This document shows positions 1-64,000 of a stretch of DNA of 64,000 nt, piece by piece (positions within the stretch are counted from its first letter, which is position 1; every line of letters starts with the position of its first letter). Source of the DNA: Ruditapes philippinarum. Lineage: Eukaryota. Both the position numbers and the translations under genes were made by a program. The DNA lies in assembly GCF_026571515.1 (NCBI RefSeq), contig NW_026860662.1:1-64000 (forward strand), written 5' to 3'. The notes under the pieces were generated by a model. It was not told where the DNA came from, made no database searches, and worked only from the letters and a program-made list of their open reading frames with translations.

Positions 1-120
1 AACGAAAGACATAGTTTTTCATTAGTTGAGTAGAAATGAAAACAAATATTACATCTGATTTGAATAACTGAATTGCAAAATATTTTTTATTTATAAATGA
101 GGAAACAAATAAAACCGTAC

Positions 121-3100
121 CGATGCAATAGTTCTTCTTTTTCCTTTCCTGCTGTGCGTAACTCATTCGTTAGCTGTTTTATTTTGCCGTTAGCTTTAGC
201 TAACGTTGTCCCGTAGTTGTCCAATTTCTTTTGTAATTCATCACGTTTAGCTTGGAGAGCTGGATGAATTTCCTCATATTTTTGTAAACGTTTTATTTCA
301 CTTGCTTGCTCTCCTTGTACTTTTTTGTTTTGCATGATTTCAAAATTATACTGATTTGTATTTTCATGACCTCTTGCTTATTTCTGAAAGTAAAAAAAAC
401 GTCTACAGTCGCTGATCTAACCACATTGAAACTAATTATTGAACGATTAATTAAAGCAATGAATGTTTAAAACTAAAGCATTTGGAACCCTGTTACTTTT
501 ACCTTTGTTACACTGATCACTGACGTTAATTTAAAGAAGATGCATATCTATAATTTGATATTAACATGTCATAGTTTACTTTTCACCAGCCTCCCTGCTT
601 TATTTGAAATGTTTATGCTTTCGGCAGCTATGTTTAGAAAACTAAAATATTTGAGTGCGCTGACCTAGTGTTTCCAGATATTTAAAAAAAGTATTATATA
701 CAAAAGCAATAAAACTCACATTACATTCACCCTTTTGTGCTTGGGAACTTTACATTTTAATGGTTTTCAAAAGTGCTACTCGCTTTATTCTTATCCGTTA
801 TTTCTCTACATTTTCCTACTCAAAATCTATACTTTAAAACCATTTATAAGTGGCATAATTTTGAAATATAAGGATTAGATTCTGCTCAAGCCGCTGAAAA
901 CAACAGAATCAATGCAGCTGGGCAACATCAAAATCTTACTCCCCAACCCGTCATCTGTGAATGGTATTAATACTAAATAACGATTTTTTGAACGGATGTC
1001 GTATATTCATCATCATCCCGGAGTTAATACGGATTGAAAGCAGTTTTACCGCGTGACTTCAGAATCTTTGTATAATGAGAAGCGAAGGCATTTGATAAAT
1101 GTACTTAATTGACATCAAATGGAAAAATATAATCAACTTCAGTAAATTATGATTGGCAATATGTTTGACAATCAGAATTGATTTAAGAATGTCAGTTGTC
1201 AACCAGTTATAAGCAACTCGACCTAAAACCTTCAATAGGTTTAAAGTTCGTACTTTTGGTTTCTAAGACAGTGTAAATAAGAATTCCTAAAGAAAGCCCA
1301 ATAAGGAAAAGATTGAAAAAAATGTTACAGGCTCAGTTTCATTGAGCCTGTCCATGGACGGTTCTTCAAGTGCAAACCACCGTCCACGCCCCCAGCACAA
1401 GCCCAAGCAGAATTCAACATTAAAATATGATAAACAAGATCAACAAGGAAAGGTGGCGTTCAAACCCAACCCAGTACCCGACCCAGTAACAAGAGCCATT
1501 AAAGAGCCAAGAGCCATTTAAAACATTAAAAGGTAAAAACTTAATATAAGTATATAAATAATGCAGTGCAAATGAATTTACATTTTCGTGGTTCTTACCC
1601 GAAGTTTGACAAAGGTTTGCCATTTACCAGATAATACTATATTTAATACAATACAATTCAATATACATGTTATCTGAGACAAATTATACTAATGTTTTTC
1701 GCTGCTGAAACTTACATTTCGCATTGACTTTCCAAAGTTGCAACCGCCTGATTCTTCGCCGTTATTTCTCGTTCTTTCTTACATAGTTTCTCTTCAAGTT
1801 TGTGTATCCTAAAATAGAATATTATTTCCAGATAGCATCATTTTACCATCAAAGAGTAACTCTTATATATGTTGCTTTGCAAACTTCGAGGGATCCTCTC
1901 CCGTGCTTTTAATATATGTAACAAAATGTTTAGTTTTCCCATAATAATGAATAAGCTTTCAAGTGTTAATCACGAAATACCCATTTAAATTTAGTAAAAT
2001 AGGAAATGTTATTCTTGCTGGATGTATTAGTTAATATTTGTCATTAAAAGAATAAGGAAGCCTATCCATTTTTAAATGTTGTATCATATTTAATTGTACT
2101 ATTACAACATCGTACCTTTCATTATTTGTTTTATATATTTCTTCAAGTTTCTCATTCTCCCTGAAACATGTAGAGTTGTTGAGTACATTAATGCAATAAA
2201 AACATTACGAAAAACATATATTTGGAAATCAAAGCTAGACAAGGGCTTATAGAATTATGCATTATACTATTTTTATATTTAAATCTGCTTAAGCATGCCA
2301 ATTTTTATCAATAGGTACGTTTATGAGCTTTATATTTAAATAAATTTGATGATCGGATAATGTGTCACCTACCAAACACATTACAACTCATGAGAGAAAA
2401 TGAGAATAGTGTACCATTTAACTGTGTGTGCTACTTAAACTTACATTTTGCATTGCTTTTCCAAAGCGGCAATCACATTGCTTTTCTCCTCTACATCTTT
2501 ATCTTTCTCATTCAGTGTTTTTTCAAGTTTTTGTATCCTAAAATGAGAATAATTATTTCCGAATAACATCATTTTCTAAATCAAAGAGTAAAACATATAT
2601 CTGTTTCTTGACAAACTTCAAGATGTCCCCTCCTAAGCATGTATTATATGTCAATATTGGATTGGTAATCTCATCGTATTGAACATGGTTTCAAACATAA
2701 GTCAATTTAACCCGTCGCTCTCAATAAAGTAACACTTTCACTGTTTTTTGTTTGTTTTTTATTGTTTTTTTTTTAGTTATAAGTTCATGTTTTCCTTACA
2801 ATTTTTTAAATAAATTTGATAGCCTTTTATTGTTTTAAAGTTTTATCATTTCTAATACTTTGTACTATGCCAAGATCGTACCTTTCATTACTTGTTTTAC
2901 ATATTTGCTCAAGTTTGTCACTCTCCCTGAAACATGTAGAATTGTTGAGTACATTAATGCAATAACAATATTATTACATACTTATGTTGAGAAATCGAAG
3001 CTAAACATGAGCTTTCTGAATTTTATATTACACTATTTGAATATCTGAATCTGCTTAGGCCGATGCTTTGCGACACAGATTATAGCACGTTATTACCACT

Positions 3101-6100
3101 GTTCTATTGAACAAACCAAATATTATATTATAATTTTTAATTACCAACATTTATTTAGAAAAGATACACGTGAGTTCAGTTATTGAAAGGTTTAATACAG
3201 TATGCCATGTCTTATTTAGTCACATGTAAAATGTCATCCTCTCTTACAATACTTGTTTTTTTGCTATTTATATCACTGGAAAATCAAACATTCACTATGA
3301 AATCACTAGAAGCGAACAGATACATTATATGTTCAAAGTACGTTATGATATAAAGATTCTTCCGACGTTGTCAAAAAAAATGATGTTAATCACTTTTTTG
3401 CTTTATTCAAGTTAAATCAAGTTATCAATCGCGTATCTTTGTGAGATTGATTATGGCTATTCATGTTTATAACATGATGTCTGTAACCTTAGGTACAATC
3501 TGTATTCCATCTTTTTTTCCCCAAATTTCACTAGCAAGGCTAAAGAAGTTTTATATCTATAACGCGATATGAGTATACCAATTTTCATTTGCATCAATAT
3601 GTCAATATAGCATGTTTATAAATAAATAAATTTGAAGAACCAGATTATTACTATAATACTAAACACATTACGATTCACTGTTAGTGCTGCTTAAACTTAC
3701 ATTTTGCATTGCTTTTCCAAAGCGGCAATCACATTGCTTTTCTCCTCTACATCTTTATCTTTCTCATTAAGTGATTCTTTAAGTTCTTGTATCCTAAAAT
3801 AAATAGAGGATATTGAATGAGTGTAAGTTAAATACTAAATTTATTGAACGAGTTGAATAAAATTATATTATGCGAGCCTCTGGCGAGCATCATATTATTT
3901 TATTCAACGAGTTCAAAAATTCAGTAATGAACTTACACGAATTTAATATTCTATTTATCATATACCCAACATAAAGACCGTTTAAAGTGAAATAAGAGTC
4001 ATCTTCCATTGATGTGCCTATAGTATAACACTAGCATTTAGCGCGTCTTTACACTATGTTTGTATAACGCTAATGACGTCACGTCAAAATATACGCACGG
4101 CCGTGCAATACCATTTTTACGGAGTCGCAAAATCGGCACGGGTGTGTGATAAAAATAGATATATTCCAGACAGCATCATTTGTAATATAAAAGAATAAAA
4201 CACAAAAATATGTTGCTTAACAAACTTCAAGATGCCCCCTCCTATGCAAGCATTATATATGTCAATATCAGATTGTTTATCTCATTATAATGAGCATGCT
4301 TTCAAACAGAAGACAGTTTTACTTCCAGTTGAGTAACACTTAAATATTTGTGTTGGGTTCATTTACTTATACTATCCTCAGAGTTCTTAATATTAATTAG
4401 GAAGACCATTAATGTTAAAATATTGTATCATAATTTATTGTACCATGCCAACATCGTACTTTTCGTTATTTGTTTTACATTTTTCCTCAAGTTTCGCACA
4501 CTCCCGGAAACATGTAGAATTGTTGAATACATAAATGCAATAACAACATTACTACATATATATATTGGGAAATCATAGCTAACCATGAGCTTTCTGGATT
4601 ATCTATTACGTTATTTTTTTTATATTTAAGTCCGCTTATGACGCAAACAATTACCGCTGTCCTAATTAAACCGAGCATGGAAATGTTATCATTTCGGCCA
4701 TTCTTGAATGCACTATTATTGTAAACCAGTATAAAAGATCATCCTTTTCATCCAATATTCCAATATAATGCGATATGAACTGGCCATTTTTATTTCATCA
4801 ATAAGTTTGTGTTGATGATTTAATACATTTTAAACATGCAGCATCTTTATAAAGAGTGCTTAAAATGTTTAAAAGACTGGATGTCGTGAGACTAGATACT
4901 TATATAAGTTTAATATACAATAATCAGTGCATTTCATTTTTCATTGTATGTTGTGTAAATAATATTATTCGACTTTGTTATTTTTTGCTGGTTAAACTTA
5001 CAATTTGCATTGGTTTTCCAAAGCGACAATCACTTCATTCTTCTCTATTATATCTCTATCTTTCTCATTCAGTTTTTCTTCAAGTTCTTGTGTACTAAAA
5101 TTAGAAAATAATTTGACATTAAAAATATCGTGAATTACAGTCAACTTATTTTTGAAAAACATGTATGACAATGGGCCAGGAATCAATTATAGAATATCGA
5201 TTGCAAATCAATGTCAACATAATCTGAAAAATAAGTGATACGGTCCGTACTTTCTTTTTCGAAAAACGCAAAACTTATTATATAAATAACGTATTTTACT
5301 TGTATAGCTAAGAGTGTATGTAAATGGACTTGTTGCATTTGTTATAAACGCAAACTAACTCAAAAACACCGATATCATGATAATGATTGTTTACATGTCT
5401 AGTTTTCATACTATCATGTTCGATGTCCTTACCAAAAGAGTGCCTGAAAAGGGCCGACGGTCAGATACTTACTGCTATATTTTGAAGCTCATTATAAACG
5501 TAAAATGAGAACAGTATAGCAATCATCTGTTTTCTGTACTGAAACTTACATTTTGCATTGATTTTCCAAAGAATGAATCGCCTTAGTCTTCTCCGTTGTA
5601 TTTTGATCTTTTTCATTCAGTTGCTCTTCAAGTTCTTGTATACTAAAATGAAAGAATTATTTCTATTTAACATCATGTTAAACAATAAAGGGTAAAATTC
5701 TGTTGAAACCAATAAAAACAGCATTTATTTATTTATTTCTGGTGTTGTAAAACCTTCAAAATTTCCTCTTATGTGCTTTTAATATGTGTGTGTTTAATAC
5801 TCTTAATAAGTCTCTTTCAATTTAGTAACACTAGAACCTGTTAGTCCTGATATTGCTGTTATTAATTTCTTTCAAAGTGTTAAAGATAACTTTTGTGTTT
5901 GAGGCCGATTTATATTGAATTGTTTCTTCTTCTTTTTTTCTACAGATCTAATTGTAGTATGATAACGCCTTACCGTTTATCAGTTGTGTTACGTATTTGC
6001 TCAAGTTTCTCACTCACCCTGAAACATGTACAATGGTGGAGTAAATCGTTGCAATAACAATATTACTGCATTATAACCGGGTAAAGGCTAAGTTAAATCT

Positions 6101-9100
6101 AAGTTTAATGAATTAAAAATTCCACTATTCTAATATTCAAATCTGCTTGAACAGTGTTATGCACGCGGACTGTAGCATGAAATTACCGCTGCCTTTATTG
6201 AAGAAGATTAAACATCCCGAGGTTATAATGTCATAATAAAATGTTATAATATTTTGGAGAAAATAGGTTTACGTGACTTCAAATATTTAAATGTTTTACA
6301 CAATATACCATCTATAATTTAGTAACATGTAATAAATGTCATTTACATTACAGCACATGTTTACAGTGGCACAAAGGTGACATGTGTGTGTGTTTTTATT
6401 TATCTCGTGCGCACGATATACTATGTCGTGACCACGAGTTACTAAGTCGTGGCCACGAGATAGCTAAGTCGTGGCCACGAGATACTTTGTTGTGACCACG
6501 AGTTACTTATTCGTGGCCACGAGATGGCTAAGTCGTGGCCACGAGATACTATGTCGTGGCCAAGAGTCACTTATTCGTGGCCACGAGATACTATGTCGTG
6601 GCCAGGAGTTACTAAGTCGTGGCCACGATATAAATAACCAATCAGATTACACCATTTCTATGATTTTTTTTAATTAACTAGACATGTGCTATAGTACAAG
6701 GATGCCCCTATTTCACCAGCCTGTAAAAGTGCCATTTATACAACTTATTGACTGGTCAATAATTGTACATTTAGCGTCATTGTGACCCTGATTTTTCCCC
6801 AATGACCTCGAAATCATAAGATGTCATCTACTGATCAGGTGCAATGATTTTTCTGGATTTTATAAACTATGGCTTATCCCTTCTAAATTATTCATTAGTC
6901 TAGGATTTTACATGAAGTGTCATGGTTACCTTGACACTTGACGTCAAACATCCTTATAGGCTATCTACAGTCCCTTCCTAACAAAATAAACCAGGACTTA
7001 TTCCGTCTCATGTTATCGTATTAACAAGGTTAACAGGTCATAGTATGTACAAAGTGACCAATTCGATCACAAAATTGTCTCAACAAAGGGCTTTAGTCAA
7101 AATTATTGTCTGATGGGCTTTGGAAGGTGACTTTCTAATATGGTCCTAAAGAAAAAGGCAAAATGAATATCTTCAGTATTTTCAAAGATTATTGTTGCAT
7201 GTAAAAGTAAGTTGTTCAGTTAAAAGAAATCATAATATATTTAGTGTATTCTGATTGGTTAATTATCTCGTGCGCACGACTTAGTTATCTCGTTTCCACG
7301 ACTTAGTAACTCGTGGCCACGACTTAATTATCTCGTGCGCATGACTTAGTAACTCTGGGCCACGACATAGTATCTCGTGGCCACGACTTAGCTATTTCGT
7401 GTCCACGACTTAGTAACTCCTGGCCACGACTTAGTATCTCGTGGCCACGATTAAGCTTTGTCATGGCCACGACTTAGTAACTCGTTGCCACGACATAGTA
7501 TCTCGTGGTCACGACTTAGCTATCTCGTGGCCACGACTTAGTAACTCGTGGCCACGACATAGTATCTCGTGCGCACGAGATAAATTAAAACACACACACA
7601 TATCACCTGTGTGCCACCGTACTTGTTCGTTGCAATTTCTATCACTAAAATAGTGTTACAAATTTATCATTCACTTGTGGTGCTAGGCTGTTGTAAGCTC
7701 GGTTTGATTTTGCCTGTTCAAAACTTACATTTTGAATTGCTCTTCTAATTTCTCAATTACCGAATTGTTATCCTTTATTTCCCTATCTTTCTTAATCAAA
7801 TTTTCCTGGAGATGTTGTTTGCTAAAATAAAAAAAACAAACCAGTGCATACAAACATGTAGAGAACGACCAATGGTATATGACACTATGTTATATCCTAA
7901 GCTATAAATGAGTCTTTTTTAAAGATAAAGCGATTAAAATTTAGAGGAAAATTTATTTCTACAATATACCTATATAATTTAACTATACTCTAGCATTATC
8001 ATATAATTGATTTTCTCCAGAAAAAAATATATAATTTTATGTTAATTTAACATTGACTAGTTTATGCCTACCAATACCAACGTTCGAAAACATCACATAA
8101 AGAAAGGATAAGTTGATATATTATAAAAGCAGATTACTTAAAAAAATAAAGTTAATGTTTATGGTGATATAATTGAAAATACAACGGCGATTATACTTAT
8201 ACTTACCTATTTCGCAGGTCTGTAATCTCATTATTTAATGATGAAATAAACCAACACACTGTCCTTGGGCCACACGCTGATTTTCTATAAGCCCTGTGAC
8301 AGAAAGTATTCGAGTATTAGTCTAAGAGCTTTCATTTAACCGTTGTTTAAATTCTCCGAAGGCTATGATAATTATGTATATAAGTTCGTTAAAAATCTAA
8401 TGTAAAAGGGAGATATGAGTGTTTTGTTACAATGATTTAAATTTTGTTGTTATCTGAATGACTTATTTCTTAAAAAAATAAATAAAAAATAAAATGATTA
8501 CCCCGAGTAACATTGATCACATTCACATTCGTCAGAGACGCTGTCGACATGAAAATAAAATATTAAATTATAAATAGGAGTCGTTTGAATATAGAAACTG
8601 ACATGTAACATAACATAAATGGCCGTGGGTATCCGATTATGACATTGGACGTGGTTTAAAAAAACTTTTAATCAACAAGATTGTTTTTAGGAACGTAAAT
8701 GTATACACAGGCAAATGAATGGCCAAAATATTATATTGTTTTAATTTACTCAAATCGCACTAACAACGGGGGTATTATAATGTCCAGGATATTTGTATGT
8801 ATATAAATGATATATGATTTTGTTTTAGATGTGATGTAAAGTCCGTTTGTTAAATTCAAATAAAATCATACAGAAGCGCCAAATTATGATAAAGCAAATT
8901 GTACCACAAGAACAAACCTCTGAAGTTTCAAGAACAAACATGGCAGATTAAGTTTGAATTAAATGTAGGTATTTTTTCTTAATGGGTAATATTTCGCTCC
9001 CATAAGCCACTGCAATATTTAGAGTTAAATCTAACTGTTCTTACCTGACCAACGTGGGTGAGAAATCTTTGCACCTACAACTGTAATCATTTAGAGGACA

Positions 9101-9387
9101 TTAACAAAATATTAGATTACAAATTCAGAAAGAAGAAATAAAAGTTTGCCTGTGCCTTCCTTTAAACTCAAATTATTAACATATTTAACGGAAACAGACA
9201 CATACATGGTCACTTGATCTTTTTATGAAACATACTCTAAATTGTTCTGGAAATAAACTTCATCTTCTTCTTTTTCTTCGCTCGACCATGTAAATGAGTT
9301 GTCTGATGTCGATAGATTTGAAGATAATGACTCTGATGATGTATTTAGCTCTTTGGAAGTTGATAATTTCAAGTACAAATATGCCAT
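121..9387 (-). CDS. Multi-exon coiled-coil protein gene (3' end beyond window); possibly MIEAP/SPATA18 C-terminal-domain family
   Basis: All exons are AG/GT-bounded with phase-2 junctions. Exons: 9394-9236 (ATG 9387; MAYLYLKLSTSKELNTSSES...EDEVYFQNNLE), 9074-9045 (CKDFSPTLV), 8293-8207 (AYRKSACGPRTVCWFISSLNNEITDLRN), six 93-nt exons 7821-7729, 5642-5550, 5094-5002, 3793-3701, 2537-2445, 1808-1716, then 383-121 (NKQEVMK..MQNKKVQ..KEKEELLHR). The last exon is 263 nt, 1 nt short of symmetric. The spliced frame is open except at that A-run. The family assignment is inference only. Confidence 0.8.
754..831 (-). pseudogene. Degenerate seventh copy of the 93-nt exon (pseudoexon)
   Basis: Remnant KCREITDKNKASSTFENH* aligns with EREITAKNQAVATLESQC. 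It is shortened to ~78 nt, has stops, and its donor is weakened to gtaaag. Confidence 0.6.
1277..1420. repeat. Dispersed repeat with short hairpins (copy at 59406-59550; partial copies at 44080-44120 and 58986-59010)
   Basis: Direct sequence similarity agaat(t/c)c(c/t)aaagaaagcccaa...gcagaattcaacatt; internal stem acaggctca...tgagcctgt. Confidence 0.7.
1716..1808 (-). CDS. 93-nt repeat exon 6 (IHKLEEKLCKKEREITAKNQAVATLESQCE)
   Basis: ttttag|...|gtaagt, 93 nt, phase 2-2. Confidence 0.85.
2445..2537 (-). CDS. 93-nt repeat exon 5 (IQKLEKTLNEKDKDVEEKSNVIAALEKQCK)
   Basis: ttttag|...|gtaagt, 93 nt, phase 2-2. Confidence 0.85.
3701..3793 (-). CDS. 93-nt repeat exon 4 (IQELKESLNEKDKDVEEKSNVIAALEKQCK)
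   Basis: ttttag|...|gtaagt, 93 nt, phase 2-2. Confidence 0.85.
3801..4153. mobile_element. Non-autonomous hairpin element (Helentron/HINE-like) inserted at the acceptor tract of repeat exon 4
   Basis: ~150-nt imperfect palindrome at 3803-3955 and an inverted pair tttatcatataccc / gggtgtgtgataaa. It interrupts the aaaatagaatatt..ccaga intron motif that is contiguous in sister units. Confidence 0.65.
5002..5094 (-). CDS. 93-nt repeat exon 3 (TQELEEKLNEKDRDIIEKNEVIVALENQCK)
   Basis: ttttag|...|gtaagt, 93 nt; overlaps ORF 4998..5186. Confidence 0.85.
5550..5642 (-). CDS. 93-nt repeat exon 2 (IQELEEQLNEKDQNTTEKTKAIHSLENQCK)
   Basis: ttttag|...|gtaagt, 93 nt, phase 2-2. Confidence 0.85.
6362..7621. 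mobile_element. Foldback-type non-autonomous DNA transposon, IS3EU-like termini
   Basis: Termini TACAGTGGCACA...TGTGCCACCGTA. Long TIR arms are built of ~21-bp units around the palindrome TCGTGGCCACGA. 6-bp flanks catgtt / cttgtt match 5/6. Confidence 0.75.
7729..7821 (-). CDS. 93-nt repeat exon 1 (KQHLQENLIKKDREIKDNNSVIEKLEEQFK)
   Basis: ttttag|...|gtaagt boundaries, 93 nt, phase 2-2. Confidence 0.85.
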
Positions 9388-10529
9388 TGTTCTACTGTAC
9401 AAAAGAAAGGAAAATTTGAGATAGCTTTGCATACATTTTATCTGTTCTTATCATGTATATCATTTTAAAACTATCTCTGTATTTATTATATATATCAATA
9501 TTTGTTATTAAATACAAAAATATGATACAATAAACTTTTAAATAGATCACATGAAATTTGTTAACGGTAGCAATGGGTCACCGCTAATGGTTTTCGCTAT
9601 TTTATTTTCCATTACATCTTTCAGTACTTGAATAATAAGCATTAACCATGTTCCATGTAATTATTAGCCGGTACGAATGGTATTATACTTGACATTGCAG
9701 ATCTTTGTTAATTCTACCGATATACTTGCAGACATTGTCTTTGTATTTTGATAAAGATATGTGCCACAATTTCTGCAAGCTTAAAAGAAAACAGTGCGAG
9801 AGCTACAATATGATCGGAATCGAAAAATATTTGCCTGGAACATGGTGTATGTTCAAATATTGAGGGATACAACAACACATTAGCAAAAAATTCTGTTTTT
9901 ATAGCGGTGTAACAAGTATCAGGTGATCACACACCCTGCTATTTCAGGACATACAGAAAATATCAAAATATATCCATCTTGTTTCTGAAGGTTTGACGAT
10001 TTCAGTTAACTTTTGTACAAGCCATATTGAACAACAACAACAACAAATACGATTCTTATCAGTAAAAGAAATATGTATACTCATTTTATCTTTATCTAAG
10101 TTTAGAAGAGGTAAGACAGAACTATAGTTATAAAATGAAAACAAACACAACGAAAGAAAAGCTAATGTGAAAAAAAAATGGTGAATTGAACAAGGTATAT
10201 GTAAGTTTTGATGAGACAAAAACGAAAATTATTATCTGACCAGAAAAAAGGTAACCAAAAAAGTAGAACAATGAAAAATGTGTCATCCCCTCCCTTGGGA
10301 TTTGAACCCATGCCCATTGTAAACTCAGTCTCCTAATTGATTATGAATACTCTTCAGAAGGAGGGTTTACTTTAAGCATCTCAAACAGTGGTTCTATTAA
10401 ATTATTATTATTACATTTTATAATCCACTCAATTTAAACACCATATGAAACTTAATACTGTGATTTTTGGCAGGTTTTGTTATACATGTTACTTCTCCCT
10501 GCTCGTAAGAATCTGGTTGACATGTTTGT

Positions 10530-10895
10530 TTATTACCCCTCACTTTTTTCGTAATGCTAATTTCCCATAGGCCTCTGGGAGTTATTTTTACTGTTAATGC
10601 AAGTGTACCACGTGACTAAGAATTTTGTACTGTTACATAGGTAACAGTATTTTTTAAGAGGTCACATGGTCTATTTCCTAAATAAAATGAAATAAAATGG
10701 CCGCCATTTTTTTCTCGACTCATTCTTATTTTCAACGTTAAACCCCGAAAGGACATCAATTTCTCCTCTGGAGTCCCTATGACACTCATAAAATTTAGTT
10801 GTTTGCACCCTGGAGTAAATATCATCCCTCGTAAAAAAACAGTATTTTCCTCGGGATGATATTTTTACTGTTACCCACAAACCCATGTGTTATTT
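10530..10895. mobile_element. Non-autonomous hairpin/HINE-like element, same family as 38060-38940
   Basis: 10530-10790 is the reverse complement of ~38690-38940. The motif actgttacccacaaacccatgtgttattt is shared with ~38103-38131. Confidence 0.65.
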
Positions 10896-11507
10896 ATATA
10901 CTATCAATTCTATTAATGCATTAAATAACATAATAAGAAGAAATAACTTTGTTCATTGCTAGAACTGAAGTTTAATATATAAACAATGAATGATGATGAC
11001 CACAGTGTAGATGAAACTGGTGTTTAGATAATAATTATGATGATAATACTTCTGACAAGTGTAAGATATTAAAAGAACTTTTAATATCGTAGGTTTCTAT
11101 GATTTCCTGTTTGGAATAATTCATATAATCACTTCCCGTCTTGCCCTGTCCTGTTTTGTGCCCTGCTGGACTCCTTTCAGGTGGTCCTGTGTGAGGGTTG
11201 CGTTCATTGAATTCCAACCTTTCTTATTGATCTAATTTCATTTTCTTTTATATTTTAAAGTTCTAATTTACTTCCTTTAAAAAAACACTATTTAAAAGAG
11301 ACACAATATGAATATATAACCGGTGACTTATTAGACTATTAGAAACGAAAGTGAAGTGGATATCAACAAACAGATTGGAAACTACAATTCTACAATGATT
11401 TATAAAGATAATGATATACATGTATTAAAGTTAATTCAAGATAAACAAGATATTAATGATTTAATGATAAAATGATGGTGGTGGTTATGGTGATAACAAA
11501 TATAATA

Positions 11508-12190
11508 CAGTAGAACTTCGGTAAGTCGAAGTTGAAGGGACTTGAGTAAAAAATTCGACACATCGGGACTTCGGCTCATGAATTGCTCTCAATTACATGA
11601 CAAAATTTCGACCCGTGACTAGTCCTAATTATAAGATCTATAACAAACCCCATTTTATATTTTTCCATCATTATTCTGATATTTTACATTTTACAATGAT
11701 AAATATAGAATGTTAAATAACTTTTTTCACGGCTAATTATTTGGACTACCCGTTTACGTATACAATAGAGTTACAAAAGGCGTAACAATACGAAAGGGCG
11801 ATAACTAAACCAGCTTATAGTAAAGATTACGCGTGTTATTCTCACGCGACACCGGGTCACGGATGTTTTCAAATGAAAGTAGTTCTTACCGTTTACTTTC
11901 AAATACCACTATGGCAATTAAAATAGTAACGATTAAAGCATTTTATCACACATTTTATCGCAAACAAAGGCTGTTTGAACACACGGCTGTGTAATTAACA
12001 CCTGTCACACAAGTTGATTGGAAATCGTCTTCGCAGCCAGATAAGGTGTGAAAAATGTCTCGAGATCGAAGGTGTCAAAATAATCGAACAACTTCGACTT
12101 ATTTGTGGTAAATTACACTAGATTTACTTTATATGGACCACGAAAAAACTTCGACACATCGAAAAATTCGACACATAAAATCTCGACTCA
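11508..12190. mobile_element. pogo/Tc1-type MITE, right end degenerate
   Basis: TA|CAGTAGAACTTCGGTAAGTCGAA left end; repeated ttcgac subterminal motifs at both ends. Confidence 0.55.
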
Positions 12191-14076
12191 TACATATGTA
12201 AGTACGTTTAAAATGATAGGACTTATGAAAATTAAAACTTTATTCAAAAAAAATCTGAATACCTTATTTTACTTTATATCCTATATAAACTGAGAATATC
12301 TTCAATCTTGTTCACTACGTTATAACCTGGTGTCACTGACTCATCGATATTTATTGAATGAAATAAACGCGCCACTGAAAAGTTATGACGATTGAAAAAA
12401 ACCACAAGTACGTGTATAATAAACTTCCTCTTTCGGCCTTAAAGAAACTTTATCATTAACCGTCGCTATACTATTTACTTGACATCCTTTCAAGACGTGA
12501 TATTGTTTTAATTATAATTTTATAAATATGTATCTTGTATTACAATCCTTAAACTGCTTTCTATGAACGCTTAAAAATATAATATATGTCCGTCATTTGT
12601 AAACAATACCACATCACATAGTAGATATGTATTTATCATAGAAACAAGTATTCGTATTCAGGTCAAACTCATGCAAATGATAAAGTAGTTAGTAACCGCA
12701 GTGTTTGATATCGTAATAAAAAATCAAGTGCACATATTTTTCCTGTACAAGTTCCACCCTTATTACGCTTTTAACCAGTTTGAACGCCTATCCTTTAAAG
12801 AACCTACAACTTGAGGCGTATTTATTTCCTTATTTATTCAACATAGTTCTATTAATTCTTGCACTGATGTACTTATGATTATGGCGGTTAAAATAACACA
12901 TAAATCATTTAGAAAAGATACATTGAAACTTGATTTGTACATTTAATGTCAATAAAACAGTTTTATTAAAATAATCATTTTGGTACTATTGTATACTTAT
13001 TTATTCGCTCGTGAAATGAATGTCGCCTGTTGCGTCCATTGTTCGCTTTGTATAATTAAATGTAATTTTATTAACTTTTATCACAGTTTGTGGACCTTTC
13101 TGTTGAAAATGTGTCGCAATTAAATCGTGTACATATACATGCACAGTGGTGCGTTAACTGGAGTGCACTTCATTGGTTACTGTCTTCTTAGGTTTCATAT
13201 TGTGACAACAGGGAACGTATTTTTAATGCTTGACTATGATACAATAGAGAAAGAACAACAAAACACTCGGTAATCTAATTGCTACGCTCCCTCGAACAAA
13301 TCAGATAGCCTCATGTATCGATGCTCTTCATATTACTTACTTATTGACAGCACAAGTGGACATGCATTTATGTTAAGTCACTTGCGTCATCTGATCTTGA
13401 ATATGTTGGGTTTTTTTTCAACATTTTTTTTCCTGTTATTATTCATTCAAACTTAATGCGAAAGTCAGACTGAGCATGCATTACCTGTTTGACTTATAAT
13501 AAGGAAAATATTCTCTAAAGCCTGGATAAACATAAAACTGAGGCTAATTCACTAACCGCATATTAATAAAAATCAGAACTTAGCAAAAGAAACATTTTGA
13601 TTTTTTAAAGCGTTTACAAATAAACAAGTTCATGACTTTGCCAAAGTCATGGATGTTTTAAAAGTAAAATAAGTAAATGCATCTCTTCAAAAGTTTCATC
13701 GAAATTTTACGGCATATTCGGCAATCAAAACATTTCGGCTCTTTCAGCCAATTTCAAACATAAATGAAAACACAGATCGAATACGTTGTTTAGACCTAAT
13801 ACCACCTTGTAAACAAATTGATTAATAATAGTTTTATTTCAGCATACCGTCATTGAGTCTACTTAAGTAAAATACCGTCTTATAAGCACTTTTTCTGCAG
13901 AAATATGTTTCTACTGTTTCTGCTGAAAACAACAAGCAAAAAACAAACAAATTAATGATTCAAATGCTACTACATGTAATTATTTTTTAGGAACCAGAAG
14001 TACAAGTTCCATGTTTGCATGTTGACGATATTTTGCTTTCAGCTATAAATTTGTATGTATTTGTGGTGTAGTTTAC

Positions 14077-14401
14077 TACGGAATGCCGTCAGGGCCATCG
14101 CCTATGAATGTTTTGATCTAAAACGCGATAGTCGATAGTACGATGGTGAAAACGCGAAATCACAAAACTACGATGATGAAAACGCGAAAGCACGATGATG
14201 AAAACGCGATAGTACGATGCTAAAAACGCGACAGTACGATACTACAATGATGAAAACGCGGTAAAATATCGTGTTTTCACCATCGTACTGTCGCGTTTCC
14301 ACCATCGTAGTTTTGTGATTTCGCGTTTTCATCATCGTACTGTCGAGTATCGCGTTTCAGATCAAACCATTCATAGGCGATGGCACTAACGGCATTCCGT
14401 A
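14077..14401. mobile_element. Palindromic MITE, IS3EU-like (TAC...GTA, 6-bp TSD)
   Basis: TIRs TACGGAATGCCGT / ACGGCATTCCGTA with a perfect TSD gtttac (14071-14076 and 14402-14407). Internal acgatgatgaaaacgcg repeats occur in both orientations. Confidence 0.8.
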
Positions 14402-14409
14402 GTTTACCT

Positions 14410-14682
14410 TCGAGATCACGACAGGGAGCCACATTGTATATTCCAGAGCATAGTTCAGCCACCGCATTGATCCTAGGCCAGCTGTCAACCAATTTACTAG
14501 TACTAGTTGCCTTCACTTTCACAAGGAACTGATAACTTCTGTACATGCCAGACTAGAGGTACAGTGAGAATGAACGTAGAAAGGATTCCATGATCAATCT
14601 CGACGAAATTGAATTGCGCCGCCTGGGTATCGGACCGGTTCGCCCGATTCCCAATTCAACGCTCTACCTATTGAGATAACCA
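14410..14682 (-). mobile_element. tRNA-derived SINE (decayed)
   Basis: The minus strand starts ggttatctcaataggtagagcg...ccggtccgatacccagg (A/B-box-like). A possibly related decayed copy lies on + at ~42635-42880. Confidence 0.5.
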
Positions 14683-14840
14683 GACGAATATTCCATAAAT
14701 TATGTGTACATGGGCATTCTTGAATTATTCAAATTGTATGTCTAGACTTATGTGTAATGCTTTATAATGAAGGAATGATTTGTATATATCACTTGTATTC
14801 AGTTTACTACATACTTTTCTCATTTACTATTTGTAACCGT

Positions 14841-15075
14841 AGGGTGTCCGTGGCCGAGTGGTGAAGGTCGTTGTCTTCAAACCAGCCCCTCACCCTTGTG
14901 GATTCGAATCCTGATAGGTACTTTTTTTTCTTTCAGCTAGATAACGGAATGTCGGTGGTTATGAAATAATGCCAGGAAGGGCACCCGAGGTCTTCCTGCA
15001 CTAGTAAAGCTGGAACGTCGCCATATGATCTCTACTGTGTCGGTGTGACGTAAAACCCAATCAAACAATAAACAC
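14841..15075 (+). mobile_element. tRNA-derived SINE (MetaSINE-like)
   Basis: A box gtggccgagtgg, B box ggattcgaatcc, body gaggtcttcctgca...gtcgccatatga...gtgacgtaaaacccaa, A-rich tail. A decayed relative lies at ~42160-42375. Confidence 0.7.
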
Positions 15076-16039
15076 ATTTGTAACCATCATTTTGTTTGTG
15101 GCGGCAGACATTGTAAAACATATATGCCTTTAAAGGCATATCCTTTTGAAATAAATATTGAGTCATGATATAATTTCAAAACTTAGGTTCTCTAGTTAGA
15201 TAAAGATTATTATTATTATCTTTATTACCTCCATCACTGAAGAGCATTTACATTATACATATTACAGATAATACAAAGGATCATTTATACAGTAAATATA
15301 AATACAAGATTGTTTTAGAATTATATAAATTAGTAAAGAAAAGGCATAATTATAATACGTACAAACATACTAAAAGAAAACTAATGCAATTTATCTGTAA
15401 TATCTCTCAACAAATGTCAATTGAATGAATATATATATAGGGAATAAGCTACTTAGTTGCATAGATATCAGGTTCATATGTGTATATATCAAGAGCATCA
15501 GACCTGAGCTCGTTTATTGTAACAAAATTACTTAGGTGAAGGCAGAGGTAAAATTAAATTCAATTAAGTAAAGTTTAAAGTTACAATAATTTCAATTTTG
15601 AGGAAAGACGATGAATAATTATTGAAAAAATAAATTTTATAATATTTAAATGATTGCCAAATCACACATTAAGTAATTAGCCTTAATCGAAACGAAATTA
15701 TCAAAAGGCGATTATGATGGTGTTTAAGCTAGGCCTGTTGTTGTTATTTTATATCATGAATAAGGACACTTACGCAAACTATCAATTATTTACTATCTTA
15801 TAATCTCATTGTATATGATTTAAATTGAGCAATAGTAGGAAAAAAAGACTCTTAGTGAAAAACAACACTTGTACGTTAACTTTAAACCGAAAACCGAAAC
15901 ATTAAGGTGTGTAAGTTGTGTTGTGAACAAAGAGTAATGATATCACAAAAAATGTACATTTATAATAAGAAAATTCATAAAACAAACATAAATAATTGAA
16001 AATAATATAACATTCAGTATTAAATCTTTTGTACACGTT

Positions 16040-16515
16040 TGTCGTAAACACAATGAAAAAAAGAGAAACACTTTTTCGTTTCTACTTTTAATATTCAATT
16101 TTTAAACAATTTTTTATTTTACTTTTACAATCCACAAGTTTTTATCTCTCTAACACTTTTTACTATTTTAATGTATTTTACATCAAAATCCTTTTCATAT
16201 TTCAATCACTATTTTCCTTCTTACAATACTTTTTAACACACCACTAAACTTCTGTGACCATGCCCGGTCTCTATTTATACCAAAGCTATCATGAAAAGCA
16301 CGTGAATATGTTTGTGGAGGGAATTCAATGGCGGGAAAGTTACAAGGAGCAATGTAATATAATAAGACTTTGGCGCGAAATCCAAAGAGCAATAAACGGA
16401 GTATCAACATACAATAAAGTTTAAAGGAGCATATTCAAAGAACAGCATTTAAATACCAAGTATTCATTACATATAGAAAATGAAGCATCGTAGAAAACAC
16501 TATGTTAGCGAAACA
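16040..16515 (-). repeat. 3' LTR of BEL/Pao element
   Basis: Nearly identical to 22598-23044. Confidence 0.9.
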
Positions 16516-16825
16516 TCTTATTAACAATGGCACATTGATAAACTTGGAGTGTCAAATTAATGCAATACATCATATGATCTATTTCAAATACATGAAGTAA
16601 AAACGAATATATAAAAAAGTGCTTATGTATGAACAAATAGTCTCTCACAATCTCTTCCTGAGTGTTTTAACAACATTGCTATAATGTCAAACATTAAAGA
16701 CTGTCTATGTGCGTCTCTATTTGATACAGAGTTGGTATGTTTAATGTTTAGAAACTAAAACACATATTGTATTTTATGAATATCATCGTTATTTGACATC
16801 ATTGATTTTTTTTATAATTTTTTAC

Positions 16826-19800
16826 TTAAATAGTTTTTAATTTTTGTTTTGCAATTTCCCCTGCCTGTCTGTTTGATACTTTATCTGGTTTCTTTTCACT
16901 TTCTCACTGTCGTATCCCCTTTGTCATCAATAAATGTGAATTTTTTAATCACATTCAAGAGATTAAGTAAGTTCAAAGGGGTCTGCCTATCAGTCTCTTC
17001 GAAGTAGCTGTACTTTAGCAAGATCGAATTTCTCCATTCATTACTTGTTCCTAACTCCACAATGCGACCAATTTTCAACTTCTCTAGAAAATTTTCCTTT
17101 ATTTGCACAAACATCACCCCACACTCGGTATTTTTGTGCGTAAATTTCCGTCCTGATTTTAATTGAGTTCTGAAGGCGCTTCTTAAACTCACAGGTTACT
17201 ATCACGCCCAAATTTCCAGAACTCATTCAGTAATCTTTGTCCTTTTTTCCAAATCTTTAACAGTTTTTCAGTGAACTTTCGAACAGCGTAAATAGTTTCA
17301 TCACCATCGTCGTGCTCAAGTGGTACACCGGTGTTGGATTTAATGTTAAAAATGCCCAGTGTCAAAGGGATGTTAGAAGAAAATCATTTCTTCTTAAATA
17401 AGGTCTCGAATTGACAACATTTCCACTTCCTTTATAGTGTTGAAGTTGAATCTTGCAAGAAGTTTTCTCCCTATGATTTTTAAGTCGCACTTTTAACTAG
17501 CCCCAAACTAAACGTTCATAGAATCCCCCCATCCGGGAGATTAACTCGACAATGAAATCCAACAATGCCTTTCGAAGCTACGTATTGACATTACTTCATT
17601 ACTTTGCCACTACGTTTTTCCATATGATGATTTGATGACTTGCTTGCAAGTTTAACCTGAGCAGTGTTATCAAAAACAATCTCATAGGGAGTGTTTCTTT
17701 GTGAAATGAATCGTTGCAGAACACATCAGGAATTCTTCGTGTAGCTTAAATCCTGAATCTACTTCAAATGAATAGCCCGTGTTGTCATACACGAAAAAAC
17801 CATATCCAGACTTTTCTTTACCATTGATGTTTTATTGTTAAGGTCCAAGAAAATCTACCAGTCGTGAAAATGCACTTACTTTTGTACTCTTGAACTGGGA
17901 AGTTGGCATAACAGCATTTTTGTATGGGCCTCCATTCGTAGACGCGACACACATTACACTTATTTAATGCTTGCTTTGGACCGCTGAACGACCGCGAGTA
18001 TCAGTATGTTTGTCTTGTCTGGATAGCGTATGAATGTCCATAATGCATACACTCTTTATGTGCCCTTTGAATCACTAGTTCAGTTTTAATCTTTTCTTTT
18101 TGGGTAGAAGAATATGGTTGTATTGCTCCTTCTGATAAGCAAGAGTCCCTAAACGCCCAGAAAACGCAATAAATCCATTTTGTCATAACCAGCCGAGTTT
18201 CTTGGTAGTCCGGACGCGCCTTATTTCTTTTTGAATTATTCTATAGGTCCTTTATTATAAATGTTCCTTTGGAACATAAACTATCCACAAATTTTTCAGC
18301 TTTCGTAAGTCGTCACAAGTTAGAATTTTGCATCATCTTTTACAATTTTTGAGTTTCCTAATGAACTTTAACACAAAGCTGAACACGCAACAATTTTGTC
18401 AACGTTTAATTTCTTTGATGTCAATTCCACAAGTGGATACAATATCATGTTTGTTTTGCTTTCATTTTCTTCGACAGCAATTGGAAACACATAGGTTCTT
18501 TTTCATCTTTTTTCTTGCTTTAATTCATGGTCAATAATATTGTCGTGATTATTATTCCAGTTTCGTGGACTTTCACAACACCCAAGTGGACCGTTCCACC
18601 AAAAAGAATTATCCTTTAAATCATTCACGCTGACAACCTCGAGTGCAACGTCAAAGCTGGATTATCTTTTGTGTTACATGAGCAAAAAATCACCACAATT
18701 ATGCTTTTTGATTTCTTTAACTCTAGTTTTCACAAATAGGGAAGTTGCTTTTTTACTATTAATCAAGTCTAATGCTACCTGAGAGTCGTCCAAAGGTTAT
18801 TCGTGATGACATTTCTTATCCATTAACTGTGTCTTCCACAAAAGTTTCAAACACCTAAAAACAACCTGATTAGCACTGCCATTAGCTCTAATCTTGGAAT
18901 AGTCATTTTCTTGACTGGAGGCAAGATGTGTTTTGGCAAAGATCAAGTTTTGATTTCTATAAGTTACATTTTCTTGCTGTAGATAGATTGCAGTGGCATA
19001 AGCCTTTGACGAAGCGGTCACAAAAACAAAGTAAATTGTATTTTACATATTTGTCTTGAGAAACGATACTCCGGCGTATTTTGATGTCCAGATATCAACC
19101 TAAGTTGATCGCTGATAAATGACCACTTATCGACGCACATGTTCGTCTGTTATCTTTGTATCCCAGTCGAAACACTTTCCAAACATTTCTTGAAGCAAAC
19201 ATTTTTCCATGAAGAATGACTGGTGACACAAGAGCCATGGGGTCAAATATTGATGCTATTCCTTTCAGTACGATTTCGTTTTGTCACTAATGAACGGTTT
19301 ATATTCGAAACATACAGATTTTACTGACAGAATATCTTGTTTTATGTCCAAACATGTCCTAGAACCTTAGGTTTCAAGTTCAGTGGATCTGTCAACCTCT
19401 AAGAATAAGACTGGTTTACTTTTTCACTACTTGAACTCCACTCCCGAAAATTCATTGAGGCGTCTTTAAAACATGCTTTTTGCTTCTTTATACAAGTCTA
19501 CAGCTTGTTCATCGCTGGATGCTCCGGTTATAATATTGTCCATATAAATGTTTCATGTTTCAGCTGTTCTGATAGTTTAGTGTCATAAGCAATTCAAATG
19601 AGCCTCAATCGTTGCAACTGAGAAGGAAAAGGGCTTGAAATAATCGCCAAACGGTACTCTACAGAAAACGATGAAATTTCGATGTTTGTTTGGAAACAGT
19701 GATGGTCTTTTTGTGTCTTTAATCCAAAAGAATCTGGTACATCGCGTTCTGAGGTCTTGTAGACCAAACTTGAAGAAACGCTTTTCGATGTCCACAACCA

Positions 19801-22425
19801 TTGCCACTCTAATGTAAAAGAAATCTCATAAGTAGCCCACACAAGTCCTTGAGTAAAACAGGACCTCGAAAAAGACACTCATTTCAAATCTTGATGATTC
19901 TGGTGATATTTTTGCCGACGCATCATAAACAATCTAAGCTTTGTTGTTGACTTTTGTGGGCGTGATAACCGCATGATGAGGAATATAGTGATGCATTAAT
20001 TCCTTTGCCTTTCCCCGAGTCTTGAACCTTCTCAATAACTCCTTTTGACAGTTGGTCTTTTATAACATTGTTGTATTTTTCTAGCAGGTCAGGTTTTGTT
20101 TTCTAGTTTTTCAAACACGACCTAAAGTCGTCCAATTGCAAGTCCTTTGTTTTCGGGTAAATCTGGATTTTCTTCTTTCCATGGCCAGGTAACACTGTAT
20201 CTATACCATCCTGAAAAGGTGAGGGTGCTTTTAAACTTCTCATTGACAACTCATCATCATTCATTTTGTTCTTTGTCACAAATGCCTTTAGCCTCTATGT
20301 TCCAAAAATCCTCTAGATCTTGAATCGAGTTTTCACAAGAATCGATACCACAGAATATCCCTTTGTTTACAGTTGAATTGTTAACACTTCCGTGTGTGAG
20401 AATGAGCATGTTTGGTTCCTCTTTCTCTTTTATTTCTGAGTATGACCTTCCTGTAAGAATCCAACCGAGTTTAGAACACATCAGATACAATCCGGGCTGA
20501 ACTTCAATCTTTTGTTGAAGTACAATGTCTAGGTAATGATCATTGCCGATCAAAACTTCTATTTGAGATGTTTCATTTTTGTCGGGAAACGTATCAGCTA
20601 GATTCCAAATTTTCTGCAATATCTCTGAATTCTTTCAGGACTTGTTTATTTCAGTGACTTTCTATGTATTGCTTCCACTTATCACTGGTACAATGTTTGC
20701 TTTAAGACATAGCTTTTGCCCATTTCTTAACTATAAATTGATGGAAGTCACGTGTGTCTTTATCACTCTAGCATCTTTACCGCCAAATGTAAACACATGT
20801 AACTCTTCGACATACTGCTTCTTTAGTCTTAATTTGTCAGCTAGTGACTGTGTGATATATGTTCTCTGAGAGCCACAGTCAAGAAGAATTCTTGTCTTGA
20901 CACTTTCGTTAGATTTTGGGTTTTGAATATCAGTTAGCGCCGTCTGCATAAACACAAATTCTCCGTGAGACAACATAGCATTTTCTTCATTTTCTCCATC
21001 GGTGAGATATTATTGATTTGCTTCGTTGCACTCATCTGTGATTCTTCTTGTGTTGTTTGTTTATATTTCTTAGGACACAGACTTCTATGATGTCTATTGA
21101 ATTGATTACAGTACACACACTTTTTATTTGATTTGCATTCACGAATTCCATGACCATCCATTAGGCAACGATAACATCTACCTCTGATTCTGTTTTTCCG
21201 TTCTTCCAATGTTGCGAATCGAGTACACATGTCACTCCAATGATTCTCTGCACAATATCTACACACTGGCTTGTTATGAACAGTTTCATGGGCCACAAAT
21301 GTGTCGGCACTGCTACGGAATTTCTGAAAATGATGTTGATAATGAAAATCTTTATTCCAAGTATTCTTTGGCATTGCTCCGTCTTTCTTTATTCCCCTGT
21401 TCACTGAATTAAATTGACCTCCATGCACTCTATCACTCTTTCCTTTGTCAGACTTTTCACAAGCGCCAATGTATCTCGTAGGTGATCACGCAAACTGTCA
21501 ACAGTCCACTCGTTTTTTGCTCCTTTTATTATTTCCAGCTGCCGGAGCACATCCTCTGGCAGCTTTGTGCGAAGTCATTGAAACAAAAACGTGTTGATTC
21601 ACATTTTCCTTTAGCATCTCAAGACTGCGTAAGGTTTTTTCAACTTTATCCAAAAAAATCGCAGGCTTTCAACCTTTGTAGTTGGTGTGAATGAACATTA
21701 AGCATTTCTTTGTAATGAAGATCAATAATCTCTTGTTTGTTGCCGTACCTCTCTCGGAGAATTCCGACTGCAATAGAATAATTGTCGTTGGTACGCGCAA
21801 GTCCAGCTAATGCTCTCTTCGCTTCTCCGCCTAGTTTGCTTAGCAAATAATTAAACTTTTCTATGCTGGATAGTTTAGTGTTTCTGTGCACAATGGATTC
21901 AAAAGAGTCCCAAAATGCCCACAAGTTTATTTTGTTTCCGTAAAACATGTCCAAATCAAGTTTTGGTAATTTAACTGCACTTGTATTTTTTCTGTCCGTT
22001 TGCATCTGCACCATCATTTGACGTTGCTGTTCAATTTGTGTTATCATCATCTTTTGCATTTGTTCTTGATATGTCTCTTTTTCTTTCTCATCATGTTTCA
22101 ATGGTACAATTGACTCACAAAATTGGTCTAAATCAATGATACAATTTTCTACCTCGAAATTCAAATTGCAATCCTCATCTACAATCTGTTGCAAATATTC
22201 CGAATCACTTTTAGTTAAACGTTCTGATAGTTTATCCATTTGACTCATCAATTTCTCAGAATAGGATTTCAATAGACTTTTACACCTTTGAACATCTTTT
22301 AAAAACTCAATTTCTGACACTACACTCACCTCACATTTCAGAAGGTCGTTTGCTTTCTGAAGCTCAGTTATCACCACTTTTCTGTACTTCGTTCTCACTC
22401 CTTTCAATGAAGCAACAGTTGGCAT
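16826..22425 (-). pseudogene. BEL/Pao gag-pol polyprotein (many frameshifts)
   Basis: Gag DUF1759-like KLPKLDL..FWDSFESIVH; three Zn knuckles (CRYC..H...C, CYRC....H....C, CVYC....HH..LC); protease LLDCGSQRTYI; RT IYMDNII; RNase H ASSKAYATAIY; integrase HHCC and C-terminal IGRIVEL. Confidence 0.9.
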
Positions 22426-22569
22426 TTTGAATATATATTCTGGTTGCACAAACACAATTTTATCAGAACACTTAATCGAGTAAAGAAATAATCTACTTTT
22501 GAAATGTACTAAACACCTTTTGTCACTTCTCAATTTTTATTTTCACTTCACACTTTACATCCACTTTAT

Positions 22570-22588
22570 AATCCGGTTCGCGGGACGA
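22570..22588 (-). promoter_or_regulatory. Primer-binding site (tRNA-Tyr-like)
   Basis: Minus strand TCGTCCCGCGAACCGGATT lies just inside the 5' LTR and resembles the complement of the tRNA-Tyr 3' end, TGGTCCTTCGAGCCGGATT. Confidence 0.6.
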
Positions 22589-22597
22589 TTTTCATTA

Positions 22598-23044
22598 TGT
22601 CGTAAACACAATGAAAATAAGAGAAACACTTTTTCGTTTCTACTTTTAATATTCAATTTTTAAACACTTTTTTATTTTTACTTTTACAATCCACAAGTTT
22701 TTATCTCTCTAACACTTTTTTACTATTTTATGTATTTTACATCAAAATCCTTTTCATATTTCAATCACTTTCCTTCTTACAATACTTTTTAACACACACT
22801 AAACTTCTGTGACCATGCGGTCTCTATTTATACAAAGCTATCATGAAAAGCACGTGAATATGTTTGTGGCGGGAATTCAATGGCGGGAAAGTTAAAAGGA
22901 GCAATGTAATATAATAAGACTTTGGCGCGAAAACCAAAGGAGCAATAAACGGAGTATCAACATACAATAAAGTTTAAAGGAGCATATTCAAAGAACAGCA
23001 TTTAAATACCAAGTATTCATTACATAATCGCTATGTTAGCGACA
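22598..23044 (-). repeat. 5' LTR of BEL/Pao element
   Basis: Nearly identical to 16040-16515; the minus strand begins TGTCGCTAACATAG. Confidence 0.9.
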
Positions 23045-23774
23045 TCGTTCATAACTCAATATAACTTAATGCAATGAAGTTATTCGCCATCTGCTTATAT
23101 CACAGTTTATACATTACTTAGGTAGTCATGTTATAGAACACCTTAAAACATGATACTCTCAGGCTATCGTTCATGTCAAAAGAATCAAAACCACTAAACA
23201 TTTCTAAAAGTTGTGATTCTGGTGAAAGGGTACAAAACATTTCGAATTGTTGTATGCCTAACATATGTGACAGGTTAGACCATAATGTAGATCTGATACT
23301 CTCCATTTTCTCACAGAAGAAAATAAGATGTAACACAATATAGTCAGTGGGTAATTCACATTTATTACACGTTACTTCATAGCTTCTTGAGAAAAATTTA
23401 GAAAGAAGTCTGAATGCATAGACACATTGAATCTGATATGTTTTATACTGGTGACTGAATCTCCATAACATACAAGGTTCATACTTTAAGTGCAAGCGGG
23501 AGAAACTAGATAGACTATCATCGCATAATTTTCTATTGCGCCATTCGAATTCAACAGTTTTGTGAATGGCTGATTTGATCGTGTTTTTCCATGCGTATGA
23601 GGATGGTATAGTTCCAGTGTTCATGTAACGAAGTTAGTCCATACCGACCTAATATTTTGTATAAATCTGGGATAAATCCAGACACTTTTCTCGGTTCCAG
23701 CATGTTCGACGTAAGTCTATTTGAAAATACTTGTTTAATTTTAAATTTTGTAGTAAACCGAAGAAGAGGAGTTT

Positions 23775-24126
23775 TCTTCGAACCAGCCCCTCACCCTTGT
23801 GGATTCGAATCCTGATAGGTACGTTTTGTTTCTTTCATATGAGGAAGCTATCCAGCTAGATTACGGAATGTCGGTGGTTATGAAATAATGCCAGGAAGGG
23901 CACCCGAGGTCTTCCTGCACCAGTAAAGCTGGAACGTCGCCATATGATCTCTACTGTGTCGGTGTGACGTAAAACCCAATCAAACAATAAACACATTTGT
24001 AACCATCATTTTGTTTGTGGCGGCAGACATTGTAAAATATATATGCCTTTAAAGGCATATCTTTTTGAAATAAATATTGAGTCATGAAATAATTTCAAAA
24101 CTTAGGTTCTCTAGTTAGATAAAGAT
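23775..24126 (+). repeat. Direct duplication of 14874-15207 (SINE body plus unique flank)
   Basis: Near-identical from tcttc(a/g)aaccagcccctc to ttagataaagat; the left copy lacks ~19 nt. Confidence 0.9.
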
Positions 24127-26144
24127 GAAGTTAATCTATTCTTTAATCGATTACAAAACACATTTATTGTTTCATATAATTGTTACAAAATTTTGATTTA
24201 ACATACGTCAAACAAGATGTAATTTTGTTAAGAACGTGATAAAGTTTAAATACTGCTCTGCTTTAGATTATTTTTGAAACATTTATCAATTGTACATCAT
24301 ACTCTAACCCTAAACTTTAAAATGATTTAATGTAAGCTTAAAATCTACCAGCTTCGTTTGTAGGGAAATGCCATGTTTGGAAAGATATGGTTTATTTATA
24401 TTACTTGTTTTAATTCTAGCATGGTCAGAAATAAATGATCTCGTGATGTTGATATAAATCACAAAAGCAATTCCATTAAGTGAGCTCACCAATATAGATA
24501 CACATCTATGAAACAGCCACACCTGTGAAAACAAGTAATAAAAGGTAATATATAGAGCTGGCAATGTATTGATTTTACTTGTTATATCCATGACAAACTA
24601 CATTTCTCTAAGACATGAAGATACTCTATTGCTTTCTCTTCTTCGTCCTTAAAACTCTCTGTATCTCACACTACAGGAATATAATCAATACAAATATAAC
24701 TTGAAGCAATGTTGATATTAGCGAAAAAAACGAAGTATTTTGTGTGTGTATATAAAACTTAATTCAGCTTTCTTAAAAATGAATGAAATCTGTTTATAAC
24801 AGTGTTGAATGCTGTTATTTTAATTTATGGTTCAACTCCAGGATATACCGGTATAAAGCGGGACTGAAATTGAATAACAATGGCGGATTAAAATATAAAG
24901 AGAATCTAATTTAAACTGTAATGATATTTTACCAAGGATTAGTTGTTACGAGAAAGCTATTGACTATAGTTCAATGTATATTAATATAAAAATGGATTAA
25001 CGGTATACGGGTGTAGATATGTTTGTCAAAATATCAAATATTCTTAAGGCGTGTCCTAAATCACAGACATTGACAAAAATAAAATAAAACTGATATATTG
25101 AATGTTGAAGGAGTTTGAAACTGCCAGGTACATTTTTATTATTTGATAATAGTTTGCTCAATAACATTGTATAAATCGCAATTTTTTTTGTAATGCATCC
25201 ACCAATATATGAATAATATAAAAATTATGTTTAACTTTAGAATTGACTAAAATTACATTTAATTAACAGTTTAAATATCTAGAAGTACTTTTTTAGAATT
25301 AAGTAACGTGATTTTCAACACTATATGTTTCTTATTTATATAAATGTAAGAGTAACATTTTACGTAACGTTGCTGATCTTCATTGATAAGAGTACAACGT
25401 AAATGATTAACGTTGTATATACATGTTCACATGCTAACTATAAGAGCACGGTATATAACCTGTGGTGAAGTATGAAGTTAGTACGTTAGATATATAGTAT
25501 AATGTTTTAAAGACGTGTTGACTGGCTATATGGTCTGGTAAAACAGTTGATATAACCCAGACTGTTACACTATGGTTATATAGTAGTCATGGTCATATAC
25601 GTTGCCAAGTGTTATATATTCCGAATTTATCATGTTTTTTTTATTGTTTTTAAATAAATATAGAAATAATACAAGTCTGCAGAAGACACGATGTAGATGA
25701 TATAAACATTATCAGATTATAATTGGCCAGTGAAAATAGACAATTGTAGTATTGTTTAATGTAAAACTCGTGTTTACCTGTATTTATTAAAGCCGGTGTG
25801 TTCGGGATATCAGTTCTCTTTTTTTTTATTTTACATATACATTTCTAGAACCAGTATAATCAACCGTTCAATAAAGAAAAACTATAAACAACAAATATTA
25901 CATGAATATGAGAACGAAAGAGAGCGCATCATATGATTAAATGCAGCACGTAATTATCATACCAAAGTTACGAAAAAAAACTCACCCTTCCTTTCCATTT
26001 CCTTATACTACAAGTTCCCTAGAGACCATTGTACGATATAGACATGCAGTTTTATTCTATGCTTCACTATACATGTATCTTGTCCAATAGTTTTTAAGAT
26101 GAAATCAATAAATCTTAAGGTGAAATCAATTAATTGTATAGTAA

Positions 26145-26340
26145 GGGGGGCGGTGGGTTGGTGGTTAAGGTCTTTGCCTCTCAACCCAGGGATCATGGGT
26201 TCCAGCACTATTCGGGAGACGGCCATGTTTCTTCATATGACACCAGTACTGGTTAGTTCCAGGAAGCGCACTCGAAAGTGATTAATATCAGTTGCAAGAA
26301 CTTGTTTCGCAATCGAGCTTAAGTAAATGTTTAAACTGAT
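26145..26340 (+). mobile_element. tRNA-derived SINE (second family)
   Basis: Head gggcggtgggttggtggttaaggtc...gggttccagcac with an imperfect TSD aattgta(t/c)agt. Minus-strand relatives lie at ~30915-31045 and ~44000-44065. Confidence 0.65.
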
Positions 26341-27101
26341 AAATTGTACAGTCAAACAAAAAAATCGACCCTCATTGCTGTTTTACTTAAAACTTGACAA
26401 AACAAATTTGACTATTTAGCTTAAAAATGATACAATCAAAATGTGTTATCCTCCCTTCAATGTTACATTATCAATAAAAATAAAACTTTAAATCAAATAC
26501 AGAAAGTTTGGTGATATATTCATTAGATATCAGTAACGGGAAATTAACTTATCAAAGCAACTTATTTTAGGTGGTTTGTATATTTGAATTCAATATGTAT
26601 GTAATTGAAATATAGTTTACGCGGTGTGTTAAAATCAGATCTGCACTTTATATCTCCCTTTTGACGTGCAAATAATCAAAACAGTTGGAAGTTTGACATT
26701 TTGAAATATTTGTTGTTATTTTATTATGAACTGTAAGTTTATAACACGAAGGAAGAAAGAATTGATTTCCTTTAAAAATTGTTTTCCGTTATCTGCGTAT
26801 ATAATGTACACTAATTTATAAAACTTGAACAAATACGCCAACTCGTTAGACACTTTGAACTACTTTGTCTTCAAATATATTAAATCTTGTTTAAATATAA
26901 ACATACGTATTACAAAGTTTTAAAGCTATCAAAGTGTACATGGTCAACAATATTAAATATATCAGTCTGGTCGTTGTATAAATATCCGCTATAAACTGAT
27001 ATCTAAATATATTGTACAGTGATTTATAAGAATTAAATGTCGTCTTTTTCTAGAGTAATTAACAAAGCAGTAATCAACTTTATGACACACAGCAGTGGTA
27101 T

Positions 27102-30100
27102 ATGATGCTATCACGTGATGATGGGGACAAATCAGGAAATGGACTGCACGTGCTATTTATTCTTGCTACCTTTATACATTCAGGTTGGTACAAATTTCAA
27201 CTTACAATCTTGATATATAACGTTAAGGGTGACTGATGTCTATACTCCTTTTCTTAAGCGTGACACGTATCACTTGAAACAGTGTGCACATAACGGAATA
27301 ATCTATACGCATAACGTAATGTAGCGTGCACACAATGAAATGATTTATACCCATAACGTAATGGAATGCGCATACAAAGAAACGATTTATACACATAACG
27401 TAAAGTAGCGTGCACAAATGAAATGATTTATACCCATAACGTAATGGAGTGCGCATACAAAGAAACGATTTATACGCATAACAAAATGAAGTACCCATAC
27501 AATGAAATGATTTATACCCATAACGTAATGGAGTGCGCATACAAAGAAACGATTTATACGCATAACAAAATGAAGTGCACACAATGAAATGATTTATACC
27601 CATAACGTAATGGAGTGCGCATACAAAGAAACGATTTATACGCATAACGTAATGTAGCTTGCACACAATGAAATGATTTATGCACATAACGTAATGGAGT
27701 GCACATACAATGAAATGATTTATGCACATAGCATAATGGAGTGTTCGTACAATAAAATGATTGATACATATAACGTAATGGAGTGTGCATGGAATGAATG
27801 ATTGATATGCACGTTGTGAAGGTTGCATGAAATAAAATGTCTTATACATTAGTTAGGCATATTTAAATGAAGTGTTCATGTAACAAATGATTGATTCGCA
27901 TTTCAAAATAAAGTACACGTAACCAAAAATCATAATAAAGTGTGAGTCAAACGAAATGATCAAAATACACATAACGAAATGGAATGTACATAACGTATTA
28001 AAGTGTGCACTGTACGAAATGACTGATAGACAACATCTTATTAAGAATGCACGTAACGTAATAATGCTAGGTATACAAACTTATCAATATGCATGACGTG
28101 ATGAAGTGTACATGTCACAAAACGATAATTCGCAAACCCATTATGTTGGTTTTGTCATGACGCGGCTCAATTATGTTTATATAACGTAGAGAAGTGCACA
28201 TATAACGTAATAAAGTGTGTATAACAAAATGATAAACGCAATAAAGTGTGCATACAACGGAAAGGTCAATATGTATAACGCAATAAAATATGTACAAAAT
28301 GTAATAAAGTGTGCATTTTACGAAATGGTCAATACGCATAACGTTTTGAACAGTGGAAATAACGGAACGATTTATATCAGCAACGTTACATATCTGCAGA
28401 TTTTAACTCGAAACATCATTTTCATTACACGAACACACTAACAACTATCCTAAGTACTCGGGCTTAGTGTCCATCCTCACTTTTTGTATGATATATTGCT
28501 ATAAAAATGTAACACCTATTTCATGATGATACGGCCAACTTATACATAATGTAATGAAATTTCCTAATTGTTACTTAGCATGACATAATGGTATATTGAA
28601 AAGGTAAGTTATAATGAGGCAGATATTATATTACTTTAAATTCTCTGATTTCATTTTTTGTCGCATGTTGTCGCACGTATCTAACAGATGACTGCAATCA
28701 GTAAACGATCAGACTAGATAATAACTACTGATTATAAATATGTTAAATGATGTAGAATGATTGATACGAATCAAAATAAGCAATGGTAAGGTTTTTGGAC
28801 TACATTAACAAAAAATTATTATGATTGTTTTTCTAAACTAATTTCAGTATTGTGTACATAAGTTTAGAGGACACGAATGGTCCCCGTGATTTAGCAGCTA
28901 CCAGCATAAAATCAGCGTTAATTCACTTCAATTTAAACTACCCAGCCGGTCCTTTATTAGCCAACATGTATGTATACCTCTATATGGTTAGTTACATCGT
29001 ATTAAATCTTTAGTTATGGCTTTAAAATCCTAGAAGCTAGAATCTGCTTGATCTGAATCTTAATTACATAACTATCAAATACGATGCGAAATTTCATAAA
29101 AGTCAACGTTGAAATCATATAATTAGACATTTTTTTATTTTAATCAAACTAATTGAGAATCTAATTGCCATACTTATATTAAAAGTTCGTTAACCCTTTC
29201 AAGTTACATTTATTACTTGTATTAAATGTGTTAACCTCTACTTTTCGTCATATATTTTATATTAAAACTATCATTAGCTCTGGGTATAAGGACTTCACAT
29301 TAAAAACTCAGTGTTCTTTAAGATTGTTTACTTCAGCCTTTATCACAAAATACGTGTAGATGAAAGACATTACATAATGTGATATATGCAGTTCATATTG
29401 AGGTATGTAGTATATATTAAGATATGTGGAACATATTGAAATATGCGGTACATATTTAGATATGTAGTACATAATGAGGTATGTGGTTCATTTTGATATA
29501 TGTGCACATATTGAGATGTGTGGTACATATTGAGGTATGTGGTACATATTGAGGTATGCAGTTCATATTGAGGTTTGTGTAGATATTGAGATAATTATGT
29601 GGTACATATTTAGATATGTGGTACACATTGAGGTATGTGGTATATACTGAGGTGTGTGTAGATATTAAGAAATGTGGTACATATTTAGATATGTGGTACT
29701 TATTGAGGTATGTGATACATAGTTAGGTACATTAACATTTAATAAGTAACTTGTCATCACACTCTATATAAGGACTGAAAACTGATGTATAAATACTCGA
29801 ATATATTGCACTATCAAATTATTTCTATTTCTATTATAGTAACCAGCAGTGTGAATGGAGGATTGAAGCTTCTAATATAACAGATGCTATAAGGATGGAA
29901 ATAACTGATGCAGAAATAGAATACCATGCTAGCTGTGTGTATGACCACGGTGAAGTTTTCGACGGTAACCTTTTTTTCAGCATTTATCTAATAAGCTTGC
30001 ATTAATACATTTGAAACACATTAATACATTTTCGATGATATATGAATGGTGGGCGTGGTACATTTTCGATGATATATGAATGGTGGGCGTGGTACATTTT

Positions 30101-31508
30101 TGATTATGTATGTATGGTGGACGTGGTACATTTTCGATGATATATGAATGGTGGGCGTGGTACACTTTCGATGATATATGTATGGTGGGCGTGGTATATG
30201 TTTCGATGATATATGTATGATGGCGTGTTACATGTTTAAATGATATATGCATGTTGGGCGTGGTACATGTTTAAATGATATATGTATGTTGGGCGTGCAC
30301 GGTACATGTTTCGATGATATAATGTATAATAGGCGCGGTACATGTTTCGATGATATTTTTATGACAAGCGCGGTGCACGTTTCAATGATATATGCATGAT
30401 GGGCGTGGTACATGGTTCGATAATATATGCATGATGGACGTGGTACAAGTTGCAATGATATATGCATGCCGGACATACATGTTTCAATGATATATGTACG
30501 ATATGCGTGGTGCATGTTTCAATGATATATATATGTATGCCGTACATGATGGTACATGTTTCAATGATATATGTCAATGGGCGTGGTAAGACGCAGTTTT
30601 TATGTGCTAGTCTGCATGTATAGAATAATGAGCTCGTTACAGGGTGATCCTAATGCCAAATCCGGTACCATCTTATTGCGTTCATGATATAAAGGAAGCG
30701 ATAACTTGTTCTCTTTACCAAACACTGTACATGTTTTCTGGTCCGTAATAATGCAGAGTGTTATGTTATCAGTTAGGGCCATAGTTTTGATATGTTTGCC
30801 GGACGCGATACATGTTTCCAGTTACGATAATGATTTGTGGGGGATCTTTGCCGACGTGAAACATGGTTTGTTCATTGTAAGCGCTATTATAGAAACAAAA
30901 TGTTTACTTACCCCAAATTAGTTTAAACAGATTATTTTAGTTCGATTGTGTAGCAATACGTGAAAATTTTCTGACGGGGGTTTGAACCCACGCGGTCGGC
31001 AGTGCTTCGAATACTAGCCCAAACCGCCAATCACTTAGCGACGACGTCACTCACAACCCGTAATTGTTTATTCCAATCTTTTATATGGAAAGTACATTTT
31101 GTAATCATATCAGCATTATTTTTGTACATATACATGTAAGTCGAAAGCGTTGCTGGTAAAATTCAATGTTCACTTTATAATAGGATTTTTGTTTTAGTAC
31201 TAAAAAACAATGGTAATTAAAATGTAGCTCGTATTAAATTCTTTGACAACTCTTGTTCTGTAAACATCATGATCGTTTATTTCATATTAACCTGATATCA
31301 CGTAACAAAATACAAGTCGCGACAGATTGATTTTTGAAGTAATTACTGCTTTCAAGTAAACCGCGTGTGTTATATTACACGTGAAATATCCTTGTCGCGT
31401 AGAAACATGGCTAGTTCAAAACTTTAGTAATTAATACCAGTCAGGTTTTTAAAATAGAAATAAAGCTCGTCAAAATGGCGGAAATGAAAGATGCAGTTAC
31501 GCTTTCAG

Positions 31509-31541
<33 letters not shown>

Positions 31542-34336
31542 GTGTTGTAATTCATAAAAAGTCCGTGCATGTATGATTTGATTATAGATTTATTAATATC
31601 GTTCCAACTGGTTTTTTATCGAAAAATATAACTTTAAATATAATTGATAAAAATATAATAATAATTAAGCTAGAAGAGTCGTTAGTTCCCTAAATATGGT
31701 ACAAATGGTTGAATTAACGGGACTTTTGTTATTTGTAGGTTACAATGTGTCGGCAGACTCTCTAGGCAAATTTTGTGGCAGAGATAACCCGTCGTTTGTC
31801 AGCACGGGCAACTACATGGCTGTCTCATTCAAGTCGGATTATAGTCTACCAGCAAAAGGATTTAAGGCACGCTACAAGTCAGGTCCAAGATGTAAGATTT
31901 ATCATTTTAATATTAACTTTTGTTAGGTTTATGCACAATTCAATGGTAACAACGCCCCGCCATTAGGAAAGCGAAGGAAAATAGCTAAGTTGCACACGCT
32001 TGCAGGGTCAATTGTTTTGTTTTATGTCCAGGTAGCAGAAAGTGTTCTCAGTGTGAAAGCAGAGGTTTTATCATCTCCCCTTTAACAGGGGTTTGATATC
32101 AAAGTACAGCCAATTTCCCGTGTATTTGATAGCCGCCGTTACAATTGACTCGTGTATTATACAAATGAGCGGAGTCAAGACAAAACCAACATAATGGGTT
32201 TGCGACCAGCATGGATCCAGACCAGCCTGCGTATCCGCGCAGTCTGATCAGGATCCATGCTGTTCGCTTACCAATTCTATTACAAGTATAGAAACTGATA
32301 GCGAACAGCATGGATCCTGATCAGACTGCGCGGATGCGCAGGCTGGTCTCGATCCATGCTGGTCGCAAACCCATTATGTTGGTTTTGTCGTGACGCGGCT
32401 CAAATGTGAAGTAAAATTTAACTGTTGGCTAGGTTTTTACTCGCAGTCATGATTTTACCACGATGACATGATAAATGTGACGAGTGTTTTGGTCTGAATT
32501 ACATGACTTTAATTGGTGTTGTTAAAAAGTGTTCGAAATCAAGATTGAAGCTAATGACAAATTCGAGTCGGCTTATGAGATATTTGATCCACGTGGTACA
32601 AGTGGCTTTCTTGTAGTTTATGCTTACACAAGATCGAAGTACTGGAGTTTGTGTAACTTTGATCTCCAGCAAGTAAGGTGGAGTTGATCCTCGGTGTTGC
32701 ATTAAGTGTGTTACACCAGGCTAGCCAAAATTCCATATGCCCCTTAAACAGCAATGTAATGACATATATATTTGCACATAAATAAGAGATCCAAATAAGA
32801 GTGCATATTCGTGGACGCGATTTAGAATTCAAATCTTTTTGTATTTTCATTTAAGATTATATTGGTATTTTTATACAATGTGCTGTTTTGATTAATTAGA
32901 TTTTGTTAATCATACATTATGTGTATAACATCTACACAATATAGTTTATAGCATTCTCAACAATAATAATGTACTTTAAACTTCCACCGTTTCAATGATT
33001 TCAAGCAAGGAAATAATTAAAAAAATAATTTGCTTATCTTATGACTTCAACGGATAAAGCATTTTAGAGTTCAAAACCTAATCCAACCGTCAGTTATTGT
33101 ATAAAGTAGAATTGCAAGAGAAAACATTGAAAATGATAACATTGTCAAATTCGAATAATATACACAAATACTGTTCCAAACTAACCTAAATTGCTCACAA
33201 TAAAACCAAAAGAGCAGATTTGAATTATTTTCTCCGCTTATGTTAGTTTAAGCTTTTTTAAGTGTTAAACTATTGATATTTATATAACATTGTTTTGTAT
33301 ATGAGTTTTATGGAAACATTTTACAATAATAAATGACTGGACTATAACCATTTGACAAGTTTATTTATCATTTGGAAAAGAAGAAAGAAATTTTATTGTA
33401 AGGCATAATATAAAGACGGCATAACATACTGATAGTATTATTGTAATTTCAGCAAGTCTACTTGACAAGGAAGATGATGAACAACAAGTCAATATGCTGG
33501 CCATTGTTGGTGCTTCTATCGGCTCTGTTGTTTTTATCATTGTTGTAATGACAATGGTATATACCTATATACAGGCCAAGAAAGCGAAAGAGATGCGGAG
33601 GAACCCCCATTTACACCGTGGTATGGCACGTGTCGAGCCATTTAGTTTTGGAGGTGGGTGGAGTTACCTTGACGGACCGGCTCCTCCAGCTTACGGGGAG
33701 ATTTATTCATCCCCAATGTCACCCCCACCACAGTATAGTGAAATAGATCCAAATGTGAACCCCTCTGAACGTCTACCAGGTCGCCGGGAATATATGGCTG
33801 ATAATCAGGCAGCTGAAACAGAACAAACTCAAGGAAATCAACGGGAGAGAACAGATACGATTGCAAACACACATTTTATGATGACAAGTAGCTTACGTAA
33901 TATACAAGCAATCACTCATTCAGCCGGCAGACGGCCAATATCTGTAGCTCAAAGTACAACTGATTCCTTACAAACTTTAAACCCGGCTTTACTCAATACT
34001 GCCGGAAATAGTTCGGGTACCAATGACAATAATGCTGGTATCAATTTGCCAGGCCAAACTGATAGTCTTCCTTCAGCAGTTGCACCGATTTCAACTACTT
34101 CCTCTGATAGAGTTGGGGTCACATCTAACATTTGTCAAAATAACACACATACTCAATCTCAAAGGGAAACAACTGATGGCTTGTCTCAGTCCGCTCAAGA
34201 TAGCACAGTTACCTCCCGTAATCTATCGGCGGATGGATTTGTCTCCCCTGGACCTAACGTGCAAGACATCGATGATAATATCTCAGTTGTATCAGAAATG
34301 TCACTTCCACCTTTACCTGTACAGGATACTAACTAG
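27102..34336 (+). CDS. CUB-domain type-I membrane protein, paralog 1 (exon 2 frameshifted as assembled)
   Basis: Exons: 27102-27183 (..GLHVLFILATFIHS, signal-like), 28848-28967 (degenerate, ..NYPAG..), 29840-29964 (NQQCEWRIEA..CVYDHGEVFD), 31739-31891 (GYN..GKFCG..FKSDYS..GFKARY..GPR), 33453-34336 (SLLDKEDDE, TM, KKAK, PPAY, PPQY, S/T/Q/N-rich tail). Intron phases are 1/2/1/1, as in the paralogs. Confidence 0.8.
27270..28380. repeat. 42-bp minisatellite (intron 1 of CUB paralog 1)
   Basis: Unit ~cataacgtaatggagtgcgcatacaa(t/a)gaaa(t/c)gatttatac(c/g), period 42, decaying to the right. Confidence 0.9.
29400..29730. repeat. 19-bp minisatellite
   Basis: Unit ggtacatattgaggtatgt. Confidence 0.9.
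30026..30590. repeat. 34-bp minisatellite
   Basis: Unit acattttcgatgatatatgaatggtgggcgtggt. Confidence 0.9.
31508..31540. repeat. (GTT)n microsatellite
   Basis: About 11 units. Confidence 0.95.
32167..32401. mobile_element. Palindromic MITE, Sola2-like (GAG...CTC, 4-bp TSD aaat)
   Basis: Whole-length inverted repeat flanked by aaat. A second copy lies at 42992-43226 and a half copy at 28130-28168. Confidence 0.8.
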
Positions 34337-36639
34337 AGTGATTCAATGTTTATGTTTAATTCAGCGAGATCCTAGTTTAGACAGAAGCAAGATAAGCTTT
34401 GTTTTATATGGCGATGATGCCGCCCTTTTGCATCTGATACCATTTTAGAAAATTTTAATTTATCTTAAACACGGTATATTGAAGCAATTACATTTTTTTT
34501 TATCATCATTTTAAAGTGAAATAATTAACAAACAGACACTTTTCATGTCATTTTAAGAAGTTGTATTTCTATATATAAAGGTTCATTAATTAAGAAGTTG
34601 TATTTTTATATAAAGGTGAATCAAATATATCAGTACCAATTGATATATTACACTGGAATCAATACAGTGTACAAATTTTTGTGAATGTTATTGTGCCCAT
34701 TATTTTCATTTAAACATTTTTTATAATTTTATTGTTCTGTAAATTTTCTTCGCGTGCTAATCATCTAACGTGCTCCAAATCTAATAATGAAATATGATTA
34801 CAAGATAGTATCCTTCCTTCAGAGTCAGATTTGTTATAGCTGGTACCTGTAAGCGATATTAGATCGTTCTGTCTCATCATTAAGATATTTTGCAGACACT
34901 GTATTTTAAACCGCGTTTTATAATTTTTCTATGGATTGAAATTGCAAGTTTGTATATTCTTAAACCAGTTATGTGCCTTTATTTGTTATCATATTTTTAC
35001 TTATTTCTACTATATAATCAAAGTTTATAGATTTGCATAGTTCTAAAGTGACTGACGTATTGATACATGTTATATTAGTTCTTACACTTGTTAAATGTTT
35101 TCAAGAAGTTTTACATGTTGTTATTTAGTATTATATATGGGGCTTTAAAATAATGTTTCATAAATGTAAGATTCAGAGTTGGTGTAAAGTATTAAGCTTT
35201 TAAGAAATCTACTAGCGTCTTCCGAGTGCTAAGATTTGACTTTTGTTTAAATATTTTATCATTATTTTAAGAGAATTTAGTGAGACGTTAATATTTTAAA
35301 AAGAAATTTAAAAAGCTATGAAGAAATTTAAGTTGAGCACTACCTTTATAAGAAATTTTAATTGCGTATACGAATGTATAAGAAAATGTTTTAATGTTTA
35401 TACAGTTTTTAAGGTTGAAGTTAATATGACGAAATGTGCTTTTAATGTTTCAGATAACATTGTTATAGATGCTCTATGTTTTTAATATTTATTATGTTTT
35501 TATAATAACTCAAGTGTATGATGCATTGTTATGTTGAAAATAAATCAAAATGATATAATATATTCATCATGCTATTTTGTCTTTATATGTGAAGGTGAAG
35601 TTTGGCTGTTACATTAATGCTGGACACTTATTTTTCTCGGGCAACAGATTTTCTGATTAGACTGCAGCAGTATTACCGCATTTGATATATTATATTACTG
35701 CCTGCACCTGAATTATAACACAAGCTAATAATGTCGCCATTAACGACAATAGTATCTATATTGTTACTGAAACATTGTATACAGTTGGTGTAGGTAATCA
35801 AAAACATCTTATGAAAAGAGTTTTGGCTGAAATGATCTAAAAGTAACATGCTATATAACTAAAACCAAAACAAACAGTTTTACGTTGATGAGGCGCATTT
35901 ATTTGGGTAACATGGAATCAGTAAATGCAATGATTCATTATACTGCTTTTACAAAACCTATTGAGATAGCAAATAGCTAAATTCATTCATTTTGATAATA
36001 AAGGACACAAAACATATGTAGTCTGCTGCTATAATCACATATTATCTATATGTGATAAGCTTGATTTTAATTTGTGATAACACGCATCACTGACAAGAGT
36101 ATATAAAATTTGTCGTAATGAAGTTTAAATATTCTGTCAGAAAAACAGAAATTCGAATCGAATATCAACGTGCAAAAAGATATAACGTAATGCACAGCCT
36201 CCATGCCATACGTTTTTTGAAATAATTGAAATAAGTCAAACCACAAAATGATATGAGGAGTAAGAGCATTTGTTCCAAGGAAAGATATGGTTATTTCAAT
36301 TAACTAATTAGTGACGTGAACGCGACAAAAGTACCAAACGAACATGTATTTTCTGCATGGTCACTATTTTTCTTTTTTTTTCTTTTACCTTAAGTAAAAC
36401 TGAATTAGTTATTTCTAAAGTTACAGATAATAAAAGTTTTGGCTCGGTGAGATCTGAGATTTTTTATATATTTTTTTATTTGTAACGAATATGGGGTTCT
36501 GAATATAGTCACAATATTGAATTAGTTTGTAAAGACTTTTGTCGAAAACTTTAATTTGTAAAAATAACAACCCAAAAACTACAAATTCAGCTATGGTTAA
36601 GGGAGGATATGGTAGATTGACCTTAAGTATTTCGTATAT

Positions 36640-37130
36640 GACAAACTGCATAAGATGTTTTGAAACCTTTTGACCATACCTATATCTAGATATCTAAAAC
36701 AGTGTTATTTAATGCTGAATTCTCTAGACAAAGTAGCTCGAATATGTTGGGTCACTAAAGTAAAACATGTTCTGTGTAGGTATGGTTTTGAATTTGTTTG
36801 GATACCTCAGGAAATTGGTGGCATCAAAATGTTTCTCGAATCCTTTAAACAGAGACTTATTGACTTGTGTACTTCAACAATGGCAAGAACATATAACGAA
36901 TTCTAGTCAGTGTTTCCACTTTAATAAATTTAAATATAGAATGATCGATACCTATTAGTAGAAATACCATTTAAACATAGATAGACGTTTTGTAATGATA
37001 GTTGTTACAACCATAAACTAGGCAGGCACAATAATAGCCTATCAACGTCTGTCTCCAATTTCTCCTTAAAGATAACATATATAGATTGTGACTTCCATGC
37101 TTTCTTAATATGTAAAAATGCAATCATATT
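36640..37130 (+). mobile_element. Decayed LINE ORF2 3' fragment
   Basis: Frameshifted ORFs QCYLML..WVTKVKHVLCRYGFEFVW..Q..FKQRLID / QQWQEHI, resembling the post-RT region of L2/CR1-type LINEs. Confidence 0.65.
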
Positions 37131-37194
37131 CGCGAACATTAGTTATTCATTTTATATATTTGCGAAAAAGAACTGCATGGTCTCTATGTATTAA

Positions 37195-37490
37195 TTTATA
37201 ATACTGCACGTTTGTAACGTCACTTTTCATTCGATAATCGTGACGTTTATATTATTAGTTATAAAGTTTTAAATACACGGCTGCTATCAATTTATGAAGC
37301 AAACTCACTTTTTTCATTAAAAAATGATGCTTGCTCAATTACAAATTCGTTATAAAGATTTTTGACATGTTATAAGGCCATATATAAACAGTTGTTTGAA
37401 ATATAACCCTCGACTAGCGGTTCGGGTTATATTTACAAACAACTGTTTATATAGGGCCATATAACCTGTCGAAAATCTTTATAACTAATC
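37195..37490. mobile_element. Hairpin-bearing non-autonomous element (relatives at ~53370-53930)
   Basis: Palindrome ttataaagatttttgacatgttata...tataacctgtcgaaaatctttataa. Shares tactgcacgtttgt..cacttttcatt with 53637-53667. Confidence 0.6.
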
Positions 37491-38059
37491 ATGTACAAGT
37501 GACATAACCACAATAAAGAAGCTTGTGTTTTATATATATTTATTAACGGAATATATAAACAGTCATAAATATTGTTTTGTGACTATATTGGTAAAATTTT
37601 TGTTTGTATACTATGTATTGTTTTTTTGCTGAATACCTAAGAAAAAAAAAATATTTGACTTCGGACCTGTGGCGGCAACGTGCACTATTCCTCAGTTCTA
37701 AAGGTTGCCTTGAACAGCCTATATGTGCGCAGACACCTACCCCGCTTCTATTTCTTTCAGATGTAACATAAACATTCCAATTAAATATATAAATATTTGC
37801 AATTGCATAGTTCTAGATACATACCTTTTTTCTATAGCTCATTATCAATATTACAAAAAAATGCTGTACACTCAAGATTATAACACCAGTTTTTACATCT
37901 TGTAATACCAACTGAATGAGAAAACTTTATAGATTCTCCTAGACCTTGTCATCTTACACAATATGTGCCACTTATTATCTGTCGACTGAAAGTTGGTTGC
38001 CAGCCCAAATCGCCAGTAAGAGCTGATGACAGAAAAAAATTATATGTGCATAGGAAAAG

Positions 38060-38940
38060 GCGTAGCCGAGGGTAACAGTATTTTTACGAGGGATAACATT
38101 TTTACTGTTACCCACAAACCCATGTGTTATTTATTTTATTACCCCGAACAAATACTGTGATGATCTGAATTTGTAAACTAAATTAAAGTCTAACTGTAAT
38201 AAAAATAAACCAAGAGTAGCAATAACTAAACTGTCCTTACCTTTCAAGTTTTAAGTGTGCTGTAGGCCTACTCGAGAAGCTGTTTTTCTTTTATTTATTT
38301 AGCAAGGGATGATATCTACCAGTCATAAAACATACAATAAGCGGTGTTTTATTTAGAAAACAAAATACTAACCCATTTATAAGGTTATGATCTGTGAAAT
38401 CTGATCCTTCCGTATCCAGAATATTCTGCGCATGGTTTTTGACAAAGTGCATTTACAAAATAACGATGATATCCTACAGATGTCTGTCAACCATCTCTAT
38501 CTGTAACGTTTCACTGGTAAAAAAATGTTAAATAATCCTTTGTTGCATGCTTTAATCGTTCCAGTTTAACAAAAAAATTATTCACATTACAATAACTTCC
38601 ATTGAAAACGGATGTTTACTTTTTGAATATTCAACAAAAGATATTTAATACGCGAAAAGAACTCTAGGGTGCAAAGAACTCAATTTTAAGAGAGTCGTAG
38701 TTACTTTGGTGATGCCCTAGGCCCTACCGTCGAAAATAAGAATGAATCAAGAGAAAAATGGCGGCCATTTTATTTAGAAAATAGACCACGTGACCAGATT
38801 TTATACTGTTAGAAATACTGTTACGTTACCTATTTAACAGAACAAAATTCTTAGTCACGTGGTACACTTGCATTAACAGTAAGAATAACTCCCAGAGGCC
38901 TATGGGAAATTAATATTACGAAAAAAGTGAGGGGTAATAA
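38060..38940. mobile_element. HINE-like element, same family as 10530-10895
   Basis: Inverted copy of 10530-10790, with subterminal pair ttattacccc / ggggtaataa. Confidence 0.65.
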
Positions 38941-39209
38941 CACAGACTGACATGAAAAATAAAATCATATTTATCATCCTTCAATACGATAACTCACAAG
39001 ACTAAACAAAGCTTTCATTTTGACATCATAATTTTACTGAAACTCCTAGCTAGAATTCCTCAATTATATCATATTCGACACATATTGTCATCAATGGCTA
39101 CGATACGAAGAATAATATCATATTAACAGCAATGTCATCTATGGCTTTACTGGAGCATTATCATTTTCATAACTGACATATTATGTCATCAATTACTAGA
39201 CTGGAAACA

Positions 39210-39234
39210 ATATTATTATTATTATTATTATTTC

Positions 39235-39285
<51 letters not shown>
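39210..39285. repeat. (TTA)n microsatellite
   Basis: About 24 units with one interruption. Confidence 0.95.
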
Positions 39286-39286
<1 letters not shown>

Positions 39287-42004
39287 GACAACATTCTTGC
39301 TGTTATGAAAACAGATTATTAGAAGGTCTTCAATGAAGTAGGCATTTTTTCTTTGTTGTGTCATTCTTTTTATATATGATACTATGAAACTGGTGAGTGT
39401 ACTGTCTCCTCCGATATATATTTAAAAATAAATTCATATAAAGCAAAACAACCTTCATAAAACTGTAAAAAAATCATTATCATAGATAGTCCTAAAATGA
39501 TCCACATAATTATAAGTAGGTTGGAATAAAATCTCTTTTTAAAGGAGTTTTTTTTTTCTTTAAGTTTGAGCTCCGGTTAACTGTATAATACATGGTTTGT
39601 ATGTAAGATTGACCTTAATTCCACAAATAATATATATTTTAATGGCATGCAGCCTGTACATAAGATTAATTGCGATTATTAGGTTTATGCTAACACTTTT
39701 AAAAAAGATTAACCGAAAATACATTCAGGTGTTTAAATGTGTTGTGGAACATTTAATGTAGGTGAGTACATAATTATATATATTTGTTTATTCAGAATAC
39801 ATAAATATCATTTAATTTTATACCTATACGTTTTCTTGTCACTTTATCTGAAGAAAGTAATACAGAATGGCACTTCATACATTGTTTTGCTCAAGGCGCG
39901 ATGTATGTTAATACACATATCCTTATAGTTCAAATATTTTACATCTTATAATAAAAAAAAGATCACACGAGTGTACTATTCTCTATTCTATTGCAATGAA
40001 TTAAATCACTTTGGTTGATTTTGTTTTATTAAAGTTGCGCCCACACTCATCTGTGGACTTGTTGAAATATAACTCGAGCAGTTTTCCTCTTCCGAAAATC
40101 ATACGCATGCGGTGCTTCATTTTGTATAGTGTCTTATAATGTTATATCGGGGACAGGACTGGTAAATAATTTGAAAGTAAAATAACCTATAAAATGTCAT
40201 TTTGTTTTAATTATCACATTATTAAAACAGTTAAATATATATCTTTATCATTTACATATTCCTCTTAAATATAATGGAACGATTGAACATAGAATAAATT
40301 AAAGTGTGAAAGTTAACGGGTTTGTATTATTACGCAGAAAAAAACAAACTCTCTTCTCATGGACCTTTCTGTCAAGATTGCTACATTTAGTTACAAGATG
40401 AACATATGATATATGAATATAAATTTCTCGTACTTTGATCTGACCATTATATACCTTTACTATTCTTGTGTAACGCTTTATTGATATTCTAAATCGGGCA
40501 CATGTTTTTGTTAACCCGATTTAACTTAATCGGGTTTTATTCAAATTCTGTGCTTGCTTTCATCGTACGTTTTAAAATAAATAACATGTATTTTACGGAT
40601 GTCCGATGTTTTTTTTTTGTTACAGTTATTGTATTACTAAGACCATATAGTGTCTGATAATGGTCACTCATGCCCTTCAGTATATCATTCACATTATTAA
40701 TGCCCTGCCCAATCCGATGGTATAAAACGGAACAAAAAATGTGAAGAATTTGTTGACATAAAATGAACGTACATAAATAATACCAACAGTGATGATTTAT
40801 TAACACCTAATTAATATATAAGCATCCCACGTGTTCATTTTAATATTGCATCGAATATATATAATCGATTAGTAAAAAATAATAAAAGTACAATATAAGA
40901 AACATAAATGAGAGGAGGTCGAGTATTGAAAACAGCGAAGTTGTTATTGTATTTCATGTTTGACAAGTCTTTAACTTTCGACAAAGGTTTGTTGGTATAA
41001 ACAGTACGTGTACCGTTCACCGATCATTATATTGGCTGATAAGTTTTATACATATTTATCCCTAAATCTGTAGATCTATATATTTGTTTTCATTATATAT
41101 GTATCATGTTCAGCTGACAATATGCCGTATTTGATGTTTTATTTCTTATGTTTAACTTTTGTTAAAAATCATGCACATATGCTAAATATGTTTTATTGTT
41201 TAAGGTGACTTATAGGCCCATTAGGCCGGGTGTTAACTGATTGATTGGTTTAAATTTTCAATAAATACATATATTGTATGATGTGGCACATACCACTATA
41301 ATAAACAATTTAAATGTCTACATTATGAAAAGCATAACAGTGGAAAGTATTATAATAATTATGATACTGTAACACGAAACAAAGAAAAGGATAAATAAGT
41401 GTGATTGGAATCAGGTTATTACATAATTATATGGAATCTTTATAAAAAAAATTAAAGCTAGTATTTCTCTTTGCATAGTTCATTCTCTGTATACAATAAA
41501 CTTGATTTTCTATCATTTGGTACTGATATCGATATTGATATTGATACATGATGACGTGATAAAATATATTTATATGTATGTGATTGATCCAATATAAAAT
41601 ATGTTATGTTTCGTCCTGCTCTCTTTACAAATGCTTAGTTAATATGTTTTAATTTCTTATTTTTATAGTATTTACGACTTCAAATAATTTATAATCTTTA
41701 ATTTTTCATCTTTAATAAATCTTGGTACACAGAACAAAATTCAGCTTTGTCACTCATTCAGTTGTACAATGACATAACTTCCTAGTTATGTATAAAAGCT
41801 ATATTGAAATATATCTATCTATAATGACATATTTTGTAAACTAATCAAAATACTGTAAATTTATCATAAAAAATAAATCATTTATTAAAACTATACGAGA
41901 CACTCGGATGAAACAATACACTAACTATTATTGTCAGGATTGCTTTGTTTACAGGTATGTGATGACAGTGATCAGTACCAGGGGTCTCTAGAGATTTCCT
42001 CGTC

Positions 42005-45000
42005 ATGATGACGTCAACAATACTACTATACCTGCTCGTGCTCTCCATCACTGTTACCACAGGTACATCCTCCTTATATAACTCAACACCTATTTGTTCT
42101 AAGTAAATTATATTTATATACATGTATTATAATAAAATGATTGTCTGAAGTCATACACGTCGAGCGAGTCATTTATTTATCACCACTGTAGATTGTAGCC
42201 CGTCATGGGACTTAGGTTTTCCAGGTTTGGAAGCTAGTCCGCATCGGTAGCTTGTTCTACACCGCTATACCTCCTGGAACCTCCTGCCTGAAACAATGCA
42301 AGCCGGGACAGCTAGGTATCCCCGTCGTTTAAGTTGGTATATGACCTTTATTATGCAAATGTGACTCTAAAATATCAGCATGTGTCACTATATGTTTTCT
42401 GGAAAATATTTAAGATTCACATTGTTTGATTTTTATTTTCGTTTGCACTTCAGTGTATAGCCAGTGTGGTGGAACAGCTCTTGTCTTGACTGCAAACAGT
42501 ACATACCAGAACTTTACATCTCCTAACTATCCTACATCTTATAGCAAGTAAGTTTTCATCGTATTATTATATATATCACTCACATAATATATACTCTCAT
42601 ACTGTTTTTAATCAATCTTTTATTATTTATATCTTAGATCAATAGGGACAGCATCGAAATGGTGATACAGGGTCAATGGTTCGATCCTAAGGCGAGGCGT
42701 AATTTCTTTGTGACTATTGACCTCATTCATTGAGTCTAATGGTTATGTGTCTCATTGCTAATTCGGTAATTATGAGGGTTAAGTCATCATTCACTTGCGA
42801 AGAAGCTCGTAACTACAACTTAGTTATCAAGGAATATTGGTTAGGTAGAAGGACAGTCGAGATATGACAAAAATCAAACAGCATTTATAACTGATATATG
42901 TTCATATACGATTTCGGCAACGTACAAAAGAAAACCATATTTCATTGGAAGATGGATTATCCGTCATCCGAGATTGCACATAGATATAATTGAGTCGTGT
43001 CATGACAAAACCAACATAATGCGTTTGCGACCAGCATGGATCCAGCCCAGCCTGCGCATCCGCGCAGTCTTATCAGGATCCATGCTGTTCGCTATCAGTT
43101 TCTCTACTTGTTATACAGTTGGTAAGCGGACAGCATTGATCCTGATCAGACTGCGCGGATGCGCAGGCTGGTATAGATCCATGCTGGTCGCAAACGCATT
43201 ATGTTGGTTTTGTCATAACACGGTTTATATGCATGTAACAACAACAACAATTGTCTATTATTTAAGTCAACAGTCGTGTGAATGGCGTATAGAAGCAGAC
43301 GACAGTAGTCACGCTATCAGACTGGAGGTTTTTGAAGCAGATATAGAGTATCATGCCAAATGTGTCAACGACTACGGCGAGGTATTCGATGGTAGGTCAT
43401 ATCTGCTGCTGATATAGTAATTGTCCTGTCTTGTTTTTTTTTTTATCTAAATTGACTGCCGTAAAAGCTGCAAAATCATTCAAGTCCTGTGAATAATAAA
43501 GTATATAAACAAAAAAATTAACAAAGGGGTGGGTTGACTTTGAAAGAAGCGTAGGATTAGTAAGCCATTAGCTTAGTTGAAACATATTTACTGACGGTCG
43601 ATAGTGAAACAAGATTTTGAAAATTATATAATCACTTCTGAGCCAGCTTCACGGAGCGAGCCAGTACTGTTGTCATATGAAAACCAAAACTTGGGTAGGT
43701 CTCTATAACACTGCTGTATGGAATCAAACGCACTTTTGGGTCCCACAGCAAAGTGTGTAACGTACTTAGGGGTCCAACACCAAAGTACGTCAATTTTAAC
43801 CACAAAAACGAGTTACACAAGTTTTCAACATCGGACAAACGGCCGCACTGTGGTCATAAAATCTAAATAAATAGAAATGAATGAGATTTATGTCAATGGT
43901 AAACTAAAAAAAAGAATAACAATATATTAAGTCGGATAACAATAGCAGATGATAGTAGATGGACCCAAAGTTCGTTTGAACCTGGGATGCGTTGTGACAG
44001 ATTTCGAACCAGTAACCCATTGGTTGAGAGGCAGACATCTTAACTACTAGGGCACCGCTCCCCTTAAAATAGAGAAAAACAGAATCCCTAAAGAAAGCCC
44101 AACACGGCAAAATTGTTAAATTAAGTCATTCTTATATCAACATATTTAATATAGTTATACCTTTTTATAATGTATGCTTTTATAGGTGATAACGTAAACG
44201 CTACGTCACTAGGAACGTTCTGTGGTACGTCTACCCCGAATTACGTCACTACTGATAGCAACATGACTGTTACCTTTATCTCGGATTATAGCGTCACGAG
44301 AACTGGATTTGCAGCCAGATATATATCCGGACCAAGATGTAAGACTTGTAAATCTCTGTTACATCCTATTTCCTTTTGTCGGTAATGTTTGATAAGATAA
44401 CGGTCGTTAGACAAATAATCTCAATGCAAGCGGTGAATAACGTTTCTGCACAATTGACAGTTAACTCTGTAGCTAAGTTCAAATGCCACTAATTTTGATA
44501 ATCGCCCTTTCTGGTGAATTTAGTAGAATACTATTCTTTTGTTTAAATGTTGAGTTTTGCTGAAACTGGTGGTAAAGGAAAGTAGCTTGCACCACGGGAT
44601 TTAATTGTAATTAAAGTCCGTGCTTACACTTACTGCATAAATTGATAGCCAGACTCAATCGAACCGAGCCTTTGATGTTGAAAATCTCAATTTGTTTGTA
44701 CACCATTATTTGATATGTGTCCGGAATTTTATCGTAGATTTTACAAGATGAATTGCGCACGTGTACAATGATACGATATAAAAATGAAATATCAACAAAA
44801 CACAAAATCATATCGTGTTCCCTTTCTTTTCCGTTTTTATACGATAATGTATTTGATTTATTAACTTTAGTTATAGACACATCCAATCGTCAGGTAGCTT
44901 TCATCATATGTGCTAGTACTTATGATGGACATAAGTATAAAACATTTTTCTCATTCAGAATAATTATACCCCCGCACAACAAAGTTGTAAGGGGGTATAA

Positions 45001-46747
45001 TGGAATCAGCTTGTCCGTCCATCCGTCCGTCCGTCCGTCCGGCTGTCCGTCGGTTTTTTCTTGTCTGCCCAATAACGTAAGATTCCTTTGACCCTTAGTC
45101 TTCATATGTGGCATGGAGGTTAGTCATAATTAGTAGATGACCCCTATAGATTTTGAGGTCACTAGGTCAAAGGTCAAGGTCACAGGGGCCTTGACTTCAA
45201 AAAGCTTGTCCGCCAAATAACTTAAGATACCTTTGACCTACAGTCGTCATATTTGGCATGGAGGTTAGTCATGATTAGTAGATTACCCCTATTGATTTTT
45301 TTAGGTCACCAGGTCAAAGGTGAAGGTCACAGGGGCCTTGACTTCAAAAAGTTTGTCCGCCCAATAACTTAACATTCCATTGACCTACAGTCTTTATATT
45401 TGGAATGCAGGTTAGTCATGATTAGTAGATGACCCCTATTGATTTTGAGGTCACCAGGTCAAAGGTCAAGGTCACAGGGACTTTGATTTCAAAAAGTTTT
45501 TCTGCCCAATAACTTTAGATTCCTTTGACCCACAGTCTTCATATTTCGCATGGATGTTAATCATGATTAGTAAATCACCCTTTTGATTTTGAGGTCACTC
45601 GATCAAAGGTCAAGGTCAAAGGGACTTTGACTTCAAAAAGTTTGTCCACCCATTAACTTAAAATTCCTTTGACCCAAAGTCTTCATAATTGGCATGGATG
45701 TTGATTATGACTATAAGGTGACCCCTATTGATTTTGAGGTCACTGGGTCAAAGGTCAAGGTCACAGGGACCTTGACAAAAAAGCTTTTCTTCTCAATTGC
45801 TAAAGAATGTCCTGTCCGCAATGTATTGATTTTGACATTTTCTCATTTGAAGCACGTAGAATACATAACTTAGCAATGCACTGGCTTAGTAACCTCAGAT
45901 TTGGCAGGGAGGTTGTCCTTGAGCTCTAAATGGCCACTGTTGATTCTGACAAAGTGGTATGCGGGGGTATTCACGCCTTGATAGTGGCAGTGCTAGTTAT
46001 ATCATAAATATTTTATATCTTTTCTTTCTTTGCTTTAATTTAGCTAGTCTATTAGATGACGAAGAGGAAGCAAAGGGGATAATGTTGTTTATCATAATTG
46101 GCGCAGCATCGGGTGTAGTTGTTATTTTAATTGTCACTCTGATAGTTTGTCACAAATGGAAGAAATCTAAGAGAGCAAGAGAAAAACAAGCGTGTCAAAT
46201 TGAAGTACAACCGTTCCATGTAGCCAGCAAATGGAGTACTCGCAATCGTGGTATCGATGCCCCACCTATGTTTGGAAATGGAGGAGTTTCAACGCTTTCC
46301 CCGCCTCCACGATACAGTGACGTTGGGCTACATCCGACACCAGGAAATGCAGCAGGACAAACTGATGGGGTACCAAATACACGTTTCGTCGTTCCAGAAA
46401 ACTTTCGAATGGCAACAACACAAATAGGTGGCACCACTAATGGAGTTCTTCCAAACGGAAATGCTGGTGTTGTTACGACGAATATTACAAGTAACACACA
46501 ATCAGACCCCTTGCCGAATGACAATAACAGTCCTGAAAATCCAACCGTCCCACCTCTGAACCTGGCGGGCCAGTCGAGTTCCTCACCTGTACCGGCCCCA
46601 GCACCGGCACCTGTATTAACAAATCAACAGCCGCCTCTCATGCCACGGCGTAATGTTCCTGGTCAAACTCTCAGTGAAGCTCTGTCTAGTAGTGATGACG
46701 ATTCAGATACAGATTCTGATGACTCATTTGACTATATAGAAGCATGA
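42005..46747 (+). CDS. CUB-domain type-I membrane protein, paralog 2 (intact, 377 aa)
   Basis: Exons: 42005-42062 (MMTSTILLYLLVLSITVTT signal), 42454-42547 (VYSQCGG..FTSPNYPTSYSN), 43267-43391 (QQSCEWRIEA..CVNDYGEVFD), 44186-44338 (GDN..GTFCG..FISDYSVTRTGFAARY..GPR), 46044-46747 (SLLDDEEE, TM, HKWKKSKR, PPRY, Pro-rich, acidic end). The total is 1134 nt with an open frame. Confidence 0.92.
42992..43226. mobile_element. Sola2-like palindromic MITE, copy 2
   Basis: Homologous to 32167-32401. Confidence 0.8.
44964..45998 (+). mobile_element. HINE/pearl-type element with (GTCC)n and ~5 x 145-bp tandem array
   Basis: ttatacccccgc..gggggtataa hairpin, then a microsatellite, a tandem array, the subTIR gcgggggtat and a 3' ctagtt end. 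Confidence 0.8.
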
Positions 46748-48052
46748 GAAGTTACTTAATCCAGTTTTGTTTATATTCATTATTACAAGCCTATCATACA
46801 GCTTAAATGGATTAACTTTATAATATTACGGCGTTATGCCCCATGACAAATCTACATTTTATTCAATGAAAATACAGAAATAAAATAATCTATATTTCGT
46901 TTCAAAGAAAAACTATCATTGACTTGTTATCATATGCTCTTAGTATCATTAAGAATCTTTAACAGTGAAACCAGTCTTTATCCTGCTATTGAAAATAGCA
47001 TGTGATATCAGCTGATATGTGCTGGATTACGCCTTTCCGGATAATCCAGCCATTACTTCACATGGTTCAACAATGCGGATGAATATAAACGAAACTATTT
47101 TTTTAATATTTCTGTTTTTGTTGTATGTTAATGTGACTGTCTTCTTTAATGTACAATATAATAAAACAATTGTCTGTGTACGAATTTTAGCATGCAAATG
47201 AAGACCATGTGCAGTGTTTAACATTTAGAAGCACTACAAAATATATATTTTCCCATCTAATCCGGGTGTGCAAACAAACTTTTACCGTAATAGCTTCACG
47301 GTGCATCACAAAAGAGTAATCATCTTATAACAGATGATACATTTTTTTTATAAAAAAAGCCATCCGTGATGTAATTCGGCAATTTACTGCTAAATTTGGA
47401 CTGCAACTTAAACCAATGTTTATTGATATTCGGATGACCGAAAGACCGAGTTAGTCTTGTAAACAGAATGTGTACTTTCGATATCGCTACAATTAGGTTG
47501 CAGACATTTACGATTTTTACGCTCATTTTTGATCGTGTAGAAATCAAAATAAGAACATAACTATCTTTCATTACTCCACTGAATAAAGAACAGAGCAATA
47601 AAACAAATATCACACATATTTACAACTTACGAAAATTCAACAAATATAATGCAATAGCACATGTATGCCAACAAACTATTTAAAGATCCTGTATGTTGTA
47701 ATTAAGGATGTGACAACACTAAAGTGAAATTTTATATTTGTAAATAATTATTCTTCTAAAAAAATTACCAAACATCCAATAATATGTTGAATATGTACTG
47801 CAAATGTTTATTCGCATTATATGTAATCATTAAAATCTATGCATTCATTTGTTATTGAAACATTTGGCTGAGACTTTATCTGAAATAGATTTCTATAACC
47901 TTTTATTTACATGAAATGTAAATTCGAAAATATCTTTGGAAATAATGTTTTTTTTTTTAATTTTTGGTCATTTGGATTATAGCATCAATCATTTTTTTAA
48001 TGGGAGTTAATGGTTTTTCAAATGCATTCCTTTTTGTAAAAGCCTACATATA

Positions 48053-49299
48053 GCAGGGGTGTTCAATTATGAATGTAACGAGGCTAATATCTCGCTTTTT
48101 AGCACGTCTTCCACGAACAAGGTGTATGTATCACATAGATGTAAGCTGTCATTTTATACAATACATGTGTAAATCATTTCAGCCAAGCTTTGACAATAGC
48201 TCGATTAACGCTATCTTCTCGTGTATACTAAAGCTAAAATGGTTGGGAAAAGGTCTCTTCCACTAACCAAAGAGGGTCCTATATCAAGAACCGCTGTATT
48301 ATTGGTATACAGGTGAAATACATATTAAATGAAACATGTCGTGTTTATGGAAACAATGCACATTCATTTACATCTGTGACACAGTGGTGTAAGAAATTTA
48401 AAAGTGATGTGGATTAAGTAAAATATGATCCTCAAAAACTACAACTTTGCCAAAAATGGATGAAAAAGTAAAGGATTTGATTGCTTCTGATGCAAGATTT
48501 ACAACAAAGTACAAAGCTAAATGCGTTGGTATCTCTGTAGGAGCCTCTCATGCAATTCTCAGACGTGATTTAAAAACGAGAAGGATAAGTGCCATATGGA
48601 TATCCCATCTCCTTACAAAGAGCATTTCCTTTCTCGAGTAAGAATCTTCGAACAATTGTTAAAACAGTTCCCTTAATGCAACAATCGATCTTTCGCAAAT
48701 ATAATCACTGGCGATGAGACATGGGTTCACTTTTATGGCCCCAAGCGAAAGATACATGGGTAATATTACACCTTGCCTAGAAAAATGATCCATGAGCGTC
48801 AAATAGTTTACCAATCTCAAGGTCCCGCCATTCAAATTGCCGTATTAAAAGGTAAATCTGTAATGCCCAGTTTTATAAAGATAAAGTCCTTCGAAAATTA
48901 AAGAAATATTCAAAAGCCGTCGACAACCAACTGATCTCTGTGGTGTTAGGTTGTTGCATGTCAATGCTTCGTCACACAAAGCGCCCATTGTACGAGAATA
49001 TATGAAACGCCCTCTCGCCAGATCTTGCCCATAGTGACTTTTTCCTAATTCAGAGGTTCAAAAACACCTTGCCGGAAGAAAATTTCAAACGCAAAAAATC
49101 TCGGTTCGGCTATTTTCCAGTGCCTGAACAGTATACCTCGAAAAGATTATGAAAACGCATTTAAAATTTGATTAAAATATTAAAACTAAGTATATCACAT
49201 GGTGTAGAATATTCTAAAGGATTGAGATAATGATTTTGGCACTGTTTGTTAAGCATTTCTGAAAATTGACCCTGTTGAATTCATATTTAACACCTCTCG
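48053..49299 (+). mobile_element. Decayed mariner transposon (~1.25 kb)
   Basis: TA-flanked TIRs (gcaggggtgttcaattatgaat / attcatatttaacacctctcg). Transposase remnants: WISHLL, ITGDETWVHFY, LLHVNASSH, SPDLAHSDFFL. Confidence 0.88.
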
Positions 49300-50339
49300 T
49301 ATCAGATGCAAATCTCAGGTAACAAAAGTCAAACTTCATATTGTATCTAATAAGTCTGTTATTAAACATGTTTTTTGCTCAATTTCGGTAAGAAAGCCGA
49401 CATGCATATGAATAACAAATATTAAACATTGACTGCAGACCATTTGAAGAGAATGATATAAATACCATGTCGTCTGCTACTGTGGGTGAACCTAGATCCA
49501 CTCCGTACATGCAAATACCTAAACCACTACCCTATAATTCGTTGGTAAGTCCATTTTGTACGCAAGCTAAAAATTCGACGAACATTTGGCCCCCTGTCTT
49601 GTACCTTGAAGATCATCAAGCCATCTTGTTTTTTTATACAACCCTGCGTGTTTGTATACAAAGAAACAACGTTGAGTCAATTCGGCTCTTATTTAAAAGT
49701 TTAAACAACAACTCCGAACGCGAAACACCTTTTTAAAACTACCACTTCAAGAACTTTCATAACTACAGAGGTCAATATAATTGCACAGTAGTTGTCAATG
49801 TTGTCTTCTCTTTAACATCTCGTTTCATGTTGTCGGTGACGTAACTTTAGCTAGAATAGGAGACATAACGCCACTATTAGTTGTTCATATTGTAAATTGT
49901 CATCTCCACCCACTTTTCCTCTAGGACATGAACTAATGGCATCGTTCACAACTTCCTGCAAGACGATGACATCCAAATCCGCAGTTGACTGAATTTAACG
50001 ACCAACCAAGTCTTCCAGTCTTTATCAAAAATTTTTTAAGGGGGGAAAATTTAAAAAAAATCCTCTTTTCCCAAAATGGTTCACTAGGTTTTAACTACAT
50101 TTTAACCCTCAAAATCCATACATATAGTTTCTTTGTTTACCCGTCAACCATTTTCCTTTTTTTGGAAAATGTTTGATAAGAGTTGTTACAAAAAAAAACA
50201 ATGGGGGACGCATTCATTTTTGACTCGGCATTATTTTTTTATGACTCGGCATTTTAAAAAAAATTATATAACAAAATCTACAGACTTTATAGTACAAAAA
50301 GAGTTTGTAAGTGATTATCGTATAAATGAGGTAGTACGT

Positions 50340-51459
50340 ATGTCAACAAAGCAGCAAAGAAAACGTCAGAAGGTACAGATTGGTTCAAATTCAAGTGACA
50401 CTGAATACATAGAAATAAAAATGGCGGCCAGCGCCGATGTAAACAATAAAAAGGGAGCGAAATCTAATTCACATTCACATTTCCATCAAACTGCATAACT
50501 TCGAACCCGTTTGGGGTTACTCGTGATCATCACGTTGGTGCCCAAGCACAGCATCCCAATCATACAGACCCACATAAGCTCTATCATGACTATATATCTG
50601 CTAAACTCGATTATGTAGTCAGTAAATTATCCAAACTTGATTATATAGATTATATAGAAACAGATATTTCCACAAATAGAATCCAAATTTTCGAAGCAAA
50701 ATCACAAATCCAAGACGTTATTACGAGTTAAACTCTCGTCAATGACAAATATGACCCCGTCATGTAAACTCAATAACACACGATAAAAATATCCAATGTA
50801 TACAGGGTGAAATAAAAGTGCTGACAGGCAGAAATATGACTTTAAGTAAACAATTTGCACAACTTCAAGATGATATCACAGATCTCCGGTGCCGTTCTAT
50901 GCGAGACAATATGGTAATTTTGGGTATCTCTGAACATCCAAAACAGCTGCAAGATTCCATTGGCGGAGCCCCTTCAGTCCCAATACACCCACAACCTGAA
51001 CCAATCGAGGTTGAAGAAAGTGGAATGGAAACATCTCTACCTACAATGGTCACAACTCCGAACTCATATGCAGGGGTTGCTGCTCCCGAAAATTGCTCTG
51101 ATAAAGTGTATGTGTTTTGTGAGAAAGTTTTGAATATCAAAGACGCTAGATCCTGCATTCGCATTAATCGTGCCCATCGGTCTCCGAGCAATCCCATTAC
51201 AGGCAAAACAAGGCCAATCATCATTAACTTTGACACTGACTCAAAAATCTTAGTTAAGGTTGCCTTTAAATCTGTTAAACTCAAAGACACCCCATATTCA
51301 GTGTTTGACCAGCTCCCGAAAGAAGTTCAAGCACGTAGGAAGCAGCTTATCCCGAAGATAAAGAAATTACGCGAAGCTGGAAACACAGCTTATCTTGTCA
51401 GAGATAAGCTGTACATTTACAATGTGCTTTACTCTCCCGATCCCAACCATACTACGTAG
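50340..51459 (+). pseudogene. LINE ORF1 (coiled coil + RRM/CTD type), frameshifted 5' part
   Basis: RCRSMRDNMVILGISE, RINRAHR, RPIIINF, DQLPKEVQARRKQL..AYLVRDKLYI. Confidence 0.8.
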
Positions 51460-52365
51460 GACGGACGAGAAGAGTGTACCAACACTATAAAGTGTTTAGA
51501 ATTGAGTACCGCTCAAGCCGGTGCTAGGGGGCGTGAGGGATGTTGCACTTATTCATTATCCCTCATGTACAGACTTAATCAAACCGAGTCTGCAATTCTT
51601 ATGTTATTTTGTTGTGATTAATGATTTCGAGGGATCACTTTGTTTCCAGAATTTTTTATCAATCCTATCTTGGAATGTTGAAGGATTAAAGCAATATTTA
51701 ACGGACAATGAATTCTTAAACTTTGTCACAAATTTTGACTTCATTTTTGTTAGTGAAACGTGGCAATGCATAAATGATGAATATTGTATTGATGATTATG
51801 TTTCGATATGTGTGCCTAGGCCTGAAAGTGTAGCATCAAACAGACATAGTTATAGAGGTCACGGTGGTGTTTGTCTTTATATTAGAAACATCATACAAAA
51901 TAGCATTACTGTTCTTGAAAAACACACAGCTGGTTTTATAGTTGTCAAAGCATGTAAAGATTTCTTTTGTCTTGAAAATGATATTTGTATATGTTTTGCA
52001 TATATTCCACCAAATGATTCCCCTTATTGTAGACTGCATTAATTTGGTTATTTTGAACATTTAGAACATTATATTAGAAAATACAACGATCTTTATAAAA
52101 TGTGTGTCATCGGTGATTGAAATGCCAGAACTGCAGATAGAAATGATTTATAAGTGTCATCGAGTGTGTTTGATAAATATGTTCACACACTTGACCAAAA
52201 TACGGAAGAGTGTCCATTACTTTTAAATATTAGGAAAAGTGAAGATATGATTTGTAATGCGTCTGGATTGAAATTGCTTGATATCTGTCGTACTTCTGAA
52301 TTAAAAATTGTTAATGGACGAATTGGTGATGATGAGGGAATTGGTCGTTTGGCTTACTTGTCCAG

Positions 52366-54854
52366 GGGTAAGTATCTCGAAGCTATCGTTAGCATAACGA
52401 CTATCGTATACCTCTCGTTAAGGTTTTCACCGCTATCTCGACGCTCTCGTAATTAACGAATAATCGTTTACATGTCCAATTATTAACGGATGCCTAGAGG
52501 TAGTCGTAAGGCTCTCGTTACTATCATTTTGACACAAAAGTAAGAAAGGTGCGATTTTAAAGTACATAAAAAATGAGAATTATATCATTTTATTGATAAA
52601 AAATGATGAACCGACATAAATATAGTATTGTATTTCTTTTTCTCATGAATTTTCACAGGCCCGTTATAGATTTTATTGTGTAAATTCACTTAAAGAACTC
52701 TTTAATACAGTTCCATAAAAAATATCATTGATTATTTGAAAGAGATAAACTTGTTTCAATGGATCTAATTGGCTCATTTTTTATTGTCATTTACAAAGTT
52801 TTACATAACATTTTAAGCCTATTTAGCATTCGGCACGATATGGCCAGTTATGAGTTGACGACCCGTAAAAATCCAAACAAACAAATTTTTTCTCACATAT
52901 CAAACATATGTAAACTGTAAAGCCGTAAAGGTTCTTTACAGTTTAATTTAAGACTTATATTTGAATGCGGATGAAAGAAAAACATATCATAACTTAAACA
53001 GCGAAAGGAATAATCTCCGTAATGTGTAATTTTGCACAAGAAAATATAAATAAATATATGCATACATCATGCTGAAAATTCAACAAAATTCAAACTTGTT
53101 ACAGAATTATATTTTGAAAAGTAAACTGTGACGTATTAATTACATCATGAAGAAAAGTGCATCACATCAGCTGCAAAAATCGGTACCAAAAAAAGGGATG
53201 TAATATATAGAAATGTTGTTTGTTTATCATTTCATAGTAACAAATATTTCACTCGCGAACACAAGTTGTTATAATTTAACTCGTTATATTTTAATTTATA
53301 ATACAACAAACATCCTTTGTTTAAAACAAAATGAAAATTTATCCATATTGATTAACAGCAGCCATGTATATATTTAGTAAAACAGAGTTTTGACAGGTTA
53401 TATGGCCGTATATAAACGATAACCCGATCTGCCAAGTGAGAGTTATATTGCAAACAAAATTATATCGGCCATGTATCCTGTTAAAAATCTTTATAACGAA
53501 TTTACAATACTGCAGAAAAAGAGAGATTTCTTGATAAATTGACAGCAGCTGTGTATATAAACTATATAAACGCCAATTAAAATTGACTTACCAAACTTGC
53601 ATTAACAAACGTGCAGTATTATAAAAGATTTTACTATACTGCACGTTTGTTACATCACTTTTCATTGGAAAATCATGACATTTTTATAGTTTTATATACA
53701 CTGTTTCTGGCAATTTTCTAAGAAATCTCACTTTTTTTTCTCAAAAAAGGGAAGTTCGCGGTTTTATGAATTCGTTATAAATATTCCTGACATGTAAAAT
53801 GGTTGTAGGCAATATAACCATCGCCTAGCGGGTCGGGTTATATTTCCAAACAGTCGTTTATATAGGGCAATATTACCTGTCAAAAATCTTTATAACTAAT
53901 AATATAAACGTCATGATTATTCAATGAAAATCGACTTTACATATTTAATATATATTTATGCTTATGAAGTCATTGTTTTGCTCATGGCGTCTATGTTATG
54001 CGCATGACGTCTTTGCAGCTGTGGGATTTTAGAAAGAGTTGCTGTACATATGTTTGTCTAAAGGGTAAAATTTTATTATGTTTCGTGAAAATATAGTCCA
54101 CATTTCAGTCAAACAGAGCGACAATGAAAGCAATATTTTCAAATTTGAATATTGACAGTATACTTACACCCAAAAATAGCCTGAAGATGCCCCCAGATTT
54201 TTTGACTGGTATTGATAAGAAAAAATCCGCCAGAATATTGGCTTTAACTATGTAAAGTGTTTAAAATATCTGACTACACTGGCAGCCGCTGCTGCTTTAG
54301 ATCTTCAGTCTCTGCGGTTTTATATACAGTCGTTCTTCCTCTGTTTCTAGTATTGCAGTTTCTATGTTAAGTTCCCTCCCCGCCCCTCAATTTAAATCAC
54401 GCCTGTTTTATTGGAACTTTCAACAGGGGTAGTTCCATTGACTGTTCTCTTTTTAAAGGAACCGTTTTCGTAGGTTTACCACTATCACAATTGATATTAT
54501 CAAGGCAATCGGGATTTTCATCGCGAAACAAGTCTATATTGTTAGACGACAGACCGGCGGCTCCTGCACGTGTCGTGTGATTGTGTTCCGGTTTAGCATG
54601 ATCGTAACCTTATATTCACCTTCGTCTACGCAAAATAATGATTCGGTGAATATTAACAAGAGCTGTACACAATTTTCGCGGTACATGTATTCAAATAACA
54701 CAACGCAATCGTTAATAACTAACGAGTAAGCAACGAACGATTGCTTAACTACTGCTTTCGAGATACCCGCGCTAGTCTCTCGTTAACCAACCCTCCGTCA
54801 ATCGTTAGCACGTTCGTAAACGCAAATATAACGATAGCTTCGAGATACTAACCC
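52366..54854. mobile_element. PIF/Harbinger-type non-autonomous DNA transposon inside LINE ORF2
   Basis: TIRs GGGTAAGTATCTCGAAGCTATCGTT / AACGATAGCTTCGAGATACTAACCC with TSD CAG. Excision restores YLSSNGKSAIDY. Confidence 0.85.
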
Positions 54855-56070
54855 CAGTAACGGTAAAAGTGCCATTGATTACGCTATTGCATCATTATAC
54901 TTATTTCATATCATATCTGACTTTATTGTACATGATTATTACACATTTTCACAACATGTTCCTGTACAGATAAATTTTAAAGTTAATTGTATAAAAAAAG
55001 ATAAACATGTTAAATACAATAATGTACCCAAACTTATTTTGGATAATGAAAAAGTTAATGACTATAATAATGTTCTATTAGATGCTTTTAGTAAACTAAA
55101 TAACATTGTTAACCAAATAATTTCCTCAAATATCACAATTAGTGAAGATGTTGATAATTTTGTTAATGTACTGTATAATGCTGTAATTTTGGTAATGTAA
55201 AGTATAATGCTTGCGTTTCATGTATTTGGTGTAAACAAACCTGTGTACTGTAATACAATAACAATTAATAAAAAGCATGATCATCCGTGGCTCACGAGCG
55301 ATAGCAAAACTGCCCGACATGAGTTAAATAGAGCAAATCGTTGTTTAAGGACAAATGAAAATTATCTTGTGGTTATTGATAAACGGAGGTATTATAGAAA
55401 GGTAAAACGCAAAGCAAAAATTTTGTATGAGAGCAAACAAAAAAGTGAATAGCATAATGCTTCAAAAAGTAGCCCTAAGAAATTTTGGGATCTTGTACGT
55501 AAATATAAGAAGCTAATGATTTTTATGAACATTTTAAGTCACTGTTTTCAGATACTAACATTTTTAGCGACCAAGATGTGGAAAATACTGTTAATGATGA
55601 AACTTTTGTACATGCTATAGAGCAGTTAGATTGTGAATTTTCAGATGATGAATTTTATAAAAACGTCAGAAAAGTGCTGGTGAGGATATGTTAATTTCCG
55701 AAATATTTTTAGACTCTAAACATATTATTGCACCTTTGTTATGTAAATTGTTTAATTATATGTATAGTAATTGTGCGTACCCAGACTCGTGGACCAAAGG
55801 CATATTGGTCCCTGTACCTAAAAAAGGAGATCCAAATATCGCTGATAATTATAGAGGTATTATGTTAACCAGTATATTTTCTAAAATATTTTCTCAACTT
55901 TTAGATACAAGGGCCAGAAGTTTTATTGAAAATAAACAATTATTAACCGATTGTCAATATGGATTTCGTCAGAATCGTAGCACTATAAATTGTATATTTG
56001 TTTTGCAAAGTTTGATAAATAGAATTTTACATCAAGAAAAAAGAAACTGTATTGTGCATTTGTAGATTTT

Positions 56071-57175
56071 AACTAGAAATGTGTCCATAGGACACGGGTG
56101 CCCCCACCGCGCCACTGTTCTGTCAATTTTTTTACTAAGTCAAGGGAAATAACTCTACAAATATTTGATAAATCCACAAACGAAACCCCAAGTGCAAATC
56201 TAAAATATGCTGAGCAACCTGCCCATAAGGTTTAATGACTATGTCAAATCCAAATTGAAAATTGCAAAAAATTTCTAAGTGAAGGGCAATAACTCTAAAA
56301 ATACTAAACGAATCCAGACAAAAATACCTGGTGCACAACTGCAAATGCTGATCAATATTCCTGTAAAGTTACATGACTCTAGGTCAAATACTTTTTGAGT
56401 TACGTGCGACACAAGTTGAAAATTGCAAAATTTTACTAAGTCAAGGGCAATCACTCTGAAAATACTAAAAATATCCACACGAAAATACCCAGGTGCACAA
56501 CTACACATGCTGATCAACATTCCTGTAAAGTTTCATAACTCTAGGTCAAATACTTTTTGAGTTACATGCGACACAAGTTGAAAATTGCAAAATTTACTTA
56601 GTCATGGGCAATAACTCTGAGAATACTAATAATATCCAGACGAAAATACCCAGTTGCACAACTACACACGCTGATTAACATTCCTGTAAAGTTTCATGAC
56701 TCTAGGTAAAATTCTTTTTGAGTTACGTGCGACACAAGTTGAAAATTGCAAAATTTTACTATGTCAAGAGCAATAACTCTGAAAATACAAAAAAAATATC
56801 CACACGAAAATACCCAGGTGCACAACTACACATGCTGATCAACATTCCTGTAAAGTTTCATGACTCTAGGTCAAAAACTTTTTGAGTTACATGCGACACA
56901 AGTTGAAAATTGCAAAATTTTACAAAGTCAAGGGCAATAACTCTGAAAATACTGAAAATATCCACACGAAAATATCCAGGTGCACAACTACACATGCTGA
57001 TCAACATTCTGTAAAGTTTCATGACTCTAGATCAAATACTTTTCGAGTTACGTGCGACACAAAAGTGAACGGACGGACGGAAGGACGGACGGAAGGACGG
57101 ACGGACGGACGTACGGACAGACGGACGGACGGACAAGGGTAAATCTAAATGCCCGCCACTAACGTGGGGGCACAA
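56071..57175 (-). mobile_element. HINE/pearl-type element with ~161-bp satellite array and (GGAC)n, inside the LINE RT
   Basis: aactag.. end, five to six ~161-bp units with an aagggcaataactct box, a microsatellite and a terminal hairpin. It splits GATTTT|AAAAAGGCATTCGAC (DF|KKAFD). Confidence 0.85.
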
Positions 57176-59272
57176 AAAGGCATTCGACCTTGTGTATAGA
57201 AATGGAATATGGTTTAAGTTGTTGAATTATCAGATGTTGTCTTAATTTATTAATATATTAAAAGCTATGTATCGATTAGCTACAAGCATAATTAAACGAG
57301 AAAAAGCATGATAAAATGCATGCTTGTCGGGATTGAGAAGGTTTATAAAGCTCCGCAAGATAAACTTTCTCACTAACCGGATAAAACTTCCTCATTCCGA
57401 CATCATCCATGTATTCTCTATATAATAATGAAAACGGGCCCTTGTATTTACACCAACAGTATTGAAGACGGGCCCTTGTATTTACACCAACACGATGCTA
57501 GTGTGTAATGTCTTAAGTTTGACACCGTCAAACCCTTTGCTCCTAAATATCTTTTTGCAAAATATTAAGCTATGATTTTCGGAGTTAATTGATTGAGTAA
57601 TTTAAAGTCTCATCAATGTACCCACTATAACAGTGACTTGCATTTATATACATTTCTAATCCAAATAAATTACTAACATCTCAATATTATGATGTACCTT
57701 CTTCGACATTGAAATTACGACAGAAGTCCCAAATATCTGAAAACAGTATCAAATAAGAAAGAATAATGTATGACAAAAAACTGCTCTGTTTACGGCAATA
57801 AAATATTCAGTCTGTCTGTCTTCTTTCAAACGAGTCTAGTGTTGGATTAGAAATGGAAATCCGTATAGTGGCCTCGCAAGTTTGTTTTGTTTGTTTCATT
57901 TTACGCCTTTTCCAAACAGTATTTCAGTCATATAGGCGAGTAGTTTCCTAACCATCATTCCAGGAGAGTTACACCAGTACTAGACTACCTTCCTCCGTGC
58001 TAAACTACCAAAACATTTCCCGGGGAGCGAAGCACGACAGAGAGGAACCTGGCAAGTAATCGGACGAATGGTTTTTCAAATTCTGAAAGCAACCGTACAT
58101 TGAAAAAACTCCAAAAGTGTTAATTTCAGTGTCAATTTTTCTTAACCAATGTGCTCTAACCGAAATTCCCTAATTTTCTAATACTTAGAAAGTTATTCTT
58201 CAAAGAGTCATGAGGGTATTAATCGGTGCTAGAAGTCGACGTAATATGACATTTTTGAGAAACCGAAGTGAGAAATTAAATTATTAGAAAAATATAGTTT
58301 TTTTCACAAGGACCATACCGAGAAATCTTTTCATGTAAGGCCACCTCATAAAGATAAACATTTCTTCAAAGAGCGACTTTTACTGAACTATTTTACCTGT
58401 ATTTAAAACTAAATCCGCGTAAATTGCCGTGTATAACTTGCTTGCAAACGGAAGTTATAGTGGACACTGGTGTGTATACTGTTCTATAACTATCCTCATC
58501 CAGAAATAATTAACACTATACATGTACTTTTATAATCTTACCAAATATAATTATGCTATTAATTGTATTTATTTTATGAATAATTTTTATACATTTCTTG
58601 CACAGAAATTAATTTATTCAAGTGTCCCAATTATCAAAACATAACTACTTATGATCCCCGTAGGATTAGGATGAACAAATTCTTATTAAATATCTAAGCT
58701 CAAGGCCATTTAACTTCTGATAAGCAGATTTGTTTTTATAGAAAATTGTTACTTAAGTCATGTTAACCTGACCTACAGAGCGGACCATTTTATTTCACTG
58801 TTCCTTCTTTTAAACAAAGACGTCGACCAGGTCAGGTTACGCATCTAATTATCTAATCTGTAGACATAGTGGCTCCTTGCTAGAAGATTTCAGGAGTTTA
58901 CGATAAGTAGAGCCCAGTTGTCAGGCTTTGAACAGTCATATAAGTTGTGCAGTTTTCAACCATTTGATTTATATTTCATTGTTTTCTTTAGGGATTCTTA
59001 TTTCTCTCTATTTTATCGCCACATCAGCGTTGTTTGTGCCGTGTGGAGGCTGTAAAAAGTCGCCCCGTACATTCAATCAGGGATGTTATATTTCCGATCC
59101 TTAAAGATCGTTCAGCACAAGATTATTGATGTGCTTGTGGTATTTTTAGTTTCAACTTTTAGGCATTTTCTAGTTGGGTGGTTCCAATATTCCTACTTGA
59201 ATAATGTTGAATCACCCTTAGGATATGTTGCCTGCTTTTTAAATTTGTCTTTTGGCGTCTTATCTGTGATAC

Positions 59273-59766
59273 GCAGGCTTCATAACCTCTGATCCCCTTT
59301 CAAAATTCCATTTTATTTAGTTCCGCCCATTGTTTTCTCGTTTAGGGCACACGCCTTTTTTTACTTGGGGACAATACGCCGCTTTTCATTGAATGGCACG
59401 GAAGAAATAAGAATCCCAAAAGAAAGCCCAACACGGCACAATTGAAAATGTTGCAGGCTCGGTTTGATTGAGCCTGTTCATGGACGGTACTGTCAAGTGC
59501 AAACTACCGACCACGCCCCCTAGCACCGGCTTAAGCAGAATTCAACATTTAAACATGAAATAGTAAAATTTTGAATTTAGAAACATCCGCAGATGTGTTC
59601 ATACGGCAGTTATCATGGAACCTTCAATGTGACACTTCCGTGCCATTCAATGAAAAGCGGCGTATTGTCCCCAAGTAAAAAAAGGCGTGTGCCCTAAACG
59701 AGAAAACAATGGGCGGAACTAAATAAAATGGAATTTTGAAAGGGGATCAGAGGTTATGAAGCCTGC
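59273..59766. repeat. Perfect 132-bp inverted repeat (59273-59404 / 59635-59766) with 230-bp spacer
   Basis: Arms match base for base by eye; weaker inverted similarity extends outward. Confidence 0.9.
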
Positions 59767-61746
59767 ATATAAAAAGCAGGCATCTTAGCCTAAGGTTGAT
59801 TCAACAGTATTCAAGTGAGGAATGTAAAATTACCATCGGATAAAGATCATTAGCATGGATCATGATATGCATTATAAAAAAAACAGATGTTTTACCTTAA
59901 CCCCTTAACAAATGAGGTATCCATGCGATCAATATCTGTGGATTTGTAAGTGTACCAAAATAGCCATACTTTAGATGTATTAATTTTGCAAATTATCATA
60001 CGTTTTATTGTGGCCTATTAAAATTACTTTGGCAAGGCAAATGTTATATCTTGGCCAATAAGAAATTCGTTGGAAGTGTCAAGTTATAATTAAGTGTCAA
60101 GTTATAATCATTAAATTATACTAGAATCTGACAAGATCAAACTTTTAAAACTCAGGACTTGAAACCTAGTTTTAAAAAAGGCACCAAGGCAATTACATTA
60201 TTAACAGCAATACAAAACAAAAATACAAAACAAACAAAAAACACAAAAAAAACCCCAAAAAACAACAAAAAAAAGAGAGAGAAAAAAAGAAGAAAGTAAA
60301 AAACGAAAAGGGTAAGAAAATAATAAAAAAAACGGACGCAAACAATTAAATAAATACGCCGCAGTTCCTAAATACCTAATTATGTCAAATTATGATACAA
60401 AATAATCAAATCCGCTTTTCAGCGATTAAAAGGGTAAAATCTTGAATAGGCAAACGGAGTTGCAAGAAGAAATAGGTAATTTTGGTGAAGATAAATATAT
60501 ATGTAAGGAAGATGTATGGAAAGAGATATGTACAGTGTTAAGGGGTAAGTGATATTTTGTACAATAAAATGACTTCAGAATTTAAATCTATGTGACTGAA
60601 TTATTTACATGTTTAAAAGTTATGCAGGTTTCGTGAACGAAATCATTGCGTTGAAACTCTTAGTCTTGCTCAGCATAAATTCAACGACATTATAACATAA
60701 AATAAAACAAAAATAAACAATTGGTTACAAAGATATATAAAGTTTTATTGGTGTTTATAATTAAATGTTATTAAAAGCAGGTGACTGTTTTATCATTTAA
60801 ATCATTTAAGGTAGGGGCGTGTGTTAGATGACAGAGTGATTATGTCTCAGTCAAATATTCATTTCTACACATCATGCACATACTTAATATTGATAAAAGG
60901 CTGAGTTTAGTGAACTTAGCTTGCCTTATAATCTCCTGATGTCTCTTCTTTTTTTAAATACAATTTCATGTTAAATGTTGTTTAAGCGGTCGTAGGGGGC
61001 GTGTACTGCTAACAGCTTGCACATTTCTGTACCGTCCATAAACAGTCTCGATCAAACCGAACCGGTAACATTTTCAAATTTTCAGTCGTTATTTCCCTTT
61101 TCTCAATATTGTTGATCTTCTTTTTTCTTTTTTTTTTCTCTCTTAATTTCAGATTCATAAGATGTTTGGTTAATGTATGAATTATGAACATTTTAACCTT
61201 ACGATGGTGAGATTATTCTTCACGCAAGATCAACTCATATATGTGATTCTCTATCATCTGATAGTGTGTACACATTTAGGTTTGTAATTTATTTCATCTC
61301 TATCATCTGACATTGTATATATACATTTATTTAGGTTTATTCTTTATTTCACGTCAGTCATAAGTTTTAACAATATTTTATTTATAATCCATACATTTAC
61401 ATAATAAAGTACATTAAATAAATGTTACGGATTGAGTAGGAAGCTTGTAAAGCATTTTTTTTATTTCATCTAAATCATTAAGACAATGATATATTGTAAT
61501 TTATTTTATGTTTGTGCCATTGTGTTAGTGATCATTTACTTCTTAGATCTCATAATAAATTGAAATGTATTGTTTCATACAATATAGCAAATACTGTCTT
61601 AATTTTAACTACTTAGTTCACAAATATAGATAAATACCTTGATATGCTTTGTAGTTTTCAATATTAATGCATCTGTTTATTATTGTCACTATATTACTAA
61701 CATGTTATATTCACTGTATAATCTTAGTTTTAACATTGTATTTTAG

Positions 61747-64000
61747 TATGGAGCCAGTGCACACCTAATAATTATGCGAACGTGTCGACAACAACAACTT
61801 ATCGGGAGTTAACCAGTCCTGGATATCCATCAAATTATCCAGCGTAAGTATCTGAAATATTGATTTGTTTGATAAAATAATATAATACACGTACATAAAA
61901 TCGTAAATAGTCTTCATTTTTAAATTTCTTATCAATAAAGAATAACGATTGTTTAGACAATTGAAAATGCTTAGATTATTAAAATTGTAAAGAGTTGAAT
62001 TCTACAATATGTTTCAGGAATCTGGACTGTTTGTGGTATATAGAAACAGATAATAGTTCTTACGTTATAAGACTAGAATTCCTGGAATTTTCTACAGAGG
62101 ATACGGGTTATTGTTTAGAAGATAAAGTTGTAATATATGACGGTATGTGCTATATTACACTTGTAATTGTTATAATGAAAATTGTGTCGTATTTATGCGC
62201 TTCATTACACCACAGTGTCTGTAACCGTGTAAAGATGTGTTTCTATATGATTACATTGTCATGATACAAATATAGCAGCTGGGATTGTTAACCTTTGTAA
62301 GGGGAGAAAGGGTAGGCAGGCTTGACCGTAGCTTGCAATTACCCCTCCAGTTTATACCTTGTGACACTTTAAGGCTTCCGTTTTTATCTATTTTGACTTT
62401 CTCCTAAACGTTAGCCACTTTTATCTTCATAATACCGATTTAACTGGTACGAAATAAATAAAAGTATGTCAAACAAGTAATTTGAATAAACATCTTATTA
62501 TAAAAAGCATCATCTTGTTTATGTATATAATCTAATCCGTATGCTTTATTGATACAAACTGGATAATTATGATTTGTTTCTTATTTTGAAGGTGAGCCGC
62601 ATTATTCGAATTATTTAGAGACATATTGTGGTAGGAAGATACCAGATCCAATTGTCAGTATAGGAGTATTGCTCACTATAAAACTACAAACTGACTCCTC
62701 GAAACATTCTACAGGCTTCAAGGCGAGATATATAGCAGGGCCCGAATGTAAGTTGTTTTTTATTTCAGTTAACCTATATACATGCATTTACGTGTGCCTG
62801 TAAATGCACCTTTCTTTGGTTTGTAAAACATTAGTTTAATAGTTTTCTTACCTACATGTTTTCCTTCTTCACCTTTAAAGTTCAATGAATTAATGTAATG
62901 TTCAGGTTGACGCCAGTTGTCCAGCAAAATTACATGTGACCGCCTAACTATAGACGATTTCGCAAAATATTCATTATATAATTTTATGATTTCTTTTCTT
63001 CAGTCGTAGGGATTACAATAGGCAGTTTACGGTCTGTATATATTTGAAAGGTTGACACAGTGGTAAATTTATTTAATGCTTGGAGGCACTCGGCGCTGTG
63101 TACTTTAACTTATATGTCGAACCGCTAAAATTTAGTTGTGTTGAATATTATCAGTACATTTAACATGAAATGTTACTGTTTGAGCAATATAAATCCTTTC
63201 CTTGCTCGTAGAATTCCTTCCATTTTGGTTTAGTAAATCCCGGTGCAATATAATAAAAGTCAGCACGTGGAACGTCACAGACTCGTAGCGATCTTTTAGT
63301 CCGCAAAATGTTTGTTGGCCGTTATAATTTTTGATTGGCAGGGATTCATTTTATTTACCCTTTGTCGTATCACAGTAACGTGTTATGGCTAAGAGTGTTG
63401 TTTTGTGTACTATTAACAATCCCATTAGCGTGTTTGATGCTGCCTGAAAATATATGTCTTTTTTATTGCTTCATGTAAATTTTGTGACACCTTTTGTGTT
63501 CCTTCCTGATTTATTTTTCTTAAACGGTAAATATCCTATACCCATAGTTATATTTATTAATTTTTCCCCTTTCCCAACTTATCCGTGTGCCGGCCCGTTT
63601 GGCCTTTCCTTATTTTGTTCTATGCCCTGCTTGGAAACTTGCTGGCGGTCCTTTATCACCCGTTTTATTAGGGGATGCGTTCATTCGATGCCGCATTACC
63701 CTTGTTGATCTTTCTTATATCCTATAGATCTGTCACTATAATATATAATTTTGTACTTTTTCCGGAATGTGTACAGAATAGCAGACAACTCATAAAAGCA
63801 ATTTCGATAGACCAGATTACAAAATTACAAGCAAAATATGTATTGGTAGCATTAAGATAAAAGACAACTATATAAGTATAATTGATATCTTTCCTATCTT
63901 CAGGTTTTGCACACACAAAAACTGTAAAAAAAAGTTATGTTTTTGTATCGACAATAATATTTCACAAATTTTCAACATTAAAGTTTGTGTACATTTCAGC
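61747..64000 (+). CDS. CUB-domain protein, paralog 3 (partial: signal exon not located, last exon beyond window)
   Basis: Exons: 61747-61843 (VWSQC..LTSPGYPSNYPA), 62018-62142 (NLDCLWYIET..CLEDKVVIYD), 62592-62747 (GEP..ETYCG..LQTDSSKHSTGFKARYIAGPE). The window ends at a tttcag|c acceptor like the last exon of paralog 1. Confidence 0.88.

What the first reader, a model, noticed from the sequence alone, without database searches (positions are those of the whole stretch)
754..7821. Cassette array of frame-symmetric 93-nt exons: a length-tunable coiled-coil rod
Seen: six intact exons of exactly 93 nt, all phase 2-2 with ttttag/gtaagt sites, plus one dead copy. Each encodes a 31-aa module (consensus IQELEExLxEKDxxIxEKNxxIxxLExQCK). 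The surrounding intron sequence is co-duplicated: the atcgtacctttcatt..tgaaacatgtaga block recurs at ~2110, 2875, 4450 and 5970. Every coding junction in the gene is phase 2. Inference: any subset of modules could be skipped or duplicated without a frameshift, giving isoforms or alleles with stepwise rod length (a molecular ruler) and birth-and-death turnover of exons. The ORF track misses almost all of this.
Basis: partly seen in the sequence, partly recalled or inferred. Interest (0 to 1): 0.75.

Follow-up and report, generated by a model that had tools for sequence, protein, structure and literature searches.

The report
Clam coiled-coil gene, two-exon repeat
A Manila clam gene encodes a predicted helical rod made of repeated pairs of small exons (93 and 45 bases), and a second copy in the same genome has fewer working repeats; this is likely ordinary growth and loss by exon duplication in what is probably one of the many MIEAP-like genes of bivalves, with no splicing evidence for a length-tuning device.

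Summary
The six 93-nt phase 2-2 exons and the dead copy are real. So the repeat unit is 93+45 nt (46 aa). The gene is Ruditapes philippinarum XP_060551352.1, whose model stops after the third module. A second copy (contig C7644) has four intact modules; one unit was lost by unequal crossover, one donor is dead, and two window exons show gene conversion. Birth and death of exons between copies is therefore supported. Regulated skipping is not: four RNA runs gave background depth and no exon-exon joint among those listed. The last exon before the contig end resembles the exon preceding the domain in clam MIEAP-like genes (rank 1 of 477); the domain itself is off the contig. The scan found similar exon-built rods before in sharks, rays and a rotifer. 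Verdict: real, tidy, ordinary mechanism.

The parts
9236..9387 (-). First coding exon (ATG at 9387; Ser/acid-rich, 50 aa), ends in phase 2
   Evidence: Matches aa 1-50 of RefSeq XP_060551352.1; three homologues on C7644
8502..8540 (-). 39-nt Cys/acidic exon, phase 2-2
   Evidence: In the RefSeq model
8207..8293 (-). 87-nt exon, start of the helix, phase 2-2
7729..7821 (-). 93-nt module A1
   Evidence: in RefSeq model
5974..6018 (-).
   Evidence: in RefSeq model
5550..5642 (-). 93-nt module A2; its counterpart on C7644 has a dead donor (AT for GT)
5002..5094 (-). 93-nt module A3; the RefSeq model of this copy ends here by reading into the intron
4460..4504 (-). 45-nt exon B3, frame open but acceptor changed to CCG (likely dead)
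3804..4153 (.). Dispersed repeat inserted about 10 nt upstream of the A4 acceptor
   Evidence: Break in alignment with the sister unit; hundreds-fold RNA depth with loose ends; match on C9148
3701..3793 (-). 93-nt module A4; unit missing from C7644
2882..2926 (-). 45-nt exon B4
   Evidence: 96% identical to the exon used in XP_060602310.1
2445..2537 (-). 93-nt module A5; 95% identical to A4 while flanking introns are about 80% (conversion tract)
2116..2160 (-). 45-nt exon B5
1716..1808 (-). 93-nt module A6
754..846 (-). Dead module A7 (indels, stop, no acceptor), dead in both genomic copies; 5' limit approximate
121..383 (-). Last exon on the contig: coiled-coil-like frame ending in a split Arg codon at a phase-2 donor; out of frame from its strong acceptor (263 nt), in frame from a weak AAG acceptor at 372
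6360..7622 (.). MITE-like dispersed repeat with inverted ends in the A1-B1 intron; absent from C7644

Best explanation
This is a clam gene whose predicted coiled-coil region is encoded by tandem copies of a 93-nt plus 45-nt exon pair, all in phase 2, and the number of working copies differs between two genomic copies, likely through unequal crossover, gene conversion and splice-site decay; the freedom to skip exons is likely a by-product of that growth, and the gene likely belongs to the bivalve-expanded MIEAP-like family. Shown: exon anatomy, selection against indels, the two-exon unit, the different module counts, the chimeric unit and the conversion tract. Predicted: one long helix (AlphaFold2) with a heptad pattern; each 46-aa pair would add about 7 nm of rod (0.149 nm per residue, recalled). 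Inferred: all intact exons are joined in one mRNA, and the rod serves as an oligomerising spacer in front of a MIEAP-like domain that lies beyond the contig end. The window copy may be decaying in its 3' half.
For: Exon anatomy and phases. Two RefSeq models use the 45-nt exon: XP_060551352.1 (this copy) and XP_060602310.1 (C7644). 0 indels in 555 exon bases against 36 in 1314 intron bases, p 6e-6; among the four window 45-nt copies 0 in 270 against 16 in 935, p 0.03. dN/dS 0.63 between copies (41 and 13 differences) and 0.57 among the six window modules. Heptad a positions 1, 8, 15, 22, 29 hydrophobic in the 11 module copies, and the next a position (36) is Leu in 6 of 6 copies of the 45-nt exon. 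AlphaFold2 on the C7644 model: helices 136-224 and 229-350, pLDDT mostly above 90 in the second. Modules pair by position between copies in the tree. C7644 unit follows A5-B4 on one side (74:10 informative sites) and A4-B3 on the other (7:16), p 1e-7; A4 and A5 exons are homogenised against their introns (10:3 against 11:68), p 9e-6. MIEAP-like link: PF16026 has 143 matches in this genome; in those genes a coiled-coil exon ending in a split Arg precedes the domain exon; the end of exon 121-383 ranks 1 of 477 donor-like sites (score 9.0; leave-one-out range of the 14 training ends -9.2 to 9.1; null mean -9.5); the only other genome-wide candidate for its last 50 aa is such an exon on C14196 (E 9.7); 3 of 16 MIEAP-like loci examined have duplicated charged exon-plus-intron units, one with 96-nt phase 2-2 exons.
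Against: No splice junction of this gene was seen: in four RNA runs (4-12% of each read) depth in the exon bins free of repeats was 0 to about 0.8, no higher than intron bins. dN/dS near 0.6 rests on few sites and is weak purifying selection. The RefSeq model of this copy stops after A3; B3 has a dead acceptor, a repeat sits beside the A4 acceptor, and the last exon is out of frame from its strong acceptor. The MIEAP domain is not in the window; Pfam finds nothing above cut-off; the null set held only 11 charged, coiled-coil-like ends, and the C14196 hit is not significant alone. A first, stricter scan for duplicated exon pairs in the 16 loci found none. I did not check whether the RefSeq models rest on RNA.
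Confidence: 0.68

Rival explanations
1. Regulated cassette array: cells skip subsets of modules to make rods of stepwise length.
For: All 12 intact exons after or including the first join in phase 2 with no junction stop; two places already lack a working 45-nt exon between modules (A2-A3, A3-A4), so both join types are likely tolerated. Chicken BG genes show alternative splicing of such exons (PMC4046983, passages).
Against: No exon-exon joint among the listed joints and only background depth in four runs. Splice sites of the 93-nt exons are uniform and near consensus. Frame symmetry is required for any exon duplication to survive, so it does not predict regulated skipping (inference).
Confidence: 0.1
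2. The window copy is a decaying paralog (pseudogene or truncated 201-aa gene); its 3' modules are no longer used.
For: RefSeq ends the protein after A3; B3 acceptor dead, repeat inserted beside A4, A7 dead, last exon out of frame from the strong acceptor; near-zero RNA depth in four runs; duplicated 5' exons and a partial further copy on C7644.
Against: A4, B4, A5, B5, A6 all keep length, frame and both splice sites; the C7644 model uses their counterparts; a one-base assembly error could explain the last exon (not tested).
Confidence: 0.15
3. The exons belong to a lineage-specific orphan coiled-coil gene unrelated to MIEAP-like genes; the exon-end likeness is convergence of charged helices.
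For: No relative outside the two RefSeq models in three protein searches or among 1.84 billion representatives apart from four short metagenome peptides; no continuation contig found.
Against: as above.
Confidence: 0.07

Closest known systems
Chicken BG genes (butyrophilin family; PMC4046983, passages read)
   Same: Presumed coiled-coil built from many small duplicated exons; exon number differs between paralogs (13 to 36); read-through and alternative splicing reported.
   Different: BG exons are one heptad (21 or 24 nt) in a transmembrane Ig protein; here the unit is two exons (31+15 aa), no signal peptide or transmembrane segment is seen in the models, and there is no sequence relation shown.
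Bivalve-expanded MIEAP (SPATA18)-like genes, Pfam PF16026 (expansion: PMC8382680, passages)
   Same: Coiled-coil exon with a split-Arg phase-2 donor before the domain exon; duplicated coiled-coil exon-plus-intron units in 3 of 16 clam loci examined.
   Different: The domain is not on this contig; the array here is longer (six modules) than the two-copy repeats seen in the 16 loci.
Repeat expansion by duplication of multi-exon blocks, e.g. nebulin four-exon block (PMC1553488, passages); tandem exon duplication in general (PMC9013439, passages)
   Same: A block of exons with introns is duplicated as a unit.
   Different: Nebulin is an actin-binding repeat protein; many tandem duplicated exons are mutually exclusive, which the RefSeq models here do not suggest (they join several modules).
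RefSeq labels 'myosin heavy chain, clone 203-like' (XP_060551352.1) and 'RUN and FYVE domain-containing protein 2-like' (XP_060602310.1)
   Same: They are this gene and its second copy.
   Different: No myosin, RUN or FYVE family was reported by Pfam for the C7644 model at E up to 1; the names likely reflect coiled-coil likeness only.

Membership tests
MIEAP-like (PF16026) bivalve genes | PF16026 domain in the protein | tested here: inconclusive
   No hit in the available part and none listed on C9149 or C7644, but both copies run off the contig start before where the domain would lie.
MIEAP-like (PF16026) bivalve genes | Coiled-coil exon ending in a split Arg (phase 2) with a conserved end, just before the domain exon | tested here: met
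   Rank 1 of 477 donor-like sites against 14 training ends; pattern derived here from clam loci, not from a paper.
MIEAP-like (PF16026) bivalve genes | Role in mitochondrial quality control | not testable with these tools
   Function is known for vertebrate Mieap (as cited in PMC8382680 and PMC11036304 passages); not shown for these paralogs in what I read.
Tandem exon-duplication array | Homologous exons with homologous flanking intron, symmetric phase | tested here: met
Tandem exon-duplication array | Copy number differs between gene copies | tested here: met
   6 against 4 intact 93-nt exons, 3 against 2 intact 45-nt exons; allele or paralog not settled.
Alternatively spliced cassette array (molecular ruler) | Skipping junctions in RNA | tested here: inconclusive
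   Depth too low in four runs; no exon-exon joint among 15 listed, 184 not shown.
Coiled coil | Long helix with hydrophobic a/d heptad positions | tested here: met
   Predicted helix and heptad table; two d positions per module are Lys. Oligomeric state not established.
Chicken BG / butyrophilin | Ig-V domain, transmembrane segment, 21-nt heptad exons | tested here: not met
   Exons are 93 and 45 nt; no Ig family in Pfam scan. Works alike, not a member.

The most novel reading that the evidence does not exclude
Clam MIEAP-like proteins carry a length-variable rod whose 93-nt and 45-nt exons are skipped or lost independently, so that cells or alleles vary both the length of the rod and its heptad breaks (a 46-aa pair gives a 4-residue break, a bare 31-aa module a 3-residue break), tuning reach or partner choice in an expanded stress or immune family.
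Probability: 0.1. Interest if true: 0.6.

Novelty: new member of a known kind. Interest (0 to 1): 0.3.

Why it matters
It is a clear small case of exon birth and death caught between two gene copies (crossover point, conversion tract, dead splice sites), and it points to coiled-coil length as a variable in the little-studied bivalve MIEAP-like expansion. It also corrects two misleading RefSeq names and a probably truncated gene model. The mechanism itself is well known.

Tried and rejected
No RNA holder listed by the run search; not used as evidence. Homodimer prediction of residues 229-351 of the C7644 model: no answer, score 0.27 against a mark of 0.32; not evidence either way. Protein searches for longer relatives of the last exon and of XP_060551352.1 found none. 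ESM Atlas gave only generic coiled-coil leads. Two metagenome scans for the DNA behind four module-like peptides found nothing. Search for the 3' continuation: no second copy of 60-520 or 1-130; neighbouring-numbered contigs C9148 and C7643 (whole) and the first 3 kb of C9150 and C7645 show no MIEAP-like motif and no overlap; three MIEAP-like genes near contig starts show no overlap. A by-eye 36-nt exon at 9045-9080 was rejected: it lies in a decayed dispersed repeat, is broken in at least one C7644 copy, has altered donors in all three, and is absent from RefSeq. A by-eye 38-nt exon near 1600-1637 was rejected: stop in the phase-2 frame. My first count of 46 nt for B5 was a miscount, corrected. 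Paper searches for 'exon duplication + symmetric exons + coiled-coil + tandem' and 'tandem exon duplication + protein repeats + intron phase' returned 0 papers; I did not search for this gene's accession. Places upstream of 8440 were not examined in RNA.
Full report
Observation. The minus strand holds six exons of exactly 93 nt (7729-7821, 5550-5642, 5002-5094, 3701-3793, 2445-2537, 1716-1808), each between a tag acceptor and a gtaagt donor and open in phase 2-2. A nucleotide profile finds these six, five on contig C7644 and one decayed copy on each contig, and nothing else in the 64-kb window or the 52.7-kb contig. The window is the start of contig G000:C9149, so the gene runs off the assembly at position 1.

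The 'intron block' is an exon. A profile of 10 module copies hit one strong protein among 1.84 billion representatives (E 5e-57): RefSeq XP_060602310.1 of Ruditapes philippinarum, on the contig of C7644's length. It has 15 extra residues between modules. The RefSeq model of the window's own gene, XP_060551352.1 (201 aa), uses three upstream exons, A1, the 45-nt exon, A2 and A3, and then stops in the intron. The repeat unit is therefore 93+45 nt, 46 aa. I did not see what evidence the RefSeq models rest on.

Selection and structure. Between the two genomic copies, seven exon pairs have 0 indels in 555 aligned bases and their flanks 36 in 1314 (p 6e-6); identity is 90% against 86%. dN/dS is about 0.6, on few sites. 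Heptad a positions are hydrophobic through the module and the next one, in the 45-nt exon, is Leu in 6 of 6 copies; two d positions are Lys. By arithmetic a pair adds six heptads plus four residues and a bare module four heptads plus three (the stutter and stammer of coiled-coil usage; terms recalled). AlphaFold2 without an alignment gives a disordered first 135 residues and helix from 136 to 350 with one break at a patched, probably mis-modelled junction.

Turnover. C7644 has 4 intact 93-nt exons and 2 intact 45-nt exons; the window has 6 and 3. Modules pair by position in a tree. C7644's A2 has lost its donor, and it has no B1. Its middle unit follows the window's A5-B4 on one side and A4-B3 on the other (74:10 against 7:16 informative sites, p 1e-7), the mark of a unit lost by unequal crossover. 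The window's A4 and A5 exons are 95% alike while their introns are about 80% alike (10:3 against 11:68 sites, p 9e-6), the mark of gene conversion. The seventh module is dead in both copies. The copies are 79-91% identical and share only 955 of 49,800 bases beyond window 14,200, which favours paralogs, but a divergent haplotype is not excluded. Four short peptides from unnamed metagenome contigs match the module; one is two residues from A3, three are further variants, and the one I searched has at best 76% identity in this assembly, hinting at more module types elsewhere; their organism is unknown.

Expression. Four RNA runs of the same species label were laid on 1-8440, 4-12% of each run. 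Depth piled on three intronic repeats. Bins holding A6, A5, A3, A2 or the 87-nt exon had 0 to about 0.8 reads per strand, no more than intron bins; bins with A4 and A1 are confounded by repeats. None of the 15 listed joints joins two exons of the gene; 184 were not shown. This says the gene is silent or very low in those samples; it neither shows nor excludes skipping.

Family. The last exon on the contig ends in a charged helix and a split Arg codon. I recalled this as the lead-in to bivalve MIEAP-like domains and tested it. PF16026 has 143 matches in the genome, in line with the reported bivalve expansion (PMC8382680, passages). Of 24 stretches of such loci searched, 16 gave a domain exon with an upstream charged split-Arg donor (14 after collapsing near-identical ones); scored against them, our exon end ranks 1 of 477 donor-like sites in 226 kb, near the top of the leave-one-out range. 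Only 11 of the 477 were charged helices, so the control is thin. The only other genome-wide candidate for its last 50 residues is this same exon of a MIEAP-like gene on C14196, at a non-significant E 9.7 (E 6e-5 within 20 loci). Of 20 upstream stretches fetched, 16 had a recognisable domain exon, and 3 of these 16 carry duplicated charged exon-plus-intron units; a stricter first scan found none. The domain itself was not found for this gene. From its strong acceptor the last exon is out of frame: assembly error, use of a weak acceptor or decay cannot be told apart here.

Reading. Duplicating a segment that spans a phase-2 intron yields only phase 2-2 exons, and only such duplicates keep the frame, so uniform phase is expected without any regulated skipping (inference). 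The design works like the heptad-exon tails of chicken BG genes (PMC4046983, passages) and multi-exon block duplications (PMC1553488, passages). This scan noted similar exon-built rods in other genomes (unchecked notes) and nothing near this place or on clam MIEAP-like genes. I read no supplements. Verdict: real gene, two-exon repeat, turnover between copies shown, tunable ruler unproven; new member of a known kind, interest 0.3.

Noticed in passing
window 8696-9166: Intron holds decayed pieces of a ~520-bp dispersed element (40 scored matches, 116 candidates); it supplies cryptic splice sites that mimic a 36-nt exon.
   Followed up: partly
G000:C7644:4600-8300 and 30200-44500: The two 5' coding exons are tandemly duplicated in the C7644 copy (RefSeq joins both), and a further partial 5' copy without modules lies further along the contig.
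   Followed up: partly
window 1274-1500 and 11189-11233: Short dispersed repeat with two hairpin-like inverted arms (seen by eye); abundant in RNA runs as loose-ended reads.
   Followed up: no
window 17000-22536, minus strand: Broken retrotransposon remains; ORF 21646-22536 hits Pfam DUF1759; Pao/BEL type by recall.
   Followed up: partly
window 33425-34336, 42845-43417, 45950-46747, 61983-62264, plus strand: Two CUB-domain exons (Pfam) and two long exons that begin with a hydrophobic stretch: probably tandem CUB-domain membrane protein genes.
   Followed up: partly
window 50755-56065, plus strand: Fragmented non-LTR retrotransposon; 55661-56065 hits RVT_1 weakly (E 3e-5, under cut-off).
   Followed up: partly
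L095, L099, L100 (G000:C12953, C14196, C6959): MIEAP-like genes with their own tandem duplicated coiled-coil exon-plus-intron units; L100 has a 96-nt phase 2-2 pair.
   Followed up: partly

Follow-up and report, generated by a model that had tools for sequence, protein, structure and literature searches.

Contig NW_026860662.1 of the Manila clam Ruditapes philippinarum (assembly GCF_026571515.1, fragmented into 15,874 contigs) carries a cluster of four CUB genes and two truncated copies. Paralogs 1–3 lie co-oriented on the + strand within the window, i.e., the stretch of 64,000 nucleotides analysed here from the first base of the contig, and their exons have GT-AG borders and phases 1/2/1/1. 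The initial annotation described this arrangement as a tandem cluster of three; the cluster is real, but its count falls short by one gene and the truncated copies. It also called the family lineage-expanded, whereas the family is small: at least six TM/PY exons were found in the genome, all six inside this cluster, and relatives of paralog 1 are conserved out to Unionida. Beyond the Manila clam, the family has relatives in Mercenaria, in Mactra and in Potamilus, a freshwater mussel, and each paralog type is matched by counterparts in other records. The CUB domains of the paralogs are mutually 35–60% identical, those of orthologs 73–75%. Mobile elements and recent partial duplications are also seen in the cluster.

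The first coding exon of paralog 1 (27052..27183, +) contains 5′ UTR from 27052, the ATG at 27102, a signal peptide and a phase-1 donor. RNA contigs from runs X1, X4 and X15 span it, ending at 27183, and the X4 contig has 153 extra letters upstream of 27052, belonging to a further 5′ UTR exon whose position was not located. Paralog 1 had been taken for a complete gene at this locus, which does not hold: its 94-nt exon 2, encoding the N-terminal CUB strands, is present in transcripts and missing from this assembly. In runs X4 and X15, RNA contigs show the joint 27183>29840 with 94 letters between, the gap (27184..29839, +) contains tandem repeats, and an exon scan, tblastn and HMM search found no match to this exon on 26950–31960 or in the first 360 kb of the contig. 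Direct joining of exon 1 to exon 3 breaks the reading frame. CUB exon 3 (29840..29964, +; 125 nt), carrying the Glu and first Asp of the acidic triad, has a GT-AG joint to 31739 in 4/4 runs, and CUB exon 4 (31739..31891, +; 153 nt, with SDYS) is covered by RNA contigs. The last coding exon (33453..34336, +) encodes an acidic stalk, the TM, a lysine-bearing stop-transfer, a tail with 248 residues without lysine, and the stop, past which RNA contigs run to about 35300. Its PY motifs are PPAY (33683–33694, +) and PPQY (33725–33736, +).

The 377-aa model of paralog 2 proved letter-for-letter equal to RefSeq LOC132712950 (XP_060551372.1). Its signal-peptide exon (42005..42062, +; 58 nt coding) and CUB exons 2, 3 and 4 (42454..42547, 43267..43391 and 44186..44338, +; 94/125/153 nt), identical to the RefSeq model, are followed by the last coding exon (46044..46747, +), encoding the stalk, TM, tail and acidic C-terminus; X1 and X4 RNA contigs start exactly at 46044. 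The PPxY tail ascribed to this paralog is only partly preserved, with a single intact site, PPRY (46304–46315, +), preceded by a decayed PPMF (46262–46273, +) that has lost its tyrosine. The tail includes 171 residues without lysine.

Paralog 3 has CUB exons at 61747..61843, 62018..62142 and 62592..62747 (+; 97/125/156 nt), the second of which is included in RefSeq model XP_060551366.1. No start or signal exon was identified in a relaxed scan of 46900–61700; the top of three candidates is a hydrophobic 60-nt exon without its own ATG (58992..59051, +). The TM exon, correctly placed beyond the window by the initial annotation, starts at the window's last base (64000..64361 in contig bases, +) and encodes PPIY (64275), PPRY (64317) and a short tail. 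Further along the contig, in contig coordinates, lie the complete paralog 4 (69754–73420; exons 91/94/125/156/614 nt, 359 aa), whose tail retains lysines and carries PPAY and PPGY, a truncated paralog-3-like copy (about 75690–76808) and a truncated paralog-4-like copy that has lost the second PY (87469–88611). RefSeq models for the region from 64000 onward are XP_060551366.1 and XP_060551354.1.

The paralog 2 protein contains a single CUB domain (Pfam PF00431, residues 33–138, E 5.9e-26), while a Pfam scan of this protein and four full-length relatives returned no LDLa (PF00057). Its AlphaFold2 model comprises a signal helix, a beta-sandwich, a TM helix (149–194) and a low-confidence tail (pLDDT under 50), and superposes on the CUB domains of TSG-6 and neuropilin with rmsd 1.5–2.1 over about 117 columns. 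Among solved structures, cubilin matches best in sequence, with four CUB matches adding up. In the ESM Atlas, a cluster (431 aa) comprising 51 CUB proteins, mostly from molluscs, comes first for both paralog 2 (0.91) and the Mactra protein (0.90). The ectodomain has only four cysteines, the stalk between CUB and TM measures about 12–20 residues, and a juxtamembrane lysine (K189, alignment A2) is nearly invariant. The acidic triad reported earlier was borne out: E78, D86 and D126 of paralog 2 align with acidic positions of cubilin and neuropilin CUBs, and the set is kept in all paralogs and in 8/8 CUB cores compared. A calcium-binding CUB subset has been described with one Glu and two Asp ligands (PMC10214685). 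The clam domains match this subset by fold and Glu/Asp/Asp set and are predicted to bind calcium. Since many CUB domains have such a triad, it is little guide to the partner.

A new feature of the family is a PPxY pair at a fixed spacing of 14–15 residues, found in 24 of 27 sequences (the exceptions are paralog 2, P0034 and an abalone protein, P0032). The motifs sit 33–52 residues from the membrane and are overlapped by Y-x-x-hydrophobic sequences. Across 20,000 shuffles, two PPxY arose in 0.07–0.19% for the tails of paralogs 1, 3 and 4, and the single PPxY of paralog 2 in 3.2%. The PY block of clam paralog 1 is 91% identical to that of Mactra and 53% to that of Potamilus; for the distal tails the figure is 27%.

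Also new is the absence of lysine from the distal tails (beyond the first 20 tail residues) of paralog-1-type proteins despite arginine retention. Fourteen such tails, themselves related sequences that barely align with each other, contain 0 lysines in 3,294 residues vs. 212 arginines (totals summed by hand from per-protein rows). For clam paralog 1, with 0/238 lysines, p is 5e-6 at a background of 5.0% (73/1,463) taken from seven hand-picked open frames of the contig, a small set that is not proteome-wide; 69 of these 238 codons are one change away from lysine. Paralog-2-type tails (n = 3) have one lysine each, short paralog-3-type tails (n = 3) none, and paralog-4-type tails 9–18 (4/4). Lysine deserts that retain arginine are reported to mark ubiquitin-system proteins and to protect against ubiquitylation (PMC10169902). 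Exon-level matches on four contigs (C11258, C11685, C4135 and C6471) also show WW exons with HECT exons after them in the same orientation.

On balance, we favor by a little the reading that these genes encode separate single-pass surface proteins, probable adaptors of NEDD4-family ligases that act like Commissureless, LRAD3, SUSD6 or LRP10 and are members of none of these families. The adaptor idea, already present in the initial annotation, gains from the paired conserved PY motifs, the lysine-avoiding tails of paralogs 1–3 and the WW-HECT loci; the CUB grip and ligase binding are what we infer. The order of signal peptide, one CUB, short acidic stalk, TM and tail comes from a separate transcript in paralog 1 and from the RefSeq model in paralog 2. 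The CUB with its Glu/Asp/Asp set would grip a conserved protein partner, and the PY pair, with its 14-residue spacing, would contact two WW domains; Itch and WWP2 are reported to be released from auto-inhibition by multiple PY-WW contacts (PMC12720080). The recruited and switched-on ligase would then tag the bound membrane partner, leading to its uptake and lysosomal destruction. Lysine-poor tails in paralogs 1–3 may spare the adaptor and leave the partner, or the few lysines near the membrane, as the target of ubiquitin, and the Y-x-x-hydrophobic sequences may aid endosome sorting. Paralogs 2–4 could stem from old duplications and have since been retuned to different partners or rates of turnover, with the lysine-rich paralog 4 presumably destroyed together with its cargo. 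The lysines kept in paralog-4-type tails and the first PY tyrosine lost in paralog 2 speak against the adaptor reading. Moreover, the client is not necessarily gripped through the CUB, because LRP10 suppresses IL7R via its TM and tail, with the CUB ectodomain dispensable (PMC11315911).

We tentatively put forward, as possible yet doubtful, that the proteins are reusable calcium-gated membrane degraders: the CUB would grip its client at seawater-like calcium, the PY pair alone would activate a NEDD4 ligase, and the lysine desert would let the adaptor survive and recycle, paralog 4 being a single-use version. If so, nature would have run an experiment in this cluster on the role of a lysine desert in a membrane ligase adaptor. 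The adaptor reading in general, if true, would allow the lysine-desert idea to be tested directly on sister genes with and without tail lysines and with the same PY pair, and on orthologous tails that have diverged past useful alignment and are still lysine-free. It would also add, in a farmed bivalve, a new ectodomain–tail combination to the few membrane adaptors aiming NEDD4-type ligases at surface proteins, while overturning no known principle.

Some of the same features suit receptors that take up or clear a soluble ligand in a calcium-dependent way, in which the PY-recruited ligase would ubiquitylate only the receptor's own membrane-proximal lysines and no membrane client. We consider this unlikely but worth keeping in view: the match to cubilin, the near-invariant K189, the Y-x-x-hydrophobic motifs over the PY sites and a conserved CUB (73% to Mactra), as expected with one fixed ligand, all agree with it, but one CUB on so short a stalk offers little reach or avidity, and a receptor meant for ubiquitylation has less reason to purge lysine over >200 residues. 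PPxY also binds non-ligase WW proteins, and the PY pair might anchor those of the Yorkie/YAP, KIBRA, MAGI or WWOX types in adhesion or polarity signalling receptors. Among the matches listed, many genomic WW loci have no HECT exons on the same contig, and the tandem WW domains of WWOX and YAP are described as binding multiple PPxY; this reading leaves the loss of lysine with arginine retention unexplained, and we judge it improbable.

Several features recall the single-pass GRC and PTC2 clusters known in Biomphalaria (PMC4361660, PMC7494358), i.e., a polymorphic immune-recognition cluster with ectodomains diversifying against pathogens: single-pass TM genes stand in tandem, partial duplications are recent, mobile elements are present, paralog CUBs are only 35–60% identical, and exon 2 shows a possible presence/absence. 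Alleles were scored for paralog 1, where the CUB has one non-synonymous and six synonymous differences over 219 and 57 sites; the diversifying selection suggested earlier is not seen there. Selection on this CUB is purifying, which speaks against a hypervariable immune receptor. Likewise, CUB exon 4 of the paralog 4 duplicate pair has pN 0.009 vs. pS 0.082, and orthologous CUBs are well conserved, so that we hold this explanation quite improbable. Hardly credible is a single multi-CUB gene with the CUB units as its exons, or a cluster produced as an assembly artefact of haplotypes. The assembly is fragmented, and a RefSeq model joins the paralog 3 CUB exons to a TM exon at contig base 76450, crossing paralog 4; but a separate TM/stop exon belongs to each CUB unit, the paralogs share 35–60% identity, and counterparts of each type exist in other records. 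Transcripts linking the three CUB units into one gene, which the initial annotation had named as refuting its reading, are contradicted for paralog 1: an X1 contig splices 31891 to 33453, the last CUB exon of paralog 1 straight to its own TM/tail exon with a stop. Because of this joint, paralog 1 is not part of one multi-CUB gene.

Returning to the adaptor reading, the clam proteins resemble several known systems in part. With WBP1/VOPP1/Shisa-like PY proteins they share the TM + PY layout, but the small cysteine-rich ectodomain of the latter is replaced by a CUB. PF11669 (WBP-1) is passed narrowly by 1 of 22 proteins scanned, a Mercenaria paralog-3-type TM-tail (28.8 bits, cut-off 28.1), with clam paralog 3 below it at 16.4, so convergence on TM + PY is as likely as kinship. 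Abalone XP_046547630.1 (P0032) shares the CUB, TM, two PY motifs and molluscan origin; it differs in two CUBs by eye (Pfam counts one), a PY spacing of 21 and a profile E of 6e-5, and is a candidate ortholog. Hyperdiversity of the snail GRC or PTC2 type was rejected, as the CUB of paralog 1, the only paralog scored for alleles, has no excess amino-acid polymorphism.

LRP3 and LRP12 form the family of LRP10, which, like the clam proteins, has type I topology in the membrane, an extracellular CUB and a PPxY tail rich in proline. It has two CUBs, LDL-receptor ligand-binding repeats and DXXLL motifs; the clam proteins have one CUB, no LDLa and two fixed-spacing PY. Membership in LRP10/LRP12/LRP3, NETO or MIG-13 was rejected, as no LDLa stands beside the CUB, the ectodomain has just the four cysteines, and in paralog 1 the last CUB exon is joined to the TM exon with no exon between. 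LRP10 lowers its partner receptor IL7R, and for LRP10 too a NEDD4 link is at the stage of a proposal (PMC11315911).

LRAD3/LDLRAD3 and PMEPA1/LDLRAD4 are also single-pass with two PPxY motifs; their ectodomain is LDLa or nearly absent, and a Smad-binding motif lies between the PY motifs of PMEPA1/LDLRAD4, not seen in the clam proteins. The CUB ectodomain identified by Pfam excludes membership in either. LRAD3 is reported to activate Itch via its PPxY motifs (Noyes 2016, cited in PMC11315911). NDFIP1/2 and SUSD6/TMEM127, adaptors of WWP2/Itch, are likewise small membrane proteins. The NDFIPs have three TMs and N-terminal, cytosolic PY motifs; the signal peptide, one TM and C-terminal PY of the clam proteins exclude them from this family. 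Commissureless is not known to have a CUB domain and shares with the clam proteins two PY motifs, with no sequence similarity found in one profile search. In Drosophila these two motifs jointly bring Nedd4 to the client Robo1, leading to lysosomal degradation (PMC12101832). For NDFIP2, SUSD6 and TMEM127, several PY-WW contacts are described as needed for ligase release (PMC12720080). With a single PY each, SUSD6 and TMEM127 have to act as a pair, whereas the clam proteins hold both on one chain, joined to a CUB where SUSD6 has a sushi ectodomain.

A search with the last exon of paralog 2 returned a 100% identical protein, P0001 (RefSeq LOC132712950, Ruditapes philippinarum, 377 aa), and the joined exons of the gene (42005–42062, 42454–42547, 43267–43391, 44186–44338 and 46044–46747) translate identically to it. 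The product comprises a signal peptide, a single CUB domain, an acidic stalk, one transmembrane (TM) helix and a tail, the last having pLDDT below 50 in the predicted structure. Structurally, the model comes closest to single CUB domains from TSG-6 and neuropilins, with no evident orthologue among the matches. A word-index search with the full protein, itself a weak search, gave 8 matches, mostly multi-domain CUB proteins; the tail alignment, compared with proteins of 458–2000 aa, gave no match (0/7,995), which is weak evidence against longer fused forms.

Spliced contigs place the exons of paralog 1 at 27102–27183, 29840–29964, 31739–31891 and 33453–34336. The runs covering this stretch carry no RNA label in their records, and their contigs are spliced; the raw RNA reads (X23 and X24) are repeat-swamped and, at a depth near 1, too low for use. 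The splice 29964→31739 is present in 4/4 runs, and a contig of run X1 joins 31891 to 33453, which rules out a single multi-CUB gene for paralog 1 and bears out, for this copy, the initial annotation of the CUB units as separate genes. A very high-copy hairpin-like short repeat lies in introns (28130–28176, 32180–32400 and 43000–43225) and swamps read mapping.

Between 27183 and 29840, contigs of runs X4 and X15 carry 94 letters that have no place on the genomic stretch compared. This insert has the size of exon 2 in paralogs 2 and 4, and the reading frame of paralog 1 is broken without it. An AG–GT scan of 1–29800 produced noise-level scores only, and tblastn and exon HMMs did not find the exon over stretches of 160–360 kb within the first 360 kb of the contig. 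A 100-nt candidate at 28868–28967 was dropped, as the transcripts require 94 nt and contigs of 4 runs leave it uncovered. No further copy of paralog 1 exon 3 was found in the assembly outside its locus (1/1 candidates). Either exon 2 was lost by the assembly among tandem repeats, or a null allele is carried. The interval 27184–29839, lacking an expressed 94-nt coding exon, may represent an exon presence/absence polymorphism or a collapse at tandem repeats, which occur near 27300–28350 and 29360–29730.

The window covers bases 1–64000 of a 406,911-base contig, and higher coordinates continue its numbering. Paralog 3 has CUB exons of 97, 125 and 156 nt and a TM exon beginning at base 64000. A search for its ATG-bearing signal exon gave none; a hydrophobic 60-nt candidate signal exon is located at 58992–59051, downstream of retrotransposon remnants. 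The RefSeq model of this gene ('tolkin-like') omits exon 2 and takes a duplicate TM exon, at 76450; either TM exon may be the one used. Past the end of the window, the contig carries a complete paralog 4 (69754–73420) and two truncated copies (about 75690–76808 and 87469–88611), the latter flanking an LTR retrotransposon, one on each side. This young element (78013–84527, minus strand, loci L011–L012) has 638-base LTRs that are 99% identical and one 1,598-codon open frame; from its domain order we take it to be of Gypsy type. Genome searches with the paralog 1 TM-PY block (the TM plus the paired PPxY region) and with its exon 3 gave at least six (6/9 candidates) and at least three (3/6 candidates) matches, respectively, all within the cluster, both counts being lower bounds.

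Several other elements share the contig. A decayed retroelement with a DUF1759 domain (18500–22540, minus strand) is presumably of BEL/Pao type. Between paralogs 2 and 3 (48300–49250 and 50750–56070), open-frame translations point to remnants of transposase-like and LINE-like elements, two frames of which had no match in a Pfam scan. A coiled-coil-like exon lies near the contig start (87–377, minus strand; Pfam scan of 87–374 without a match), and more candidate exons of an unrelated gene are at 1291–1521 and 9223–9447. A second tandem set (about 115400–155400, plus strand, L015–L019) contains some four divergent CUB genes, of which two or more have a long, mucin-like Thr/Ser stalk. Three TM exons were recovered there, and an 'LWSRSNT...PGEVVQTNIFD' motif is common to two tails, both of which lack PPxY and keep lysines.

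A profile of the TM-PY block gave 30 matches against 1.84 billion representatives, the best 21 of which (E ≤ 6.1e-7) all possess the block or its PY part. Named strong matches belong to Ruditapes, Mercenaria mercenaria (paralog-3 type), Mactra antiquata and the unionid Potamilus streckersoni, bivalves without exception. Matches weaker than E 1e-6, such as a fungal kelch protein and a BED-finger protein, are mostly chance. An abalone protein (P0032, XP_046547630.1) is a weak match (E 6e-5) with a PY spacing of 21. Each of the four full-length relatives combines a single CUB and a single TM with two PY motifs. P0020 (Mercenaria LOC123558858), of paralog-3 type, is annotated as 126 aa without a CUB; either the model is truncated or the protein is a PMEPA1-like form that lacks this domain. 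In the TM-PY tree every clam paralog clusters with outside sequences (support 90–100), so the duplications predate Ruditapes philippinarum; their order is unsettled by the trees (starred inner branches 0/6 in the CUB-to-PY tree, 6/23 in the TM-PY tree). The lineage-expanded family initially proposed has relatives in bivalves beyond Ruditapes and is small, with at least six TM/PY blocks in the clam genome, all in the cluster.

In alignments with the CUBs of cubilin and neuropilin, residues E78, D86 and D126 of paralog 2 fall on acidic positions. They match the one Glu and two Asp by which calcium-binding CUBs are defined in PMC10214685, so that the acidic triad noted initially stands, with calcium binding as a prediction. 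CUB core identity of paralog 1 is 73% to Mactra and 46% to Potamilus; among the paralogs it is 35–60%.

The PPxY pair is present in 24/27 sequences, spaced by 14 residues (21 cases) or 15 (3 cases). The PPxY tails of the initial annotation stand; in paralog 2 the first site is PPMF, where P0002 and P0003, its relatives, have PPVY. A Y-x-x-hydrophobic sequence, as in endocytic sorting signals, extends many of the motifs, and alignments place a V-x-P motif upstream. Additional short motifs, located at 33740–34330 in paralog 1, recur in paralog-1-type tails of different species: LPGR, N-x-N-T-x-F, LNP, SLPN and a C-terminal S-x-x-S-E-x-S-L-P.

Lysines were counted in the distal tails (residues past the first 20 cytosolic ones) of 25 sequences. 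Those of paralog-1 type (184–272 residues) are lysine-free in 14/14 cases, with 0 lysines versus 212 arginines in 3,294 residues; the lysine background is 5.0% in seven hand-picked frames, a weak control. Paralog-2 tails have one lysine each (3/3), short paralog-3 tails none (3/3), paralog-4 tails 9–18 (4/4), and the abalone protein 2 in 67 residues. Since the distal tails compared share just 15–31% identity in gapped global alignments, common descent alone explains the absence of lysine poorly. The lysine-free composition is a new observation; among the 15 best-ranked of 529 literature matches, none linked 'lysine desert' with PPxY, NEDD4 and WW domain. Arginine-keeping lysine deserts are described as enriched among ubiquitin-system proteins, shielding them from ubiquitylation (PMC10169902), and a 2026 review presents their purpose as context-dependent (PMC13696103).

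WW-then-HECT loci are present on four contigs of the genome. We hypothesize that the PY pair binds two WW domains and thereby frees the ligase, in the way described for the multiple PY motifs of NDFIP2 and WWP2 (PMC12720080). The ligase would then tag a membrane partner for lysosomal degradation, the route on which Commissureless is reported to send Robo1 (PMC12101832), while the adaptor may be spared by its lysine-free tail. On balance, we regard this chain of recruitment, degradation and sparing as somewhat probable. The CUB would grip the partner; against this step counts LRP10, described as acting on IL7R via TM and tail alone (PMC11315911).

A self-ubiquitylating uptake receptor is a possible but doubtful reading, for which the Y-x-x-hydrophobic continuations speak and against which the lysine-free tails do. 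Improbable is a PY pair that anchors WW proteins other than ligases. We consider a polymorphic immune cluster very unlikely: in RNA contigs, paralog 1 alleles differ by at least 8 non-synonymous and at least 5 synonymous changes in the distal tail (from 40 of 397 rows), but in the CUB (complete table) by 1 non-synonymous versus 6 synonymous. The CUB pattern fits a conserved partner rather than pathogen-driven variation. An artefact is scarcely credible, given that a contig of run X1 joins the last CUB exon of paralog 1 to its own TM exon.

By title or abstract start, no literature describing a CUB/TM/PY family was found, subscription papers being mostly outside reach. The CUB/TM/PY genes are a real, uncharacterised bivalve family. 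Its domain content excludes it from LRP10/12, NETO, LDLRAD3/4, PMEPA1 and NDFIP; in its predicted mode of action, we liken it to the PY-motif membrane adaptors.
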